32,000 bases of DNA from Pyrolobus fumarii 1A (lineage in GTDB: Archaea; Thermoproteota; Thermoprotei_A; Sulfolobales; Pyrodictiaceae), in contig NC_015931.1 in the NCBI RefSeq assembly GCF_000223395.1, positions 300,001 through 332,000 of the forward strand, written 5' to 3'. How positions within the stretch are numbered: position 1 is the first letter of the stretch; the number at the start of each line of letters is the position of its first letter. The notes below the pieces were generated by a model. It saw nothing but the letters and a program-made list of their open reading frames with translations, made no database searches and had not been told where the DNA came from. Both the position numbers and the translations under genes were made by a program. This document shows, in pieces, positions 1 to 32,000 of the stretch.

Positions 1-1
1 G

Positions 2-1168
2 CACGCCGCCGGGACCAACCGCGGTTGGACACCAGACCTGAAACCCGGCACCACCATCACCCTCGAGGAGATCAAACACCTTGAGGAGAGCGGCTGGAGG
101 CTGGTTAGAACCCCGCTCTACAAGGGCGTGTTTCACGACGCGCCTTGCCCGTCCGGCCTCCTGCTAGCCTACAAGCCTGGGCCTCATAACGGCCCTCTAG
201 GGGTCTCGTGGAGGACGGCAGACTGGGTCTACACGACGAGAACAGTAAAGCTGAGCAGCGTCGCCAACGCTACGATCTACTACCGCGCGAGACCCACAGC
301 CACAGTCTACGCCACGAGCATAGCCTACTGCCTCGAGAAGATCAACAACACCGCCTACAGGGTGACAAACTACCTGAAACCAGCATACTACGCAAAGAGC
401 TACACACTAGAGCCACACAGGATAGTCGTCAAGGTGGACCACGAGGCGTTCGAGAAGCTGCTGAGGAGAGAGTGGGTCGAGTCTTACGTGGCTAAGCTTC
501 GGGTTTCTCCAAGGCTCGCCGAGGAGAGTGTTAACGACGTGCGTATCGTTGGCTGGTTTCGCGTGGAGAGGCGCGTCTGCGGGGTCGATGTTGTCGTCGA
601 GGCTCCGAGGCTTAGAGTGGTTTACGGGGATCCCGCCTACACCTACCCCAACAGCTACCTGCGGCACGTCATAGTGTCGTTGGCGAGGTTCATGTGGGAG
701 CTGCGCGTCTGCACACCCGACGAGGCGGTTAAGGCGAGCTACTGGATCATCTACGGCGGCGACGACACCGACCCATATCCGCCAAACTGGTTGATCAATG
801 GCGGTGTATGTTGGCAATGGTCTGAGTGGACATTCAGGGCACTGAGGATGCTAGGCTTGCCAGTCTACCTCCTCTACACCCCCGGTAACCCGCCACACGA
901 GTCTACACTCCTCTGTAGAGAGAGACCAGTGGCCTACCGCGGTTGGTGCTATGGGCTCCTTGCCGTAAACCCGGAGAGTGGGAAGAGGATCATCTGCTGG
1001 CTCTTCGACGACACGGGTTATGTGACAAGCCTTTGGAGGGAGATTGCGAAGATAGGCGCGAGGGTGCATCTAGGCAAGCAGGCATATCCGCCCGAGATAT
1101 ACAGGGTTGTAAAAACATGGGTGGGGTGTAGGATCCCAAGCGACGCTTTCAACGCTACGGCGGGATGA
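2..1168 (+). CDS. hypothetical protein, possibly 5'-truncated by the window edge (minimal ORF 128..1168 from GTG)
   Basis: Frame 2 is open from nt 2, and no ATG/GTG/TTG occurs before the GTG at 128. No family was recognised. It carries a palindrome copy at 15-28 (read as NRGW) and a 1-mismatch copy at 933-946. Confidence 0.5.
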   Translation, partial: HAAGTNRGWTPDLKPGTTITLEEIKHLEESGWRLVRTPLYKGVFHDAPCPSGLLLAYKPGPHNGPLGVSWRTADWVYTTRTVKLSSVANATIYYRARPTATVYATSIAYCLEKINNTAYRVTNYLKPAYYAKSYTLEPHRIVVKVDHEAFEKLLRREWVESYVAKLRVSPRLAEESVNDVRIVGWFRVERRVCGVDVVVEAPRLRVVYGDPAYTYPNSYLRHVIVSLARFMWELRVCTPDEAVKASYWIIYGGDDTDPYPPNWLINGGVCWQWSEWTFRALRMLGLPVYLLYTPGNPPHESTLLCRERPVAYRGWCYGLLAVNPESGKRIICWLFDDTGYVTSLWREIAKIGARVHLGKQAYPPEIYRVVKTWVGCRIPSDAFNATAG

Positions 1169-3404
1169 CCACTATCCTGGCTGTTAGCGGGGTTCTCCAG
1201 ACGCCCAGCTCCTCGTATGGGATCCTGAGCGTCTCGTTGAGCGCCACCACGTGGTATAGGAGTGCTCCGGTAGCAGCATCGTAGATGTACACCTGGCTGC
1301 CTATCGGCACCCCTGTTATCGTCACGTAGGGGTTGCTAGCCACGAGGAGCTTCGCTACCCACGCTGGTATCGGTACCGTTGGCGCTGTCGGCGGGGACTC
1401 GATGTAGAATGTTATGTTGACGGTGTGAGCTCCTGGGGGTAGCACCTCCCTCATTAGCCTCCATGTGAGCGGTGCCCATAGCTTCCTCCTGAACACATCG
1501 TCCACATACACGTAGGGTATCGTCTGTGCTAGTACGTCGGAGCCCCAGGCGCCGGGTACCCTGCCGTAGAAGCCCATCAGGTACGCGTACACTACGCAGC
1601 CCCCGTCGCAGCTCACGTTGAAGATTAGGCCTGCCCTTGGCCACTCTACCCACAGTTTCAGGGCATTGCCGAGGTTCGTGTCCTCGTAGGTTACCAGCGT
1701 GTAATTACCCCAGAGTTGGAGGCCGAGATCCTCGCCTGCGCAGGGTTCCAGCTCGCTCTCGAAGCAGTAGTACGAGATGAGACCCTCCGCCTCCTTCACA
1801 ACCTCATAGTCCGTCGCGTTGATCTTTACAACCCTGATTAAATCGCCGGGCCATAGTGTGCCGGTCCACACGGCTGGCTTCGCGGCCTCCGGTACGAGCT
1901 CCACGCGCCACACGCTAAACGCGTAGAGAGTGTCAATCTGGTTGAATGGCGCCGCTCCAGCCCTGGCTCTGCTGATGTTATACCATAGGCTCACTACTAT
2001 CGGCGAATCGATAGTGAGGTTGACACCGCGGCATATGATGGTTACGTCTGCATCCGCGTCTACCTGACCCGGTTGCAGAGCGTCAGACACCGCCATGATA
2101 CAGCCGCCATACCTGAGCAACGTTGCGTTCGTAGCGCCCGTGAACAGCTCAGGGTTCTCCACGGGGATGATGTCGGCAAGGTCATTATCGAAGAGCAGCT
2201 TGCCGCCTAGGTAGATCCTCAGCCTCAGGGTAGCGTTGAGCAGGAGGGTCTCGGTGTGGTTTGTTGAGGAGCCGTCGGTGAGCGCCTTCTTTGCCGTCAG
2301 GTCTGCGGGGCAGCCGAGCTCCGCACACGGGTCCCTAACCCACAGGTCGATGCGGAGCGTGTAGCGGCCCTCCACAACCCTCGGGTGTATGGTGATGTTG
2401 CAAGCCCCTGCAGTCGCGTTGCAGGTTAAGCCCAGACCGTGATCCCTGTCCACCCAGGGTTTCACCACGCTCCCAGAGTACGCCACGATGCCCTCGGCGG
2501 CGTATCCCCACCAGCCCTGGAGTGTCGAGACGTCGTCGAACGAGAGGATTATGCTCGGACCGGGTTTACTAGGCTGTGGTGTCGGGCTCCTCCCATAGTC
2601 TATGACTATCGTCTTGACCTCGCCGTCCCTGAGCGTCACCCTGTAGGTTCTGTCGACGGTTGTTGAGCCGGATTGTGCCGTGATCTTGACCGTGTACTCG
2701 CCGGGTGCGAGGCCACACAGCTTCAGGTACCCTGGGTCATTGGAGACTAGCTCCGCTGGCCACTGGGATGCGCCACGCTCGATCCTAACACTTAGGATGT
2801 TTGCAGGGGTTCCCTCAACCCAAGCGTCTACCTCTATGCAGCCCGGCTTGCCCAGTATCCTGAGGACTTGTGTCCCGTGGATGGTGGCTACGTACACCGC
2901 GATGGTCGTGTTGGGGTTGTGGTATAGCATTGGGAGGATTATCGGCTCGGTTGTCTCGATTGTGATGTAGCCTCCCGGCTTGACGACGGGGTAGCCGTCG
3001 CTGCTCCACTCCGGGGCCTCCACCCTCAGCTCCTGTGGGATATCGCCGAGTGCTCCTGGCGCCTTCCACTCCTGGCTCCAGAGCCATAGTGGCGGGTATC
3101 GAGAGTTATCCTCGAGGGCGACCGCCAGGTAGACTATCTTGGCTCCGAAGCGCCCCACGTTCTGCAGTGTGACCCTGAGCCTAGCCCTGTACTCGTCGAC
3201 GGGGATCCACTCGTAGTCGACGAGTTTGAACTGGGTCTGGAGCTGCCTCTCTGCGATAAGCTTCTCCTCGGCGATCCTCAGCTGCGCCTGGAGCCCCTGC
3301 AGCTGGATCGAGTAGACGGCCACCTGGGCGAAGAGGATGATCGCCATGAGGGCGACGACGGCCGGCAGCACCGTCTGGCCCCGCAGCCTCCCCCACGCCA
3401 CCAC
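1155..3404 (-). CDS. large (749 aa) secreted/surface protein with a type IV pilin-like (class III) N-terminus
   Basis: The N-terminus is MVAWGRLRGQ/TVLPAVVALMAIILFAQVAVY, a basic-Gly-Gln segment followed by a hydrophobic helix. The protein has many N-x-S/T sequons and a beta-rich Y/W/T/V composition. The 14-mer GCCACTGCGGGGCC lies 25 nt upstream of the GTG start. Confidence 0.6.
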   Translation of the reverse strand: MVAWGRLRGQTVLPAVVALMAIILFAQVAVYSIQLQGLQAQLRIAEEKLIAERQLQTQFKLVDYEWIPVDEYRARLRVTLQNVGRFGAKIVYLAVALEDNSRYPPLWLWSQEWKAPGALGDIPQELRVEAPEWSSDGYPVVKPGGYITIETTEPIILPMLYHNPNTTIAVYVATIHGTQVLRILGKPGCIEVDAWVEGTPANILSVRIERGASQWPAELVSNDPGYLKLCGLAPGEYTVKITAQSGSTTVDRTYRVTLRDGEVKTIVIDYGRSPTPQPSKPGPSIILSFDDVSTLQGWWGYAAEGIVAYSGSVVKPWVDRDHGLGLTCNATAGACNITIHPRVVEGRYTLRIDLWVRDPCAELGCPADLTAKKALTDGSSTNHTETLLLNATLRLRIYLGGKLLFDNDLADIIPVENPELFTGATNATLLRYGGCIMAVSDALQPGQVDADADVTIICRGVNLTIDSPIVVSLWYNISRARAGAAPFNQIDTLYAFSVWRVELVPEAAKPAVWTGTLWPGDLIRVVKINATDYEVVKEAEGLISYYCFESELEPCAGEDLGLQLWGNYTLVTYEDTNLGNALKLWVEWPRAGLIFNVSCDGGCVVYAYLMGFYGRVPGAWGSDVLAQTIPYVYVDDVFRRKLWAPLTWRLMREVLPPGAHTVNITFYIESPPTAPTVPIPAWVAKLLVASNPYVTITGVPIGSQVYIYDAATGALLYHVVALNETLRIPYEELGVWRTPLTARIVVIPP

Positions 3405-3429
3405 CCGCCACCCTCCACCCCTCCCCCAG

Positions 3430-3443
3430 GGCCCCGCAGTGGC
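3430..3443 (-). promoter_or_regulatory. motif-2 copy (minus strand GCCACTGCGGGGCC) upstream of the 749-aa gene
   Basis: Exact 12-mer CCCCGCAGTGGC (plus strand) is shared with 8053, 10903 and 21305. A 25-nt gap separates it from the start codon at 3404. Confidence 0.5.
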
Positions 3444-3487
3444 CGGGTCCCGGGGAGCCCCTCCACACGGACACCATCCCGGCGCGG

Positions 3488-3828
3488 GTGCAACCGCGGT
3501 TGCACGGGTAGACTATCGTCGAGGCGTTATCACGCCACGGGTACTATACGCGGAGCCGAGTCAACCGCGGTTGGAGCGAGACAAGAGTCTATGGAGTCCG
3601 GCTACGCCTGGAGGGTCTCGGGGCGCCGGCTCCAACCGCGGTTGTAGCCACTCACGGTACGCCAGTTCGCCCGGGGAGGGAGAGGGGCGAGCGAATGTAC
3701 TCCATGCGTAGCAGCCATGGACGGGGCCCGTATCCCGGTGGCGCCATCAGGGTAACACCATGCGAACGAATGTTCGGCCTCCACGGGCGAGCTCCGAGCA
3801 CTCGTTCACCAGTCTTAACCGCGGTTGG
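3488..3828. repeat. cluster A of AACCGCGGTT palindromes (4 copies) in a 468-nt non-coding gap
   Basis: Copies are GTGCAACCGCGGTTGCAC at 3488-3505 (18-bp perfect palindrome), tCAACCGCGGTTGG at 3561-3574, CCAACCGCGGTTGt at 3632-3645 and ttAACCGCGGTTGG at 3815-3828. Core starts are 3492, 3563 and 3634 (71-nt steps), then 3817. Confidence 0.85.
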
Positions 3829-3872
3829 ACGCCTGTATAGGAGAGGGCCGGGTGTTGTGCGGGGGTGCTGGT

Positions 3873-4316
3873 CTAGACGCTTTCGAGCCTCGCTGTTAGC
3901 CTCCGGTACTCGCCGTCGTCGAGCAGGTAGTAGGCTTCTACGCCAGCCCTCCTCGCGTTAACAGCCTGTATCCTGTCGCACGTGGCGAGGATGGACCCGG
4001 TTACCCTCGCGCAGGCTATGAAGAACGCGTCTGCGGCCCTACACCCGGTTCTAAGCGCGACCTCCACGGCCTCCTCGTGCAGAGTGTCGTAGCCCACGAG
4101 GTTGACGAACCTCGTTATCTCGGCGACGTGCGACGCGGCTCTCTCCGGCCTGTACCTGGCCAGCACGCCGCTAAGCTCGACCACAAGGAGCATCGGGGCG
4201 TACACCGGGAGGTTCCTCCTAGACACCACGTCGATCACGCGTAGGCTCCTCCTGCTCCTCTCGGCGTCGAAGCGTATCAGCGCATCCACGTAGACGGAGG
4301 TATCCAGGACTATCAA
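3873..4316 (-). CDS. vapC: PIN-domain toxin (VapC-like ribonuclease)
   Basis: The N-terminus (M)IVLDTSVYVDAL is a typical PIN first acidic motif. The size is 147 aa. The TTG start overlaps the stop of the upstream antitoxin-like gene (TTGA). Confidence 0.75.
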   Translation of the reverse strand: MIVLDTSVYVDALIRFDAERSRRSLRVIDVVSRRNLPVYAPMLLVVELSGVLARYRPERAASHVAEITRFVNLVGYDTLHEEAVEVALRTGCRAADAFFIACARVTGSILATCDRIQAVNARRAGVEAYYLLDDGEYRRLTARLESV

Positions 4317-4567
4317 CGCCGGCCCCCGGTCAAGCTCTTCAGGGGATCCTCGCGCACACCGCTATACTCGCGCGACAACCTGCGTATAGCCTCGGCGAGC
4401 CCCCCAGACCCCCGGACGATCACTATCACGACCCTCTCGCCGTCCCTCAGGTTCACCCGCCTAAGGGGGCGCAACACACCCCCCTCATAGACAGCCTCCA
4501 CGACCTCCAACGCGCGGCCCCGGGACAAGTGTGGAGAAAGAACCGTATCATATAACGTGGCTGGCAT
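4313..4567 (-). CDS. DUF104 (AF2212-like) antitoxin-type protein paired with VapC
   Basis: VEAVYEGGVLRPLRRVNLRDGERVVIVIV matches the DUF104 signature IEAVYENGVxKPL...LKEGE recalled from the family. The ATG at 4567 was chosen. Shorter TTG starts at 4528 or 4510 are possible, and the long ORF-track start at 4681 overlaps the upstream gene. Confidence 0.6.
   Translation of the reverse strand: MPATLYDTVLSPHLSRGRALEVVEAVYEGGVLRPLRRVNLRDGERVVIVIVRGSGGLAEAIRRLSREYSGVREDPLKSLTGGRR
4548..4555 (-). promoter_or_regulatory. TATA-like box TTATATGA upstream of the short DUF104 start candidates
   Basis: This is a rare A/T-rich octamer in GC-rich context, about 23 nt upstream of the TTG at 4528. It lies inside the ATG-4567 reading, so the box and the long start are mutually exclusive. 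Confidence 0.25.
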
Positions 4568-4583
4568 CCGGGCTGGAGGGGTC

Positions 4584-4985
4584 CTAGGGTTCGGCGTCTC
4601 CGAGCTCCGCCGCGAGGAGTGAGCGTATCTCGTCCAGTATGGCTGGTAGCGAGGGCTCTTCCGCCGGTACGACACTCCCATCGCTTAGGTGCTTGTGGTG
4701 CGGGTGGGTTGGTAGCTCTGGGTGGTGCGGGGCGTTATCATAGCGGAATCTGAGGTTACCATGGGGATCCTCGTAGTGGAAGCGATAGGCTATCCTCTCG
4801 ACCCTCTCGCCCCGCGAGACGAGATACTCGAGGAAGTGCAGCCTGGATCCATCCACGAACCTGATTAACCCTCTCAACACGAGCCTAGTCGGCGACCTCA
4901 CCTCCATGGTGATGCTCGAGTATGTTATCAGCTTGCTAAGCCTCCACAGCTTCTCTATCACTCCTCTCGTATACTCTGCGAGCAA
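4584..4985 (-). CDS. DUF6516-like protein (family annotated as TumE-type toxin)
   Basis: The motifs RFHYEDPHGNLRFRYDNAPHHPELPTHPHHKH fit the recalled DUF6516 pattern (RYDNAPHH...PHHKH). It overlaps the upstream partner by 50 nt, and an alternative ATG lies at 4907. Confidence 0.45.
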   Translation of the reverse strand: MLAEYTRGVIEKLWRLSKLITYSSITMEVRSPTRLVLRGLIRFVDGSRLHFLEYLVSRGERVERIAYRFHYEDPHGNLRFRYDNAPHHPELPTHPHHKHLSDGSVVPAEEPSLPAILDEIRSLLAAELGDAEP

Positions 4986-5247
4986 GCCTCTCTCTAAGAC
5001 CTCTCACCTCCCTAAGCTCCCTCCGCGCCATCTCGAGGAAGACGAGTTCACCATACCACTCGATGAAGTCCTGCTCGTCGCCCAGCTCGCCGCGGAGAAA
5101 GCGCCCCAGGAACTCCTCGGAGGACATCCCATACCTCTCCTCGAATGTCCTGATCCTCTCACGCGTCGCCCTAACCTCGTCCTCGAGCTTCCTTATTCTC
5201 ATCTCGATATCTCTGATCCTCGGCTTGCCACTCACCATGCTCACCAT
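4936..5247 (-). CDS. small coiled-coil protein, putative antitoxin partner of the DUF6516-like gene
   Basis: It is 103 aa and lies directly upstream of, and overlapping, the DUF6516-like gene. The segment YGMSSEEFLGRFLRGELGDEQDFIEW resembles small archaeal addiction-module partners. The assignment rests on context only. Confidence 0.4.
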   Translation of the reverse strand: MVSMVSGKPRIRDIEMRIRKLEDEVRATRERIRTFEERYGMSSEEFLGRFLRGELGDEQDFIEWYGELVFLEMARRELREVRGLRERLARRVYERSDREAVEA

Positions 5248-5290
5248 ACTCCCAGATGCCAGCGCAAGATAACGGTATAGTTATACTTCT

Positions 5291-7123
5291 CTACCCTTGG
5301 GGGAGTAGCCCCATCCAGGCGTCGCCGCCCGCCTCGAGCCTCACTGTGCCTACTGGCGCCGTGTAGGGTATCGACGCTGTGGCCTCGCCGGTCTCGATCG
5401 TTACGAGGCCCGCGAGCCAGTAGATGCGGTAGCCGCCACTGCACGGCAGCGTCTCGCTCCTAGAGCCAGCCGTTACCCTCACGGCGTTGCCCTCCGGCTC
5501 TGCGACTACCCTGTGCCCAGCCGAGTCGACGAGCGTCAAGCTCGTGGTGCACGCGGCCTCCGCGTAGACCACAGTGCCCGGCTGCACCTCTAGAGAGCCG
5601 CCGGGGAGCGTCGCGTTGAGCACCAGGCCCTCCACGTCGACGCCGGTGGCCTCGAGGCCGCCGCCCGGAAGAACCGCCAGGCTCTGGGCCCCCGAGGCCG
5701 TCGAGGCGACCCAGATGCTCGCGTTGTAAGCGTCTATGGATGGGAGGTTGAGGGTGATCCTCCCGTCCCGGGTCCAGGTGCACGCCACCTCGCCCGCGTC
5801 ACGCACACCGTCGCGGTCATAGTCGATCCACCAGCAGACGACCGAGGCGGGCGGCGCTGTGATGGTGACAGGTCCGCTGTTAAACGCCACGTACCGGAAT
5901 GTGACGAGCACGGCCTCGGCCGCCGGGACCCACGGGTAAGTCCACCCGTAGGTTAGCCAGTAGGGGTCTACGATGGAGTTGACATACCCGGTGATGTTCG
6001 GGTACCACCAGTAGTAGCGGTAGACCCACGGGGGGAGAACGGCGACATAATCAGCGGGGTACCTGGTCAGAGGGTGTACGGTCATACGCTCGCCGCGCAC
6101 GATAACATGCAGCGTTATGCCCTTCACCTCGTCGCGTATGACTGCGCTCTTCTCCGCCCACCCCGGGACGTAGAGCTTGTAGACCACGCCGCTTATGTTG
6201 ACGCTGGTCACGCCGGTGGCGTTCAACCACACTATGGTTGCGCTCTTCGCCTCGCTCCTCGCCAGCGAGGCCCACGCGTACACCGTGTATCTTACCCTCG
6301 ATGTGCCAGTGTAATAGTTCTTGTAGAGCATCTTCTCAACAAAGGCTATCGTGGTCGACGTGCCAACCACGGCATACTGGTACCTCGAGTAGACGCCGAT
6401 GTAGAAGGGCCTCGTGGCCACATACCAGCCGTTAATAACAGGGACGCTGCACACCCTGGGATGCCAGCAGATGTTGCAAGCTTGGTAGGCTACACCAGGC
6501 CGCCTCTCAACACCGCAATATATCCCGATGCAGCACCAGAGCGATTGCGCCACCTGCCCGCCGAGCCCCTCCACACGGAAAACCGCGTAATCCGCGTCTA
6601 TATCGACTCGCCAGGAGCCTCTCCCAAACCCGTCTAGAAGCAACGTGGTTGAGTTGTACACCCTGACCACAGCCCCACTGGCAGACTCGTTGAGGAGCCT
6701 CGCGAGGTCGGCTAGCGACAGGAGCCTTGCCCCGCACTCTGCAAGCTCTCTCCTCAGCTGCTCACCACCAGCGTACACCATTAGACTCACTAGCCTACGG
6801 CCGCTCGTCAGGTCGATCGTATCTCCGGGTAGGATACAACCCGTGTAGCTATACACCGATTCTACGGGTATCCAGGCCGCTAGGCCTGTCTCGGCCCCCA
6901 GCGTGGCCCCCAGGCTCGTATTGCCGAGGAAGAGGTTGATGGTGAGGTTCTGCCCGTAGGGGTTGGCCGCCACCACAGTCGCCTCGCCCTGGCCCGTCGA
7001 CACGGCCGCCACAGGCGCCATGGCGCCCGGCGAGGGTAGGGACGGGGGCCTCAGGGCGAGGAGCGTTGCCGCCGCGATAGACCCGAGTATCGCGAGGAGG
7101 AGGAGCGCGGGTGCCTCCCTCAT
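5291..7123 (-). CDS. large (610 aa) secreted or membrane-anchored protein
   Basis: The ATG at 7123 gives MREAPALLLLAILGSIAAATLLAL, a signal or anchor sequence. The ORF-track start at 7231 adds a non-hydrophobic extension that overlaps the upstream gene. The composition is rich in Y/W/T/V with N-x-S/T sequons. Confidence 0.55.
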   Translation of the reverse strand: MREAPALLLLAILGSIAAATLLALRPPSLPSPGAMAPVAAVSTGQGEATVVAANPYGQNLTINLFLGNTSLGATLGAETGLAAWIPVESVYSYTGCILPGDTIDLTSGRRLVSLMVYAGGEQLRRELAECGARLLSLADLARLLNESASGAVVRVYNSTTLLLDGFGRGSWRVDIDADYAVFRVEGLGGQVAQSLWCCIGIYCGVERRPGVAYQACNICWHPRVCSVPVINGWYVATRPFYIGVYSRYQYAVVGTSTTIAFVEKMLYKNYYTGTSRVRYTVYAWASLARSEAKSATIVWLNATGVTSVNISGVVYKLYVPGWAEKSAVIRDEVKGITLHVIVRGERMTVHPLTRYPADYVAVLPPWVYRYYWWYPNITGYVNSIVDPYWLTYGWTYPWVPAAEAVLVTFRYVAFNSGPVTITAPPASVVCWWIDYDRDGVRDAGEVACTWTRDGRITLNLPSIDAYNASIWVASTASGAQSLAVLPGGGLEATGVDVEGLVLNATLPGGSLEVQPGTVVYAEAACTTSLTLVDSAGHRVVAEPEGNAVRVTAGSRSETLPCSGGYRIYWLAGLVTIETGEATASIPYTAPVGTVRLEAGGDAWMGLLPQG

Positions 7124-7154
7124 ACCCTCCACCCGGGGAGGATGGAGCGAAAAA

Positions 7155-7162
7155 CGCAGTGG
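7155..7162 (-). promoter_or_regulatory. weak motif-2-like element (CCACTGCG) upstream of the 610-aa gene
   Basis: Only 8 of the 12 core positions are shared. The offset from the ATG at 7123 (12-mer equivalent 27 nt upstream) resembles that of the strong copies. Confidence 0.2.
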
Positions 7163-7164
7163 GG

Positions 7165-7557
7165 CTAGGGGAGTCGCGTTGAGATACACCTGGCTGGTGG
7201 TGCTTGCCCAGCCTCCAGCCTCTGGTAGCACATTACGAGCTTAACACCAGGGTTGTACGCGTGATCCACATCCACCAGGTCTATGATTGTTGCTTGCGAC
7301 ACTGGCATTGTCTTGGTGTAGCAGTGGCCGCCTAGGCACCACTTGAGCAGCCATACTGGTTCGTGGGGCTCTAGGGCCACTGTTATGTGGACCGTGCCGT
7401 TTACATTGGCTATTCTCAACACGTGGATCTGGATCTCGAGTATCGGCGGCTGCCCGGTGTGCTGCACGGCAGCGAGACGCGGGTAGAGGATGCCGAGGGC
7501 GGCGGCAAACGCCGCTATGGCTATGGTGGCGTAGAGGAGTTGCGATGGTATCTCCAT
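7165..7557 (-). CDS. small protein with an N-terminal hydrophobic helix (possible minor pilin-like or membrane protein)
   Basis: The N-terminus is MEIPSQLLYATIAIAAFAAALGILYP. It sits between a pilin-like gene and the 610-aa secreted protein in the same orientation. Confidence 0.45.
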   Translation of the reverse strand: MEIPSQLLYATIAIAAFAAALGILYPRLAAVQHTGQPPILEIQIHVLRIANVNGTVHITVALEPHEPVWLLKWCLGGHCYTKTMPVSQATIIDLVDVDHAYNPGVKLVMCYQRLEAGQAPPARCISTRLP

Positions 7558-7573
7558 CGCCTCCTCCCTCTCT

Positions 7574-8038
7574 TCACGGTAGTATCTCTGCGTTGCCGGA
7601 TACCGAGACCTGGGTGTTGGTTAGGCTGGTGTACCCTGATACCTCGACAGTCACCTTGTCGCCGACTGTGGCGCCGGTGTAGCAGACGGTGGTGAAGGAT
7701 GCTGAGCTGCCAGCCTTGACGGTCACCGGGGGCAGCGGATCCCATGTGCAGGACACGCTATTCCCGTTGACGTAGAGCTGGAGGTTATTTATGGTAACCG
7801 TCTCAGGGCCATTGTTCTTCACGGTCACCGTGACGGCCGTGTATCCATCACCAGCGTCGTGAGCGTCAACAATAACCGATAGGGTGGCGCCCTTCGAGGC
7901 CAGCGTCCTCGTCTGCGACATTATGATGCCCCCGGCTATCAGGGCAACGGCAACAGCGATGCCGAGGATAACGAGAGCCTGCACGCCTAGGCTCACCGCA
8001 CGGAACCCAGCCACCCTAGCCACGCTACACACCCCCAT
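7574..8038 (-). CDS. archaeal type IV pilin-like protein (class III signal, DUF361-type N-terminus)
   Basis: The N-terminus MGVCSVARVAGFRAVSLGVQALVILGIAVAVALIAGG contains the RAVS + hydrophobic helix motif, followed by a beta-sandwich-like TVTVKNNGPETVTINN segment. It is a paralogue of 10422-10880. An alternative GTG start lies at 8023. The ORF-track start at 8206 runs through the upstream gene's end. Confidence 0.65.
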   Translation of the reverse strand: MGVCSVARVAGFRAVSLGVQALVILGIAVAVALIAGGIIMSQTRTLASKGATLSVIVDAHDAGDGYTAVTVTVKNNGPETVTINNLQLYVNGNSVSCTWDPLPPVTVKAGSSASFTTVCYTGATVGDKVTVEVSGYTSLTNTQVSVSGNAEILP

Positions 8039-8050
8039 CCTCTCGGGCCG

Positions 8051-8064
8051 GGGCCCCGCAGTGG
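8051..8064 (-). promoter_or_regulatory. motif-2 copy (minus strand GCCACTGCGGGGCC) upstream of a pilin-like gene
   Basis: It lies in the 53-nt gap between the stop at 8092 and the ATG at 8038. It is 12 nt from ATG 8038, or 27 nt from GTG 8023. Confidence 0.5.
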
Positions 8065-8091
8065 CTACGCGTGGTAGGGTGGGTGGGTCTC

Positions 8092-8796
8092 CTAAGGCGG
8101 CAGTAGGGCGAGTGCATCCTCGAGAGCCGCCGCACAAGCCTCCATACCACGCTTGCCCGTCCTCCCTCTCAACGGAGACCAACCGAACCTTACTCCCGCG
8201 ACACACGAGGTGAGTATGTAACCGTCTGCTCCAACCGCAGTTGGGTTGGAGGTTCTCACCATCACCCTGAACCCGAGCTTCCCGAGCCTCGCGGTGAACC
8301 TCACTACTCTACCCAACTCCTCCCTCAGGTCGAAAGACGCGTTGTAATAGACGGTGTCGTAGCCGGCCTCGAGGTAGGCCAGGTAGGCTCCGGTGCACCG
8401 GCAGGGCTTCACGACAGGCATGCATGTGAGACCCGCATCCTCCGCAACCCTACAGAACTCGAGGTTAACCTCCACGAGGCGGTGCGCGGGGCCACACGGG
8501 TCCTCGGTTCGCAGCGTCAGGTCGGGACCGGTTACCAGGGTGAACCCTAGCCCAGCTGCCCTCTCCACGAGCATCCTAGCGTCGGGCAGGATAGCCTCTA
8601 GGACATCATCACGGCTTGTCAGCTCGAGGAGGGCCTCCCTGCTCCACCCTACCCTCTCCAGGGACCCGATGCTCCACGTCACCCTGTCCACGGGGACTGC
8701 GAGCCCCAGCCCGCGAGGCTCTCCGAGGAGCCTCCACCACCATGTCGAGCGCTCACGGAGCCTAGCCTCGGCGAACACCCCCACTGCTGGCCCCAT
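8092..8796 (-). CDS. hypothetical protein
   Basis: This 234-aa ORF matches no recognised family. It contains the 1-mismatch palindrome CCAACCGCaGTTGG at 8231-8244. The start is uncertain, lying only 14 nt from the divergent gene at 8811. Confidence 0.4.
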   Translation of the reverse strand: MGPAVGVFAEARLRERSTWWWRLLGEPRGLGLAVPVDRVTWSIGSLERVGWSREALLELTSRDDVLEAILPDARMLVERAAGLGFTLVTGPDLTLRTEDPCGPAHRLVEVNLEFCRVAEDAGLTCMPVVKPCRCTGAYLAYLEAGYDTVYYNASFDLREELGRVVRFTARLGKLGFRVMVRTSNPTAVGADGYILTSCVAGVRFGWSPLRGRTGKRGMEACAAALEDALALLPP

Positions 8797-8810
8797 AGAG
8801 ACCCCGTGGG

Positions 8811-9761
8811 ATGGGCGGGGGCAGCGCAGCGGCTGCCGGCGTCAGGGACGATGCGAGGAGGCTGCTACCCCAGGCGATACAGGCTATCGAGAAGAGACTG
8901 CAAGCCTACCTGAGAAAATCACCGAGGCATAGAGTTCACCGGCTGCTAGCGGAGGTAGCCCTCGATGATAGATGGCCGCCCAGCGTACGGCAAAGGGCCC
9001 TGGAGATCATCCGCAACGAGGCCTTGAGGGCGGCGGTTGAGCATCTAAGCACGGGTAAGCCTCTAGAGCGTTGTGTGAGCGTTAAGAGGCTGCTCAATAG
9101 GCTTGAGAAGCACGTCTACGAGCCTTTTGTGGGGAAGTACGGCGCGCTCATAGAGCGGTATAAGCCGCTAGCAATCTACGAGTCGCTCTACCCGCCTAGG
9201 CCGGAGAGGGTCGGCGTCTGGGTAGAGGAGGACGAGAGGCACATCTACATCACCTACTGGTTCACCTGGCGCTACGACTATAGCTTCGAGGCGCTGGGCG
9301 AGAGGTTCAGGATATTCGCCGCTAGGCTCGGGTTGAGTTCCCCGCCGAGCCCAGAGGAGTACCGCGACTACGAGCCGGTGACGGTGGTCGTCGATAAGGG
9401 GTCGGAGAGGCTTGTCTCGGTGCAGTTCAGAGTGCACTACACTCTTGTCGATATAGACGCGGAGCACCTGCTGCTTGTCGAGGGGAGGCCTGTTATCTAC
9501 TTCGCGCTGGAAGGACACACGCCGGTACCAAAGGCGGAGAGCGTAGACATCATAGTGCGTGCGGTGATGCAGGGCAACGTTATCGACGTTAATAGGGCGC
9601 CACGGGCCCTCTGGGCCGCCCTGGTCTACAGGTTGGGGGACGTCATGGAGAGACTTAGGGGTGCTGTAAGCGTCGAGGTAGAGCCTCTCTACGGCCCCTC
9701 CTGGAGATACTTTAACGTCGGCCATAGGCCCCTAACAAGTAGATGGTGGAGGCCTAGGTGA
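8811..9761 (+). CDS. hypothetical protein
   Basis: This 316-aa ORF has an ATG start, and its stop overlaps the start of the next plus-strand ORF by 4 nt. No family was recognised. Confidence 0.5.
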   Translation: MGGGSAAAAGVRDDARRLLPQAIQAIEKRLQAYLRKSPRHRVHRLLAEVALDDRWPPSVRQRALEIIRNEALRAAVEHLSTGKPLERCVSVKRLLNRLEKHVYEPFVGKYGALIERYKPLAIYESLYPPRPERVGVWVEEDERHIYITYWFTWRYDYSFEALGERFRIFAARLGLSSPPSPEEYRDYEPVTVVVDKGSERLVSVQFRVHYTLVDIDAEHLLLVEGRPVIYFALEGHTPVPKAESVDIIVRAVMQGNVIDVNRAPRALWAALVYRLGDVMERLRGAVSVEVEPLYGPSWRYFNVGHRPLTSRWWRPR

Positions 9762-10417
9762 GAGTAAAGCTACGCTACTCCTGGTGTGGCCGCATTCCAC
9801 CCTGCTTTGGCAGACCCTCGGAGGAGAGGCCGGAGGGACTCGAGGAGTACTTGTATAAGCTGACGGGTAGGCATTGGGGTCTACGCGGCGAGAGAGTATA
9901 TGGCGACCACCGTGAGGCGGCGTGTGACGCCGCGATCCTCTTCCTCACGGGGTACGACGTGTGGCTCGAGCCTCTAGACCCGCCGCCCCGTAGACCCCCG
10001 GAGCTTAGAAGCTGGAGGGACTTGCTCCGCTACACTCCCTGGCTCGATAGGCTCGCCTCCAGGATAGCCTCGAAGAGAGACTTTGACTCTGCGTTTAAGG
10101 CGGCGGTGGAATCCCTCTCCGAGATGTTCGTCGCTAGCCTCGAGCAGGGCGGGAGAATCGACCCAGAGGCGCTCGGCGGCTACCAGGCCCTCGCCGAGGT
10201 ATTCACACATATGCTCGAGTTTAGGCTGATGGGGTTCGAGGAGGGTTTCCGGGAACTCGAGAGGAGGAGGCCGTGGGTCGACGCCGCCTACATAGCCTTC
10301 GCGCCCTGGAGGCTCTTCGCGAGGCACTATACACGCGCCCTAGCCGAGCTGGGCAAGGAGGCGGGGAGAGCAACCCTCGAAAAAATCCGGGGGCTTATCG
10401 CGAGGAGAGGCTCCTAG
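9758..10417 (+). CDS. hypothetical protein
   Basis: This 219-aa ORF is translationally coupled to 8811-9761. It is convergent with the pilin-like gene, with a 4-nt gap. Confidence 0.5.
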   Translation: MRVKLRYSWCGRIPPCFGRPSEERPEGLEEYLYKLTGRHWGLRGERVYGDHREAACDAAILFLTGYDVWLEPLDPPPRRPPELRSWRDLLRYTPWLDRLASRIASKRDFDSAFKAAVESLSEMFVASLEQGGRIDPEALGGYQALAEVFTHMLEFRLMGFEEGFRELERRRPWVDAAYIAFAPWRLFARHYTRALAELGKEAGRATLEKIRGLIARRGS

Positions 10418-10421
10418 CCCA

Positions 10422-10880
10422 TCACCCTATCTGTATTGTTGCGTAGGTTGTCTTGCTGTACTCGTTGCCCTGGGGATCCCTGTAGTAGACTGTGACCCTG
10501 AGCGTCTTGCCCTCTACGAAGCTTGTTGCTCCGAAGTCTCCTGGTTTCAGCGTGAATCCTAGGGTTGTGGTGGCGCCGGCGCTAAGCAGCCTGTTGAGCG
10601 TCACGTTGTAGGTTGCACCCTCGTAGCCGAACTCGACTACAGTTACATTGAGGGGGACGTTACCATCATTCTTTACCATTAGGTTGATGCTGAGCTCCGA
10701 GCCGTCTGGTGGGATAACAGCAGTGACGCCGGAGACCGATAGGGATGCTATGGTCCTGGGCCTCATGAACTGCCCCATGAACATCCAGACCATTAGGCCG
10801 CCCACCACGGCCACCAGGATCAGTATCATCGCCGCGACGACCGGGGAGACCGCCCTAACCCTACCCGCCACCATGGCCAC
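10422..10880 (-). CDS. archaeal type IV pilin-like protein (class III signal, DUF361-type N-terminus)
   Basis: (M)AMVAGRVRAVSPVVAAMILILVAVVGGLMVW matches the RAVSPVIA-type prepilin N-terminus. A beta-rich domain (LMVKNDGNVPLNVTVVEF) follows. The start is GTG 10880 or ATG 10874. Confidence 0.7.
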   Translation of the reverse strand: MAMVAGRVRAVSPVVAAMILILVAVVGGLMVWMFMGQFMRPRTIASLSVSGVTAVIPPDGSELSINLMVKNDGNVPLNVTVVEFGYEGATYNVTLNRLLSAGATTTLGFTLKPGDFGATSFVEGKTLRVTVYYRDPQGNEYSKTTYATIQIG

Positions 10881-12714
10881 TCTCCAGTTTGCTGAAACCA
10901 GACCCCGCAGTGGCCCAGGGACGCGTCTCGAACAACTCCTGCTCTTCCTCTTTTAGCACAACATGAACGGGTAGCCGGAGGCCCTCTGTTAGTATCAGGG
11001 CGTCGCCTACGTCCGCGCTCATTATGAGCTCCTTCTCCTGGTCTGTTAGCCCGAAGAGCTCGGCTGCAGCCTGCGCCGCGTCATAATCGTGGTGGAAGAG
11101 GACCTTGAGGCTGCTGAGCTGCACTGCTATCACCCTGGCCGCCCTGGAGGCCGAGACGTCGCGTGGGTCGTGAGCGATGTGCACGAAGCTCGTGTAGAGC
11201 TTCCTCGAGTCCCGGAACGCCTGGAGCAAAGCCGAGACCACATCGTAGTCGCGGAAGGCCTCGAGCACTTGAACAAACTCGTCAAGCACCACGATCTTCC
11301 TGACGCTCCTAGGCTCCTCGCGTACCCGCTTGAGTATAACCAAAAGTGATAATGCAGCTGCTAGACGCTCTGCCTCGGGGCTACCCATCTCGCGCAACAC
11401 GATAACCACGCGTTTACCCGGCTTGGGTTCTTGACCCGTGAATAGGAAGCCTAGAGGCCCCTCAAGGAGTGCGAGTAGACGTTCTCTTAGCCTCTCAGAC
11501 GCTTTGTTTGCAACCTCCTCTAGACTAGTGCATCTGGATGCTAGTCTTTGAAGCTCGGCTTTCAGGTCAGGCTCTAGGCTAAGCAATGCTGCAATGAATG
11601 TAGCTGCGTGCTCAGGGTGCATTAGGCGGAACGGGTCGAGACCAGCCTTAACGCCACGCTTAAGCTCGAATATGTCAGCGTTCATCGCTTTACCAACCCT
11701 GATGTACTCCCCGGTACGGTCGATGATGTAGACTCTTAGCTCAGGGTCAAGCCGTGAATATCCAAGCGTTATTTTCTTCGCAAACGCTGATTTACCATAG
11801 CCCATCATGCCAAGCACGACAACATTGTAGCTCGTTCGGGCCCAGAGATCCAGGACGACAGGCGTGTCGTCAAGGAGGCTACGGCCCAGATAGATGCCAC
11901 CGGGCTCGACAAGCTGCGTGGTTATGAACGGGTAGAAGGCGGCGAGGGTGACGCTATCGGTGAAGATGGGCTTAGGTTCCTCGCATTCGTACACCTTGTA
12001 ATAATATATTGTGGAGTCCCCGGCTGCGAATCCGAGTGCGTCGAGCTCGCGGATCAGGAGTCTCGCTGCTTCCCTCGCCTCGCTGGGCGTCGACCCGGAG
12101 ACGACGAGCGCTACGCGCACGGCGTGTAGCCTGGCTTCTCGCGCCGCAACCTCCTCCATAAGCTCCGATACCAGCTGCAGCTCCTCGAGCTTCTCTAGCC
12201 TGGGCGCCTTGCCCTCGATCTGCCACGAGGCCACAAGCATCTCTAGGAGCTTCCTCCTTGACCTGAGCAGCCTGAATGCCGCGTGCCTGGAGAGCGGCGT
12301 GACACAGAGCCTAGCCTCCTCGAGGTGAGGGTACAGGTTGTAGAGGAAGCCCTCGGCGAGGACACGAGGCAAGCCATAGACCGTGACGACGCGATAGACC
12401 CTACCCCCGCACACCGCGTAGCTCCTGCGAAGCTCGCAACGCCCCGGGTCGATGAGCGGGGGCGGAGGCTCCAGGAGAGGCTCGTAGCGTAGCCCGGCCC
12501 TCGAGAGGAGAGGGTCAAGCCTCTGCTCGCTGGCAATGTAGAACTCGTAGCCTGGGACCTCCTCACCCTCGATCTTAACGACGACTCTGCGCACGATGAG
12601 CTGCGTCGTCTTCTCCAGCTTGTCGAGGAGAACTCTAAACGAGTCTATGATCGCCTCCTGCTCCTCCTCAGGGAGCAATGGAAACCCGATTGGGTGGATT
12701 TTGTAAGCGTACAC
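10861..12714 (-). CDS. VirB4/HerA-superfamily (CedB/TrbE-like) DNA-transfer ATPase
   Basis: The protein is 617 aa, with Walker A VVVLGMMGYGKSAFAKK and Walker B RKIVVLDEFVQVLE. The domain order is typical of AAA_10/DUF87 conjugation ATPases. It has a GTG start. Confidence 0.7.
   Translation of the reverse strand: MYAYKIHPIGFPLLPEEEQEAIIDSFRVLLDKLEKTTQLIVRRVVVKIEGEEVPGYEFYIASEQRLDPLLSRAGLRYEPLLEPPPPLIDPGRCELRRSYAVCGGRVYRVVTVYGLPRVLAEGFLYNLYPHLEEARLCVTPLSRHAAFRLLRSRRKLLEMLVASWQIEGKAPRLEKLEELQLVSELMEEVAAREARLHAVRVALVVSGSTPSEAREAARLLIRELDALGFAAGDSTIYYYKVYECEEPKPIFTDSVTLAAFYPFITTQLVEPGGIYLGRSLLDDTPVVLDLWARTSYNVVVLGMMGYGKSAFAKKITLGYSRLDPELRVYIIDRTGEYIRVGKAMNADIFELKRGVKAGLDPFRLMHPEHAATFIAALLSLEPDLKAELQRLASRCTSLEEVANKASERLRERLLALLEGPLGFLFTGQEPKPGKRVVIVLREMGSPEAERLAAALSLLVILKRVREEPRSVRKIVVLDEFVQVLEAFRDYDVVSALLQAFRDSRKLYTSFVHIAHDPRDVSASRAARVIAVQLSSLKVLFHHDYDAAQAAAELFGLTDQEKELIMSADVGDALILTEGLRLPVHVVLKEEEQELFETRPWATAGSGFSKLESGHGGG
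10901..10914 (-). promoter_or_regulatory. motif-2 copy (minus strand GCCACTGCGGGGTC) upstream of a pilin-like gene
   Basis: It lies 20 nt upstream of GTG 10880 (26 nt from ATG 10874). It sits inside the last codons of the VirB4-like gene, where it is read as ATAG. Confidence 0.5.
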
Positions 12715-12902
12715 TTGTGGGCCCCAAGTTCATTGCATGTAGAGACTCACTGGGTGCGGGCACGGTTTGGAGTGCTTCGCGATGAACACCAGTCACGTGA
12801 ACATCTCGTGCTGCTCTATGCTCGTGTTTACCCCTCCCGGCCCTCCCGCGTTAAATAATCTTCGATTTCTTTATTAGGATGTGCGGGGGCGCGCGCAGTA
12901 GC

Positions 12903-12944
12903 TCTGCATGCACGGTTCCAACCGCGGTTGGAACCAGTGCAGAG
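12903..12944. repeat. extended inverted repeat centred on a perfect 22-bp palindrome GGTTCCAACCGCGGTTGGAACC (12914-12935)
   Basis: The outer arms are CTCTGCA (12903-12909) and TGCAGAG (12938-12944). It lies in the 266-nt gap between the TFB-like stop (12981) and the VirB4-like start (12714). An A/T-rich box TTAAATAATCTTCGATTTCTTTATTAGG lies nearby, at about 12851-12878. Confidence 0.85.
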
Positions 12945-12980
12945 AGGAGCATCGGCTGGCACATGTGAGGCTGGGCGGGA

Positions 12981-13973
12981 CTAGTCGTGGGAGTAATTGG
13001 CTAGGAGTGTGATCAGCCGAAGTATTATCAGATCGAGTTGTTGCGTCAGGTTACGGGAGAGGCTCCTGACATAGATGTTGATGGTCTTCGGGTAGACAAG
13101 GGCTGTGAACTCGTCACGTGTATCCATCACTTTGAGCCTGTCTCCCTGGTTGAGGATCACTAGCCTCTCGTGGAGGCCCTCGGGCACCCCGTGTATCTCT
13201 ATGCGGAAGGGGAGGTGTAGAACCGACGTTGCAACCATGGGTTTGGGCTCTGTTATCTCGACCCCGAGCTTCGACGCCACGTGGCGTAATGCACGCTCAG
13301 CCTCCTCGAGATTGCCTAGGCGTGCTGGTGCCTCGAGCTTACCCCTCGTGACCTGAACCTTGACGCCACGAGTCTCGACGATTACCTGTTTCACCGCGCC
13401 TCTCCTCACGCGAGACGCTAGGATGATCGCCGCCCGGTAGACGTCGATGGGTTGCAGGGGCTTAGCAGCCAGCCGGACGAGCGTGCTGGAGACAGCCTCG
13501 CGCCAGGCCTCGAGGAGGCTCCTGGCGGTTCTCACCGCTCTACGAGGCGCACCCAGCCTATCGCCATACACGGCCTCCTGGAGAGCGTCTAGAGCCGTGT
13601 TCGGGTTCAGCTTGTAGACCCGGCGTAGCACCCGATACGCGCCGAGGCAACGCACGCCGCAAATGTCGATCGCCCTGGACTCGCCTACGCGAAGCCACCC
13701 GCCGATCTCCTCGCGAATCTGCTTCAGGTCTTCATCGGTCTCTGGTAGCCCTCCCCGGGCCGCGATATCCTCGAGTCTCTCGCGTCTCGTCGGCTCCCTG
13801 GGCCTCTCCACCGGCGTGTAGTGATCCCTTGCTAGGAGCTCCTCGGTGTCATAGGCCCTGTACTCCGGGTGAAGATCGACAGGCGAGTCGTCTATGACAA
13901 CGCCGGTCTCCGGGTCGATTATTGCGCCGCTATGTGGATCCACTATCCAACCGCGGTTGGATACTCTGGTCAC
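12981..13973 (-). CDS. divergent TFB (TFIIB)-like protein lacking Zn-ribbon cysteines
   Basis: The N-terminus WIVDPHSGAIIDPETGVVIDDSPVDLHPEYRAYDTEE parallels the archaeal TFB ribbon/B-reader segment (..D...GE..C...G.V.....ID.GPEWRAF), with the Cys residues replaced. The length of 330 aa is TFB-like, and PIDVYRAAIILASRV is a possible cyclin-like helix. An 18-bp palindrome lies in codons 4-10. Confidence 0.45.
   Translation of the reverse strand: MTRVSNRGWIVDPHSGAIIDPETGVVIDDSPVDLHPEYRAYDTEELLARDHYTPVERPREPTRRERLEDIAARGGLPETDEDLKQIREEIGGWLRVGESRAIDICGVRCLGAYRVLRRVYKLNPNTALDALQEAVYGDRLGAPRRAVRTARSLLEAWREAVSSTLVRLAAKPLQPIDVYRAAIILASRVRRGAVKQVIVETRGVKVQVTRGKLEAPARLGNLEEAERALRHVASKLGVEITEPKPMVATSVLHLPFRIEIHGVPEGLHERLVILNQGDRLKVMDTRDEFTALVYPKTINIYVRSLSRNLTQQLDLIILRLITLLANYSHD
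13945..13962. repeat. perfect 18-bp palindrome ATCCAACCGCGGTTGGAT at the 5' end of the TFB-like gene
   Basis: It lies 12-29 nt downstream of the ATG at 13973 and is read as SNRGW. Confidence 0.85.
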
Positions 13974-14021
13974 GGGCGTGGACCCTAGAGGGTCGCGTAT
14001 AGCCCGTAGCTCCTGTTAACA

Positions 14022-14636
14022 CTACCGCTTGTCACCCTCTTTCAACTCCACCAGCACCCTCCTCTCGTAGAGCACCACGCCATCCGGCCCAACGATACGA
14101 ATGACATGGTGCCCGGGCTTCAGGTAGAGCAGCGCCGAGAAGCGGCCAGACCCGTCGGTACGAGCCTCAGCCACCCTCCTACCGTCAACCTCGGCAACAA
14201 CCTGGGCACCCACGAGGGGCGAGCCATCCGGGGCCACCGCGACGCCCTCAAGCCTCACAGGCTCCCCCACCGCCACAACAACCCTCGCCACCCCGCGATC
14301 CGCGCCGCGCCTCTCGCGGGCAGCGCGGGACTTGGCTGGTGGGCGTTTACCAACCGCGGTTGAGCGAAATGCAGCAAGGAGCTTCTCCTCGGGGCACCAC
14401 GCGGTGCAGCCCGGTGCGAGCGCCGTGACGGTGAGGCCGATGACGCTGGAGGCTATCAGGGCGGGGAACCAGTCGAGGCCGTTCTGGAGCGCCACGAGGA
14501 GAGCAACTAGGGCGGCAGGCGCCCCGTAGAAGAGGAGGCGGCGTGGCTCGACGTCACCGATGAAGGGTAGTGTTATGATCGGCTCCTCGAGCCACCTGCG
14601 CTCACGGAACCAGAGTGTTCTTATGATGCGTGCCAT
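14022..14636 (-). CDS. membrane protein with a C-terminal carboxypeptidase-regulatory-like beta-sandwich
   Basis: Two central TM helices are present. The C-terminal GVAVAPDGSPLVGAQVVAEVDGRRVAEARTDGSGRFSALLYLKPGHHVIRIV resembles a CarboxypepD_reg fold. It overlaps the upstream gene by 16 nt. Confidence 0.45.
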   Translation of the reverse strand: MARIIRTLWFRERRWLEEPIITLPFIGDVEPRRLLFYGAPAALVALLVALQNGLDWFPALIASSVIGLTVTALAPGCTAWCPEEKLLAAFRSTAVGKRPPAKSRAARERRGADRGVARVVVAVGEPVRLEGVAVAPDGSPLVGAQVVAEVDGRRVAEARTDGSGRFSALLYLKPGHHVIRIVGPDGVVLYERRVLVELKEGDKR

Positions 14637-15079
14637 GCTAGGAGCGACACCCCGACTATGAAGGCTGCGGCGCCCAGTGTTGTGAGGATAGTGTTCGCCG
14701 TTGGGTCGTCGTAGTGGATTGGGCCGCGTAGCCTCCTTCTCGAGAGCGGCCAGAGGGGCCAGACGCCCGCGGGTGTCAGGGCGTCGAGGGCTAGGTGGGT
14801 GGCGGTCCCCGCCGCTGCGAGCGGGTAGGCTAGTGGCGTGACCAGCCTCCAGGCCGCGTTAAGAACAGCTGTTATCAGGGCGGGGAGGAGCAAGCAGGCG
14901 AACAGGTTGTGGGTCCAGGGTGCGCGCCGACGCCCAACATGCCCCAACGCATCTATGAACTCGTCCGCGGCGAGAGCCGCCAAGAGAGCCACGCCGAAAT
15001 CGGCGAAATGCGCGTGGAGCAGCCCGGCGAGGAGCGCAACAACACCCGCCGCGATGCTTAAGTGCGTCTTCCTCCTCAA
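14621..15079 (-). CDS. DUF457 (YdjM/YbcI-like) membrane-bound metal-dependent hydrolase family protein
   Basis: MRRKTHLSIAAG at the N-terminus and THLALDALTPAGVWPLWPLS match the recalled DUF457 pattern (H..lD.lT..Gv.l..P). Confidence 0.55.
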   Translation of the reverse strand: MRRKTHLSIAAGVVALLAGLLHAHFADFGVALLAALAADEFIDALGHVGRRRAPWTHNLFACLLLPALITAVLNAAWRLVTPLAYPLAAAGTATHLALDALTPAGVWPLWPLSRRRLRGPIHYDDPTANTILTTLGAAAFIVGVSLLAWHAS

Positions 15080-15324
15080 CGCGTCGCCACCATCGCAACC
15101 CCAATCAGCACGAGCACGAGAGCCCAGAGCGCTACGAGGCTGGATGTCACAACCCTGTCTATATCCTCGCGTCTAACGAGCCTGGCCCCCATGTAGAAGA
15201 TTGTGGCTAGGAGGAGCGCGTAGAGGAAGGGGGCTAGGGTCTCGAGGCCGAGTGGCTTCAGAGCGATTGAAAAGACTCGAGCGGGCCACGAAAGGGCCTC
15301 CGCTACTCGCGCTGCACCCAGCAT
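15076..15324 (-). CDS. small membrane protein
   Basis: It is 82 aa with two or three hydrophobic helices. It overlaps the downstream gene by 4 nt, indicating operon context. Confidence 0.45.
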   Translation of the reverse strand: MLGAARVAEALSWPARVFSIALKPLGLETLAPFLYALLLATIFYMGARLVRREDIDRVVTSSLVALWALVLVLIGVAMVATR

Positions 15325-15342
15325 CTAGGCGTCCCCCGGGTG

Positions 15343-17856
15343 TTAGCCTTGCGAGGCTGCAGTGATTGCAAACATCTTGTGTATGTAAGCTCGTACCAGC
15401 GGATCTGCATAGGCTAGCATGGCGGCGAGTATCAATGCGACTATTGTTAGTCTCAGTGTAGCCTTGAGGGAGCCGTCTATCGCCTTGCTGCCCACCGTGG
15501 CCATCGCTGCGCTAGCCTCGACTACCATGAGCCTGGTTGCCTCGACGCTAGCCGGGTTGAGGACGAAGAGGGTTGGCGTGGCTACGCCCGCGCCCGAGAC
15601 CTGACTAGTTATCCTCTGGAGCTGGACTGTGAACACCTCGGCGATCCCCGCGCTCATGGAGGCGAAGGAGGCTAGCATCACGGGAGCCGCGTACATCAGC
15701 GCCTCGTAGAGCCTCAGCTGGCTCTTCATCTCGCGGTAGGCGAGATAGTAGTCCTGGAGGAACCTGTGGAGAGTCTCCAGGACCCGTGGAGTACCGCCAC
15801 CCGTCGCCTCTATCTCGGCGACGGTGAAGAGAACTATCCTGGCGACCCTCGAGGGGGTCCAGAGCCTCAGCACCGCCTCGTCGAGCGGTACGTCGAGCCT
15901 CAGCATGGCCGCGAGCTTCTCAATTAGCGCGTTGAAGTGCTGGTTGTAGGGCTTCCTCTCGGCGAGGTCTAGGATGGCACTCGAGGGTGGTAGCCCGATC
16001 TTACGGTACTCGAGCAGGTCGCGGACGAAGAGGGGGAGAGCCGCCTCGTGGGCCCTGGCGATGCGCACCTGGAGCAGCCACTGGGCGCCGTAGCCGAGCC
16101 CCAGCGCCGCTATCACGGCTGTGAGGGCTGCCCAGGAGTACCCGTAGCTGAGCACACCCCACGCCGCCGCGACAGCCACGGCAACGGCGGGTATACCGTG
16201 GGCTATCGCCACCTCGGGAACCGTGAAACCCAGTTGCATTGACTGCACGATGCCGACGAAGACCGCAGCCATGAGGGGGATCCCCAGGTAGGTGAACACT
16301 TGGAGAAACGCAGCCTGCTCCACAGCGCCGCCGACAATCGCGAAAATGGAGGTTAGGAGGACAAAGGCAATCACCATCACCTCGCCGAGAGTCACCACCC
16401 TCTCGGCGAACTGACGGAGACGGAAACGGAGCCACTCGAGCTGCTCCCTAACCCTATCCTCCAGGTAGCCTAGGAGGTCCCCGCCTGTGACAACGAGGCT
16501 GGTGTACCCACGGAGCAGGTCGGCGAAGCTCCTGGAGGGGTGCGTATCCGCCAGCCTCTCCATAGCAGTGATCCAGTCGACGCCCTCCACCATCACAGTG
16601 CGCTCTAGGAGCCTAGCCTCCCTCTCCATAGCGGGGAGGATGGAGCCCCGGAGCCTCCTGAAAGCCTCGAAGAGGGAGACACCAGCAGCCTGAAGGCTGG
16701 CGGCGAGAAGCACGAACCATGGTAGCTCGTCCTCGACGCGTCTTCTCCTCTCACCCGCCTTGCTAGGTAGCTCTAGCCACGGGGAGGCTAGCGTGGAACA
16801 TGCCGCGAGGAGGGCTGCTCCAACCGCGGTTGCACCGAGTGTCGGCGAGAGTAGGGCGAGTGGCAGGAGGGAGGGGGTGGCCGCGAGCGTTAGAAGTGCT
16901 GCCGTGAGCCTCTTCGAGGCGTAGACTACCGGGTCTTCGAAGACAGCTGCGCGCTGCAGCATCGGCTTGATCCTCTCGGCGTAGGCCTCGAGGAGCTGCG
17001 CGAGCCTCTCGTGCTTGATTAGGAGCGCCACGTACCACCTCGAGTAGTGGGGTCTTATCGCGAGCCTCGGAGCCACCACCACAATCCTATAGATGCTCGT
17101 CGAGAGGCCCGCGAGGCCGTAGACTATCACGATGTAGCCGCTGGCGAGGCTGAGAGAATCCGGAGCCGCCACCAGCAGCGTATAGCCAGCGATAGTGTCT
17201 AGCGCGAACAGCACACCCTCCACGAGCTCAGCGCGGATGAAGGGCGCTTGGCCTCGAGGCGGGTGGATGATGACCCTACTGGGCTTCAGTTTCAGGCCAC
17301 GGACTGCGGCCAGCAGGGAGCCCGTCAAGGCTGGTATCAGGGCGGCTGCAAGGAACGGCCTACCGGGAAGGGCCGAGACAACGGCGAGAGCAGAGTAGGC
17401 GACGGCGGCGAACCTCCACTCGCCCGGCAGCAGCCTCACCGCGTAGTACGTCGAGACCAGGAGGAGCGGGGCGGATGCGAGCGCGAGCATGCTAGCGGGG
17501 CTTGCGGCCGCCACCAATGTTAGTGCGAGCGACTCGAGCAGCAAGAGCACTGAGTACCTTGGCTTGGGTCTCACTAAGCGGGTGGCCAGGTACGCCACGC
17601 TAGACGAGAGGAGGGGTGCGGCGAGCACCAGCGCTGGCAGCGGGCCTAGCAGAGCAACCGCGGTTGGAACTGATGCGGCGAACAACAGCGTTGACAGCCA
17701 ATGGGGGGTGGTGATCCCGAGTAGGACGCCCGCCAGGAGGCCGGACGCCAGCGCCACTATAGTATAATAGATATCTATCCCGTGATGGAGAGTCGGTAGC
17801 GACGCGAGCCACGCGATCACAGTGACCGCGGTTAGAGCGGCCCTCCTCGCATTCAC
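15343..17856 (-). CDS. TadC/FlaJ/PilC-type pilus platform protein (two T2SSF repeats) with a long polytopic N-terminal extension
   Basis: Two T2SSF-like repeats are present: ELPWFVLLAASLQAAGVSLFEAFRRL...GGDLLGYLEDRV and ALPLFVRDLLEYRKIGLPPSSAILDL...TGGGTPRVLETL. The protein is 837 aa, with roughly the first 380 aa being extra TM helices. It lies immediately downstream of the T2SSE ATPase. Confidence 0.75.
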   Translation of the reverse strand: MNARRAALTAVTVIAWLASLPTLHHGIDIYYTIVALASGLLAGVLLGITTPHWLSTLLFAASVPTAVALLGPLPALVLAAPLLSSSVAYLATRLVRPKPRYSVLLLLESLALTLVAAASPASMLALASAPLLLVSTYYAVRLLPGEWRFAAVAYSALAVVSALPGRPFLAAALIPALTGSLLAAVRGLKLKPSRVIIHPPRGQAPFIRAELVEGVLFALDTIAGYTLLVAAPDSLSLASGYIVIVYGLAGLSTSIYRIVVVAPRLAIRPHYSRWYVALLIKHERLAQLLEAYAERIKPMLQRAAVFEDPVVYASKRLTAALLTLAATPSLLPLALLSPTLGATAVGAALLAACSTLASPWLELPSKAGERRRRVEDELPWFVLLAASLQAAGVSLFEAFRRLRGSILPAMEREARLLERTVMVEGVDWITAMERLADTHPSRSFADLLRGYTSLVVTGGDLLGYLEDRVREQLEWLRFRLRQFAERVVTLGEVMVIAFVLLTSIFAIVGGAVEQAAFLQVFTYLGIPLMAAVFVGIVQSMQLGFTVPEVAIAHGIPAVAVAVAAAWGVLSYGYSWAALTAVIAALGLGYGAQWLLQVRIARAHEAALPLFVRDLLEYRKIGLPPSSAILDLAERKPYNQHFNALIEKLAAMLRLDVPLDEAVLRLWTPSRVARIVLFTVAEIEATGGGTPRVLETLHRFLQDYYLAYREMKSQLRLYEALMYAAPVMLASFASMSAGIAEVFTVQLQRITSQVSGAGVATPTLFVLNPASVEATRLMVVEASAAMATVGSKAIDGSLKATLRLTIVALILAAMLAYADPLVRAYIHKMFAITAASQG

Positions 17857-17880
17857 TCTAGATCCCGGGTTGTAACGAGG

Positions 17881-19515
17881 CTAGGCTGCAGTGCGGCGCC
17901 TCTGCATGTGGAACGCCTTAAGGTGCCGATAGAACTCTTTCCAGTTGTAGATCCTCTTCTCGGTTAGCCTCTCTAGGAGCTCGGCTCGGGCCGCCAGCTC
18001 CTCGACGAGGCGCCCCCGGTCCCAGCCCAGGGCCTCTGCCTTGACCTGAAGCCTCACGGATCTCCTCGCAACCTCCTCGGGGCTGCTTGGCTCGAAGGTG
18101 TCGCGGCGCGGGTCCCACCTGAACACCTGAGTGTACTCTATCTCGTCTTGGACTCCGGGTGCGCGCACCAGGATCCTCGGGTGGCCCTGCCTAGGCTCAG
18201 GGAGGATCTCGTAGACGGCCTTCACCCTGCGGACGGTTCTACCCTCGACGACGGTCCTCGTCATGAAGACGATGGTGTTGAGGACGCGGATGAATGAGGG
18301 GCCTACGCTGAGCGGCGGCGATACGAGCCTCGTCACCATCTCGTGTAGAGAGCCAGCATGGAAAGTGCCACCTCCCCCGTGACCCGTCGCAAGAGCCTGG
18401 ATGAGCACCGAGGCCTCCTCGCCTCTAACCTCGCCGACGACGATCACTTGCGCCCTCCTCCTAAGCGCGAACTTGACGAGGTCAAACAGCGTCACGTCTC
18501 TGGCGGTTCCCGCGAAGAAGGATCTCCTGGTGTATAGCGGGTCCCAGCCGGGATGCGGCAACCGGAGCTCAGGGACGTCCTCGACTGTCACTATCCTCCA
18601 GTCGGGTGGTGCCATGGAGAGCGTCGCGTTGAGCATGGTTGTCTTCCCCGAGGCCATCTCGCCGACGAAGAAGACGTTGCCGTAGAGCTCCAGGAGGAGC
18701 ATGAGGTACGCCGCGAGCAGCGGAGAGAGGGTACCTAGCTCCACCAGCTTAGGCACCGAGTAGGGGACCTCCGGGAACTTGCGGAGCACAAACCCGGGAC
18801 CAACACCGTGGATGTCGCCAAGGTTCAGAGCTATCCTGTGACGCTCTGGTGTACGCGCCTCGAGGAGAGGATTAGCCGTCGAGATGTACTGGCCAGCCTT
18901 CTGGGCCAACCGCTGCACATACCGGGCCATCTCAGCCTCCCGGGGCATCACGATGTTAGTCTCGATCCACGTGACCCACCCTACGTCACGGTGCACGACC
19001 TGCACGGGTCTACCCGGAAGTCCCGCAACCTCCTCGACGTTAGGGTCGCGCACCAACACATCGATAGGACCCCAACCGGCTACATCGCGAGTTACATAGT
19101 ACTGCAATGCCCTCAGGTCGTCCCCGCTCATCACGTCGGCTAGACCAAGCTCCTCGACAGCCTCGATCACAACGGCCTTCAGGTACTCCTCGTGATTGAT
19201 GCCGTCGGAGGGCGGCCTAGCGGTGAACGCAATATGGTCCATGACGAGAGGGTAGTAGCGTCTGACTGACTCGCTAACCGGTGGCTCGTGAACCAGATAC
19301 ATGACTTCATTCTCGAACTCGACAAGGTAGACCGTAGCCAGGTTGTCGACACCAGCACGGTATGATCTCAGAACCCTAGCCCTACCCGGCAATACTACAG
19401 CATCGGCTTGTGCGCTGACCAGGCGGTAGCCAGTCGCGATCCTCCGGCGTCGACGTCCGGGGACAAATGCATCGAGTAGTGCTTTTCTCAAGCCATTTAG
19501 GTCTAAGCCTTTCAC
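17881..19515 (-). CDS. GspE/FlaI/TadA-family (T2SSE) secretion/pilus assembly ATPase
   Basis: It has Walker A GEMASGKTT, Walker B VIVVGEVRGEE and His box TGHGGGGTFHAGS. The GTG start overlaps the upstream stop (GTGA). Confidence 0.85.
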   Translation of the reverse strand: MKGLDLNGLRKALLDAFVPGRRRRRIATGYRLVSAQADAVVLPGRARVLRSYRAGVDNLATVYLVEFENEVMYLVHEPPVSESVRRYYPLVMDHIAFTARPPSDGINHEEYLKAVVIEAVEELGLADVMSGDDLRALQYYVTRDVAGWGPIDVLVRDPNVEEVAGLPGRPVQVVHRDVGWVTWIETNIVMPREAEMARYVQRLAQKAGQYISTANPLLEARTPERHRIALNLGDIHGVGPGFVLRKFPEVPYSVPKLVELGTLSPLLAAYLMLLLELYGNVFFVGEMASGKTTMLNATLSMAPPDWRIVTVEDVPELRLPHPGWDPLYTRRSFFAGTARDVTLFDLVKFALRRRAQVIVVGEVRGEEASVLIQALATGHGGGGTFHAGSLHEMVTRLVSPPLSVGPSFIRVLNTIVFMTRTVVEGRTVRRVKAVYEILPEPRQGHPRILVRAPGVQDEIEYTQVFRWDPRRDTFEPSSPEEVARRSVRLQVKAEALGWDRGRLVEELAARAELLERLTEKRIYNWKEFYRHLKAFHMQRRRTAA

Positions 19516-19763
19516 GCCGTCACCCAGTGGTAGGGTTGTGCGTGTGCAGTGACTGCGGATGTTCTGGTCTTCTCACTCTCCAGGTTTTCGAGTAGTAGTG
19601 CAACAGCCGAGCCTACGAGCAGACCAAGTGCGCCGCCAAGCGCTGCACCAGTTACACGGCCTAGTGCATAACCCAGAGTTATGCCTGCAAGTGTCGTAGC
19701 AGCTATCATTGCTAGCTTCGGGTCGCTTGTCCTAAGGTATAGTTCATATAACATGTTCATCAT
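19512..19763 (-). CDS. small Gly-rich 2-TM membrane protein (CedA2/VirB2-like candidate)
   Basis: The sequence begins MMNMLYELYLRTSDPKLAMIAATTLAGITLGYALGRVTGAALGGALGLLVGSAVALLL. The ATG at 19763 was chosen because the ORF-track extension overlaps the upstream gene. A hairpin abuts the start. Confidence 0.5.
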   Translation of the reverse strand: MMNMLYELYLRTSDPKLAMIAATTLAGITLGYALGRVTGAALGGALGLLVGSAVALLLENLESEKTRTSAVTAHAQPYHWVTA

Positions 19764-19783
19764 CCCCCGAAAGTATTCGGGGG
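19764..19783 (-). other. perfect stem-loop CCCCCGAA-AGTA-TTCGGGGG abutting the start codon
   Basis: An 8-bp G/C-rich stem with a 4-nt loop fills most of the 29-nt gap between the stop at 19793-19795 and the ATG at 19763. Confidence 0.7.
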
Positions 19784-19792
19784 CGTAATACG

Positions 19793-20968
19793 TTAATATT
19801 CCTGCTGCTGGTGTGTGAAAGCGTGCCAAGGTATCCCTAGGGTCTCGTCGACGACCCGCTTGTAGTATCTCCTTGTTTGAAGTTTCCACAACGTATGTTT
19901 GTAAGCATGTTGTAGAATGTAACCTAGGCCGCCTAGCGGGTATGTTGGCTCTCTTATCGCATGTATCAGACCCCGGGTGAACCCGACTATCCTCGAGGCT
20001 ATTCCGCCTGTGGGTGTCGTGACCGGCCATGGTAGTGGGCTTCGGACGAGTTCTGGGGCTGCTGCCAGGTGTGGCACGATCTGTCTGATTGTCTTTGCCG
20101 CTGCGGGGCCAGCCACATAGCCTAGGAACATGCTTGTCAGGGCCATTGTCGTGGAGGCTCTAGGAGCTAGGATGCTGGCGATGACTGGGGCGAAGAAGCT
20201 GGCTGCTATCATCATGAGTGTGAGGCCGGCCTCGTAGACGCCGCTGGGGTCCCAGTGGGTTATGAGTTCGGACCCCAGCCTGTACACCGCAGATGCCAAC
20301 AGAGGCACGAAGAGCAGGCCGGTGAGGGTTGACACCGCCCCATGGGCCACGTCCCGCACGTACCTGGCGGGAGCGAGCGTCAGGGCTAACCATAGTGGGA
20401 GTGTCGCTGCTAACACCGCTGTAAGCATCAAGCGGAGCGCGTTGAACATCCCGAGGAAGATCATGATGGAGAAGAAGGCTGTGAGGACTGCTGGAGCCCC
20501 GAGCAGCGTCGCACCGCCTATGACTGCCGCCGCGCCCTCGGTGACCTTCGCGAGGTAGACGTCCTCGGGGTTGCCCGAGAAGAGGGTGTAGGACCCCCAC
20601 GCGACGAGAGCAGCCGCCCCGTCGTAGACGTGCTTCGAGAGGAGGATGGCTAAGAGGACTAGGAGCGAGCGTTTCAACACAGTGCCCAGCTCCACCCTAT
20701 CCTCATAGAGGTATTCCAGAAGCGCGAGGAGGGTCATGAAGGTGTAGGCCAGGATGCCTAGCAGCAGGGAGGTGTCGTACACCGCGTTCATGGCGGGCGC
20801 GAGGTCGTGGAAGACGCGGGGCGCGTCGCGAGTATAGACGTCGAAACCGGGGACGGCAAGGCTAAGCTCGATGACAGGCTTCACGGTAAACTCGGCGATG
20901 AAACGCGCGACAGGATCGATAAGCGTCTTGAAAAGCTCGTTAAGCGCGTCGAATATCGGGTTTCCCAT
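19793..20968 (-). CDS. polytopic membrane protein, VirB6/TrbL/CedA-like candidate
   Basis: It is 391 aa with many TM helices, flanked on both sides by small 2-TM genes as in cedA1-cedA-cedA2. The assignment rests on architecture and context, not on a recognised motif. Confidence 0.5.
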   Translation of the reverse strand: MGNPIFDALNELFKTLIDPVARFIAEFTVKPVIELSLAVPGFDVYTRDAPRVFHDLAPAMNAVYDTSLLLGILAYTFMTLLALLEYLYEDRVELGTVLKRSLLVLLAILLSKHVYDGAAALVAWGSYTLFSGNPEDVYLAKVTEGAAAVIGGATLLGAPAVLTAFFSIMIFLGMFNALRLMLTAVLAATLPLWLALTLAPARYVRDVAHGAVSTLTGLLFVPLLASAVYRLGSELITHWDPSGVYEAGLTLMMIAASFFAPVIASILAPRASTTMALTSMFLGYVAGPAAAKTIRQIVPHLAAAPELVRSPLPWPVTTPTGGIASRIVGFTRGLIHAIREPTYPLGGLGYILQHAYKHTLWKLQTRRYYKRVVDETLGIPWHAFTHQQQEY

Positions 20969-20987
20969 AGCCCGTACACCTCTACCC

Positions 20988-21275
20988 TCACTCGGCGGTG
21001 ACTAGGCGCAGCACATTCACCGCGATGACCATCCCCGCTATCGCCGAGACTATCCACTGGACCCAGCGGAGCAGAGTCACCATCATGTCGCCGAGCGTCC
21101 TCCCGCTCGGCAGCTGTACCTTCGCAACGTCGGGCTGCTGGCTGTAGATGCCCCAGCCTAGGAAGCTCCTCGCGAAGAAGTCGATTGCATAGGGGAGGAT
21201 CCACACGAGGATCAACACAAAAACAGCGACCATCAACTGCTTCTTGGCTCGTGCAGCCTCGAACGGGTCCGGCAC
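20988..21275 (-). CDS. small 2-TM protein (VirB2/CedA1-like pilin candidate)
   Basis: Two hydrophobic helices are present (LMVAVFVLILVWILPYAIDFF and MMVTLLRWVQWIVSAIAGMVIAV). GTG 21275 was chosen because motif-2 lies 27 nt upstream of it. The alternatives are ATG 21377, which adds a 34-aa hydrophilic leader and overlaps the upstream gene, or ATG 21233. Confidence 0.4.
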   Translation of the reverse strand: MPDPFEAARAKKQLMVAVFVLILVWILPYAIDFFARSFLGWGIYSQQPDVAKVQLPSGRTLGDMMVTLLRWVQWIVSAIAGMVIAVNVLRLVTAE

Positions 21276-21302
21276 GGATCCCGCACCCAGGAGTGTGGCG
21301 GG

Positions 21303-21316
21303 GACCCCGCAGTGGC
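21303..21316 (-). promoter_or_regulatory. motif-2 copy (minus strand GCCACTGCGGGGTC)
   Basis: The exact 12-mer core lies 27 nt upstream of the GTG at 21275. Confidence 0.45.
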
Positions 21317-21357
21317 GTGAGGCGGTTGTCGAGAGGTGTTCAGGGTGGTGGCATGTG

Positions 21358-21795
21358 TTAACCGCGGTTGCCGGCAACGCTGGCGACCTTGCACCTCATT
21401 TCTCCCACAACCCCTCCCAAGATCATGGCAGACGTGGAAAGCGCGGCGCTTACGGGGTCTACCGCGGGTCTAACACCGAACAAGCTCAGGGTGAGCGTGG
21501 CTAACACGACAACCGTGAAGTACGGCACAGCTATGGAGATGGCCCCTCGAAGACCGTGTCTAAACCCCTCCGTGAATGACTCCACCAGACCCACGAGCAC
21601 CAGGGTCACGCTAAACGCGGCGAGTAGAGGTACGTTTATCAGAGGCTGGGCGTTGACACCTAGCGTGCGAAGCCAGGCCATAAAAGCCGTCTCAGCTGCG
21701 TGTATCGCCCTGAGGCCCATCTGTAAAAAGCTGTGCAAGACATCCTCGAGGGCCATCTCGACTATAATGAAGGGATTGTGAGACATGCGCACCAC
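21358..21795 (-). CDS. membrane protein (3-4 TM), first gene of the Ced-like block
   Basis: It is 145 aa with several hydrophobic segments. The start is GTG 21795 or ATG 21786. The stop codon lies inside the palindrome ttAACCGCGGTTGc (21358-21371). Confidence 0.5.
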   Translation of the reverse strand: MVRMSHNPFIIVEMALEDVLHSFLQMGLRAIHAAETAFMAWLRTLGVNAQPLINVPLLAAFSVTLVLVGLVESFTEGFRHGLRGAISIAVPYFTVVVLATLTLSLFGVRPAVDPVSAALSTSAMILGGVVGEMRCKVASVAGNRG

Positions 21796-21817
21796 CGTGA
21801 TCTCGAAGTATGTCTGT

Positions 21818-21826
21818 GCTTTTACG
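21818..21826 (-). promoter_or_regulatory. A/T-rich box (minus strand CGTAAAAGC), candidate TATA element for the 21795 operon
   Basis: Its centre is about 26 nt upstream of GTG 21795, consistent with a leaderless or short-leader transcript. It rests on a single weak motif. Confidence 0.3.
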
Positions 21827-21900
21827 CGTGCCTGTGTACCTCTATGCTGGCGTTAGACTAGGTATGTGTGGTTAGCTCCTTGGCGTCCGTGCCTGCACTT

Positions 21901-21920
21901 GGCTTCTCCCGCGAGAAGCC
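21901..21920. other. perfect stem-loop GGCTTCTC-CCGC-GAGAAGCC between the regulator genes and the Ced-like operon
   Basis: An 8-bp stem with a 4-nt loop lies 49 nt downstream of the Zn-finger/RHH gene stop (21969). A related word GCTTCTCCCGTG recurs at about 21942. Confidence 0.6.
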
Positions 21921-21968
21921 CGAGTACGAAAGCCACCATGAGCTTCTCCCGTGCGCCTATCTTCATCC

Positions 21969-22493
21969 TCAGCAGCTCCTCAGCTGGGCTAGTACCGCAG
22001 CGGCGCGTAGGAGGTCGGAGCGCGTGAGGCCTAGCGCCTTTGCCCTCTCGTCAACCTCCTCGTCGAGCTCCGCCGGGAGCTTTACAGACCTGATGGTGGG
22101 CGCCTTGCAGCGTAGAGCCTCCATGCTCAGCTTGTTCACCGTATCGGCGTCCATCTCGAGCACCTTGCGTAGGGCCTCTCGTAGAGGCCCGGACCCGGGG
22201 AAGATGCACGTCTTGAACGTGGTCACTACGCTCCTGGCTCTACGCTCCACCCCCGCTCCCGCCGCCGGGGGTACCAGCTTGACGCGCGAGCCGCGGGAGC
22301 AGAGATAGGCGAGCATCCTGTGACACTCGTCGCTGAAACGCGACGAGTGTACAAGCGCGCCGGCCACACCCCGGAGGGGGCGGCCACAGCAAGGACACGC
22401 GTTGAACACGTGCACCTTCTTGACGTGCCTCTTGAGGCTGGATAGTTGCTTGTAGCTGCGCCCGCAGAACGGACACACGTACAACCCTACCAC
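21969..22493 (-). CDS. C2H2 zinc-finger / ribbon-helix-helix (CopG-like) fusion DNA-binding protein
   Basis: The N-terminal YVCPFCGRSYKQLSSLKRHVKKVH is a classic C2H2 finger, and CPCCG...H follows. The C-terminal RSVKLPAELDEEVDERAKALGLTRSDLLRAAAVLA is RHH-like. Confidence 0.6.
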   Translation of the reverse strand: MVGLYVCPFCGRSYKQLSSLKRHVKKVHVFNACPCCGRPLRGVAGALVHSSRFSDECHRMLAYLCSRGSRVKLVPPAAGAGVERRARSVVTTFKTCIFPGSGPLREALRKVLEMDADTVNKLSMEALRCKAPTIRSVKLPAELDEEVDERAKALGLTRSDLLRAAAVLAQLRSC

Positions 22494-22768
22494 CCCGCTA
22501 TCGCCGCGAGCCTCTCAAGCCTCCTGAGGAGGAGCCCACCGAGCCTCTCCCCGCGCAGCCTCACGACGCCACCCCTCTCCTCCAGCAGCCCGGCCGCAGC
22601 GAGAACCTCGATCTCCTCCCGCACGCCGCGCCCACCACCAGCGATTATGACATTGCGCTTCTCCCTGACGCGCCTCACAGCAGCCTCGATATCCTCCACC
22701 CTAGCCTCGCCACCGTTAGCCGCCAGGTAGCCCAGGAGAAAGTCACGGAGGAACACCACCCTCCTCAC
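22487..22768 (-). CDS. small winged-helix-like DNA-binding protein (tentative)
   Basis: It is 93 aa. FLLGYLAANGGEARVEDIEAAV...LAAAGLLEERGGVVRL resembles a wHTH layout. It overlaps both neighbouring genes. Confidence 0.4.
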   Translation of the reverse strand: MRRVVFLRDFLLGYLAANGGEARVEDIEAAVRRVREKRNVIIAGGGRGVREEIEVLAAAGLLEERGGVVRLRGERLGGLLLRRLERLAAIAGW

Positions 22769-23124
22769 CGCCCACCACCCCCAGCCTCGAGATACTCGCC
22801 GCAGAGACGAGCACGGGCAGCATCGCCGCTAGAGAGCACCGGGACGCCGTCACGCTCCACGATGATCTTGACCCTCCTCGCCTTCGACGCCAGCTCCTCG
22901 AGGAGATCCAGCCACTCGTCCTCATCCATAGGCACGCCAGGGGCGGCCACCGGAGGCTCAACCTCGAAGACCAGGCCCTCCCCATCCGCCAGCTCCTTCA
23001 CCATCCTACCCGTGATCATCGAGAGCTGGTGGACGAGGAAGCCAAGCTCCTGGTACGTCTCCGGGGTCACTGGCAGATCCCAGACGAGGCGAACCCGGTA
23101 CCCCGACACCCCACGCCACCCCAC
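22765..23124 (-). CDS. hypothetical protein
   Basis: This 119-aa ORF is first in the minus-strand regulator operon and faces a divergent promoter region. Confidence 0.45.
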   Translation of the reverse strand: MGWRGVSGYRVRLVWDLPVTPETYQELGFLVHQLSMITGRMVKELADGEGLVFEVEPPVAAPGVPMDEDEWLDLLEELASKARRVKIIVERDGVPVLSSGDAARARLCGEYLEAGGGGR

Positions 23125-23142
23125 CAGCCGCCAGACAGATTA

Positions 23143-23180
23143 TGTTTGGGCCCAACACATAAAACTCGTTTGGCCCAAAC
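23143..23180. promoter_or_regulatory. divergent promoter/operator: two related palindromes flanking an ATAAAA box
   Basis: TTGGGCCCAA lies at 23146-23155 (perfect 10-bp palindrome). GTTTGG-c-CCAAAC lies at 23168-23180. ATAAAA at 23159-23164 sits between them. The whole element occupies the 75-nt gap between minus-strand gene 23124 and the plus-strand operon. Confidence 0.5.
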
Positions 23181-23199
23181 AATTGACTGGGTCTCGGGT

Positions 23200-24156
23200 T
23201 TGACCGCGGTTGGCGCCGAGCAGCCTAGGCCCGCGCCCGACGAGTACCTGGACTCCCTCCGGGCGGCGGGGAGGCGCGACTGGATACCCGAGGAGTGTAG
23301 CGTCGACGGCGACCTCGTCACCTGCCCGCGTGAGGCTCTCCGTCGTCTACTCCTCGCGGCGGCCGTGGCGATCTTCAAGCAGAGGCTACTCGAGAGGGCT
23401 CTGCGCGAACACGAAGACCTCTACGAGAGGCTCCGCGAGAAGCTGGAGGCCGTCGAGGCGGAGGTCGGGTGGCTGGAGGAGGAGCTTGCGGGGCTCGAGA
23501 GGCTTGTTGGGAGTCTCCTCGGGCTCCAGCCGCGCGTCGAGGAGCTTCTCAGGGAGGTGGGGGAGGCGAGGAGGGAGGCTGCTCGGCTCCTCGAGAGGGT
23601 CGGGAGGTGGACATCGGTATGGGAGTGTAGCTACTCGATCCCGCACCCGGAGACGATCCGTCGCAGGTGTAGGCGTAACCGAAGGCTCTGCATCCTCGCG
23701 GATAGGGTGCAGCGCGCTAAGGCCGAGTGGTACGATTTCCTGTGGAGCCTCCCCGTCCTCGAGCTGGGCGAGGGCCGTGTCCTCCTCTTCAGGGAGGTTG
23801 ACGCCCGGCGCCTGGAGGAAGTATGGAGGCGGCTCTTCGACGGGATAGTCGAGGGGCTGAGGAGGGAGGGGTACCGCACTCGCGCATCCTGCACGTGCAT
23901 CAAGCGCCTCGTGGCGCCCGAGCAGCTGGTCAGGGATGTTGAGGCTGAGGCGGAGAGGCTCCGCGGCGAGATAGAGAGGCTCGTCGCGAGGTCCGCGGAG
24001 CTGGCGAGGATGGGCCGGTCCGCCTCGAGTATCCTCCGCCGCGCAGAGAAGCTCCGAGAGAGGCTGGCGCAGCTAGAGCAGATCCTCCGCGAGCTCCGCG
24101 AGAAGCTGCCTCGAGACGCTCGCGCTAAGGCCCCAACCGCGGTTGCACGGGGGTGA
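23200..24156 (+). CDS. coiled-coil protein, first gene of the DpdA-like operon
   Basis: It has long heptad-like E/R/L-rich stretches. TTG 23200 was chosen because the ORF-track start at 23029 lies inside the divergent gene. The start is uncertain. Palindrome copies lie at its start (23200-23213, right half only) and 10 nt before its stop (24133-24146). Confidence 0.45.
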   Translation: MTAVGAEQPRPAPDEYLDSLRAAGRRDWIPEECSVDGDLVTCPREALRRLLLAAAVAIFKQRLLERALREHEDLYERLREKLEAVEAEVGWLEEELAGLERLVGSLLGLQPRVEELLREVGEARREAARLLERVGRWTSVWECSYSIPHPETIRRRCRRNRRLCILADRVQRAKAEWYDFLWSLPVLELGEGRVLLFREVDARRLEEVWRRLFDGIVEGLRREGYRTRASCTCIKRLVAPEQLVRDVEAEAERLRGEIERLVARSAELARMGRSASSILRRAEKLRERLAQLEQILRELREKLPRDARAKAPTAVARG

Positions 24157-24162
24157 CTGGTC

Positions 24163-25080
24163 GTGCTCAGGGTATTCCTCGTGTCAGTGCATGAAACTAA
24201 CGCGCTGAGGGAGGCTCTAGAGACCCTGGCGAGGCTGGACCGGGAGCTGAGCCGCTGCTGCGGCGTTAGGATTGGCTTGTTGGCGAACTGGCTCAAGTGG
24301 CGGTATAGGCTCGAGTGGCTGGTGGCCGCGAAGAGACGCTACGGGCTCATAGTCTACGTTGATAGTGGCGGCTTTCAGGGTAGGGTGGAGCCAGAGGAGT
24401 ACGCGGGGTGGCTGTGCCGCTACTGGCGGCTGGTGGATGTCGTCTTCGCGCCCGACGACCCCGTCCTCCTCTGCGGGGATCCTCTCGACGAGCAGTGTAG
24501 ACGGCGGAAGATCTGGAGGACTATGGCACTGGCCGTGGAGTTCGCCCAGCTGGTCACCGAGAGGTGCCCGGGTGCCCTGCAGAGGCTCTCGTTGACGCTC
24601 CAGGGCTTGACGCCAGACGAGTACATGGAGTGCTACCAGGGCATCATTGACATGCTCGGGAGCGTGGGCGTCGAAGCCTCGGACTTGAATCCTCTCATCA
24701 CGCTGGGCTCCCTGAAGCTACGCTCGTGGAGGTCTCGCGTCGCGGGGCTACGCGGCACGATAGCCGAGGTTGTGAGCGAGATCAACCTGAAGCCTCTACA
24801 CCTCCTCGGGGTGCACGGCAGGGACCTCCACAAGGTGCTGAACAACGCCAACGTCCACAGCGCTGACACCGGCGCCCAGGGCCTCAACTACATCCTCAAA
24901 CACCGTGATGTGCTCGGATGTGAGAGGCTGGGCCCGGAGTGCTACGCGAGAGCAGTGGAACGCGAAGTCTTCTCGAGTCTCGAGCCTCTCCTCAAGCTCT
25001 CCAAGCTCCGTACCCTCGACAAGTTCATCCCAACCGCGGTCGAGAGGGTGGCTGGCAGTGCAGAGGCTCAGGGTGCCTAA
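24163..25080 (+). CDS. TGT-superfamily transglycosylase, DpdA-like (or the TGT-like half of a split ArcS)
   Basis: IVYVDSGGFQG matches the TGT/DpdA catalytic DSGGFQ motif. Further TGT-like blocks are VFAPDDP, LTLQGLTPDEY, LHLLGV and VHSADTGA. At 305 aa it is short, and no CxCxxC...H zinc site or PUA domain was seen. Confidence 0.6.
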   Translation: MLRVFLVSVHETNALREALETLARLDRELSRCCGVRIGLLANWLKWRYRLEWLVAAKRRYGLIVYVDSGGFQGRVEPEEYAGWLCRYWRLVDVVFAPDDPVLLCGDPLDEQCRRRKIWRTMALAVEFAQLVTERCPGALQRLSLTLQGLTPDEYMECYQGIIDMLGSVGVEASDLNPLITLGSLKLRSWRSRVAGLRGTIAEVVSEINLKPLHLLGVHGRDLHKVLNNANVHSADTGAQGLNYILKHRDVLGCERLGPECYARAVEREVFSSLEPLLKLSKLRTLDKFIPTAVERVAGSAEAQGA

Positions 25081-26026
25081 GGATCGGCTCGGAAGGTTCC
25101 CTGCTAGACACCATCTGGGTATAGACCCTCAGCTTACGGGCATCAGAGCGTTAGAGCATCGTGCGGTGCGAGAGTGGCACCATTGGCTGGCTGACAGGTG
25201 GCTCCCCGAGTGGCCGGTCCTGCTCATCACGCCGTGCAGCAACGTGAAGCCCTACACGCGCTCCCCGACCTCGAGGAAGATCGCCGCGGTGCTCCGGAGG
25301 CTGGGGCTGTGGCGCGGCGGGGCCCCCTTCGGCGTAGAGTGGCTCTACCTCTCGGATCTACTGGTTCTCGTGCCCTACGTACGCGCGGGTGAGTACCCGG
25401 CGTGCTGCTACGAGCTACACCCCGAGGAACTGTTGAAAGACAGGGAGCGTTACGAGCTGATTGTGGGGCTCCTCTCAGACCTGATAGCCCGCAAGCTCTG
25501 GCCGCACACAGTCATCCTATTCCTGCCGAGGAGGCACCTCGAGTTGTGGAGCGAGGCCTACTCGAGGGCGAGGCTCAAGCCACGGGTTGTACGGGTAGCC
25601 TACACTATCTTCTCGGTGAGGGGCCTCGAGGAGGCTGTTAGAGCGGCGGTCGTCGAGGCTGCTCGTGCAACCCGTGCCGTGCTAGAGAGGGGTCTCGGGG
25701 ATGATACCTGCTCTATGGCTGTGCATCGTGCTGACGGCTCGTACATCGAGATCCGCCACCCTAGCGACTGCAGCGGAGAGTGGTGTAGACAGGACGCTCG
25801 TTTCGCCGAAACCTGCCTAGAGTCCCTGTGCAGGCGGCTCTGGCTCGTCGATAGGTTCGCCGGCCCCCTGGATCCCGGGAGGCTACCGGATCGCATCCGC
25901 AGCTTCTGCGTCGAGAGGGGCTACCTCCCGGCCCACGCGCCCCGCCAGGTGAGCCTAGACGAGATCCTCCCGGGCAACCCCGCCCAACCGCGGTTGGAAC
26001 AGCCTCGCAACGCTCATAGGGGGTGA
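25073..26026 (+). CDS. ArcS-like DUF5591 domain protein
   Basis: ITPCSNVKPYTRSPTSR fits the ArcS signature PC-x3-KPY-x2-S-x2-H, with the final H replaced by S. GTG 25073 overlaps the upstream stop by 8 nt. The ORF-track start at 24905 would overlap the upstream gene by 176 nt. Confidence 0.55.
   Translation: MPKDRLGRFPARHHLGIDPQLTGIRALEHRAVREWHHWLADRWLPEWPVLLITPCSNVKPYTRSPTSRKIAAVLRRLGLWRGGAPFGVEWLYLSDLLVLVPYVRAGEYPACCYELHPEELLKDRERYELIVGLLSDLIARKLWPHTVILFLPRRHLELWSEAYSRARLKPRVVRVAYTIFSVRGLEEAVRAAVVEAARATRAVLERGLGDDTCSMAVHRADGSYIEIRHPSDCSGEWCRQDARFAETCLESLCRRLWLVDRFAGPLDPGRLPDRIRSFCVERGYLPAHAPRQVSLDEILPGNPAQPRLEQPRNAHRG
25984..25997. repeat. perfect CCAACCGCGGTTGG copy 26-39 nt upstream of the wHTH gene start
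   Basis: It is an exact 14-mer lying inside the 3' end of the ArcS-like gene, where it is read as QPRL. Confidence 0.85.
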
Positions 26027-26712
26027 GGGGCGTGGCTGGGAGGAGGGTAGTGGAGGCTGCCGTTCCAACCGCGGTTGTACCGGGGAGGCCCAGATCCCAG
26101 AGGGTGGCGCTACTACTAGACCACCTGCTCGCGAAGGGCGAGGAAGGGGCCCTCGCCCACGAGCTCAGCCTGGTGGCCGGCATCCCATCCCGTCAGGTCT
26201 ACCCGTACCTAAGGTGGTGGGTCCAGAAGCGAGTGGTAGAGGTCTCGAAGGCCGGCTGGCTCAACGTCTACCGGCTCAGCCGTAGGGTCCGGAGGGCCCT
26301 CGAGGAGCTTCTAAGGCTCTTGTTCAGGTCTAGGGAGCTGCGTCTGGCTCGCCTCGCTCAGAGGCTCGCGGAGCACCGTCTCATGAGGAGACTGTCGCTC
26401 ATAGAGGCGGAGGTTGTGGCGTTGCTCGCGGAGCGTCTCCTCTCGGGCAGCCCCTACCTGAGGATAAGGGCGGAGTCTAGGTTCCACGCCCTCGACGTGC
26501 TCCGCGTGAAGCTCGAGGCTAGGCTGCGTAGGCTCGGCCTAAGCCCCGAGCAGGTAGCCACACAACTACAACTACTGGGGGAGGCGCTGGAGGAGCTCAC
26601 CGAGGCCGGGGTGATCTACACCCACTGGGACGCCCGCAGCCACACCCTGGTGCTCAGACTCGACCGGAGCATCGAGGAGGAACTCCGGCGACTAGGAGAA
26701 CCACGAGGCTAA
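26023..26712 (+). CDS. double winged-helix DNA-binding protein
   Basis: RVALLLDHLLAKGEEGALAHELSLVAGIPSRQVYPYLRWWVQKRVVEVSKAGWLNVYRLS is MarR/wHTH-like. A second wH-like unit is present (SLIEAEVVALLAERLLSG...LTEAGVIYTHWDARSHTLVLRL). The GTG start overlaps the upstream stop (GTGA). Confidence 0.55.
   Translation: MRGVAGRRVVEAAVPTAVVPGRPRSQRVALLLDHLLAKGEEGALAHELSLVAGIPSRQVYPYLRWWVQKRVVEVSKAGWLNVYRLSRRVRRALEELLRLLFRSRELRLARLAQRLAEHRLMRRLSLIEAEVVALLAERLLSGSPYLRIRAESRFHALDVLRVKLEARLRRLGLSPEQVATQLQLLGEALEELTEAGVIYTHWDARSHTLVLRLDRSIEEELRRLGEPRG
26065..26078. repeat. CCAACCGCGGTTGt copy 43-56 nt inside the wHTH gene
   Basis: The 10-nt core is perfect and is read as PTAV. Together with 25984-25997 it brackets the start codon at 26023. 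Confidence 0.85.
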
Positions 26713-26777
26713 AACCACCCCCGCTTCCACTGGAGCACCTGGAGAACCCCCTACTCCTCTCTACTATCCTAACTACT

Positions 26778-27222
26778 CCAACCGCGGTCGAATCCCCCGC
26801 TTAACCGCGGTTAAACCCCGGTTCCAACCGCGGTTGGAAACAAACTCCCCCACATCAAGAGCCCCGAGCACAACAAGACACCCAAGACACTCTTACCCAC
26901 GAGTACCTCCCCACGCACCGGGGTCTGGTTTAACCGCGGTTAGACTCGGGTTCCAACCGCGGTTGGGGTGGACCGAAAGTACCGGACACCCCTCCGGACA
27001 GGAAGATATTCTAGAACAACCATGACACGCTATCTTGTTATATACCATTTTACGGGCTAAACTCGGGCTGAAGAGAAGCTAAACTCGCGGGGATCATCAC
27101 GCGGTGCATAGAGACTTAGGTTTCAACCGCGGTTGGAACCCGGGATTCGGGCCCGGGAAGCGACCAGGGAGGCGCAAACAAGTAGTTGTGGTAGTCGAGG
27201 GGTTCGCCCCAACCGCGGTTGG
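26778..27222. repeat. cluster B of AACCGCGGTT palindromes (7 copies) in a 570-nt non-coding hub with an A/T-rich core
   Basis: 14-mers start at 26778 (core 1 mismatch), 26801 (TTAACCGCGGTTAA), 26824 (TTCCAACCGCGGTTGGAA), 26930, 26953, 27123 and 27209. Three spacings are 23 nt. The 37-nt composite unit 26801-26837 is repeated at 26930-26966 (34/37 identical). The A/T-rich stretch at about 27001-27060 has 22/60 G+C by hand count. Confidence 0.85.
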
Positions 27223-27282
27223 ATGCGGGCGGGGCTAGGCGAGACACTGCTCTAGTCAACATCCCTTTGAGCAGCCCTGGGT

Positions 27283-27987
27283 GTGGCTTGCCGCTGGTTG
27301 GCCTGCCTGGGTGTGGATGTTGGACGTTTGGAGCCTCGCCCTACGGGCTGTCGGGTTTGCTGCGGGGCCGTAGTGGGGCTTCTGCTAGGCTGGGTGTTTC
27401 GCGAGGTTAAGGGGCTCTATGACCGTGTGCTACGCTTCGCCGAGAGGCTCGAGGCGGTAAGGGGGGAGCTTGAGGCGAAGCTCTACAGGGAGAATGGCGT
27501 CTATCATGCGGCGCTGCTCGGCGAGAAGATGGGCGTTACGCGTAGCCTCGTCGTGATCTACGAGGATGTTGGTGCGCTGTACCCGCGGGAGGTGGACGAG
27601 GAGCTACAGAGGTTCTACGCGTATGCTGTTAGGCTACGGGAGATAGCGGAGGATTATCCCTCGCCGCGGGAGATCCGAGAGATGGCTTGGAGGTTCATCT
27701 GGAGAGCCCTCTGGCTGCTGACACCAGCCATGGCCCTACCTCTCGCCTTTACGCCCCTCCCGGCGCCTCTGGATGCGCTCGCTAGTTTTGCACTCATACC
27801 AGCGCTTATAATGCTCTACGCATATAACGTGCTTGACGTGCTTCGTTTGAAGCTAGAGGAGTCGGACGAGAAGCGTAGGGAGTTTTGCGCGGCGCTGGGC
27901 GAGAGGATAGGGATGATGGAGAACCTCTCTAGCCTACGCGGTAAGAGAGTATTGTCGAGGGAGTTGATGGGGAGGCTGTGTGGCTAG
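27283..27987 (+). CDS. hypothetical protein with a C-terminal-half membrane segment
   Basis: This 234-aa ORF has a GTG start of uncertain position. The hydrophobic stretch is WRALWLLTPAMALPLAFTPLPAPLDALASFALIPALIMLYAY. No family was recognised. Confidence 0.4.
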   Translation: MACRWLACLGVDVGRLEPRPTGCRVCCGAVVGLLLGWVFREVKGLYDRVLRFAERLEAVRGELEAKLYRENGVYHAALLGEKMGVTRSLVVIYEDVGALYPREVDEELQRFYAYAVRLREIAEDYPSPREIREMAWRFIWRALWLLTPAMALPLAFTPLPAPLDALASFALIPALIMLYAYNVLDVLRLKLEESDEKRREFCAALGERIGMMENLSSLRGKRVLSRELMGRLCG

Positions 27988-28478
27988 GCCTCGAGGATCC
28001 TCTCGGCTATCTCGCTCTTCTTGGCGTACTCGGGGTACGCGCTGTACACGTAGCGGAGGAGCTCGAAGGGCTTATCGGCCCACAGGCGGACCAGCCTCTC
28101 CATCTGCTCGAGGAAGTGGGGCTCCTCCCTCCTCAGCCTCTCCACTATCTCCTCGTAGAGCCTCCTCCCCTCCCCGGTCAGCTCGAAGACGTAGACGGTG
28201 TATGCTCCTCCATGAGAGGGCTCGGTGTGCACCCTCACCAGGCCCCGCCTCCTCGCCTCGTCGACGCCCCTCGCCAGCTCCGCGGAGACCGGGCCGTAAC
28301 GGGTGGGTGTGTACCCCAGGCAGCAGCCGCCCGCCTCAACGACGCCCAGGAACCCGAGCTTCTGGAGAACCGTGCCGCCACGCAGCCGCCCGCCGGCGAG
28401 CCCCACGAGCAGCACAACCCACTCGACGGGCGATAGCCTGGCCACACATCCCCCCGTAGAGGCGGGGGGTACCAGCAT
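27984..28478 (-). CDS. hypothetical protein (weak YwgA/SocA-Panacea-like N-terminal pattern)
   Basis: It is 164 aa. GTVLQKLGFLG...YTPTRYGPVSAELARGVDEARRRGLV loosely resembles the T.LQKL..Y..YGP pattern. The assignment is tentative. Confidence 0.35.
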   Translation of the reverse strand: MLVPPASTGGCVARLSPVEWVVLLVGLAGGRLRGGTVLQKLGFLGVVEAGGCCLGYTPTRYGPVSAELARGVDEARRRGLVRVHTEPSHGGAYTVYVFELTGEGRRLYEEIVERLRREEPHFLEQMERLVRLWADKPFELLRYVYSAYPEYAKKSEIAERILEA

Positions 28479-28521
28479 ACAGGGTTATAGCCGGAGATGG
28501 CGAGCTGTGCCGGCTATGCGT

Positions 28522-28535
28522 CTAACCGCGGTTGG
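28522..28535. repeat. last palindrome copy ctAACCGCGGTTGG
   Basis: It sits in the 58-nt gap between the stop at 28537 and the start at 28478. No further copy was seen up to nt 32000. Confidence 0.85.
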
Positions 28536-28536
28536 G

Positions 28537-28968
28537 CTAGCCCAGTCTCCACTTGAGCCAGTAGGCGACGAGCCGCGCGTTGAACAGGAGGAAGAGGGGC
28601 GCGATTATCGCGCCTCCGAGGGCTAGGCCAGAGGCCTCCTTCTCGCCGGCAAGCGCCGCCGCGAGGGCAGAGACGATCATGTTCCCAAATGCGACAGCCG
28701 CCGTATCCCTCACTAGGGGCCCGGCGCTCCCCACTCTCCCGCCGAGCCTCCAGGCCGCCACCAGCAACTCCGTGACCGCGAGGACCGCCAGCCCGTCGAT
28801 GAGCGCGGCGGCCAGCCCGAGCCACCAGTAGGGGGTGTCGGGCGGGAATCTATCCAGGAGCACCAGAGGCTGGACGAGCCACACAAGCCACGCGAAACCT
28901 GCGAGCACGAAGCCCAGCACCAGACCCGCTCGGGTCAGGGCGCCTGCCAACGCCCGCCCCCGCCCCAA
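28537..28968 (-). CDS. membrane protein (about 4 TM)
   Basis: It is 143 aa and almost entirely hydrophobic helices. No family was recognised. Confidence 0.5.
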   Translation of the reverse strand: MGRGRALAGALTRAGLVLGFVLAGFAWLVWLVQPLVLLDRFPPDTPYWWLGLAAALIDGLAVLAVTELLVAAWRLGGRVGSAGPLVRDTAAVAFGNMIVSALAAALAGEKEASGLALGGAIIAPLFLLFNARLVAYWLKWRLG

Positions 28969-28992
28969 CGCACAAATGAAATGAGTGCGGGG

Positions 28993-29016
28993 TGGCGGGC
29001 CCGCGGGGATTCGAAC
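28993..29016 (-). pseudogene. tRNA 3'-end remnant (T-loop, 3' T-stem, 3' acceptor strand, discriminator, CCA)
   Basis: The minus strand reads GTTCGAAT-CCCCG-CGGGCCC-G-CCA. The 5' T-stem partner is missing (AGACG instead of CGGGG). A D-arm-like TAGCCAGTCGGTAGCCA lies at 29021-29037, but there is no anticodon arm or 5' acceptor strand. Confidence 0.5.
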
Positions 29017-29046
29017 GTCTTGGCTACCGACTGGCTACGAAGCGTA

Positions 29047-29367
29047 TCATACGTGAGTCTCTACTATGCGTGGCTTTAGGACTAGTACTTTGCCATCGTC
29101 ACGCTCTACAATCTCAACGTCAAATTCAACACCCTCGAGAGGCTTTACCCCTAGTTTCTCAAGCAGGTCGATAGGGATGTCTAGACGCGGCCTTATGTAG
29201 ACATATTTCTTATGGCCGCGCCTAACACTGTTTCGTGTCCAATGAAGCTTAAGTGTCACTTTTGCGACACCATCTACTCGTTTTCTATCTTCGGTCTTTT
29301 TGGCGTTGTTGTGTACTACCCTCTTGCTTTCTCTCTCCACTCGGGCCTCTAGAGCCACGCGGGCCAC
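29047..29367 (-). CDS. small basic protein with a C-terminal SpoVT/AbrB-like domain
   Basis: RLDIPIDLLEKLGVKPLEGVEFDVEIVERDDGKVLVLKP resembles an AbrB swapped-hairpin motif. The ORF is visibly A/T-richer than its surroundings. Confidence 0.4.
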   Translation of the reverse strand: MARVALEARVERESKRVVHNNAKKTEDRKRVDGVAKVTLKLHWTRNSVRRGHKKYVYIRPRLDIPIDLLEKLGVKPLEGVEFDVEIVERDDGKVLVLKPRIVETHV

Positions 29368-29391
29368 CTCTTGGGGGTTGGGAGGAGCGTG

Positions 29392-29479
29392 TGGCGCCGG
29401 GGGCGGGATTTGAACCCGCGCGGGGTTGCCCCCACCGGCTTAGCAGGCCGGCGCCCTAGCCAGGCTAGGCGACCCCGGC
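29392..29479 (-). tRNA. tRNA-Ser (anticodon GCU), CCA encoded
   Basis: The minus strand reads GCCGGGG-TC-GCC..GGC-G-CCGGC-CTGCTAA-GCCGG-TGGGGGCAACCCCGC(long variable arm)-GCGGG-TTCAAAT-CCCGC-CCCCGGC-G-CCA. All stems pair, and the length is 88 nt. Confidence 0.9.
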
Positions 29480-29513
29480 ACCAGTTCCGTTAACTTCGTC
29501 ACTTCGGGTCCGG

Positions 29514-29520
29514 CTATAAG
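29514..29520 (-). promoter_or_regulatory. TATA-like CTTATAG upstream of tRNA-Ser
   Basis: Its centre is about 38 nt upstream of the mature 5' end, which is compatible with a short leader. It rests on a weak single motif. Confidence 0.25.
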
Positions 29521-29660
29521 TGTTGCGTATGAGTGTCATAGTGTATTATGGTTGTGTTGTGGGGCTCGGTGTGAGCTATGCCAGTCATCCCGCGCGGGTC
29601 AGTGACTGCCCGCCTCCCCACAGCCCCGTGTGGCTGCGAAAATAGTGGATGGGGTTGTTT

Positions 29661-30467
29661 CTACTTGCCTCTTAGTTTCTCTGTTATCAGGTCGGCGACT
29701 TTCTTGCCGCTTAGGAGCATGCCGCCGAAGATTGGGCCCATCCTATAGTAGCCTTTGACTGCTGTGGCTGCCATACCTGCGACGTAGAGGCCTGGTATGA
29801 GTTCTCCCGTTGCCTTGACTACGAGCTTCTCGCCCTCCTCGGCCCAGGCGGGGCCGTCGCCCGGGACCTCAGGTGCCTCGCCACGTAGCTTCTGATGGGC
29901 TATCCTGGCGAGTCTAGCATCGTGGCCAGTGGCGTCAACAACAGCCTTAGCCTCGAACATGAGTGGGTCTACGTGTAGGTTGGCTATACCCACCGCGCTC
30001 CACAGGGCCATGACGCCGGCTACCCGGTGTCTCTCGCCCTCCTTCCTAACCACCAGGTCGACGGCCTCGAGCCCGAGGATTATCTTGGCGCCGGCGTTCA
30101 CAGCAGCCGAGGCGAGACCGGTTATCAGGGCGACCGAGTCTAGCGAGTAGATGCCCTTGACGCTTGTCGGGTGAACGCGTATACCCATGTCATTTAGCAC
30201 TGGGAGTGCCTCCTCCTGAACCAGCACCTTGTGAAAGAGCATGCCACCGCCTCCAATGCCGCCACCCACGCTCAGACGCCTCTCCAGCACGAGAACCCTG
30301 AAGCCCCGCTTGGCTAGGTAGAAGGCGGCGGTTAGGCCAGCAGGACCCGCGCCAACGACTATCACGTCGCTTTCGGCATACTCGACTAGCTCCTTAGAGG
30401 CCTCCTCGATGATCACGCGTGTGATAATGGCATCAAGTCCGGGCATGGCCGTTCGCCGGGTTGTCAT
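29661..30467 (-). CDS. thi4: thiazole synthase Thi4 (archaeal Thi4/ribulose-1,5-bisphosphate-synthetase-like family)
   Basis: Family-typical blocks are DVIVVGAGPAGLTAAFYLAK (FAD GxGxxG), GGGIGGGGMLF, VVDATGHDA and RMGPIFGGMLLSGKK. Start candidates are ATG 30467, ATG 30446 and GTG 30485. Confidence 0.85.
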   Translation of the reverse strand: MTTRRTAMPGLDAIITRVIIEEASKELVEYAESDVIVVGAGPAGLTAAFYLAKRGFRVLVLERRLSVGGGIGGGGMLFHKVLVQEEALPVLNDMGIRVHPTSVKGIYSLDSVALITGLASAAVNAGAKIILGLEAVDLVVRKEGERHRVAGVMALWSAVGIANLHVDPLMFEAKAVVDATGHDARLARIAHQKLRGEAPEVPGDGPAWAEEGEKLVVKATGELIPGLYVAGMAATAVKGYYRMGPIFGGMLLSGKKVADLITEKLRGK

Positions 30468-30764
30468 GTGCCCAGGAATAACCACCCCTCAAACCCTCCG
30501 CCACGCTCAACAAGCAATCCACCAGGTCGCTAATCCATGTTGTACTCCACGGTAACGCTATAGTAGTGGTATTAGAACAGAGCATGTGACGAGAGTATAT
30601 CGCAATGTCGTTGTAGAGGCTGGGTAGTGTAACACCAGGCGGGTTGAGATGAGGCGGTAAACTAGGACTAGTGTGAGGCGCGCATCTAGTAAAACTAGTT
30701 TAAGATCGTGAGGTAGTCGTGTAAGGAGAGAGGTGCAAAGAATCCGGCTCGGGTTACACGCGCG

Positions 30765-31802
30765 TTAGGCGTCGGCGCCTCTAACCTGTAGTAGCTCTTC
30801 CGGCTTGAGCTTGCGAATGTCGATTCCCATCATGCTCTTTGACTCGGATATCATCCTCTGCGCCTCTGCGACAGTCTCCGGGTCATCCCACATCGCCGTT
30901 GCCAGCACGATTGCCTGTGCCCTCTCCCTTGGATCCTGGCTCTTGAATATCCCGGAGCCTACGAACACGCCATCAGCGCCAAGCCACATCATGAGGGCTG
31001 CGTCTGCAGGTGTGGCTATACCGCCTGCTGCGAAGTTTACGACCGGGAGCCTGCCGAGTTTCGCGGTCAGCTCGACGAGCTGGTAGGGGACGCCATACTC
31101 TCTTGCCTTCCTCATCCTCTCCTCGGGGGACATGGAGCGCAGAGACCATATCTCGCTCATAATCTGCTTCATGTGGCGTACTGCCTCGGCGACGTTGCCG
31201 GTGCCCGCCTCGCCCTTCGTCCTTATCATCGCGGCGCCCTCGGTTATCCTACGGAGAGCCTCGCCGAGGTTCCTAGCGCCGTTGACGAACGGTATCTTGA
31301 ACTCCCACTTGTTTATGTGGTGGTGTTCGTCGACGGGTGTCAACACCTCACTCTCGTCTATCATGTCGACGCCCACGGCTTCGAGTATCTTAGCCTCCAT
31401 GTAGTGCCCGATTCTCACCTTCGCCATAACGGGTATCGTTATGCTCTCCATAACCTGCTCTATGACCTTGACGTCAGCCATTCTCGCGACGCCACCCGCC
31501 TTCCTCACGTCGTAGGGCAGCTTGTCGAGAACCATGACCGAGACGGCGCCAGCATCCTCGGCTATCTCTGCCTGCTTAACGTTAGTAACGTCCATGCAGA
31601 CGCCTCCCTTCTGGAATATCGGGAAGCCATACTTCACGCGGAGAGTACCACGAGCAGGTATCTCGATAACCTCGGGGAGCCTCTCCGGCCCATAACGGAA
31701 CCAGAGTCCATCCTCACGCAGCCTGTCAGCAGCCTCGGCCAGCCTGTAGAAGAAGTCGACTATAGTGTCAAACCCGACCTCGTAGAGACGCACGGACCCC
31801 AT
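30765..31802 (-). CDS. pdxS: pyridoxal 5'-phosphate synthase subunit PdxS
   Basis: Nearly invariant PdxS blocks are present: [78 protein letters not shown] and [14 protein letters not shown] 31802 gives the crenarchaeal-type N-terminus [21 protein letters not shown]. The ORF-track start at 31874 adds 24 unsupported residues. Confidence 0.9.
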
Positions 31803-32000
31803 CCAATGATGGTATGGTCCTAGAGGCTCGGCCACGAGCCTACCCCACCCCCATGATTGCAACACAACCCCCATAATACACCCTGCCCGGGGTTACACGC
31901 GCAAGCCAAGAACGCCGGGGCGTGCGGCTAAGAGGCAACGTAAACATAGCAACACGCCACTAAAACTTATAAAGGGTCACGGAGACCCATCCCTCAAACG

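Follow-up and report, generated by a model that had tools for sequence, protein, structure and literature searches.

Among described systems, the KorB/KorA network of plasmid RK2 offers an analogue of the operator- or centromere-like set of sites proposed here. The clt/TRS repeats read by TraB of Streptomyces and the KOPS read by FtsK provide the model for a second kind of site, the DNA-transfer signal; KOPS or TRS have a polarity, whereas a perfect palindrome carries none. Archaeal conjugative elements are without a relaxase, and for that reason a model of dsDNA translocation is open for them (PMC9905601). In Salmonella, DpdA modifies DNA within CAG/CTG, with CxGCxG as the minimal motif and about 1 modification per 1000 nt (PMC10164549).

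The locus analysed here (the window, a stretch of 32,000 nucleotides) is a type IV secretion (conjugation-like) island of Pyrolobus fumarii 1A adjoining tRNA-Ser, and it carries many copies of the palindrome AACCGCGGTT. With a probability of roughly 0.6, we consider this palindrome to be the site of an element-encoded dimeric DNA-binding protein that controls the island genes and builds a complex on an array of sites. A docking site of an island-encoded protein is the most likely explanation because the copies are mostly between genes and occupy the same spots in related islands. AACCGCGGTT would then be the invariant core of a site of about 20 bp, and its reader a dimeric protein with sequence specificity whose gene belongs to a family of integrated elements of conjugation type in the Pyrodictiaceae. 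Single sites are found at the edges of most of the island's transcription units, ahead of gene starts, on them or a little way inside, so that one protein could keep secretion, pilus, modification and regulator genes under joint control.

Number and shape of the sites

An exact scan of the window found 21 copies of AACCGCGGTT, at positions identical to those listed in the initial annotation, against an expectation of 0.02. Dinucleotide shuffles had a mean of 0.02 copies and a maximum of 1, and Markov models of order 1-4 predicted 0.015-0.17 copies. When one mismatch was allowed, the total was 28 against 0.78 expected; six of the seven one-mismatch copies had been reported earlier, and the one at 26814 (AACCCCGGTT) had been omitted. 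The seven full 14-mers (CCAACCGCGGTTGG) were found again on rescanning, as were the long perfect palindromes described before, except that the one at 13949 measures 20 bp (13944-13963) and not 18 bp.

The palindrome is the core of a dyad-symmetric site of about 20 bp with the consensus GkTCC-AACCGCGGTT-GGAmC. Over 42 half-sites the dyad information reaches position 10 on either side, with G at position 6 in 35, G at position 7 in 26, A at position 8 in 28 and C at position 10 in 24 of them. To judge from its sequence the dyad is the footprint of a dimer, and we infer that a protein binds it. A form of the site with intact core is GGTTCCAACCGCGGTTGGAACC.

Placement relative to genes

Twelve of the 21 exact copies are clearly intergenic and the copy at 17 is ambiguous, although only about 9% of the DNA is intergenic (binomial P about 3e-9 for 13 of 21). 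Five further copies are less than 50 nt from a gene start or stop, and three are deep in genes. The placement at gene junctions described in the initial annotation is thus borne out, and so is its statement on reading frames: within genes the copies yield (P)TAV(G), NRG(W) or QPR(L), with three phases and both strands represented.

At the left window edge, the site at 17..26, a 14-mer CCAACCGCGGTTGG, is 4 codons 5' of a stop in one frame and within an open frame in another. Four exact sites are in an ORF-free gap (3405..3872) upstream of a minus-strand gene for a 749-aa protein and downstream of a PIN toxin gene. Three of them, all intergenic, are spaced exactly 71 bp apart (3492..3501, within an 18-bp perfect palindrome at 3488-3505; 3563..3572; 3634..3643), and their flanks have no tandem duplication; the fourth (3817..3826) is intergenic, 52 nt beyond the PIN gene stop. 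One-mismatch copies occur within genes at 935..944 (TACCGCGGTT) and 8233..8242 (AACCGCAGTT).

The conjugation-type module (10422..21786, minus strand) contains six exact sites. Its products are VirB4-like, TFB-like (a label that goes back only to a weak N-terminal match), CarboxypepD_reg, YdjM, T2SSF-like, VirB11/T2SSE-like, pilin-like and, by synteny, VirB6/TrbL-like. The first site (12920..12929) lies in the stretch from the stop of the TFB-like gene to the VirB4 gene; the perfect palindrome around it is 22 bp long (12914-12935), and a TATA-like box follows about 51 bp downstream. The next, at 13949..13958 and read NRGW, falls on the TFB-like gene's codons 6-9, and the one at 14352..14361 is read TAVG in a gene for a 204-aa protein. 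In the gene for an 837-aa T2SSF-like membrane protein one exact site is deep inside (16822..16831), another is about 196 nt from the start (17656..17665), and a one-mismatch copy (GACCGCGGTT, 17824..17833) is 28 nt into the gene. The sixth exact site (21360..21369) is on the stop codon of a 142-aa gene, with the pilin-like gene 90 nt further downstream.

To the right of the module, a second one-mismatch copy of the form GACCGCGGTT (23202..23211) occupies the divergent region between a 119-aa gene (minus) and a 375-aa coiled-coil gene (plus). The final codons of the latter contain an exact site (24135..24144), 24 nt upstream of the start of a DpdA-like ORF. This ORF (24163-25080) and an ArcS-like DUF5591 ORF (24905-26026, the true start probably being later) overlap on the plus strand (24163..26026), both with weak matches; a one-mismatch copy (AACCGCGGTC, 25032..25041) is close to the DpdA-like gene end. 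An exact 14-mer site (25986..25995) follows in the final codons of the gene preceding the winged-helix gene Pyrfu_0361, and another exact site (26067..26076) is just within the 5' end of Pyrfu_0361 itself. The final copy before the right end of the island (28524..28533) occupies the 58-nt space that separates two minus-strand genes and is some 50 nt upstream of a 164-aa gene.

As many copies stand directly past stop codons, the palindromes could be thought to act in RNA, as hairpins terminating or stabilising transcripts at gene ends; the site at 12920 is moreover within a long imperfect hairpin (12901-12948), and in four copies the perfect palindrome extends over 18-22 bp. We find this very improbable. 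P. fumarii grows at around 106 C, and the predicted folding energy at 100 C was 0.0 kcal/mol for all 21 sites taken with 12-nt flanks. The conserved part is the core of 10-20 bp only, and the core alone gives a stem of 3-5 bp. No T-tracts follow the sites, none of the sites was among the terminator-like matches of a consensus scan, and eight copies are in tandem within an ORF-free region.

Related elements and chromosomal DNA

Two related element contigs from one Pyrodictiaceae MAG, L181 and L304, have the motif at orthologous positions with diverged flanks. In L181, with a VirB4 69% identical to that of the window, each of the three copies has its orthologue among the window sites (14352, 13949 and 12920); 30 of 30 bases are identical at these sites, and the intergenic flanks of the third have diverged. 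L304 encodes a winged-helix protein 78% identical to Pyrfu_0361, the gene being followed by an ORF-free array as in the window, and shares five orthologous sites. An additional L304 copy falls within the winged-helix gene, a place without a copy in P. fumarii. Contig L309, with a more closely related secretion module (83%), has no motif: its VirB4 gene is without the upstream site, though the neighbouring promoter block is retained. By sequence comparison, sites turn over between elements. A 3.4-kb Pyrolobus MAG contig (L153) has three copies in and around an unrelated gene for a 1100-aa HerA/FtsK-type ATPase.

The last finding bears on the reading of the copies as DNA-transfer signals, recognised by a conjugation ATPase and marking element DNA for export or import. 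The L153 ATPase has, by eye, a winged-helix-like stretch near its C-terminus, and three of the four motif-bearing sequences (the window, L181 and L304) are pieces of a VirB4/VirB6/VirB11-type element. This reading is nevertheless improbable: its model sites have a polarity that the palindrome lacks, the sites cluster at the edges of genes and keep fixed distances from a promoter-like core, the window has no FtsK-like ATPase with a winged helix, and the closer secretion-module relative does without the motif.

Element DNA (the window island, L181, L304 and L153) contained 32 exact copies in about 43 kb, whereas chromosomal DNA (window 29.0-32 kb, L302, L310 and L305; some 46 kb from relatives and 3 kb of host flank within the window) contained none in about 50 kb. 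L302 is from the same MAG as L181 and L304, and no exact copy was found in 20.6 kb of chromosomal DNA from that MAG with its motif-rich element contigs. The earlier remark that the last 3.5 kb of the window are free of the motif is true, and extends to the sampled chromosomal DNA of relatives. These counts weigh against a genome-wide or self-propagating repeat that is not specific to the island, be it HIP1-like, a DUS/USS-like uptake sequence or REP/MITE-like. In its favour are the occurrence of the motif in other Pyrodictiaceae contigs (L153, L181 and L304) and the sampling of the P. fumarii chromosome only through the 3 kb of host flank. When a genome collection was scanned with the 16-mer TCCAACCGCGGTTGGA, no stretch of P. 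fumarii came up, not even that with the window's own three copies; if the window alone is lacking from that collection, the remainder of the genome is free of this 16-mer. A mobile repeat unit is ruled out because the flanks of the window copies are mutually unrelated, and we give a dispersed repeat of any kind very little chance.

The initial annotation had taken the palindromes as an operator or centromere-like site set of the island. The 20-bp dyad, the clustering at gene boundaries and in two ORF-free regions, the orthologous conservation, the absence from sampled chromosomal DNA and the winged-helix gene adjoining the main cluster all favour this; the restriction to this one island does not hold, as the motif occurs in related elements of other Pyrodictiaceae and is missing from L309.

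The control region

Just downstream of the double winged-helix gene Pyrfu_0361 is an ORF-free control region (26713..27282) with six exact and two one-mismatch sites. It has two units of site pairs 23 bp apart (26803/26826 and 26932/26955). A one-mismatch copy (AACCGCGGTC, 26780..26789) is 23 bp ahead of the exact site at 26803..26812 (TTAACCGCGGTTAA; its L304 orthologue is exact) and belongs to the 23-bp tandem unit, the other one-mismatch copy being at 26814..26823. The site at 26826..26835 is within an 18-bp palindrome and has one mismatch in L304, and the one at 26932..26941 opens the second pair.

The region contains a conserved core (26975..27115), about 80% identical to L304, in which the TATA-like GTTATATACC (at 27037) is accompanied by two copies of GCTAAACTCG; this core may serve as promoter, as origin or in both roles. 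Three sites are at conserved distances from the centre of the TATA-like box, namely 26955..26964 (82 bp upstream, equal in L304), 27125..27134 (88 bp downstream, 85 bp in L304) and 27211..27220 (174 bp downstream in both), the last being 68 nt upstream of a 234-aa gene. Several sites in the island are 50-80 bp upstream of TATA-like boxes and not on them, the operator-to-promoter geometry being inferred from these boxes. On the six exact and two near-exact sites flanking the core the protein could assemble a larger nucleoprotein complex, serving as a master promoter switch, as a replication origin or centromere, or as both. The centromere or origin part is without support from partner genes, because neither ParA/ParB nor a Rep protein was identified among the products of the window.

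Possible DNA modification and candidate binding proteins

A target of modification had been named earlier as another option, and the weak DpdA-like and ArcS-like genes immediately upstream lend it some support. A DNA modification encoded by the element would then use the palindrome as its target or address and turn guanine in the CCGCGG core into a 7-deazaguanine derivative; the DpdA-like transglycosylase and the ArcS-like enzyme would carry out this replacement, and the winged-helix protein might serve as specificity factor. The 305-aa DpdA-like protein has VDSGGFQ and is modelled as a confident TIM barrel (pLDDT 88.5), Pfam DpdA is matched by 3 of 12 family members (E 2.4e-4), and the 373-aa neighbour matches DUF5591 and, weakly, ArcS (E 0.003). 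L304 keeps the order DpdA-like gene, ArcS-like gene, winged-helix gene and site array. CCGCGG also fits the CxGCxG of Salmonella DpdA (PMC10164549), and the exact-site density here is 0.74 per kb. However, both assignments are far below family cut-offs, a profile search of PDB sequences found no DpdA, and in the fold search generic TIM barrels rank first, although the TGT-family QTRT2 has the highest query TM-score (0.53). Outside the motif CCGCGG occurs about as often as predicted (18 copies against 14-21), with neither enrichment nor avoidance, and modification leaves unexplained the 20-bp dyad, the roughly 1000-fold over-representation, the intergenic bias and the fixed distances from the core. 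We regard it as unlikely, if less so than the other alternatives; it is compatible with the operator explanation and not exclusive of it.

For the operator explanation, the candidate reader is Pyrfu_0361 (26032..26712, plus strand; a GTG at 26050 may be the actual start), encoded immediately upstream of the array. Two winged-helix domains are seen in its model (pLDDT 84.6); the N-terminal domain is most similar to the pNOB8 centromere binder AspA (25-28% identity, rmsd 2.8 A) and to ArsR/SmtB repressors. Sites 25986 and 26067 bracket the start of the gene, 81 bp centre to centre; no such bracketing is seen in L304. At least three further island proteins could plausibly bind DNA: a C2H2 zinc-finger and ribbon-helix-helix protein (21969..22493, minus strand), a 93-aa protein (22487..22768, minus strand) that is winged-helix-like by eye only and has no family match, and the 164-aa protein. 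Adjacency, the modelled fold and a two-point covariation make Pyrfu_0361 the best candidate. In its chromosomal paralogues the recognition helix differs, and the DNA from the TATA-like box to the start of these genes contains another palindrome, CCTGT(NN)ACAGG.

Recurrence and anatomy of the palindrome

The 10-mer AACCGCGGTT is a real and strongly selected motif, specific to the mobile element in every available sample and conserved in position. The initial annotation had counted 21 exact copies, and an exact scan returned the same 21 coordinates. Under Markov models of order 1-4, with the motif masked or unmasked, 0.015-0.17 copies would be expected, and dinucleotide-preserving shuffles contained 0.02 copies on average and never more than one. 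Six one-mismatch copies had also been listed and all of them are present, but the list was incomplete, as a seventh starts at 26814. Exact and one-mismatch copies in the window together amount to 28 against 0.78 expected. The seven copies of the 14-mer CCAACCGCGGTTGG were recovered as well, and the perfect palindromes of 18-22 bp exist, except that the one at 13949 had been given as 18 bp and extends over 20 bp.

When each exact copy was split in two and positions were numbered outward from the dyad, the resulting 42 half-sites were conserved well past the 10-mer, with G at position 6 in 35, G at position 7 in 26, A at position 8 in 28 and C at position 10 in 24 of the 42. The functional unit is therefore likely to be a dyad of ~20 bp, GkTCC-AACCGCGGTT-GGAmC. 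Beyond this unit the flanks of the copies are unrelated, and the sole tandem repeat is a 23-bp unit at 26776-26835, which indicates that the copies are not a mobile repeat. A REP- or MITE-like element was rejected on the same grounds, the shared unit being only ~20 bp. Avoidance or enrichment of SacII restriction sites was likewise rejected, since CCGCGG is about as frequent outside the motif as expected (18 observed, 14-21 expected). The copies inside genes span three codon phases on both strands and are read as (P)TAV(G), NRG(W) or QPR(L), in agreement with the multi-frame reading proposed earlier. In the searchable literature the 10-mer was met only in primers, and neither the motif nor the P. 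fumarii island was found described.

A palindrome of this kind could also act in RNA, as a hairpin or an intrinsic terminator. This is unlikely, as P. fumarii grows above 100 °C and the predicted folding energy at 100 °C was 0.0 kcal/mol for 21/21 sites with 12-nt flanks; terminator-like matches were found at none of the sites.

Placement of the sites in the island

The copies had been described as lying at gene junctions, and this is borne out. With generous (maximal) ORF calls the intergenic fraction of the island is 9%, and 12 of the 21 exact copies are clearly intergenic while site 17 is ambiguous (binomial P ~3e-9 for 13). Only three copies (14352, 16822 and 17656) are located deep within genes; a further five exact copies lie at most 50 nt from the start or stop of a gene, and most copies are within ~100 nt of a gene start. 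Two ORF-free clusters stand out: 3405-3872 with four sites, three of them exactly 71 bp apart, and 26713-27282 with eight (six exact, two near-exact), among them two composite units in which the sites are 23 bp apart. Spacings of 23, 71, 81 and 86 bp showed no consistent helical phasing. An operator or centromere-like function, one of the roles suggested in the initial annotation, is the best supported reading of the site set, and we give it a probability of about 0.6.

Recognition of the palindrome beside a TATA box by the TFB-like protein of the island, similar to a BRE, was considered and rejected, as no TATA-like box is consistently adjacent to the sites. It is further weakened by the limited likeness of the protein (12981-13973, minus strand) to TFB, which is confined to ~45 N-terminal residues matching TFIIB (NCBIfam E 4.7e-5, PDB 1pft E 0.01). 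The protein is without the zinc-ribbon cysteines and had no cyclin-domain match, and the TFB-like label is weak.

Site 12920 lies within a long imperfect inverted repeat (12901-12948, CTCTGCATGCACGGTTCCAACCG / CGGTTGGAACCAGTGCAGAG), which is far longer than elsewhere.

Related elements and chromosomal DNA

Three other Pyrodictiaceae contigs carry the 10-mer. Two belong to the same metagenome-assembled genome (GCA_053988995.1): L181, whose VirB4 is 69% identical to that of the window and whose three copies are orthologous to 14352, 13949 and 12920, and L304, whose winged-helix protein is 78% identical and which carries eight copies in 4.8 kb, five of them exact and three with one mismatch. Around the intergenic copy of L181 the core and a few adjacent blocks are kept, and the remaining spacer has diverged. 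Distances from the sites to TATA-like boxes, predicted from sequence, are conserved in both contigs. The third, L153, is a 3.4-kb contig of a Pyrolobus sp. metagenome-assembled genome with three copies in and around the gene of a 1100-aa HerA/FtsK-type ATPase. L153 alone suggests a transfer signal read by an FtsK-like ATPase, and the palindromic, promoter-linked pattern of the sites fits such a signal poorly.

Chromosomal DNA gave a different picture. L302 (20.6 kb of housekeeping genes from the same assembly as L181 and L304) had no exact copy and one one-mismatch copy, and there were no copies in L310 (21.8 kb from a sister genome, partly orthologous to L302), in the contigs L305-L308 or in the 3 kb of host DNA within the window. 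In total, 32 exact copies were found in ~43 kb of element DNA and none in ~50 kb of chromosomal DNA (~46 kb from relatives and the 3 kb host flank), where ~37 would be expected at the density of the elements. This contradicts the possibility that the motif is a genome-wide word. Such words are known: HIP1 (GCGATCGC) of cyanobacteria and DUS/USS are short, over-represented by orders of magnitude and read in several frames within genes, and DUS often form inverted pairs at gene ends, which makes the likeness apparent. However, HIP1 and DUS/USS occur genome-wide at ~1 per kb of chromosome, while the island motif is absent from all sampled chromosomal DNA and tracks the mobile element.

Scans of wider collections added little. 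The 16-mer TCCAACCGCGGTTGGA gave 115 single chance matches in bacteria and one archaeal contig, L153, in the genome collection; no P. fumarii stretch was returned, the window's own three copies included. If only the window is masked in this collection, the remaining 1.8 Mb of the genome would be without the 16-mer. The 14-mer gave 55 single chance matches in the viral collection, and profiles of the winged-helix and VirB4 proteins gave nothing useful against viral contigs. Two cores 53-83 nt apart were found at at least 120 metagenome loci; among those listed, none shares any protein with the window and several are CRISPR-like arrays whose repeat happens to include the 10-mer. Four metagenome contigs of ~1 kb (L213, L229, L230 and L272) each contain AACCGCGGTT 14-21 times in regularly spaced CRISPR-like arrays of unrelated organisms, without proteins of the window.

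Secretion genes of this kind do not by themselves imply the motif. L309, from the same assembly as another sampled contig, encodes a VirB4 83% identical to that of the window and has no copy in 3.8 kb; upstream of its VirB4 gene the block GCTTGCAATCCTACTGC and a TATA box are kept, without the palindrome that P. fumarii and L181 have ahead of both. Sites have also turned over between P. fumarii and L304, as L304 has a copy inside its winged-helix gene that is absent in P. fumarii, and some P. fumarii copies are missing from L304. The sites behave as a regulatory layer that is gained and lost, like the sites of transcription factors.

In three elements VirB4 is preceded by the conserved block (GCTTGCAATCCTACTGC, in P. 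fumarii GTGCATGCAGAGCTACTGC) and, after the block, by a TATA-like box, whether or not the palindrome is there (window ~12880-12905, L181 ~1440-1465, L309 ~1228-1246). The block probably represents the VirB4 promoter core or a second regulatory site. We also considered that each lineage might have its own hyper-abundant palindrome, which is not supported, as the more distant relatives L177-L180 (VirB4 52-53% identical, GC 50%) have neither the motif nor an equivalent private palindrome. After the VirB4 block, L178 (5150-5390) and L179 (10410-10650) carry an intergenic repeat array (TGCATGCAGCAATCGAAGGAAT and variants), a different repeat system in an equivalent kind of element.

The ORF-free control region

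The ORF-free region downstream of the winged-helix gene (26713-27282 in the window) is common to P. fumarii and L304, with a core of ~140 bp that is ~80% identical. Within the conserved core lie a TATA-like box, GTTATA(T/C), and the sequence GCTAAACTYG in two copies, and palindromes flank the core. Measured from the centre of the TATA-like box, which in the window starts at 27037, the site centres are at -257, -234, -223, -211, -105, -82, +88 and +174 in P. fumarii and at -189, -165, -82, +85 and +174 in L304, so that three site-to-box distances are conserved. This geometry would fit a promoter or an origin around which a nucleoprotein complex is assembled. The region has a repeat array and a relatively AT-rich conserved core; an iteron-type replication origin would also be expected to lie next to an initiator (Rep) gene, and among the genes of the window none was recognised as Rep, primase or helicase.

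Candidate binding proteins

A candidate reader of the sites is encoded directly upstream of the array. The winged-helix protein of the window (26032-26712, plus strand) is Pyrfu_0361 of P. fumarii 1A, with the sites 25986 and 26067 on either side of its start; in L304 the start of the corresponding gene is not bracketed by sites. A sequence search of the PDB gave no significant match. The AlphaFold2 model (pLDDT 84.6) has two winged-helix domains linked by a long helix, a layout that in fold search recalls ScpB, and the N-terminal domain matches AspA (5k5q, 4rs8) with probability 1.0, 25-28% identity and a Foldseek E-value of ~3e-3, the match to ArsR/SmtB being about equal.

The family of this protein is also chromosomal, with members beside a semialdehyde dehydrogenase gene. 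These have the recognition helix SKQVYPLLQWW or SNAVYPLLKWW, compared to SRQVYPYLRWW in Pyrfu_0361, and they carry a different 12-bp palindrome, CCTGT(NN)ACAGG, between the TATA-like box and the start (with GC or AT in the centre; L302 ~9895-9915, L305 ~3070-3090). The covariation of protein and palindrome is small and suggestive. The palindrome that the chromosomal paralogues have in this position suggests that the whole family may autoregulate through palindromes. Drawn from gene position, sequence and a predicted structure, Pyrfu_0361 as the binding protein is a lead and not a result. Other possible readers are the zinc-finger/RHH protein (21969-22493), a 93-aa protein (22487-22768) and a 164-aa protein. 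The last (27984-28478, minus strand) is preceded by site 28524 and matches the PADLOC candidate defence family PDC-M19A (E 1.3e-6); it had no significant match in a sequence search of the PDB.

Possible modification of the sites

The palindrome may alternatively be a target of 7-deazaguanine DNA modification, possibly alongside protein binding; a modification target had also been proposed initially. Upstream of Pyrfu_0361, two overlapping ORFs (24163-26026, plus strand) encode proteins of 305 and 373 aa that could form a DNA-modification pair, and L304 keeps their order as well as their synteny with the site array and the gene of the winged-helix protein. The 305-aa protein has the sequence VDSGGFQ and a confident TIM-barrel model. 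Its family is tiny (14 representatives among 1.8 billion proteins), and 3 of 12 relatives weakly match Pfam DpdA (PF23859, E 2.4e-4), while the protein itself had no Pfam match. Fold search placed generic TIM barrels first, with the TGT-family protein QTRT2 having the best query TM-score, and a profile search of the PDB gave neither DpdA nor any other significant match. The 373-aa protein contains DUF5591, weak matches to archaeosine synthase (ArcS) and the motif PCSNVKPYTRS; it had no significant match in a sequence search of the PDB.

In Salmonella, DpdA exchanges guanine within CAG/CTG; its minimal motif is CxGCxG, and roughly one site is found per kb (PMC10164549). The CCGCGG core of the island palindrome fits CxGCxG. 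The Dpd system (DpdA/DpdB/DpdC) has a TGT-like enzyme encoded on a mobile island, as may be the case here, and its target lies within a short palindromic hexamer at ~1 site per kb (PMC10164549). The two differ in that the homology to DpdA is marginal here and the motif is much longer and positionally biased, and neither DpdB nor DpdC was recognised on the island. Modification alone would also leave the 20-bp dyad, its over-representation and its placement unexplained. Given the DpdA-like and ArcS-like neighbours, a crenarchaeal mobile element might nevertheless carry 7-deazaguanine modifications in its DNA. In its fullest form, the palindrome would be the address label of an element-encoded 7-deazaguanine module, in which the winged-helix protein reads the dyad and the DpdA-like and ArcS-like enzymes exchange the guanines of CCGCGG. 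We regard this as a long shot; if true, an archaeal conjugative element would bear hypermodified bases at specific sites along its gene boundaries, serving as an epigenetic switch or as a self-mark in transfer.

Comparison with known operator networks

For an operator or centromere-like site set, the closest functional analogue appears to be the KorB/KorA network of the IncP-1 plasmid RK2/RP4. There, as in the island, one short palindrome (OB for KorB, OA for KorA) is repeated many times over a conjugative element. In RK2 the copies are adjacent to promoters, tens to hundreds of bp upstream or far away, and operator-bound protein of the element jointly controls genes of replication, transfer and maintenance. 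RK2 has 12 OB copies on 60 kb, and the site density of the island is ~3-4 times that of RK2. KorB is a global repressor and a centromere binder with promoter-proximal and distal operators on a conjugative plasmid, OB being 16 bp long and its distance upstream of promoters either 4-10 bp or 45 to >1000 bp (PMC11790492). The island is best seen as an analogue and not as a member of this system, since there is no homology and the defining ParB-family protein is absent. Its window contains no ParB/CTPase or KorA-like protein (among 42 ORFs scanned, none had a Pfam match to ParB, KorA or ParA), and the host transcribes with archaeal TBP/TFB.

Within archaea, two systems would be nearest in kind, again judged by analogy: AspA, which has one palindromic centromere, and the origin region of Sulfolobus plasmids, which is rich in repeats. 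AspA of pNOB8 is a dimeric winged-helix protein that binds a 23-bp palindrome upstream of its own gene and spreads from there (PMC5120986). The likeness to the island lies in the crenarchaeal conjugative element and in the N-terminal domain of Pyrfu_0361, which resembles AspA in structure about as closely as it does ArsR/SmtB proteins. In contrast, AspA is a protein of ~90 aa with one nucleation site and the partners ParB and ParA, while on the island the protein has two domains and 226 aa, the 21 sites are dispersed, and parB and parA are absent from the window. Section B of the Sulfolobus conjugative plasmids is ORF-free, has characteristic repeats and is a putative replication origin (PMC4390865), and the region 26713-27282 is comparable as an ORF-free stretch packed with short repeats. 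The repeats of section B are, however, mostly direct and limited to a single region, while copies of the island palindrome are spread over the entire element as well.

Hyperthermophilic archaea have conjugation-type elements that have hardly been studied, their control included, and none of the species is genetically tractable (PMC9905601). The site set offers a complete and precisely mapped candidate regulon: ~28 sites sharing a 20-bp consensus, together with a conserved control region and a few candidate binders. If confirmed, it would be an independently evolved archaeal counterpart to the networks of global operators by which RK2 and other conjugative plasmids of bacteria are controlled. 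Related elements in the genomes of Pyrodictiaceae would then also be recognisable, in practice, by the motif.

The island and its boundaries

The island encodes two ATPases (VirB4/HerA-like and VirB11/T2SSE-like), an 837-aa T2SSF-like membrane protein and a pilin-like protein, together with YdjM, CarboxypepD_reg, a zinc-finger/RHH protein and toxin-antitoxin genes. The VirB4-like protein is identical to 'VirB4 family type IV secretion system protein [Pyrolobus fumarii]'. The toxin-antitoxin cluster (3873-4985, minus strand) comprises a PIN-domain toxin (3873-4316), an AF2212-like protein (4313-4681) and a TumE toxin (4584-4985). The gene order of the secretion system is repeated in metagenomic relatives, with a TrbL/VirB6-like protein and in one case an integrase, which indicates that the island is a member of a family of conjugation-type integrated elements. 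In kind, this family is akin to the machinery that has been discussed for Ced/Ted and the archaeal conjugative plasmids (PMC9905601); no description of it as a family of archaeal integrative conjugation-type elements was found in the searchable literature. The order common to the window (10422-21786) and to L177, L178-L180, L181 and L309, contigs of uncultured thermophiles, is TrbL/VirB6-like, VirB11/T2SSE-like, T2SSF-like, YdjM, CarboxypepD_reg, the TFB-like protein of ~300 aa and VirB4.

The island probably extends past the left edge of the window, because a site is found already at position 17. Its right end is near 28,985 and is followed by tRNA-Ser (29392-29479), thi4 and pdxS. Just beyond the last island gene, a fragment at 28988-29012 resembles the 3' end of a tRNA (minus strand, TTCGAATCCCCGCGGGCCCGCCA). 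It is not a copy of the neighbouring tRNA-Ser, and it may be the att remnant of the present or an older integration. A stretch of lower GC content (29040-29390) follows this fragment and contains an AbrB-like ORF on the minus strand (29047-29367).

Follow-up and report, generated by a model that had tools for sequence, protein, structure and literature searches.

What does a repeated 12-nt word, CCCCGCAGTGGC, do ahead of pilin-type genes of Pyrolobus fumarii, and what might read it? We addressed this question in a 32,000-nt stretch of DNA (the window) and in related gene clusters.

The repeated word and its short core

Four exact copies of the 12-mer lie on the plus strand (3432-3443, 8054-8065, 10903-10914 and 21305-21316), where dinucleotide shuffles predict 0.01 and none of 100 shuffles reached four. 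On the minus strand each reads GCCACTGCGGGG[C/T]C, and each is in the sense orientation relative to the gene downstream. The initial annotation had described both this repetition and this orientation, and our counts bear it out; three of its positions are exact, the other copy beginning at 8054 rather than 8053. Because of that single-nucleotide error, the gap between the 14-mer and the pilin-like gene A (pilinA) is 13 nt (ATG 8038) or 28 nt (GTG 8023), not 12 or 27 nt. The other gaps stand as first given: 25 nt for the 749-aa gene (GTG 3404), 27 nt for the VirB2-like gene (GTG 21275), and 20 nt (GTG 10880) or 26 nt (ATG 10874) for the UpsA-like pilin gene B (pilinB). Outside the 14-mer the copies cannot be aligned with one another, which argues that they are not relics of duplication.

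An 8-bp box, [C/G][C/T][A/C/T]ACTGC (SYHACTGC; any base except G at the third position), of which the 12-mer is the strongest variant, precedes ten genes of the window at 30-34 nt from their start codons, and once at 23 nt (Table 1). These genes include pilins, the VirB2-like pilin, the FlaI-like ATPase and the UpsF-like platform, among others. A weaker copy of the 12-mer previously noted before the 610-aa gene is indeed present (CCACTGCG, 7155-7162), but the signal is not limited, as had been thought, to four structural genes on the minus strand: ACTGC also precedes the genes that start at 15324, 17856 and 19515, and the plus-strand genes at 8811 and 27283. The structural (pilin-type) genes of P. 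fumarii have the long form, GCCACTGCGGGGYC, probably a class with high affinity or with tuning of its own.

Individual sites differ in their setting. The pilinB box overlaps the final codons of the VirB4-like gene and is identical in a relative (locus L011); the box of the UpsF-like gene sits within the C-terminal codons (R-T-A) of the ATPase gene; and the site orthologous to the VirB2-like gene's box reads GCTACTGCGGGGGG in L004. For pilinA, ACTGC is also 19 nt from the alternative start, ATG 8038, and a second ACTGC lies nearby at 8100-8104. The 82-aa gene is the first in a unit with the YdjM and 204-aa genes. A second over-represented element of the region is the palindrome CCAACCGCGGTTGG: the box of gene 27283 is 26 nt downstream of one copy, and GCTACTGC, in the factor-to-VirB4 intergenic region, follows another by 21 nt and is itself followed by the A/T-rich TTATTTAA. 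This CCAACCGCGGTTGG/GCTACTGC block is kept in L011 and L012. An RHH/zinc-finger ORF (21969-22493) was identified only in the window.

The cluster that contains these sites is a rare archaeal pilus/DNA-transfer set, which combines an Ups-like type IV pilus with Ced/T4SS-like VirB2-, VirB6- and VirB4-like genes. The box precedes about half of its genes.

Table 1. Boxes and genes of the window
Feature	Sequence	Positions	Strand	ACTGC to start codon	Gene or site
Long-form box	GCCACTGCGGGGCC	3430..3443	-	31 nt before GTG 3404	749-aa class-III-signal protein
Long-form box	GCCACTGCGGGGCC	8052..8065	-	34 nt before GTG 8023	pilinA
Long-form box	GCCACTGCGGGGTC	10901..10914	-	32 nt before ATG 10874	pilinB
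Long-form box	GCCACTGCGGGGTC	21303..21316	-	33 nt before GTG 21275	VirB2-like small membrane protein
Short box	CCCACTGC	7156..7163	-	32 nt before ATG 7123	610-aa secreted protein
Short box	ATCACTGC	15359..15366	-	34 nt before ATG 15324	82-aa gene
Short box	CGCACTGC	17888..17895	-	31 nt before GTG 17856	UpsF-like 837-aa membrane protein
Short box	GTCACTGC	19546..19553	-	30 nt before GTG 19515	FlaI/UpsE-like secretion ATPase
Short box	CCCACTGC	8780..8787	+	23 nt before ATG 8811	divergently transcribed 316-aa gene
Short box	GACACTGC	27243..27250	+	32 nt before GTG 27283	234-aa gene
Box	GCTACTGC	12895..12902	-		factor-to-VirB4 intergenic region
Cluster core served by boxes		10861..21275	-
VirB4/CedB-like ATPase gene		10861-12714	-
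Pyrfu_0344, putative box reader		12981..13973	-
82aa/YdjM/204aa genes		14022-15324	-
UpsF-like gene		15343-17856	-
FlaI/UpsE-like secretion ATPase gene		17881-19515	-
TrbL/VirB6-like gene		19793-20968	-
VirB2-like gene		20988-21275	-

The box in related clusters

Desulfurococcales metagenomes yielded seven diverged clusters in which the same box stands upstream of orthologous genes. Between -45 and -16 of 78 genes from 8 loci, ACTGC was found upstream of 37, where 1.6 would be expected (P≈3e-41); the antisense GCAGT occurred only twice, and the next-ranked 5-mers all overlap ACTGC. At the DNA level the box is retained in different settings: between genes, as part of the upstream stop codon (TAACTGC), and within coding sequence as the codons R-T-A. 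The spacing to the start codon is narrow within each group: in L006-L009 the median is 24 nt, with 14 of 19 sites at 23-25 nt; L017-L019 have 27-32 nt; and in the Pyrolobus group the median is 31 nt, with 16 of 18 sites at 30-34 nt. A spacing of 23-25 nt puts the 8-bp box at -30..-23 relative to the ATG, where crenarchaeal promoters have the TATA box of a leaderless mRNA.

Where the box is missing, the gene overlaps or directly adjoins the one before it and has a strong AGGTGA Shine-Dalgarno site; the boxes therefore appear to mark the heads of transcription units. Boxes also precede genes with no co-directional upstream neighbour or nearby A/T-rich sequence: 8811(+) in the window, whose box is kept in L011, 5495(-) in L011 and 13672 in L019. 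The factor-to-VirB4 intergenic region of L006 and L008 contains four direct and one inverted ACTGC within ~135 nt, a pattern typical of protein-binding DNA.

A G-run (GGG, GGTG or GGTGA) lies ~10 nt before nearly all starts. Across lineages it keeps a constant distance from the start codon but not from the box, as a Shine-Dalgarno site would, and this implies that transcription begins upstream of the G-run; the assumption that the mRNAs are leaderless has thereby lost ground. Additionally, TATA-like sequences occur 40-60 nt upstream of the box at the VirB4 gene of L007, in L004 and at the window's VirB2-like gene, which would place the box inside the 5'-UTR at those sites. G/C-rich loci have no alternative A/T-rich core element in the 60-90 nt examined upstream of starts.

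A TFB-related protein encoded in the cluster

A factor of ~300 aa (Pyrfu_0344 in P. fumarii) is encoded in every such cluster: it co-occurs with the box in 7 of the 7 cluster lineages found, and is the sole transcription-type protein seen in the gene tables of all related loci. It starts with a TFB ribbon free of cysteines, joined to a B-reader-like segment; a low-confidence linker then leads to a helical domain in the middle of the protein, with five helices in the P0121 model, and the C-terminus forms a predicted saddle. The NCBIfam TFIIB model matches residues 6-49 (E 4.7e-5), and the four best PDB profile matches are all TFIIB/TFB N-termini (1pft, E 0.0086). In an exhaustive search of 1.84e9 proteins, weaker matches were restricted to profile positions 1-55; 7 of 10 tested carry TFIIB cyclin repeats, and an eighth has only a weak TFIIB zinc-ribbon match. 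By these profile comparisons, the N-terminus is homologous to the TFB ribbon/B-reader, and is TFB-derived.

The C-terminus is predicted to be TBP-like: two independent AlphaFold models, from different lineage members (pLDDT 77, >85 in the C-terminal domain), contain a complete two-repeat saddle. TBP supplies the top 43-45 Foldseek PDB matches of both (E about 2e-7; TM up to 0.74), in alignments of about 175 columns that cover both repeats, and matches in a viral library include giant-virus TBPs and the poxvirus VETF. At the sequence level this domain gave no match to TBP.

The factor gene has no ACTGC upstream. Instead, TTTATAA, TTTAAATA, TTTAATAAA or GTTAACA (the latter in Pyrfu_0344) precedes it in most lineages, and it alone among the cluster genes uses canonical TATA-like sequences.

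Candidate functions and known systems

Bearing these observations in mind, we consider it reasonably probable that the box serves as a core promoter element specific to the cluster and that the TFB-TBP fusion reads it, in functional analogy to the control of ups/ced by TFB3 in Sulfolobus. The factor gene would be transcribed by host TBP/TFB from its canonical TATA-like promoter; the factor's TBP-like saddle would then bind the ACTGC box, its TFB-type ribbon and B-reader would recruit RNA polymerase, and for each transcription unit within the cluster initiation would follow a set distance downstream of the box, either at the start codon or slightly upstream of it. The initial annotation had suggested a non-canonical promoter element, possibly read by the TFB-like protein. 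This is now the best-supported explanation, strengthened by the predicted saddle, the co-occurrence and the factor gene's own TATA-like sequences; what changes is that the functional unit is the short SYHACTGC and not the 12-mer, and that machinery genes are preceded by it too. Some observations count against a promoter. Canonical TBP reads the A/T minor groove and disfavours G:C pairs, and the box has an invariant C, G and C; the factor's ribbon is devoid of cysteines; the spacing differs by 7-8 nt between lineages, which fixed pre-initiation geometry does not predict unless 5'-UTR length varies; with canonical TATA-to-TSS geometry, transcripts would lack or cut through the G-run; the P. fumarii VirB4 gene has its box 180 nt upstream; and Ignisphaera-type loci have a factor homologue and no ACTGC pattern.

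The Shine-Dalgarno-like G-run between box and start makes an RNA-level intercistronic signal the main rival, albeit one that we judge unlikely. Here, an endonuclease or RNA-binding protein would recognise ACUGC in long polycistronic RNAs, ~14-21 nt ahead of each Shine-Dalgarno site, and would thereby set processed 5' ends or boost translation of selected cistrons, much as in mRNA processing of bacterial pilus operons or at PPR-protein footprints in organelles. The presence of the G-run at nearly every site, the strict strand specificity, the frequent placement exactly at the upstream stop codon and the TATA-like sequences upstream of some boxes all fit, as does a G-poor spacer (G fraction 0.10 versus about 0.25 background in a low-GC lineage) that would be unstructured as RNA. 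Yet no conserved structure emerged from ten box-to-start segments (z -2.3 to +1.5 against shuffles, mostly near 0), an Rfam search gave no match, and no cluster gene is RNase- or RNA-binding-like, the sole conserved nucleic-acid-type protein being the transcription-initiation-factor chimera. The boxes of genes without a co-directional upstream gene, and the arrays with inverted copies downstream of the factor gene, further weaken the 5'-UTR or processing signal that had been offered as an alternative.

Those arrays do resemble operators, and it is conceivable, if rather improbable, that another host- or cluster-encoded protein, such as the RHH/zinc-finger protein, binds ACTGC to activate or repress promoters with degenerate, unrecognised core elements, the TFB-TBP-like protein doing something else. 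A box containing G and C is unlike anything that TBP is known to bind, and CCAACCGCGGTTGG indicates that other regulators act on the region; however, no other putative DNA-binding protein recurs in the related gene tables, the G/C-rich loci lack an alternative core, and operators do not require a 3-nt-wide spacing to the start codon. As for chance, or a functionless vestige of upstream duplications, the paralogous pilinA and pilinB could have inherited one pair of copies; this explanation is effectively refuted, and its probability negligible, given the shuffle expectation, the unalignable flanks, the 37 of 78 enrichment and a core conserved at orthologous and non-orthologous genes of lineages with only ~50% identity between their ATPases and a G+C that runs from 42% to 61%.

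A promoter element read by the factor would share with the canonical archaeal core promoter (BRE + TATA, TBP + TFB) a directional ~8-bp element at a fixed upstream distance, in one lineage -30..-23 from the ATG, and a putative reader that joins the two modules normally responsible for reading TATA and recruiting RNA polymerase. It would differ in a box that is not A/T-rich (the invariant C, G and C) and has no BRE-like purine tract, in a spacing that varies between lineages, and in a single-chain reader without recognisable cyclin repeats. The engineered Brf1-TBP fusion of RNA polymerase III studies, whose chains 8ffz_H and 6cnb_R are among the factor's structural matches, likewise unites a TFIIB-family factor and TBP in one chain, but is artificial and eukaryotic, with full cyclin repeats and a TATA-type TBP. 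Poxviruses (VETF, VITF-3) and giant viruses offer the parallel of a mobile genetic entity with its own diverged TBP/TFIIB-like factors, a TBP-fold factor among them, that bring RNA polymerase to its own promoters (PMC12917281), and Foldseek links the factor to VETF-l and giant-virus TBPs; no sequence relationship was detected, these eukaryotic viruses have their own RNA polymerase, and VITF-3 has its TBP-like and TFIIB-like parts on separate subunits.

A functional parallel is offered by the Sulfolobales, in which TFB3, a truncated TFB paralogue without the normal DNA-binding cyclin core, activates the ups and ced genes for type IV pili and Ced/T4SS-like DNA transfer (PMC6101594); genes of the window resemble UpsA, UpsF, FlaI/UpsE and CedB/VirB4. 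The ups promoters also have in common a short, non-palindromic, essential hexanucleotide motif that is also found ahead of many UV-regulated genes (PMC5817253). TFB3 combines a four-cysteine zinc ribbon with a coiled coil, lacks a DNA-binding domain and acts together with TFB1/TBP, whereas the factor described here is cysteine-less with a predicted TBP-like saddle of its own. In Sulfolobus the motif has a normal BRE/TATA downstream of it, while the ACTGC box is at TATA's own place and TATA is absent; and the Sulfolobus genes are dispersed on the chromosome, whereas here the regulator and its putative targets lie in one compact cluster.

Position and consensus of the ACTGC box

The initial annotation had reported that an exact 12-mer, CCCCGCAGTGGC, recurs four times in the window, and this is borne out: the copies lie at 3432, 8054, 10903 and 21305 against 0.01 expected, and none of 100 dinucleotide-preserving shuffles reached four. 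Read on the minus strand, the copies become GCCACTGCGGGG[C/T]C. Three of the positions originally given are exact and the fourth (8053) is off by one; the gaps between motif and start codons stand as reported once this one-base shift is allowed for. The flanks of the four copies cannot be aligned and these are therefore not duplicated segments; chance is excluded as the source of the motif. A reading of the long motif as a palindrome was rejected, palindromy being inconsistent among the copies. The observation is real and more general than first reported: the 14-mer described there is a P. fumarii variant, placed ahead of structural genes, of a shorter box. Ahead of the orthologous genes, the related locus L004 carries GCTACTGCGGGGGG and L011 the identical 14-mer, and a comparable subclass, GGAGTAACTGCTAGT, precedes pilin-type genes in low-GC lineages.

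The core of this box, ACTGC, lies 30-34 nt 5' of the start codons of eight minus-strand genes in the window, and two plus-strand genes are also boxed (Table). The minus strand of the whole window holds only 21 copies of ACTGC, and both strands together hold 41, compared with the roughly 60 that we estimate for a 5-mer; the word is not over-represented window-wide, yet it is strongly position-specific. We collected related clusters via the ATPase and the factor (49-87% ATPase identity to that of the window), and the core occupies the equivalent place in them, in loci whose G+C ranges from 42% to 61%. It takes the form (C)TAACTGC(T), 23-25 nt ahead of the ATG, in L006, L007 and L008/L009; (C)TACTGC, 27-32 nt ahead of the start, in L017-L019; and (C)CACTGC, 30-34 nt ahead of the start, in the Pyrolobus group (window, L004, L005/L011, L012). 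Counted from the ATG, it occupies -30..-23 in L006-L009 and, in the Pyrolobus group, about -38..-31; the spacing differs by 7-8 nt between lineages.

When all 5-mers are ranked in the -45..-16 window of 78 genes, ACTGC comes first (37 of the 78 genes versus 1.6 expected, P≈3e-41); the next-ranked words all overlap it, and its antisense word occurs twice. A few start codons in this set were picked with the motif known, and the result is insensitive to that choice because the counting window is 30 nt wide. A position matrix from 43 sites, themselves selected by the core, gives S(-3) Y(-2) H(-1) ACTGC, that is, SYHACTGC. The box can be used at once to annotate transcription units and start codons in these clusters, whose present annotation is poor.

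The box is kept as DNA irrespective of coding status: some copies are intergenic, TAACTGC supplies the stop codon of the upstream gene in seven of ten cases checked by hand, and at the ATPase C-terminus the box is translated as Arg-Thr-Ala. The spacer 3' of it is G-poor (G fraction 0.10 versus about 0.25, in the low-GC lineage) and is followed, about 10 nt ahead of the start, by a G-run (GGG, GGTG or GGTGA). The distance from this run to the start is constant in all lineages and that from box to run shifts from +14 to +21; being fixed to the start codon and not to the box, the run behaves like a Shine-Dalgarno site. Boxless genes overlap or closely follow the preceding gene and have strong AGGTGA sites; a box thus indicates where a short transcription or translation unit begins. 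For three of the boxed genes (Table) there is neither a co-directional upstream gene nor A/T-rich sequence nearby. Between the factor and VirB4-like genes, L006 and L008 each have five copies of ACTGC within about 135 nt, four of them direct and one inverted, and the Pyrolobus group has a conserved block with a palindrome plus ACTGC.

Two side observations concern individual boxed sites. An ORF of 80 aa shares 4 nt with the start of the ATPase gene and carries the ATPase's box in its coding sequence; it is called as a gene in Logan assemblies of P. fumarii, L004 has no equivalent, and it may not be a real gene. In L019, the most divergent cluster, a box precedes a D12-class DNA methyltransferase gene whose product has a CPxCG zinc-ribbon N-terminus, and a second methyltransferase gene follows.

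Coordinates of the factor gene, boxed genes, cluster genes and palindromes (positions refer to the window unless a locus is named)
Feature	Position	Strand	Remark
Factor gene Pyrfu_0344	12981-13973	-	
Factor gene, related clusters	L006 10229; L007 9014; L008 5325; L011 397; L012 4054; L017 4207; L018 348; L019 5361		
Boxed genes: 749-aa, 610-aa, pilinA and pilinB (paralogous pilin-like genes), 82-aa, UpsF-like, ATPase, VirB2-like		-	
Boxed gene	8811	+	box 23 nt before start
Boxed gene	27283	+	box 32 nt before start
Boxed genes in L006, L007, L008/L009			VirB2-like, ATPase, UpsF-like, small-protein, VirB4-like, pilin
Boxed genes with no co-directional upstream gene	8811; L011 5495 (orthologue); L019 13672 (pilin gene)		
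VirB2-like small membrane protein		-	weak T4SS_pilin matches in this gene set
TrbL/VirB6-like protein		-	L007 homologue matches TrbL_3 weakly
FlaI/UpsE-like ATPase	17881-19515	-	
UpsF-like 837-aa membrane protein		-	NCBIfam 6e-65
Small 82-aa protein		-	
YdjM-family protein		-	
CarboxypepD_reg-domain protein		-	
VirB4/CedB-like ATPase		-	VirB4 models 6e-20 to 3e-14; CedB 7e-4
UpsA-like pilin		-	3e-8
Further class-III-signal proteins		-	
80-aa ORF	19512-19754	-	
PIN domain gene	3873-4316	-	toxin-antitoxin-like
AF2212-like gene	4313-4681	-	toxin-antitoxin-like
TumE toxin family gene	4584-4985	-	toxin-antitoxin-like
Zinc finger/CopG ORF	21969-22493	-	candidate regulator
Palindrome AACCGCGGTT, exact copies	17, 3492, 3563, 3634, 3817, 12920, 13949, 14352, 16822, 17656, 21360, 24135, 25986, 26067, 26803, 26826, 26932, 26955, 27125, 27211, 28524		
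Paired palindrome arrays	26780-26835, 26932-26964, 27125, 27211		flank A/T-rich core, about 27000-27060
Region of the D12-class methyltransferase gene	L019 14960-16305		
tRNA-Ser(GCT)	29392-29479	-	
Phage-integrase gene	L007 205-759		

The factor Pyrfu_0344 and its homologues

A gene for a factor of about 300 aa is present in every cluster. It is also the exception within the cluster: it has no box, and upstream of it we find, in most lineages, TTTATAA, TTTTAAG, TTTATAG, TTTAAATA or TTTAATAAA, and GTTAACA in the G/C-rich lineage. Neither the factor nor its homologues match any Pfam family at E<=1, including TFIIB, cyclin and TBP. The N-terminus (...PEGFLVDEETGEVV..PID.EHPEYRAYD) aligns with the TFB ribbon and B-reader (...C..CG.VI...IDxGPEWRAF): its best four matches in a PDB profile search are TFIIB/TFB N-termini, with 1pft at E 0.0086, and the NCBIfam TFIIB model PRK00423 covers residues 6-49 at E 4.7e-5, under its curated cut-off. 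An exhaustive HMMER search of 1.84 billion representatives returned a family of only 16 clusters, 14 of them below 1e-30. Weaker matches (8e-9 to 9e-4) are confined to the first ~55 positions; among ten that were tested, seven have TFIIB cyclin repeats and an eighth has only a weak TFIIB zinc-ribbon match. These N-terminal-only matches with cyclin repeats score 7e-7 to 2e-4, and the strongest two (8e-9 and 4e-8) lack the repeats. By sequence, then, the factor is homologous to the TFB/TFIIB ribbon and B-reader. The four zinc cysteines of a TFB are missing, the ribbons of the window protein and of the homologues P0121, P0124 and P0125 containing no cysteine, and the two C-terminal cyclin repeats of TFB are not detected by Pfam at E<=1.

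The C-terminal part of the factor is predicted to have a TBP-like fold. We obtained two AlphaFold models, for the P. fumarii protein and for P0121, from a seven-sequence alignment (mean pLDDT 77; in the C-terminal 200 residues, above 85). In both, a middle domain of helices, numbering five in the P0121 model, precedes a β-sheet saddle made of two repeats. In Foldseek searches of the PDB the top 45 and top 43 matches are all TBPs (E 1.6e-7 to 2.6e-7; TM up to 0.74), aligned over about 170-190 columns that take in whole TBP cores; engineered Brf1-TBP fusion chains and poxvirus VETF-l are also among the PDB matches, and a viral library yielded giant-virus TBPs and VETF. On these models, the C-terminal half of the factor is a two-repeat TBP saddle. 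A profile of the C-terminal domain retrieves nothing from the PDB at E<=10, not even a TBP, so the assignment is structural and predicted. The factor's linker is about 30 aa longer in the Pyrolobus group, where the box spacing is also longer, which is a correlation only.

A search of genome contigs with the VirB4-like protein had no matches, one with the factor found only two MAG loci, and a metagenome scan only redundant loci; viral contigs, plasmids and phages yielded no relatives. An Ignisphaera MAG and metagenome contigs (L010, L014, L015) encode a homologue of 353 aa, P0126, which adjoins a pilin gene and two membrane-protein genes; the ATPase/VirB4 cluster is absent. The ACTGC pattern was not found in these Ignisphaera-type loci, and therefore the factor family is not strictly tied to the box. 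We considered GAGTATCTAG as their alternative motif and rejected it, as it is neither significant nor conserved.

The gene cluster and its palindromes

A Pyrolobus fumarii 1A protein matches the FlaI-like ATPase at 100% identity. Similarities to UpsF, UpsA, FlaI, VirB4 and CedB (Table) all fall under curated family cut-offs; for that reason we call the cluster a hybrid between an Ups-like pilus and a Ced/T4SS-like system, belonging to neither. Three toxin-antitoxin-like genes, none with a box, lie between cluster genes.

A palindrome, AACCGCGGTT (extended form CCAACCGCGGTTGG, with a SacII site inside), has 21 exact and 7 one-mismatch copies versus 0.78 expected. Several copies stand 17-50 nt upstream of ACTGC boxes or 19-28 nt upstream of plus-strand starts (24163, 26023); one occupies codons 6-9 of the factor gene and has counterparts at that place in L011 and L012. 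It is present only in G/C-rich relatives (L005, L011, L012 and partly L004) and is probably the operator of a dimeric regulator, a candidate for which, among other possible roles, is an ORF with a C2H2 zinc finger and a ribbon-helix-helix (CopG) domain. Three copies recur with a 71-nt period (3492, 3563, 3634) and, with that at 3817, fall inside the unusually long (~470 nt) non-coding region upstream of the 749-aa gene (3405-3872). A gene-free stretch of 570 nt (26713-27282) contains about nine copies in paired arrays and could be the replication origin or control region of an integrated element. The last copy, at 28524, is followed by tRNA-Ser and then by the housekeeping genes Thi4 and SOR/SNZ; the cluster region has a G+C of mostly 0.59-0.68, against about 0.57-0.58 past the tRNA, and the L007 cluster adjoins a phage-integrase gene. 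Together these features suggest a tRNA-bordered integrated mobile element; neither att repeats nor an integrase were found in the window.

Models of box function and known systems

In the prevailing view, transcription in Archaea begins at TATA/BRE promoters, which TBP and TFB recognise as two separate proteins; control through alternative paralogues of TFB or TBP has been described chiefly in haloarchaea and, with TFB3, in Sulfolobus. We hypothesize a two-step circuit, the simplest model that uses all the facts listed: host TBP and TFB would express the factor, whose TBP-like saddle would recognise the ACTGC box and whose TFB ribbon and B-reader would bring in RNA polymerase. Such a factor would be a natural, single-chain TFB-TBP initiation factor of a possibly mobile pilus/DNA-transfer cluster, reading SYHACTGC as a G/C-containing TATA substitute; we hold this tentatively, at a little short of an even chance, and it would make the system one of an alternative initiation factor and its cognate promoter element. 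The original suggestion, a promoter element read by the locus's TFB-like protein, is the best supported, through the predicted TBP-like fusion and the co-occurrence of box and factor across lineages, with the mechanism being what we infer.

Several arrangements favour the two-step circuit. The box is positioned relative to the downstream gene and, in one lineage, spans -30..-23 from the ATG, the position that TATA occupies in leaderless crenarchaeal mRNAs; boxes stand alone before divergent genes, come in arrays and inverted copies, and accompany the factor in hosts that differ widely in base composition. The box is not the A/T-rich 8-bp TATA of an archaeal core promoter, and no A/T-rich alternative to it was found in the 60-90 nt examined upstream of G/C-rich sites. 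ACTGC as an initiator with a canonical TATA ~25 nt upstream was rejected, since no consistent A/T-rich element is present there. Against the circuit count the 7-8-nt spacing shift between lineages, TATA-like sequences 40-60 nt upstream of some boxes, the P. fumarii VirB4 gene, whose box is 180 nt away with an A/T-rich element between, and the Ignisphaera-type loci, in which a factor homologue sits beside a pilin gene without the ACTGC pattern; canonical TBP, moreover, disfavours G:C pairs. The Shine-Dalgarno-like run between box and start implies that at least some transcripts begin upstream of the run. Canonical geometry would give leaderless box-directed transcripts in L006-L009 and a 6-10-nt leader in P. 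fumarii, with the run lost. Read-through transcripts may be what the run serves; otherwise the fused factor would have to place the start closer to the box.

These weaknesses are why the main rival, an RNA-level intercistronic signal, keeps some weight, although we regard it as unlikely. In three of the four long copies, GUGGC at the start codon could base-pair with the motif's GCCAC; folds of ten sites, however, are no better than shuffles and have no common structure, and a hairpin was rejected as a general mechanism on those grounds. Nor does Rfam, at gathering thresholds, detect a structured cis-regulatory RNA in the window, its only hit being tRNA-Ser. That the box is a conventional operator seems to us more improbable still.

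If the two-step circuit is correct, the cluster would have a self-contained promoter code, independent of host TBP/TFB and portable between hosts of 42% to 61% G+C. Neither a non-TATA core promoter class nor a natural TFB-TBP fusion would have been described in Archaea before, and both the fusion architecture and a G/C-containing substitute for TATA would be unprecedented there. The system would also demonstrate, for this domain, retargeting of the TBP fold to a sequence other than TATA. One protein and one 8-bp box would make a minimal, tractable system for how TBP/TFB geometry sets the start site. The pair would also explain how a hyperthermophile's DNA-exchange apparatus is switched on as one unit, in parallel to the TFB3-ups/ced circuit.

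Surveys of archaeal type IV pilus loci describe TFIIB homologues with cyclin domains and mention no TBP fusion (PMC4858521), and a survey of the TBP-domain superfamily has no TFB-TBP fusion among its entries (PMC3597702). Virus-encoded TBP/TFIIB-like factors offer another parallel to the model (PMC12917281). The closer comparison is with Sulfolobus, in which TFB3, a truncated TFB paralogue, switches on the genes for the ups pilus and for ced DNA import (PMC6101594) and the ups promoters have an essential hexanucleotide motif in common (PMC5817253). The targets of a TFB3-type regulon are of Ups and Ced type, to which the similarities here (UpsF, UpsA, FlaI, VirB4, CedB) stay below cut-offs. That regulon has its motif 5' of an intact BRE/TATA and a factor that lacks a DNA-binding domain; here, in contrast, no TATA was found downstream of the box, and the factor carries a predicted TBP-like domain of its own.

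Follow-up and report, generated by a model that had tools for sequence, protein, structure and literature searches.

The stretch of DNA analysed here (the window, 32,000 nucleotides from the hyperthermophile Pyrolobus fumarii 1A) contains an array of minus-strand genes, numbered g1 to g12 in order of transcription. All twelve open reading frames that a sequence-only reading had placed between 10422 and 21795 are present, their predicted transmembrane (TM) topologies agree with those described, and the quoted ATPase motifs occur in the translations (GEMASGKTT, VIVVGEVRG and TGHGGGGTFHA in the T2SSE protein, GMMGYGKS and VVLDEF in a 617-aa ATPase). Profile HMMs reproduced the domain calls, with 94.8 bits for T2SSE, 32.8 bits for T2SSF and, in the 617-aa ATPase, 30.9 bits for DUF87 together with matches to AAA_10 and P-loop_TraG. 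The extent of the array was drawn too narrowly, since the co-directional run continues upstream into three more overlapping genes (23124-21969) and downstream into pilin-like genes at 8038-7574 and 3404-1155. Overlaps of 4-16 nt are found at four of the 11 junctions (g4/g5 and g7/g8, 4 nt each; g8/g9, 16 nt; g11/g12, 11 nt), but the rest are gaps of 18-82 nt plus one of 266 nt. This largest gap (12715-12980) lies 5' of the VirB4 gene and, because it carries an 18-bp palindrome, TTCCAACCGCGGTTGGAA, and a TATA-like AT-rich box, transcription of the array as one single unit is unlikely; from these signals it is probably an internal promoter or operator. Two orphan plus-strand ORFs (8811-10417), which have no counterpart in related loci, separate the VirB4-pilin pair from the next conserved pilin gene.

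A full set of genes for assembling an archaeal type IV pilus is present, comprising a FlaI-type ATPase, an UpsF-type platform and at least two to three pilins with class III signals. A VirB4-family ATPase and a polytopic protein resembling VirB6/TrbL are interleaved with this T2SSE/T2SSF motor. What had been described as a PilB/PilC-type machine is a genuine archaeal pilus motor of FlaI/UpsF type. The assembly ATPase g5 (17881-19515, minus strand) belongs to the FlaI/BasE type, scoring 299.5 bits on FlaI, 245.6 on BasE and 151 on TadA among NCBIfam models, and 229 bits on 2oap and 200 on FlaI among PDB entries; identification as VirB11 was rejected, with only 84 and 59 bits, respectively. The platform protein g6 (15343-17856, minus strand; 837 aa) is of UpsF/BasF/TadC type (UpsF 219.8 bits, BasF 156 bits), has an additional N-terminal polytopic region and shares 39-42% identity with its orthologues in relatives. 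The pilin-like gene noted beside the 617-aa ATPase, g12 (10422-10871, minus strand), is an UpsA-like archaeal type IV pilin (33.8 bits, E 3e-8) with the class III signal RVRA|VSPVVA, and it overlaps the VirB4 stop codon. A pilin gene also lies directly 3' of VirB4 in five related loci (L003, L004, L007, L012 and L014). A second pilin-like gene (7574-8038, minus strand), with the N-terminus FRA|VSLGVQALVILGIAV and CARDB/DUF4352 matches, is kept downstream of VirB4 in relatives, with homologues in L007, L012 and L017. Further along the same strand, a 749-aa protein (1155-3404) with a pilin-type N-terminus, LRG|QTVLPAVVALMAII, and a weak CarboxypepD_reg match may be a minor pilin of large size or an adhesin. 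That the pilus parts find their best family matches among Ups components, whose role in Sulfolobales is the exchange of chromosomal DNA, was counted against reading the locus as a conjugative element.

The 617-aa ATPase g11 (10861-12714, minus strand) had been called VirB4/HerA-type and likened to CedB. Its place in the VirB4 family of conjugal-transfer ATPases is borne out by NCBIfam scores of 70.5 bits on VirB4_plasma, 66.3 on CD1110, 52.1 on TIGR00929 and 51.4 on TraC, against 18.4 on CedB and 16.5 on HerA, and by a match of the family profile to PDB 4AG5 VirB4 (E 1e-9). Over its full length it aligns with the VirB4 of Sulfolobus plasmid pKEF9 (25% identity, E 2e-41) and that of Thermococcus plasmid pT33-3 (24% identity, E 4e-34), and the nearest VirB4 proteins to have been characterised belong to conjugative plasmids. 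The likeness to CedB was therefore dropped in view of that low score and these full-length matches. Conjugation of pT33-3 needs its VirB4 and VirD4 genes (PMC12857230).

A VirD4-type coupling protein had been reported as absent. This is correct inside the window, but a 1073-aa VirD4/TraG-type ATPase with FtsK/HerA/TraG-like character is encoded on the same strand just beyond it (window -811 to -4032, contig L008), 11.7 kb downstream of the array, with unrelated genes lying between VirB4 and the coupling ATPase. It contains DUF87/FtsK domains, matches the TraD and CedD models, and is similar to the 1044-aa TraG-like protein of pKEF9 (E 9e-14). Further matches are to proteins whose genes lie directly 3' of VirB4 at some 33 loci, with E values between 1e-13 and 1e-34 that almost all stand at or below 1e-27; one of these proteins has Pfam TrwB_AAD_bind and TraG-D_C domains.

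The 391-aa polytopic protein g3 (Pyrfu_0351; 19793-20968, minus strand), with at least six TM segments, had been proposed to be VirB6-like. In profile-profile comparison with hhalign, its family matches a set of 33 polytopic proteins whose genes precede VirB4-VirD4 pairs, with a probability of 94.8% (E 1.2e-8), or 92.3% in local mode across the TrbL region; one of these template members bears Pfam T4SS_pilin and TrbL. Controls were negative (reversed template 1.2%, unrelated family 0.1%), as were direct comparisons with Pfam, PDB and R388 TrwI. The proposal is upheld at this level, and g3 is a candidate translocation channel of VirB6/TrbL type.

The accompanying suggestion, that g3 and two small 2-TM proteins mirror a cedA1-cedA-cedA2 trio, fails because g4 (19512-19754, minus strand), an 80-aa glycine-zipper protein with only weak glycine-zipper matches, is specific to P. 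fumarii; in relatives L003, L005 and L014 the polytopic gene is followed by T2SSE with nothing encoded between them. The other small protein, g2 (20988-21275, minus strand), is a 95-aa 2-TM helical hairpin with marginal similarity to T4SS pilins (PF18895: E 0.008 for g2, 1.8e-4 for its L003 orthologue, 'faint' for L014). Its AF2 model is a hairpin (pLDDT 79) for which Foldseek found no significant match, and hhalign against the T4SS_pilin family gave a probability of 1.6%; g2 is thus an unproven candidate for a VirB2-type pilin. Neither small protein matched any PDB pilin chain, and nothing similar to CedA1 or CedA was detected.

The membrane protein g1 (21358-21786, minus strand; 142 aa), with predicted TM segments, has no Pfam family and no BLAST counterpart in related loci. 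Genes g7-g9 (14022-15324, minus strand) encode an 82-aa 2-TM protein, a YdjM/DUF1286 membrane protein (55.3 bits) and a 2-TM protein with a CarboxypepD_reg Ig-like domain (27.6 bits), and these accessory membrane components are conserved, with orthologues in L003-L007, L012 and L014. The gene described as TFB-like, g10 (12981-13973, minus strand; 330 aa), resembles TFIIB only in an N-terminal segment at residues 6-49 (NCBIfam PRK00423, E 4.7e-5; PDB 1pft, E 0.01) and has an HPEYRxY motif kept in four orthologues. It lacks the cysteines of the zinc ribbon, and profiles detected no cyclin domain in it; the protein may be a transcription factor specific to the element. The three upstream genes (21969-23124, minus strand; overlaps 4 and 7 nt) encode proteins of 119 aa, 93 aa and 174 aa, the last with C2H2 zinc-finger (27.3 bits) and ribbon-helix-helix (RHH_1, 30.5 bits) domains; there is also one weak MobA-like RHH match. 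All three are candidate regulators of the element. A 16-bp palindrome, TCCAACCGCGGTTGGA, lies upstream of several array genes and occurs in 21 exact copies; four copies lie at 3492-3826, 5' of the 749-aa gene.

The interleaved module is syntenic in about 10 Desulfurococcales-type metagenomic contigs. Its gene order recurs in independent contigs at only 37-53% VirB4 identity, and the arrangement is therefore not a chance one. In L003 the module directly adjoins a Phage_integrase gene (64.7 bits). Very few homologues were found among 5.8 billion proteins, and a genome scan matched only two species-representative genomes. An argument from sporadic distribution is weak, because the scan used two short peptide patterns and did not return P. 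fumarii itself, the region probably being masked. The array is flanked mostly by orphan ORFs, plus the toxin-antitoxin genes PIN/AF2212 and TumE, and at the right edge by tRNA-Ser(GCT) (29392-29479, minus strand), past which lie the housekeeping genes Thi4 and PdxS. This tRNA gene is the probable integration target. No direct repeat of it was found between window -5737 and 29330; integration and mobility are therefore putative, and a defective element is conceivable. The 37.7 kb examined also contained no att site and no gene for an integrase, a relaxase or replication. These absences, and the unproven VirB2-like assignment, were also counted against a conjugative element. Nor did a prepilin peptidase, PilT, VirB3 or ParB appear at the locus.

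Mixtures of a pilus motor and VirB4-type components have already been reported in other archaea, although we found none reported for the Pyrolobus lineage. Among the closest are integrative conjugative elements (ICEs) of Thaumarchaea, such as NCAV2-E1/E2 and NitEve-E6 (Abby 2018 PMC5797428; Krupovic 2019 PMC6563490), which encode VirB4, VirD4, VirB6, TadC, FlaI, pilins and TFIIB (PMC6563490). The likeness lies in the inventory as described and extends to VirD4/TraG ATPases, a TadC-type platform, a FlaI-type ATPase, a divergent TFIIB homologue, CopG/RHH proteins, integration at tRNA genes and the lack of a relaxase. The differences are the host phylum (P. fumarii belongs to the Thermoproteota, Pyrodictiaceae) and the lack of a visible prepilin peptidase, PilT, VirB3 and ParB in P. 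fumarii. The thaumarchaeal genes are reported to be non-syntenic, whereas the P. fumarii array is tight and syntenic, with the motor between the VirB6-like and VirB4 genes and a pilin coupled to VirB4. Crenarchaeal and euryarchaeal conjugative plasmids, namely the pKEF9/pNOB8/pING family (Sulfolobus) and pT33-3, share full-length homologous VirB4 proteins (pKEF9 and pT33-3), a homologous TraG-like ATPase of about 1000 aa (pKEF9) and the absence of a relaxase. They differ in being episomal where the P. fumarii element is chromosomal, and the top 40 matches to T2SSE in PLSDB include neither pKEF9 nor pT33-3; the half of the pKEF9 sequence that was searched gave no T2SSE or T2SSF match. In bacteria, type IV pili are needed for, or enhance, mating by IncI R64 (thin pilus) and the Pseudomonas PAPI-1 island (PMC12857230). 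There too the pilus is encoded together with VirB4 and VirD4, but the likeness is functional only, the P. fumarii pilus being archaeal (FlaI/UpsF type) and without an outer-membrane complex.

Taken together, the array is probably, if by no wide measure, the part of an integrated conjugative element, or of an integrated conjugative plasmid, that serves mating and DNA transfer; this element would exceed 35 kb and adjoin tRNA-Ser. The strict coupling of VirB4 and pilin genes suggests that the pilus and transfer halves form one apparatus and not two neighbouring systems. Sequence alone does not reveal which way the DNA moves, a point also counted against this interpretation; between export and import, we lean towards self-transfer of a mobile element.

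The array could in principle be a domesticated chromosomal system in which Ups and Ced/Ted share one locus and host DNA is taken up or exchanged for repair. Ced with Ups (Sulfolobales) and Ted (Thermoproteales) likewise combine T4SS-derived VirB4/VirB6/VirB2-like parts with a cell-aggregating type IV pilus; chromosomal systems of this descent are known (PMC9905601), and Ted works with a true VirB4. The UpsF and UpsA scores and the missing integrase, relaxase and att repeat fit such a system, yet it seems unlikely given the CedB score, the lack of pilin-chain matches for the small 2-TM proteins, and a VirD4/TraG-type coupling ATPase like that of conjugative plasmids. A Ced system is present elsewhere, canonical CedA1 already being reported from all Pyrodictiaceae with genome data (PMC12518558), and this too was counted in favour of a conjugative element here. 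Ced and Ups are conserved host genes at separate loci, whereas this module is rare, patchy, integrase-linked in L003 and set among toxin-antitoxin and orphan genes beside a tRNA; nor were Ted-type neighbours (ParA/VirC1, HerA, Rad50) seen around it.

Equally doubtful is a decayed conjugative element that has lost transfer and whose pilus genes the host has at most recruited for adhesion. The integrase and att site missing from 37.7 kb, the plus-strand orphans inserted behind the VirB4-pilin pair and the distance of 11.7 kb, filled by unrelated genes, from VirB4 to the coupling ATPase would be expected of such a remnant, but all 12 core ORFs are intact and full length against orthologues, the ATPase motifs are preserved, and the palindrome network is perfectly conserved. 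Least plausible, and very improbable, is a pilus or secretion system without DNA transfer, in which VirB4 and the polytopic protein serve a filament or protein export. At least three pilin-like substrates, the 749-aa protein among them, Ig-like surface domains and the existence of bacterial T4SS without a DNA-transfer function (PMC12857230) are compatible with it; the DNA-pump-type coupling ATPase, the conjugative-plasmid affinities of VirB4 and the mobile-element surroundings argue otherwise.

If the locus is an integrated conjugative element, its pilus set, processed by the host prepilin peptidase, would build an adhesive or aggregating filament joining donor and recipient, by analogy with Ups pili for Ced and with the R64 and PAPI-1 type IV pili for transfer in bacteria. 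The coupling ATPase would then hand over the element's DNA to a channel in the membrane that the VirB6-like protein would form and VirB4 would energise, with g2 as a possible VirB2-like subunit. Expression might be coordinated by the degenerate TFIIB-like g10, the zinc-finger/RHH protein and the 16-bp palindrome. In a non-coding region at 26778-27226, an AT-rich stretch is flanked by seven copies of the palindrome, six of them exact and one degenerate; from this layout the region may serve the element as an origin, an oriT or an operator array.

The minus-strand array at 10422-21795 is a real feature of the Pyrolobus fumarii window. All 12 of the open reading frames listed in the sequence-only reading were confirmed at their coordinates, the quoted Walker and His-box motifs are in the translations, and the domain calls were reproduced (T2SSE 94.8 bits, T2SSF 32.8 bits, and DUF87 30.9 bits, along with AAA_10 and P-loop_TraG matches). 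A YdjM domain in the array scores 55.3 bits. The array was correctly seen, although partly misread. The many overlaps that had been described are found at four junctions (4, 4, 16, and 11 nt), whereas six others are gaps of 18–82 nt and one is a gap of 266 nt. This last gap (12715-12980) lies upstream of the gene for the 617-aa ATPase (g11) and contains an AT-rich TATA-like box and an 18-bp palindrome. The array is co-directional and compact, and its junction pattern, together with the gap and the two elements within it, suggests that it is probably expressed as more than one transcript. Co-directional genes also continue past both ends of the span. Upstream there are three overlapping genes on the minus strand, including one for a C2H2/RHH protein (23124-21969), and downstream the minus strand carries a pilin-like gene (8038-7574) and the gene of a 749-aa pilin-like product (3404-1155), each encoding a pilin-type N-terminus. 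The array is split by two plus-strand orphan ORFs of 316 and 219 aa (8811-10417), which separate the VirB4-pilin pair from the conserved pilin gene that comes next; no relative has a counterpart of them, and they appear to have been inserted secondarily.

The 617-aa ATPase scored 70.5, 66.3, 52.1, and 51.4 bits on four VirB4/TraC models, all under the equivalog cut-offs, compared with 18.4 bits (E 6.6e-4) on the CedB model NF041017, whose cut-off is 700, and 16.5 bits on HerA. When its family profile was searched against the PDB, the VirB4 C-terminal domain 4AG5 was matched at E 1e-9 and HerA-type chains at E >0.1. In PLSDB, the VirB4/TrbE-like proteins encoded by Sulfolobus conjugative plasmids and by Thermococcus pT33-3 match best, with 25% identity to the pKEF9 VirB4 (residues 4-599 against 19-618, E 2e-41) and 24% identity across 585 residues of the pT33-3 VirB4 (E 4e-34). 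The protein is also 100% identical to an NCBI entry named ‘VirB4 family type IV secretion system protein [Pyrolobus fumarii]’. These full-length similarities, above those to HerA, FtsK, and CedB, place g11 in the VirB4 family as judged from its sequence. It had been described as a VirB4/HerA-type ATPase mirroring CedB; the VirB4 part of this description stands, and CedB and HerA were both ruled out by the low model scores and the PDB comparison. Conjugation of pT33-3 was lost when its VirB4-like and VirD4-like genes were mutated (2025 review, PMC12857230).

The apparent lack of a VirD4-type coupling protein was an effect of the window edge. Another P. fumarii contig, L008, covers the window's first 5084 nt and reaches 5.7 kb further left, where a 1073-aa FtsK/HerA/TraG-type coupling ATPase is encoded on the same (minus) strand as the array (-811 to -4032 in window numbering, L008 5896-9117). 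It has DUF87 and FtsK_SpoIIIE domains and weak TraD and CedD matches, and resembles a 1044-aa TraG-like protein of pKEF9 (E 9e-14), including in the C-terminal region. Furthermore, it matches the VirD4-type proteins encoded directly after VirB4 in about 33 more distant loci (E 1e-13 to 1e-34, nearly all <=1e-27). The locus encodes paired VirB4-like and VirD4/TraG-like ATPases, as is characteristic of archaeal conjugative elements.

The 391-aa polytopic protein (g3, Pyrfu_0351) belongs to a very small family, with 12 matches among 1.8 billion representatives, and direct tests against Pfam, the PDB, and R388 TrwI gave no similarity. The profile of its alignment family, A4, had no match among PDB sequences, each of 13 A4 members scanned against Pfam gave no relevant family, and tblastn of g3 against PLSDB gave no match. 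The hhalign probability was 0.2% for A4 against the single R388 TrwI sequence and 0.6% for alignment A2 against R388 TrwL. An AF2 model from a 4-sequence alignment was unusable (pLDDT 41). Precomputed PF19590 TrbL_3 labels on three orthologues were dropped, as hmmscan failed to reproduce them even at E 10. A metagenome scan with the VirB4 alignment identified about 55 distant loci. In these, a small T4SS_pilin-like protein is encoded first, followed by a polytopic protein of ~500 aa, VirB4, and a VirD4-type protein. In one of these, L023, the polytopic protein (7236-8759) matches Pfam T4SS_pilin (40.4 bits) and TrbL, and the VirD4-type protein matches TrwB_AAD_bind and TraG-D_C. The g3 family aligned with 33 of the distant polytopic proteins at a probability of 94.8% (E 1.2e-8, 393 columns) and, in local mode, at 92.3% across the TrbL region, compared with 1.2% for a reversed template and 0.1% for an unrelated polytopic family. 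Because of these transitive profile-profile matches and their negative controls, we accept g3 as a VirB6/TrbL-like protein and candidate channel of a conjugative element.

The small membrane proteins on either side of g3 are less easily placed. The 95-aa protein g2 is modelled as a helical hairpin (AF2 pLDDT 79), and its matches to PF18895 T4SS_pilin are weak but recurrent (E 0.008 in the window, 1.8e-4 for the orthologue in the related contig L003, and ‘faint’ in the more distant L014). A Foldseek search of the hairpin against the PDB returned 19 matches, every one at E >3, and hhalign of g2 against the T4SS_pilin family gave a probability of 1.6%, leaving g2 a tentative candidate for a VirB2-like conjugative pilin. 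The 80-aa protein g4 is a glycine-zipper protein with no counterpart in any relative. Neither protein has a pilin match at E<=10 among the PDB structures searched, which presumably include the CedA1 pilus of A. pernix. The trio of genes had been likened to cedA1-cedA-cedA2; because g4 is absent from all relatives, this arrangement is not a conserved feature, and g3 is itself TrbL-like. In about 33 of the distant loci (L019-L067), the VirB6/TrbL-like protein has an N-terminal T4SS_pilin domain (40 bits) and a separate small T4SS_pilin gene lies ahead of it. This echoes the reported homology between the N-terminus of CedA and CedA1. Since L023 additionally encodes a reverse transcriptase and an N_methyl pilin of bacterial kind, a bacterial origin, monoderm or CPR, is probable for these loci.

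The other half of the array encodes a pilus machine. On NCBIfam models, the 544-aa ATPase (g5) scored 299.5 bits for FlaI, 245.6 for BasE, 151 for TadA, and 84 for VirB11. Among solved structures it is closest to the archaeal GspE 2oap at 229 bits and to FlaI at 200, compared with 59 for VirB11. Because the FlaI and GspE scores far exceed those of VirB11, g5 is an archaeal type IV pilus assembly ATPase. VirB11 was ruled out on these scores and on the neighbouring gene, which encodes a UpsF-like platform. This 837-aa protein (g6) scored 219.8 bits for UpsF and 156 for BasF, and has an additional N-terminal polytopic region. The gene for the 149-aa pilin (g12) overlaps the VirB4 stop codon, and its product has a class III signal (RVRA|VSPVVAAMILI) and a UpsA score of 33.8 bits. 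The FlaI/PilB-type ATPase, TadC/UpsF-type platform, and class III signal pilins of an archaeal type IV pilus are all present. As had been noted, no prepilin peptidase (PibD/FlaK) was seen, with no Peptidase_A24 match among the window ORFs, and this enzyme is presumably supplied by the host. The YdjM/DUF1286 membrane protein (14621-15079) belongs to a putative membrane-bound hydrolase family and has orthologues in the closer relatives L003-L007 and L011.

The order (VirB2-like)-VirB6-like-FlaI-like-UpsF-like-YdjM-Ig-domain protein-TFB-like-VirB4-pilin recurs in related contigs, in which VirB4 identity to g11 is 52–53% (L003-L007 and L011), 47–49% (L016-L018), or 37% (L012); L014 also carries the module. 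YdjM is unmatched in L012 and L014 and the TFB-like gene is missing in L012, while the adjacency of VirB4 and pilin is invariant among the syntenic relatives. Within 10 kb of the distant VirB4-VirD4 loci there is no T2SSE or T2SSF, and none of the 40 top-ranked T2SSE matches in PLSDB is a plasmid of Sulfolobus or Thermococcus. Insertion of the pilus motor into a type IV secretion operon is, judged by this distribution, a derived trait of a small clade whose named members are Desulfurococcales MAGs. A scan of species-representative genomes returned two MAG contigs and missed P. fumarii despite the pattern in the window, so that the counts are lower bounds; the region is probably masked in that collection.

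The orphan-rich region ends rightward at a tRNA-Ser gene (29392-29479), which is followed by Thi4 and PdxS. In L003 the module begins directly after a Phage_integrase gene (64.7 bits). No integrase was found among the ORFs of the window or L008, and that of L003 has no homologue there. No repeat of >=12 nt from the tRNA-Ser region occurs between -5737 and 29330, and the left border of the island lies further left. The earlier statement that no relaxase is visible holds for the 37.7 kb examined (-5737 through the right end of the window), and no replication protein was found there. These negative results, like the missing tRNA repeat, weigh against a clean assignment as an ICE. The island was ruled out as a provirus, as there is no capsid or terminase match in PHROGs or Pfam.

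The 330-aa product of g10 had been called TFB-like. Residues 6-49 alone resemble TFIIB (NCBIfam E 4.7e-5, model residues 21-64; PDB 1pft, E 0.01), but the zinc-ribbon cysteines are replaced or missing, with D and T at cysteine positions and the first CxxC absent, and the family profile detected no cyclin fold. An HPEYRxY motif is kept in four orthologues, and in L014 a 274-aa gene upstream of the module matches the TFIIB zinc ribbon. In published work, divergent TFIIB genes stand out as a hallmark both of thaumarchaeal ICEs and of many pilus loci in archaea (PMC6563490, PMC4858521).

We favour, with moderate confidence, the view that the array serves an integrated conjugative element as its module for mating and DNA transfer. 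From the domain identities, homologies, and synteny observed, a division of labour, a direction of transfer, and a mode of regulation can be proposed. The type IV pilus would set up cell contact, and DNA would be moved by the VirB6-like channel together with VirB4 and the VirD4-type ATPase; the degenerate TFIIB-like factor, the Zn-finger/RHH protein, and a repeated palindrome may provide element-specific control. The array could alternatively be a domesticated exchange system similar to Ups+Ced or Ted, which we consider unlikely. Ups+Ced offers a functional parallel, as do bacterial R64 and PAPI-1 (PMC9905601, PMC11868833, PMC12857230). As neither a CedB-type ATPase nor a CedA1 was found in it, the array is not a Ced system, and it is set apart from Ted by its neighbours, since the ParA/VirC1, HerA, and Rad50 genes typical of TedB/TedA/TedC loci are not among the window ORFs. 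Canonical CedA1 is reported in every member of the Pyrodictiaceae with genome data (PMC12518558). It is similarly doubtful that the array is a decayed remnant, and a secretion or pilus system that does not handle DNA seems quite improbable.

The inventory of VirB4, VirD4, VirB6, TadC, FlaI, pilins, and TFIIB, with no relaxase, is the same as that of thaumarchaeal ICEs (PMC6563490, PMC5797428), and the Sulfolobus and Thermococcus conjugative plasmids have homologous ATPases. Since this inventory has already been described, the array extends a known kind of element and does not found a new one. No description of this Pyrolobus element was found in the searched literature, and as far as that literature shows it is the first candidate conjugative element in the Pyrodictiaceae. 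Its members grow above 100 °C, and genetic tools for them are, to our knowledge, lacking. The mechanism of archaeal conjugation is still largely obscure, mating structure included. We know of no relaxase identified in archaeal conjugation and of no components tied to function other than VirB4 and VirD4 (pT33-3). A compact conserved module with a pilus motor and pilins between VirB6-like and VirB4 provides a parts list for testing the role of type IV pili in this process. Because the coupling of VirB4 and pilin genes is invariant, it is conceivable, though we think it unlikely, that the pilus machine and the VirB4/VirB6-like/VirD4 set form a single chimeric apparatus, in which the structure used for mating, or even for conducting the DNA, would be a FlaI/UpsF-assembled filament and not a VirB2-type pilus. 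If true, this would be a route for archaeal conjugation at about 100 °C and above, mechanistically unlike both bacterial type IV secretion and Ced.

Other features are dispersed throughout the island. The palindrome AACCGCGGTT (extended consensus TCCAACCGCGGTTGGA) occurs at 21 sites in the window (17-28533), compared with 0.02 expected, with additional sites at L008 5805 and 8793. Twelve sites are in non-coding DNA, which makes up roughly 8% of the island. Several precede gene starts by 20–240 nt: four copies stand upstream of the 749-aa pilin-like gene, and others upstream of VirB4, g2, the coupling ATPase, and the genes that begin at 24163, 26023, and 28478. The palindrome is absent from the 3.4 kb beyond 28533 and from related elements of other organisms. 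It may serve as an operator specific to the element, or be spread genome-wide in P. fumarii. Within a 570-nt non-coding region (26713-27282), an AT-rich stretch (about 27000-27070) is surrounded by seven copies, six of them exact and one degenerate, and the layout resembles that of a replication origin, an oriT, or a partition site for the island.

The left part of the region contains toxin-antitoxin genes typical of mobile-element cargo (3873-4985): a PIN protein and its AF2212-like partner (44 and 52.7 bits, respectively), plus a TumE toxin (89.7 bits). To the right of the array, a 305-aa ORF (24163-25080) gave nothing in Pfam, NCBIfam, and PDB searches. It contains a DSGGFQ motif, which we take to be a signature of tRNA-guanine transglycosylases, and because of this motif it might be a DpdA/TGT-like enzyme, an idea to which the homology searches give no support. 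The 373-aa ORF that follows (region to 26026) has DUF5591/ArcS-like similarity (27 bits) and a match to phrog_34505 (E 1.5e-10), and the two may form a 7-deazaguanine-type nucleic-acid modification pair.

Follow-up and report, generated by a model that had tools for sequence, protein, structure and literature searches.

TBP and TFB/TFIIB, on which transcription initiation in Archaea and Eukarya depends, are separate proteins. Their joining in a single chain is, to our knowledge, represented so far only by engineered Brf1–TBP fusions.

In Sulfolobus, activation of the ups and ced genes by TFB3 has been documented (PMC6101594), and the first-pass annotation of the DNA analyzed here had relied on this link. 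TFB3 of the Sulfolobales is a truncated TFB derivative deprived of the C-terminal DNA-binding cyclin/HTH part; it has four ribbon cysteines and a terminal coiled coil, is UV-induced and is encoded away from its targets (PMC6101594). Two ribbon cysteines suffice for the function of Sulfolobus TFB1 (PMC6101594). Among the regulators predicted in archaeal T4P loci, TFIIB homologues are the most frequent, and those of arCOG01981 and arCOG05559 (the latter with a single cyclin domain) are TFB-derived and co-operonic with the T4P ATPase and TadC genes (PMC4858521). Not every member of the TBP-domain superfamily binds DNA, and protein–protein contacts may be made through TBP domains (PMC3597702). Among viral factors, divergent TBP-like saddles serve dedicated polymerase recruitment (PMC12917281).

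The product of Pyrfu_0344 from Pyrolobus fumarii 1A resembles each of these systems in part. With canonical TFB/TFIIB it shares a homologous ribbon hairpin and B-reader segment at the N-terminus; unlike them, it lacks the first CxxC, the zinc ligands, the HDxGL B-linker, and the cyclin repeats, and its C-terminal fold is different. The DPETG pseudo-knuckle and the E-[WY]-R-A-[FY] motif are common to the Pyrfu_0344 family and the Cys-less TFB paralogues (P0020–P0029). Like TFB3, Pyrfu_0344 is a truncated TFB derivative lacking the cyclin/HTH part and is linked to pilus/DNA-import genes; in contrast to TFB3, it has no ribbon cysteines, its gene is part of the cluster, and its C-terminal end is a TBP-like saddle. 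It differs from the TFIIB homologues of the T4P loci, which retain a Zn finger together with a single cyclin domain or a pair of them, and none of which has been described with a TBP-like domain. The saddle has the strand/helix order, the two repeats and the basic character of TBP, but it is fused to other domains and shows no significant sequence similarity to TBP. The Brf1–TBP fusion, the top PDB Foldseek match of our better model, is artificial and without sequence relationship to Pyrfu_0344; the TBP-like/TFIIB-like factors of viruses (poxvirus VETF-L and VITF-3, ASFV B263R) are eukaryotic-viral and likewise unrelated in sequence. No published description of a TFB-head and TBP-saddle architecture was found.

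The Pyrfu_0344 gene and its neighborhood

The window, i.e., the whole 32-kb stretch of DNA that was analyzed, contains the features collected in Table 1. The previously proposed ORF of 330 aa was reproduced, on the minus strand and with a GTG start, and proved identical to Pyrfu_0344, which is annotated as "hypothetical". An in-frame TAA is located 15 codons upstream of the start, and there is no alternative start codon. The protein has no membrane segment, and a search of IMG/VR for relatives indicative of viral origin returned none.

Table 1. Positions of the described features in the window.
Feature	Position	Strand	Remarks
VirB4-like (weakly CedB-like) ATPase	10861..12714	-	immediately downstream of Pyrfu_0344
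22-bp perfect palindrome	12914..12935		46 bp past the Pyrfu_0344 stop; the 266-bp spacer in which it lies separates Pyrfu_0344 from the VirB4-like gene
Pyrfu_0344	12981..13973	-	330 aa, GTG start; founder of an unannotated family
TBP-like repeat 2, residues 241-330	12984..13253	-	models, Foldseek, conservation
TBP-like repeat 1, residues 164-240	13254..13484	-	S1-H1-strands-H2; models and Foldseek
Four-helix domain, residues 95-163	13485..13691	-	conserved; pLDDT >90; no detectable relatives
Linker, residues 53-94	13692..13817	-	modeled with low confidence; length varies from 10 to 75 aa in the family
Cys-less TFB-type ribbon remnant and B-reader-like segment, residues 6-52	13818..13958	-	profile searches, hhalign, model
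20-bp perfect palindrome TATCCAACCGCGGTTGGATA	13944..13963		within codons 4-10 of Pyrfu_0344
GTTAACAGGAGCTAC	14006..14020	-	33-47 bp upstream of the Pyrfu_0344 start codon
Membrane protein with CarboxypepD_reg domain	14022..14636	-	conserved upstream neighbor
YdjM-family membrane protein	14621..15079	-	conserved upstream neighbor
UpsF/TadC-like T2SSF platform protein	15343..17856	-	837 aa
FlaI/UpsE-like T2SSE secretion ATPase	17881..19515	-	
Membrane protein	19793..20968	-	30% identity to TrbL_3/VirB6-like proteins of loci L133 (E 4e-28) and L131 (E 6e-23)
Small protein	20988..21377	-	weak T4SS_pilin match; in L131 and L133 its homologue precedes the VirB6-like gene

The family comprises about 15 clusters at 50% identity, all from hyperthermophile-type Thermoproteota, and a search for related loci with a 5-sequence alignment added only two further Ignisphaera-like loci. 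The conserved gene order of the cluster is VirB2-like, VirB6-like, T4P ATPase, UpsF-like platform, YdjM, Pyrfu_0344 family, and VirB4-like. The location of the gene between a pilus motor and a VirB4-like ATPase was borne out in the window, where the UpsF-like platform, the FlaI/UpsE-like ATPase and the VirB4/CedB-like gene are all present. A VirB4-like gene directly follows the family gene in the window and in loci L003, L131 and L133, and the contig of L004 ends within the corresponding gene. The family members of L131 and L133 are only ~30% identical to Pyrfu_0344, yet they occupy the same position in the T4P/T4SS cluster; an integrase fragment was also found in L133.

Other arrangements occur. 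In the Ignisphaera loci the family gene is placed after a TadC-like gene pair, and in L130 it is divergent from an archaellum-like operon; no VirB4-like gene lies near the family members in the Ignisphaera loci L001/L128 or in L130. A T2SSF-family gene is present in or beside every locus long enough to show neighbors, with the exception of that of P0022. This distant member is accompanied by genes for a DEAD helicase and a resolvase, and the 10 kb on the only side that the contig covers contain no pilus genes. In the window, neither an integrase nor an att site next to tRNA-Ser was recognized among the ORFs in the 26.7–29.7 kb region.

Domain composition of the Pyrfu_0344 protein

Residues ~6–52 are, as judged by sequence comparisons, homologous to the zinc ribbon and B-reader of TFB/TFIIB. 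The earlier assignment of residues 9–45 to this region was upheld beyond chance by a PDB profile search, NCBIfam and hhalign. Residues 9–43 share 14/35 identities with 1pft, the TFB ribbon of P. furiosus, and phmmer with Pyrfu_0344 against the PDB gave a TFB-ribbon match with an E of 0.01. With the family profile the E value was 0.0013, and all four matches listed at E<=10 were TFIIB ribbons. The NCBIfam model TFIIB PRK00423 aligned with residues 6–49 (E 4.7e-5), the whole protein scoring 22.6 bits, below the cut-off of 384. When the family was compared with a clade of Cys-less genuine TFBs, hhalign gave a probability of 98.9% (E 2.3e-17) for columns 3–52 only. In the exhaustive HMMER search, the matches ranking after the family were proteins of ~175–307 aa (P0020–P0030), aligned at the N-terminus only.

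The segment consists of three short strands followed by a B-reader-like PEYRAY...HYTP stretch and is net acidic; the N-terminus is acidic in 15/15 members. Pyrfu_0344 has only two cysteines, C105 and C109, and none in residues 1–104. The ribbon cysteines, reported as replaced, are indeed all gone: the second CxxCG knuckle is changed to DPETG, and the first CxxC is simply absent, since just 8 residues precede W9. Hence, there is no four-Cys Zn ribbon with two CxxC knuckles and no zinc ligand. The E-[Y/W]-R-x-[Y/F] reader motif is present in the N-terminus; as E-[Y/F]-R it was found in 12/15 family members, a 13th (P0022) having P-W-R, and it is lost in the remaining two, P0007 and P0010. Its E and R match E62 and R64 of TFIIB, which govern start-site selection (Sua7 genetics, Pol II–TFIIB structures). 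Model confidence for the N-terminus was low (pLDDT ~50–70).

The TFB similarity ends there. Its alignment with the Cys-less TFBs stops at column 52, and the HDxGLxT B-linker motif, invariant in the eight aligned Cys-less genuine TFBs (set A3), has no counterpart in the family. Pfam recognized PF00382 cyclin repeats in 8/8 of these controls vs 0/15 family members. The middle domain matched genuine TFBs with an hhalign probability of 0.4%, and its profile retrieved only designed helical repeats from the PDB. The hypothesis of a cyclin fold was rejected, as neither Pfam on the 15 members, nor hhalign with the whole family or the middle domain, nor the PDB profile search supported it. In each of the two AlphaFold models, the putative cyclin-like helix PIDVYRAAIILASRV (residues 175–189) belongs to TBP-like repeat 1, as its S1-H1 segment. 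Of the TFIIB parts looked for by profile and structure, the ribbon and reader were thus found and the cyclin fold was not. The protein is also no TFB paralogue in the family sense, lacking cyclin repeats and the B-linker motif and falling below the PRK00423 cut-off. Without the HDxGL linker and the cyclin repeats, it also lacks the contacts by which TFB normally engages TBP and BRE.

In the structural models the C-terminal half, ~165 residues, is a two-repeat TBP-type saddle, a fold that the first-pass annotation had not anticipated. Two independent AF2 runs agreed on four helices followed by S1-H1-S2..S5-H2 repeated twice, with C-terminal pLDDT >90 in the second run. More than 40 TBP chains headed the Foldseek results for the PDB, with E values between 1e-7 and 1e-5, a probability of 1.00 and a TM on target of 0.6–0.7. 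The first match of the better model, the Brf1–TBP chain, extended over 301 aligned columns; however, the full-chain superposition was poor (RMSD 16–20 Å), so only the TBP part truly matches. Annotated top matches in BFVD included giant-virus TBPs, poxvirus VETF-L and a homologue of ASFV B263R, with many others nameless.

A sequence link to TBP was rejected, since hhalign gave nothing significant, and the similarity is that of fold only. Three archaeal TBP sequences taken from PDB alignments, compared as the whole domain and as single repeats, gave probabilities of 0.3–2.3%. No PF00352 match at E<=10 was obtained for the 15 members, and TBP was absent from the PDB profile search and from the 28 matches of the exhaustive search. 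The two repeats of the saddle matched each other with a probability of 0.25%, vs 99.9% for the repeats of a TBP control. The best local TBP alignments fell at topologically equivalent places, which is a hint at most.

The TBP-like domain is basic in 15/15 members (net +3 to +17). Conserved strand residues of the saddle are polar, basic or aromatic, R, K, T, N and Q among them; in repeat 2 they include T249, R279, K281, T290, Y/F294, N299 and Y301. Position 294, Y/F in 13/15 members, corresponds by eye, without use of coordinates, to the 'liF' position of repeat 2. By the same kind of comparison, repeat 1 has Thr and no aromatic residue at the position of the DNA-kinking Phe of TBP.

Possible roles in transcription and DNA transfer

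The joining of a TFB tip to a TBP-shaped saddle, together with conserved membership in the pilus/DNA-transfer clusters, makes a dedicated initiation factor probable. We infer a regulatory role of the protein and hold, with our confidence evenly balanced, that it is a locus-dedicated initiation factor combining TFB-like docking on RNAP with TBP-like DNA binding. In its favor are the homology of the N-terminus, the TBP-like fold, the charge pattern and the conserved neighborhood, together with the precedents of TFB3 and of the TFIIB homologues in T4P loci. The missing B-linker and cyclin repeats, the low N-terminal pLDDT, the fold-only likeness to TBP, the lack of the Phe-kink aromatic in repeat 1, the loss of the reader in P0007 and P0010 and the existence of TBP-domain proteins that do not bind DNA count against it, and the adjacency of VirB4-like/TadC-like genes would suit a structural or DNA-handling role equally well.

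A role as a DNA-transfer accessory, with the saddle binding or bending a DNA substrate or origin-like site and passing DNA to the VirB4-like ATPase, and the N-terminus being a vestige or docking peptide, appears rather unlikely; such a protein might be likened, as a functional analogue, to relaxosome accessory/DNA-bending proteins. It would fit the position directly upstream of the VirB4-like gene in four loci, two of them with only ~30% identical members, as well as the basic saddle and the integrase fragment of L133, and the archaeal Ced/Ted and conjugative systems are without a recognized relaxase or DNA-processing partner (PMC9905601). However, the members from L001/L128 and L130 have no such ATPase gene nearby, and across the family the TFB ribbon and reader are under purifying selection. 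An RNAP partner is favored because this selection is hard to explain otherwise. The constant company of T2SSF-family genes, from which only P0022 departs, may instead point to a cytoplasmic accessory protein with a structural or assembly role in the type IV filament machinery, its TBP-like fold contacting the TadC/UpsF-like platform or the ATPase. Makarova et al. noted 3–4 untraceable extra components in the Desulfurococcales T4P loci (PMC4858521), and TBP domains are capable of protein contacts (PMC3597702). The absence of a membrane segment, a TFB-derived N-terminus with no known role in secretion machines, the regulator-like divergent orientation in L130 and the helicase and resolvase neighborhood of P0022, with no pilus genes within 10 kb on one side, nevertheless make this unlikely.

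The protein could also be directed against RNAP, with the ribbon and reader blocking the TFB site and/or the saddle blocking TATA boxes so as to reduce transcription of the host or the element; TFS4 and viral RNAP inhibitors would be conceptual parallels. An RNAP-docking module without the cyclin core that a normal pre-initiation complex needs is consistent with such a decoy, and the acidic N-terminus could mimic DNA on the protein's own basic saddle. A general transcription factor paralogue acting as an inhibitor has a precedent (PMC5715097). This reading is highly improbable, though: B-reader residues that act after recruitment are kept, stable vertical inheritance along with structural operons speaks for a positive use specific to the locus, and there is no indication of toxicity.

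As a dedicated initiation factor, Pyrfu_0344 would dock with its acidic N-terminal ~50 residues (the ribbon hairpin and E-Y-R-A-Y) on RNAP at the site used by TFB, which comprises the RNA exit channel and the dock domain. Promoter DNA would be bound and bent by the basic saddle, and the flexible linker with the four-helix domain would bridge both ends, standing in for the linker and the first cyclin repeat of TFB. Encoded by the last gene of the pilus-motor operon, directly upstream of the VirB4-like operon, the protein might be produced along with the pilus genes, whereupon expression of the DNA-transfer genes would be started or raised. Which promoters it would target, and whether it would replace or assist host TBP and TFB, belong to the conjectural part of this proposal. 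More tentatively, and in our view doubtfully, it may be a natural single-chain counterpart of TBP plus TFB, the saddle reading a non-TATA element and the ribbon and reader recruiting and positioning RNAP, so that the host general factors are bypassed.

If true, a two-factor initiation system can collapse into a single chain. Pyrfu_0344 would then be a first candidate for an archaeal element-encoded, promoter-redirecting initiation factor, a counterpart of phage/ICE sigma factors, hosted by a pilus/DNA-transfer element that is possibly mobile. The Ced/Ted- and Ups-related DNA-exchange clusters of crenarchaea, which are poorly understood, gain a concrete candidate regulator in this protein. The predicted saddle would extend the TBP-domain superfamily by a new two-repeat branch of high divergence and bears on the origin of TBP.

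Palindromic motifs and the upstream element

The palindrome at the 5' end of the gene, first recorded as 18 bp long (13945–13962), is real and actually spans 20 bp; its core, AAC CGC GGT TGG, encodes N-R-G-W. The 22-bp palindrome reported after the stop exists as well. The positions of both are kept in the orthologous loci L003 and L004. They do not constitute an element of Pyrfu_0344 alone, being copies of a dispersed, operator-like motif AACCGCGGTT that occurs about 21–22 times in the window against 0.14 copies expected. One core lies at +9..+18 of the small T4SS_pilin-like ORF. A fixed core-promoter element was rejected, as the distance to the start codon ranges from within the ORF to about -70. 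Perfect palindromes standing at variable distances from the gene starts suggest a homodimeric operator protein, and it is improbable that the AACCGCGGTT palindromes are binding sites of the Pyrfu_0344 protein. Two candidate ORFs for a palindrome-binding protein, 26023–26712 and 27984–28478, received no assignment from Pfam, NCBIfam or the PDB. Distant loci contain further short palindromes, GCTATAGC among them; these are weak and were judged compositional.

The sequence GTTAACAGGAGCTAC, located upstream of the Pyrfu_0344 start codon, is possibly a promoter element. It is unique in the window, and 14/15 of its bases are invariant in three Pyrodictiaceae loci.

Gene and N-terminus of Pyrfu_0344

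The ORF listing confirmed the gene proposed in the first-pass annotation as a single long minus-strand ORF at 12981-13973 with a GTG start, encoding 330 aa, and the product matched Pyrfu_0344 of Pyrolobus fumarii 1A, annotated as a "hypothetical protein", at 100% identity. Sequence inspection revealed an in-frame TAA 15 codons 5' of the start and no earlier start between them. Orthologues at 55% identity and family members at ~30% retained the full length, which, together with the high-confidence AlphaFold fold, demonstrated that the gene is real. The overlapping plus-strand ORF 13105-13356 was unsupported and was rejected as a shadow frame. The exhaustive HMMER search yielded about 15 family representatives, labelled hypothetical in every source; no relative was found in IMG/VR. 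Pyrfu_0344 is the least conserved gene of its module (55% identity vs 69-88% for the neighbours).

Pfam gave no match to the protein. In the phmmer search of the PDB, the P. furiosus TFB zinc ribbon (1pft) was the top match to residues 9-42 (E 0.01); the family profile of five sequences improved this to E 0.0013, all four listed matches (E<=10) being TFIIB ribbons. The NCBIfam TFIIB model covered residues 6-49 (E 4.7e-5) with a score of 22.6 bits, far below its whole-protein cut-off of 384 bits, and residues 10-51 matched an unannotated PHROG family (E 2.9e-6). Ranked below the family members in the HMMER search were proteins of ~175-307 aa matching only the first ~50 residues. All eight that were aligned carried PF00382 TFIIB cyclin repeats and are thus genuine TFBs, whose ribbon cysteines have been lost as in Pyrfu_0344. 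Profile-profile comparison linked the family to these TFBs with 98.9% probability (E 2.3e-17), over columns 3-52 only.

In the ribbon, DPETG replaces the second CxxCG knuckle and the first is missing; C105 and C109 are the only cysteines of the protein. P-E-Y-R-A-Y is the counterpart of G-P-E-W-R-A-F, with which the B-reader of TFB opens, E-[Y/F]-R being kept in 12 of the 15 members and appearing as P-W-R in a 13th, the distant member P0022. Judged by these matches, the N-terminus is TFB-derived, and the earlier reading of a ribbon and B-reader stripped of ribbon cysteines held in both respects. Function need not have gone with the cysteines, since the ribbon of Sulfolobus TFB1 has only two (PMC6101594). 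The nearest relative of this N-terminus was a clade of full-length TFB paralogues (P0020-P0029) with both cyclin repeats and wholly Cys-less ribbons (VDPVTGEIVDPETGEV...EWRAY).

Helical domain and TBP-like saddle

AlphaFold2 was run twice, with 5 and then 15 aligned sequences, and the results agreed; in the second run the mean pLDDT was 83.9 and all five models scored 80-84. Foldseek against the PDB matched the model almost exclusively to TBP (>40 chains, E 1e-7 to 1e-5, probability 1.00; TM on target 0.6-0.7, RMSD 3.4-5 Å, ~180 columns), the best match of the better model being an engineered Brf1-TBP fusion chain. Among viral models, the annotated top matches included giant-virus TBPs, poxvirus VETF-L and an ASFV B263R homologue; many further top matches carried no name. 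No significant sequence-level link was detected between the saddle and TBP, between repeats 1 and 2, or between the helical domain and TFB cyclin repeats or solved structures, so the modelled resemblance to TBP is one of fold and not of family membership.

The first-pass annotation was largely right, its "TFB paralogue" surviving as a TFB-derived head on a TBP-like body. Profile searches recovered the ribbon and reader and not the cyclin repeats, and beyond them the models showed a TBP-shaped saddle and a helical domain without significant similarity to those repeats. The supposed cyclin helix (residues 175-189) was rejected, being helix H1 of repeat 1 in the models.

The N-terminus is acidic and the saddle basic (net +3 to +17, pI 9-11.4) in all members. 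The best conserved strand residues are R167, W168, Q207, T209, K212, D214, T249, R279, K281, T290, Y/F294, N299 and Y301, a make-up that would suit an exposed ligand-binding sheet.

Genomic context and proposed role

From the FlaI/UpsE-like ATPase down to Pyrfu_0344 the gaps are <=48 bp or the genes overlap, hence it looks like the last gene of a pilus-motor operon.

Modelled segments of Pyrfu_0344 (second AlphaFold2 model), gene order and palindrome sites in the window
Feature	Position	Strand	Remark
Three short strands	residues 10-28		pLDDT ~50-70
Short helix	residues 43-48		pLDDT ~50-70
Loose linker	residues 53-94		pLDDT low
Four helices	residues 95-162		pLDDT >90
Strand-helix-strands-long helix, two copies	residues 165-330		pLDDT >90
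Small protein, weak T4SS-pilin match	20988-21377	-	1st in cluster order
VirB6/TrbL_3-like membrane protein	19793-20968	-	2nd
FlaI/UpsE-like ATPase	17881-19515	-	3rd
UpsF-like platform	15343-17856	-	4th
82-aa protein		-	5th
YdjM		-	6th
CarboxypepD_reg membrane protein		-	7th
Pyrfu_0344	12981-13973	-	8th
Spacer, 266 bp	12715-12980		between Pyrfu_0344 and VirB4-like ATPase
VirB4-like, weakly CedB-like, ATPase	10861-12714	-	after spacer
CARDB-like protein		-	after VirB4-like ATPase
CCAACCGCGGTTGG/AACCGCGGTT sites	15, 933, 3490, 3561, 3632, 3815, 8231, 12918, 13947, 14350, 16820, 17654, 21361-21370, 24133, 25030, 25984, 26065, 26778-27222, 28522		21361-21370 core only

The gene order is shared by two Pyrodictiaceae-type contigs, L003 and L004, and by the far more distant L131 and L133, where the orthologue is 31-33% identical; L133 starts with an integrase fragment. 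The Ignisphaera members (L001, L127, L128) lie behind a TadC-like gene pair in otherwise housekeeping surroundings, and the L130 member is divergent from an archaellum-like operon. The L130 member, whose B-reader motif is degenerate, has next to it this operon of archaellin, KaiC/FlaH-like, FlaI and FlaJ genes, and a HerA-NurA pair 4 kb off (features at L130 1-6285 and 11433-14229). P0022 neighbours a DEAD helicase and a resolvase in what looks like a mobile-element setting. This protein (L005 491-1363, 290 aa) retains two N-terminal Cys, and its low-GC contig encodes the DEAD/ResIII helicase, the resolvase and a sigma70_r4-like HTH protein, with no pilus gene within 10 kb on the one side that it covers.

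The succession of ribbon, reader, flexible linker, helical domain and DNA-type saddle mirrors the ribbon-reader-linker-cyclin order of TFB, except that a TBP-like module stands where TFB has its DNA/TBP-binding core, and on this ground we give Pyrfu_0344 about an even chance of being a dedicated transcription initiation factor. Its N-terminus would dock on RNAP in the TFB manner, the basic saddle would bind cluster promoter DNA, and the protein, co-transcribed with the pilus motor, could switch on the adjacent VirB4-like operon. The general theme has support in the literature: the regulators predicted for archaeal T4P loci are most often TFIIB homologues (PMC4858521), and TFB3 activates ups and ced (PMC6101594). 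A TFB-head/TBP-like-tail protein was described neither in these papers nor in the Ced/Ted paper (PMC9905601), the TBP-superfamily survey (PMC3597702) or the other literature searched, and the architecture appears undescribed.

As an initiation factor, Pyrfu_0344 might replace both host TBP and TFB with a single chain, though this is less likely than not; since it has no B-linker, the protein may instead assist them, as TFB3 does. Roles other than initiation were considered as well. It seems unlikely that the protein handles DNA as an accessory to the VirB4-like machine, rather improbable that it is a structural accessory of the type IV filament motor, and very improbable that it serves as an RNAP decoy or inhibitor.

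Dispersed palindromes and other features

The palindromes previously noted at the two ends of the gene are both present (20 bp and 22 bp), not as private elements but as copies of a dispersed motif. CCAACCGCGGTTGG occurs 22 times in the window with <=2 mismatches (0.14 expected) and its core AACCGCGGTT 21 times (0.04 expected). In L003 and L004 the core occupies the same two places, orthologue codons 5-8 (encoding N-R-G-W) and just past the stop, so these sites are conserved in position. Other copies in the window range in position from the first 30 nt of ORFs to some 70 bp ahead of start codons. As its flanks are not conserved, the motif has the look of a binding site for a protein and not of a mobile repeat. 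L003 and L004 are likewise enriched in it. Its absence from the distant loci carrying the family argues against the saddle as its reader.

The non-coding 570 bp at 26713-27282 hold 7-8 copies around an AT-rich centre (~27030-27050) and have the appearance of a replication origin, an oriT or a master-control region. Taken together, the sites fit an origin-like control region or the operators of a regulator that binds as a dimer, rather than a fixed core-promoter element. Close to the 5' end of the adjoining ORF 26023-26712, which looks winged-helix-like by eye only, palindromes lie both outside and inside the reading frame. Three copies at 3490-3645 are exactly 71 bp apart, with non-repeated sequence between them, and together with the fourth at 3815 sit in a 470-bp spacer upstream of a 749-aa gene (1155-3404). 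The spacer before the VirB4-like gene is long here and in L003 (1384-1495) and L004 (5044-5289), with conserved blocks beyond the palindrome (TGCTTGCAATCCTACTGC...); in the window it contains an AT-rich insert, CCTAATAAAGAAATCGAAGATTATTTAAC, within which a TATA box may lie.

The tRNA-Ser(GCT) gene (29392-29479, minus strand), with the palindrome-rich part of the window that carries the cluster on one side and the housekeeping genes Thi4 (29661-30485) and PdxS (30765-31874) on the other, may mark one end of an integrated element; inspection of the ORFs at 26.7-29.7 kb brought no integrase or att repeat to light. A DUF5591 protein (24905-26026, plus strand; L001 5182-5826, L128 5102-5785) is encoded 4-12 kb from the family in Pyrolobus and Ignisphaera, with 26-28% identity between the two, which could be coincidence or another linked component. 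A toxin-antitoxin-type trio occupies 3873-4985 on the minus strand: a PIN domain (3873-4316), an AF2212-like protein (4313-4681) and a TumE toxin (4584-4985).

Follow-up and report, generated by a model that had tools for sequence, protein, structure and literature searches.

A candidate plasmid-type replication-origin module in a conjugative-plasmid-like island of the Pyrolobus fumarii chromosome

The 570-nt gene-free hub at positions 26713–27282 of the 32,000-nt stretch of P. fumarii 1A DNA analyzed here (the window) is, on balance, probably the cis-acting replication-origin module of a conjugative-plasmid-like island, which lies in the chromosome and adjoins tRNA-Ser. This reading is supported because the tandem winged-helix gene next to the hub is homologous to a conserved plasmid protein, because the gene-free region downstream of that homologue is the putative origin of the plasmids, and because the plasmid region shares its core and inverted-repeat frame with the hub. 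From these sequence comparisons, we infer that the hub functions as a member of a known, poorly characterized class of origins. The first-pass annotation of this DNA had proposed an origin, a centromere or a master operator, with the palindrome array as initiator sites. The origin gains comparative support, the array is probably not a set of initiator sites, and the centromere is the weakest of the three proposals. The hub and the gene upstream of it contain the following features.

26032–26712, plus strand: tandem winged-helix gene Pyrfu_0361, 226 aa (100% match); candidate initiator and/or site-binding protein
26756–26777, plus strand: left inverted-repeat arm, ACTAC-type, CCTCTCTACTATCCTAACTACT; 77% complementary to 27181–27202 (repeat search)
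26778–26837, no strand: left palindrome array, 14-mers at 26778, 26801 and 26824 (23-nt steps)
26930–26966, no strand: second composite unit, palindromes at 26930 and 26953; 34/37 repeat identity
27001–27063, no strand: A/T-rich island, candidate unwinding element; 35–37% G+C, contains TTATATA (27038–27044)
27045–27082, plus strand: core CCATTTTACGGGCTAA-N6-GCTGA-N6-GCTAA, three GCTRA units at 11-nt spacing (pattern scan and alignment)
27086–27103, no strand: short hairpin-capable element CGCG-N10-CGCG; ATCACGCG is kept in the related locus L003
27123–27136, no strand: palindrome right of the core, 170 nt from the 26953 site (166 nt in L003)
27181–27202, minus strand: right inverted-repeat arm AGTAGTTGTGGTAGTCGAGGGG (repeat search and TACTACTACTAC-like match)
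27209–27222, no strand: last palindrome on the right; its spacing to the 27123 site is 86 nt, versus 90 nt in L003

Every feature that the first-pass annotation had described was recovered where it was reported. The hub is the largest gene-free stretch in the window (the runner-up is 468 nt). Its seven 14-mers start at 26778, 26801, 26824, 26930, 26953, 27123 and 27209, with 23-nt steps within the first two groups, and the 37-nt composite unit at 26801–26837 recurs at 26930–26966 with 34/37 identical positions (92%; repeat search). The G+C content of 27001–27060 is 22/60 (0.367), and the overlapping segment 27004–27063 (0.35) is the second-lowest 60-nt segment of the 32 kb (mean 0.616, sd 0.069). 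Both TTATATA, at 27038–27044, and the GCTAAACTCG direct repeat, at 27056 and 27078, fall within a deeply conserved core with the pattern TTATA..TTTTACG..GCTAA-N6-GCTRA-N6-GCTAA.

A missed small ORF in the hub was ruled out by comparison with L003, where substitutions are spread evenly over the three codon phases (13/15/14) and there is no single conserved ORF. We also rejected a small RNA in the core, whether of the C/D-box or of another type, as no box pair was seen by eye on either strand and no Rfam family was matched. The Rfam 15 covariance models identified only tRNA-Ser in the whole window, and a search of 26600–27400 at E up to 10 returned only two chance-level matches (E 4–7, far below the gathering scores). 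It is highly improbable that the hub center encodes an ncRNA, whether a small RNA or a long structured leader, starting from the TTATATA box, with the palindromes as operators or RNA hairpins. A TTATA box followed 18–19 nt on by a conserved GCTAR block is found in the Pyrodictiaceae loci, and the folding z-score of 27050–27290 is −2.8, both in keeping with an RNA. However, the palindromes alone would give a negative z-score, the two alignable sequences are too few for covariation, and the same block is present in A/T-rich Sulfolobus plasmids with no obvious shared RNA structure.

The palindrome CCAACCGCGGTTGG, with the core ACCGCGGT, is not exclusive to the hub, a point absent from the first-pass annotation. 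There are 26 copies between 15 and 28535 (28.5 kb), with less than one expected; when up to one mismatch is allowed, AACCGCGGTT has 28 matches versus 0.78 expected. Fourteen of the 26 copies are intergenic, compared to 12.5% of the sequence being non-coding (P = 5e-7), and 22 are either intergenic or within ∼45 nt of a start codon. The 3.4 kb that carry tRNA-Ser, Thi4 and PdxS contain no copy at all. Copies elsewhere on the island are distributed as follows.

15–28535, no strand: dispersed palindromes at 15, 933, 12918, 13947, 14350, 16820, 17654, 17822, 21358, 23200, 24133, 25030 and 28522, besides the clusters
3490–3828, no strand: second palindrome cluster, sites at 3490, 3561, 3632 and 3815; located in the gap of 468 nt that precedes a 749-aa gene
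25984–26078, no strand: palindrome pair flanking the winged-helix start codon, 25984–25997 and 26065–26078; possible autoregulatory pair

The pair around the winged-helix start codon is also present in the relative L007, at 1384–1397 and 1448–1461 around a start at 1433, and palindrome positions, including those at gene starts, are kept in both L003 and L007. The 26953 palindrome has its positional counterpart in L003 at 2874 (alignment). Within the left array, AACCCCGGTT occupies 26814–26823, so that centers there are ∼11.5 nt apart. A search of 185,579 genomes for the pattern AACCGCGGTT-N8-38-AACCGCGGTT gave unrelated bacteria among the matches listed, Pyrolobus not being among them, and a literature search for the palindrome returned cloning primers only.

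The palindromes look like the sites of an element-wide DNA-binding protein, rather than classical iterons. They probably do not form an initiator-site array, as had been proposed, since the copies spread over the whole 28.5-kb island and lie mostly at gene 5′ ends. For the same reason, the proposed master-operator role fits the palindromes themselves, while a hub that is an operator region only is a rival to the origin. In that rival explanation, which we consider unlikely, the hub would be a purely transcriptional control region without a replication role, namely the strongest operator cluster of the island's global regulator, with the winged-helix operon's terminator on one side and the promoter of the downstream gene(s) on the other. 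The dispersal of the palindrome to intergenic regions and start codons, the retention of sites at gene starts in L003 and L007, and the TTATA box at the hub center are all consistent with it, as is the L003 hub, which is directly upstream of a pilin-like/391-aa operon. However, it is the upstream winged-helix gene that is constant, whereas the downstream gene is variable. In addition, genomes of 30% and 60% G+C alike retain the core together with the GCTRA triple and the inverted arms, a degree of conservation beyond that usual for promoters.

The AlphaFold2 model of Pyrfu_0361 (pLDDT 84.6) consists of two H-H-H-E-E units with a long helix between them, and the Foldseek and PDB matches are the winged helices of AspA, ArsR/SmtB and ScpB. 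AspA of pNOB8 is the best PDB match to the N-terminal wing in both sequence and fold (profile E 1.2e-3; 25–28% identity over ∼80 residues; rmsd 2.8 Å), and the target of AspA is a palindrome carried by a crenarchaeal conjugative plasmid. AspA, in contrast, has a single domain (∼90 aa), is encoded in an operon alongside ParB and ParA, and has its site on the upstream side of that operon. Pyrfu_0361 has two domains, the site cluster follows its gene, and the window yielded neither ParA nor ParB.

These similarities bear on the centromere that the first-pass annotation had considered. The hub would then be a centromere-like partition site, where the winged-helix protein binds the palindromes, spreads in the manner of AspA on pNOB8 and segregates the excised element. 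The resemblance of the wing to AspA and the phased array of palindromic sites argue in favor. However, the only Walker A (P-loop) proteins in 28 kb are two secretion-type ATPases, leaving no ParA-type ATPase, and no Pfam, NCBIfam or PHROG match to ParA or ParB was obtained in the window. The pNOB8 centromere lies upstream of aspA-parB-parA, unlike the P. fumarii cluster, which is downstream of its two-domain protein, and the AspA-type fold is a generic ArsR/PadR-like wing. We therefore regard a partition site as improbable.

The family profile of Pyrfu_0361 matched 31 small clusters only, from Pyrodictiaceae, Desulfurococcales and Sulfolobales. A tblastn search located a family match on the plasmid pYN01, and alignment of the family profile with this pYN01 protein by hhalign is full-length (175 columns, 99.9%, E 1e-36); one source calls the pYN01 homologue a ‘conserved conjugative plasmid protein’. 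Homologues were found in eight plasmid records. Pyrfu_0361 is the sole family copy in P. fumarii found by a word-indexed protein search. Protein-guided scans detected one chromosomal paralogue in metagenome contigs and none in viral contigs. No sequence signal of a relationship to the Rep_3 family was detected.

In Sulfolobales conjugative plasmids, the putative origin is located in section B, which contains repeats and no ORFs (PMC4390865). Section B of pTC1 is a large intergenic region downstream of ORF142, with the initiator unidentified (PMC4390865), and the origin role of section B is a prediction even for the plasmids (PMC4390865, PMC4872121). The comparison with related plasmid origins that the first-pass annotation had suggested indicates that the hub shares a conserved core and inverted-repeat frame with section B of the pNOB8/pING/pSOG/pTC family. 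In both, a homologous tandem winged-helix gene is directly upstream of a gene-free region, which measures 570 nt in P. fumarii and 0.44–0.8 kb in plasmids (438–802 nt after the homologue in pYN01, pMGB1, pSOG2, pB12E5 and pHGQ25). The corresponding regions of the relatives L003 and L001 are 820 nt and 594 nt, respectively, while in P0037, one distant member of the family, no long gene-free stretch follows the gene. On the other side, the region borders on TnpB, a C25 peptidase, the pilin operon or unrelated small ORFs, depending on the locus; the upstream winged-helix gene is the constant neighbor across Sulfolobales plasmids and Pyrodictiaceae.

The internal organization is also shared. Both regions contain an inverted ACTAC-type pair and an A/T-rich center, and in both a TTATA/TTTTAC box precedes three GCTRA units spaced 11 nt apart. 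Each is flanked by a (quasi)palindromic site, further copies of which occur at gene boundaries throughout the replicon. In five plasmids, AACTACTACT lies to the left and AGTAGTAGTT to the right of the (GCTAA)x3 core, and the window has the same arm-core-arm order in a degenerate form: the inverted ACTACTAC arms are exact in the plasmids and degenerate in the hub (77% complementarity). Matches resembling TACTACTACTAC are on the plus strand left of the core and on the minus strand right of it. The best of these in the window (two mismatches) are at 26564 (+) and 27182 (−), with a window-wide count (24, versus 16.6 expected) not above chance. In pMGB1, there are 12 copies of AAACTCCCCAGTTTA, three at the putative origin and most others intergenic or at gene starts.

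GCTAA-N6-GCTRA-N6-GCTAA is unique in the window (0.00 expected). L003, pYN01, pMGB1 and pHGQ25 carry the same core block, and degenerate versions of it occur in pB12E5, pSOG2, L001, L133 and L004. The TTATA box is kept in all 10 aligned loci, and conservation of the core reaches from Sulfolobales (30% G+C) to Pyrodictiaceae (60% G+C). The ∼155-nt core is 73% identical to that of L003, with flanking palindromes at conserved positions. Three matches to the core pattern were obtained in viral contigs, and a DNA similarity search of plasmid and phage collections with the hub gave no match.

The hub differs from section B in its palindrome, CCAACCGCGGTTGG as opposed to TAAACTCCCCAGTTTA in the plasmids, and in having 23-nt-phased palindrome arrays. 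Because these arrays sit between the left arm and the core, the arms of P. fumarii are ∼410 nt apart, compared to 212–235 nt in the plasmids. The host also differs (Pyrodictiaceae, 60% G+C), and the P. fumarii element is chromosomal, beside tRNA-Ser, with no integrase in the window. Like the Sulfolobales conjugative plasmids, the island encodes a VirB4/DUF87-type ATPase and a TFB-like zinc-ribbon protein (the latter reported for the plasmids in PMC4390865); unlike them, it also carries type-IV-pilus-like T2SSE/T2SSF genes.

A second parallel is provided by the WhiP-dependent origins, oriC3 of Sulfolobus and that of Aeropyrum pernix, where the initiator, like Pyrfu_0361, is a (predicted) tandem winged-helix protein. 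oriC3 is immediately downstream of whiP, in an intergenic region whose borders carry WhiP binding sites (PMC3607249); in P. fumarii, an intergenic region is likewise placed 3′ of the winged-helix gene. Such origins occur in Sulfolobales and Desulfurococcales, and their presumed source is an extrachromosomal element that was captured (PMC3607249, PMC4010727). The layout of the hub appears to match the published pattern, IR(TACTACTACTAC)/ucm/IR with a 12-bp repeat (preprint 10.64898/2026.08.15.744077). When up to two mismatches are allowed, the hub still lacks the ucm TTATACAAAC itself, only TTATATAC at 27038–27045 resembling it, and the AACCGCGGTT palindrome arrays and their dispersal are outside the described oriC3 grammar. 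No named WhiP was among the family profile matches or those of two alignment-based searches, which returned close relatives only.

We propose that the hub and the upstream tandem winged-helix gene form a replicator-initiator pair. The winged-helix protein would bind the inverted arms, the GCTRA units or both as the frame of the origin; the center, with 35% G+C, would then melt and the host MCM helicase be loaded, as proposed for WhiP-dependent oriC3, where the origin likewise follows the gene. The palindrome CCAACCGCGGTTGG would constitute a separate layer, as the site of a dimeric element-encoded protein. The best candidate for this protein is Pyrfu_0361, whose N-terminal wing resembles the palindrome-binding AspA; a zinc-finger/ribbon-helix-helix protein encoded at 21969–22493 is an alternative. 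Seven palindromes bracket the putative origin core, some in helical phase, and the other 19 are mostly at gene 5′ ends, so that occupancy of both by one protein could couple origin activity to the transcription of transfer and maintenance genes.

Iteron-type plasmid origins are served by two-winged-helix Rep proteins, such as RepE of F, pi of R6K and RepA of pPS10. They resemble the P. fumarii locus in the two winged helices and in phased repeats beside an A/T-rich segment, and inverted repeats at the rep promoter autoregulate, comparable to the pair at 25984 and 26065. However, the P. fumarii repeats are perfect palindromes scattered element-wide, not direct iterons. Nor are they ORB-like, and no AAA+ Orc1/Cdc6 gene, as an Orc1/Cdc6-type origin (ORB/DUE/ORB) would have, was present among the scanned window ORFs. 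KorB of the IncP plasmid RK2, with its 12 palindromic OB operators, offers a functional analogy only: one palindrome is dispersed at promoters and at the maintenance locus of a conjugative replicon, linking global transcription control to a cis-acting maintenance function. KorB itself belongs to the bacterial ParB family and is related neither in sequence nor in fold, and the P. fumarii system is without the partner ATPase.

The replication of crenarchaeal conjugative plasmids is essentially unstudied, with a predicted origin and an unidentified initiator (PMC4390865), and the WhiP-dependent chromosomal origin is attributed to the capture of an extrachromosomal element. The P. fumarii locus may connect the two and supplies a concrete initiator candidate. 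The origin core (TTATA/TTTTAC, then GCTAA-N6-GCTRA-N6-GCTAA) is common to Sulfolobales plasmids and Pyrodictiaceae chromosomes, each lineage coupling it with a scattered palindrome of its own. More tentatively, the locus could record a moment of ‘origin capture’, in which a conjugative-plasmid replicon, comprising a tandem winged-helix initiator and a section-B-type origin, resides in the chromosome beside tRNA-Ser. If the family proves to be WhiP, the donors long sought for the chromosomal origins of the WhiP/oriC3 type would be crenarchaeal conjugative plasmids, and their initiator would be the tandem winged-helix protein. Via the scattered palindrome, this protein would then also serve as a global regulator, coupling the expression of transfer genes to replication. 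The module could also aid the development of replicating vectors for hyperthermophiles that are now without them.

An inversion in L003 relative to P. fumarii places the pilin operon beside the hub, and a palindrome copy coincides with, or lies close to, each of its inferred ends (21358 and 27209). The palindromes could be read as recombination or rearrangement sites, or the hub as an origin of transfer, making it a hotspot of module shuffling or of transfer initiation. Greve et al. in 2004 reportedly described the scattered 16-mer of Sulfolobus conjugative plasmids as a recombination motif. Recombination at repeat motifs has been reported to cause rearrangement of these plasmids (PMC4872121). 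Such a role is nonetheless improbable, as the alignment of P. fumarii with L003 gave no nucleotide-level breakpoints, neither a relaxase nor a recombinase was detected in the window, and conserved sites at gene starts favor binding sites over incidental scars. Against the preferred origin reading, family searches of the window found no Rep, MCM, primase or integrase genes. There is no copy of the tRNA-Ser sequence (att site) inside the window, and thus the left end of the island is out of view. The island may be a domesticated Ced/Ted-like DNA-transfer locus instead of a mobile plasmid.

The 570-nt gap at 26713–27282 (the hub), on the 3′ side of the tandem winged-helix gene Pyrfu_0361 (26032..26712, +), is the largest gene-free stretch in the window, and its sequence details in the first-pass annotation were all recovered. 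Copies of the 14-mer palindrome start at 26778, 26801, 26824, 26930, 26953, 27123 and 27209, and a repeat search returned both copies of the 37-nt composite (26801–26837 and 26930–26966), identical at 34 of 37 positions. TTATATA is present at 27038–27044, two copies of GCTAAACTCG start at 27056 and 27078, and 22 of the 60 nucleotides in 27001–27060 are G or C. The segment 27004–27063 (G+C 0.35) is the second-lowest 60-nt window in the 32 kb, ∼3.9 sd under the mean. The hub is non-coding; the three codon phases carry 13, 15 and 14 substitutions relative to the closest relative, and short translated matches fall in several frames on both strands. Rfam returned no family in the hub, and a non-coding RNA or leader is a very improbable explanation of it.

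The ORF upstream of the hub matches Pyrfu_0361 from Pyrolobus fumarii 1A at 100% identity. An AlphaFold2 model built on a six-sequence alignment (pLDDT 84.6) bears out its description as a double winged-helix protein, with two predicted helix-helix-helix-strand-strand units (residues 23–82 and 150–210) separated by a long helix. In Foldseek and PDB profile searches, the closest matches of the N-terminal wing were AspA, which binds the centromere of the Sulfolobus plasmid pNOB8, and ArsR/SmtB repressors; the whole protein aligns loosely with tandem-wing proteins such as ScpB. An exhaustive profile search found only 31 clusters of 180–230 aa proteins in this family, none with an informative name. 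A tblastn search on plasmids gave a match on pYN01 of S. islandicus, and profile comparison shows that the linked protein is homologous to this plasmid protein over its full length (99.9%, E 1e-36, 175 columns). The pYN01 protein is labelled a "conserved conjugative plasmid protein" by one source. Further homologues are encoded by pMGB1, pSOG1, pSOG2, pB12E5, pHGQ25, pTC1 and another S. tengchongensis plasmid.

In each of the five plasmids examined, the homologue is the last gene of a small operon, and the next 438–802 nt hold no genes. This region is known in the literature as section B, a putative origin that has repeats and lacks ORFs (PMC4390865); that of pTC1 was placed in the large intergenic region 3′ of ORF142, its initiator not being identified (PMC4390865), and a putative origin of pKEF9 is also mentioned (PMC4872121). 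Set side by side, the five plasmid regions share a common grammar: two quasi-palindromic 16-mers (TAAACTCCCCAGTTTA), then TATATAACTACTACT and ∼85 nt; TTTTAC..GGCTAA-N6-GCTAA-N6-GCTAA and ∼100 nt; and finally AGTAGTAGTTATACA, followed by the 16-mer TAAACTCCCCAGTTTA in inverted orientation. The hub shares the section B parts, namely the arm pair, A/T-rich centre, GCTRA triple and flanking palindromes:

26756–26777, left arm, CCTCTCTACTATCCTAACTACT
A/T-rich centre, containing TTATATACCATTTTACGG
27056, GCTAA unit
27067, GCTGA unit
27078, GCTAA unit
27181–27202, right arm, AGTAGTTGTGGTAGTCGAGGGG

The two arms are 77% complementary by repeat search, and palindromes lie on both sides of the core. GCTAA-N6-GCTRA-N6-GCTAA occurs once in the window (0.00 expected). 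Layout and core are both conserved; in an alignment of ten loci, the TTATA box and GCTAR units are kept from Sulfolobus plasmids of 30% G+C to Pyrodictiaceae of 60% G+C, so that the TTATATA and the GCTAAACTCG repeat belong to an ancient, conserved cis-element.

Replicator-initiator pairs in which the protein has tandem winged helices are a known kind, as in plasmid section B and WhiP/oriC3, and the Pyrolobus locus adds a putative new member from Pyrodictiaceae with its own palindrome arrays. What appears to be new is the linking of the plasmid protein family and its section-B core to a locus on the Pyrolobus chromosome, together with the conserved GCTRA-triple core and the parallel between scattered palindromes in the Pyrolobus and Sulfolobus-plasmid lineages. 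The experimentally proven Sulfolobus origin oriC3 lies directly 3′ of whiP. WhiP, a predicted tandem winged-helix protein, binds motifs at the edges of the oriC3 intergenic region, and firing depends on it; homologues are known from both Sulfolobales and Desulfurococcales, and gene and origin have been proposed to descend from an extrachromosomal element that was captured (PMC3607249, PMC4010727, PMC10769869). WhiP-type origins are organized as IR/ucm/IR, with TACTACTACTAC as IR and TTATACAAAC as ucm (preprint 10.64898/2026.08.15.744077); UBP binds ucm (PMC12141716). An inverted TACTACTAC pair of just this type is present in the five plasmid regions. The hub has a degenerate candidate pair, in the right orientation. 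No match to the ucm TTATACAAAC was found in the hub. By analogy, the hub appears to resemble WhiP/oriC3 in architecture and in one motif.

Evidence from nearer relatives comes from L003, a metagenome-assembled contig whose winged-helix protein is 78% identical. The DUF5591 gene, winged-helix gene and gap follow in the same order as in the window. The L003 gap contains five TCAACCGCGGTTGA-type palindromes, with a 23-nt step between the first two. Three are positioned as those at 26953, 27123 and 27209 and are separated by 166 and 90 nt, compared with 170 and 86 nt in the hub. The ∼155-nt core between palindromes shares 73% identity, a degree of conservation similar to that of the flanking genes. 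At the level of sequence, these closer relatives confirm constraint on the hub. The two genomes differ by an inversion of the segment that runs from a pilin-like gene to the hub (window 21358–27222, L003 2005–4821). In L003 the hub is followed directly by the pilin-like gene and a 391-aa gene, and palindromes lie at or near both probable inversion ends, 21358 and 27209. This inversion, which puts the pilin operon beside the hub in L003, favours a recombination site or oriT, a reading that we consider unlikely.

Chromosomal paralogues, 53–58% identical in L001, L004 and L133, likewise have a gene-free region downstream:

L001, 9780–11260, paralogue locus
L004, 3780–4095, paralogue locus (sequence ends 283 nt 3′ of the winged-helix gene)
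L133, 2500–3000, paralogue locus

The paralogues in L001, L002 and L004 have a different, conserved context beside asd. The gene-free region is C-rich on the left and G-rich on the right in L001 and L133, with inverted ACTAC/GTAGT elements. The TTATA-GCTAG core is found in L001 and L004 and is degenerate in L133; palindromes at these loci (AACC..GGTT) are only loosely related. In these Pyrodictiaceae-like genomes, such regions may serve as chromosomal origins of this class.

The palindrome also occurs well outside the hub, a point absent from the first-pass annotation: 26 copies of its core ACCGCGGT are spread over positions 15 to 28535; AACCGCGGTT has 28 matches in the window at ≤1 mismatch, versus 0.78 expected. 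Fourteen of the 26 copies are intergenic, compared with 12.5% non-coding sequence (P = 5e-7), and eight of the 12 "coding" copies are ≤42 nt from a start codon. When the copies are grouped into 16 independent loci, 12 of these are intergenic or close to a start (P = 3e-6). Positions are also conserved: a copy at the start of the DUF5591 gene is kept (window 25030, L003 552, L007 438), and a pair surrounds the winged-helix start codon (25984 and 26065; 1384 and 1448 in the related locus L007). In many copies the symmetry continues outwards to give a 22-bp palindrome, GGTTCCAACCGCGGTTGGAACC (e.g. 12914–12935, 26820–26841, 27119–27140), in which GGTT/AACC tetramers alternate approximately every 6 nt. 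By direct reading, the 37-nt composite holds six such tetramers and three palindromic centres 11–12 nt apart, on one helix face. The 28-kb pMGB1 (L139) offers a parallel in a scattered 15-mer, AAACTCCCCAGTTTA, with 12 copies at ≤2 mismatches, three at the putative origin and most others intergenic or at gene starts. A second palindrome cluster (3490, 3561 and 3632, in 71-nt steps, and 3815) occupies the second-largest gap, 3405–3872, 5′ of a 749-aa CarboxypepD_reg-like gene; the A/T-rich core and GCTRA block are absent from this gap.

The hub as a whole has counterparts in the putative origins of five plasmids. Its palindromes are probably not initiator iterons. Given dispersal over the island, gene-start bias, positional conservation and the pMGB1 parallel, the palindrome is best read as a candidate site of a dimeric element-encoded DNA-binding protein, used island-wide and concentrated at the putative origin. 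Three features favour Pyrfu_0361 as the candidate binder, namely a wing resembling AspA, a palindrome pair around its start codon that looks autoregulatory, and a motif that changes with the protein family; the zinc-finger/ribbon-helix-helix protein at 21969–22493 (−) is an alternative.

On balance, we read the hub as a replication origin, with modest confidence. As for WhiP/oriC3, the winged-helix protein would recognize the origin frame, and the 35% G+C centre would melt before host MCM is loaded. Palindrome occupancy would bracket the core and at once set transcription of island genes. KorB couples maintenance and expression, and such coupling here would be KorB-like by analogy, without homology. 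A purely regulatory role for the hub is less probable, as the downstream gene varies. Should both the WhiP link and origin activity be borne out, the locus would be a record of the donor behind one class of archaeal chromosomal origins.

The left 28.5 kb (G+C mostly 0.59–0.66, versus 0.56–0.60 in the host flank) looks, from its gene content, like a conjugative-plasmid-like island beside a tRNA gene:

10861–12714, VirB4/HerA-like ATPase
21969–22493 (−), C2H2 zinc-finger and CopG-type ribbon-helix-helix protein
29392–29479, tRNA-Ser(GCT), right end of the window, followed by Thi4 and PdxS

It also encodes a T2SSF-like membrane protein, a T2SSE ATPase, a T4SS-pilin-like protein (weak match), a TFB-like zinc-ribbon protein and toxin-antitoxin genes (PIN/AF2212-like and TumE). 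No integrase, Rep or ParA was found among the window genes, and the tRNA sequence is not repeated within the window in a way that would reveal the left end of the island. Because integrase and att repeat are missing from the window, the island may alternatively be a domesticated Ced/Ted-like DNA-transfer locus. The absence of ParA also counts against the hub being a centromere, which is improbable.

The protein at 25058–26026, directly 5′ of the winged-helix gene, contains a DUF5591/archaeosine-synthase (ArcS)-like segment and may act in tRNA or DNA modification; this neighbour is kept in L003 and L007. A 164-aa ORF (27984–28478, −) resembles phrog_14939 and, at 25% identity (E 6e-6), part of a type I restriction S subunit encoded on pYN01, with a palindrome ∼50 nt 5′ of its start. 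A different palindrome is present twice, as TTGGGCCCAA and TTTGGCCCAAA, at 23147–23190, the divergent region between 119-aa (−) and 318-aa (+) genes; the main palindrome comes next, overlapping the 23200 start. An 8-mer palindrome, CCTCGAGG, has 17 copies in the window, an abundance that probably reflects the use of Leu-Glu codons (CTC GAG) in G+C-rich coding sequence.
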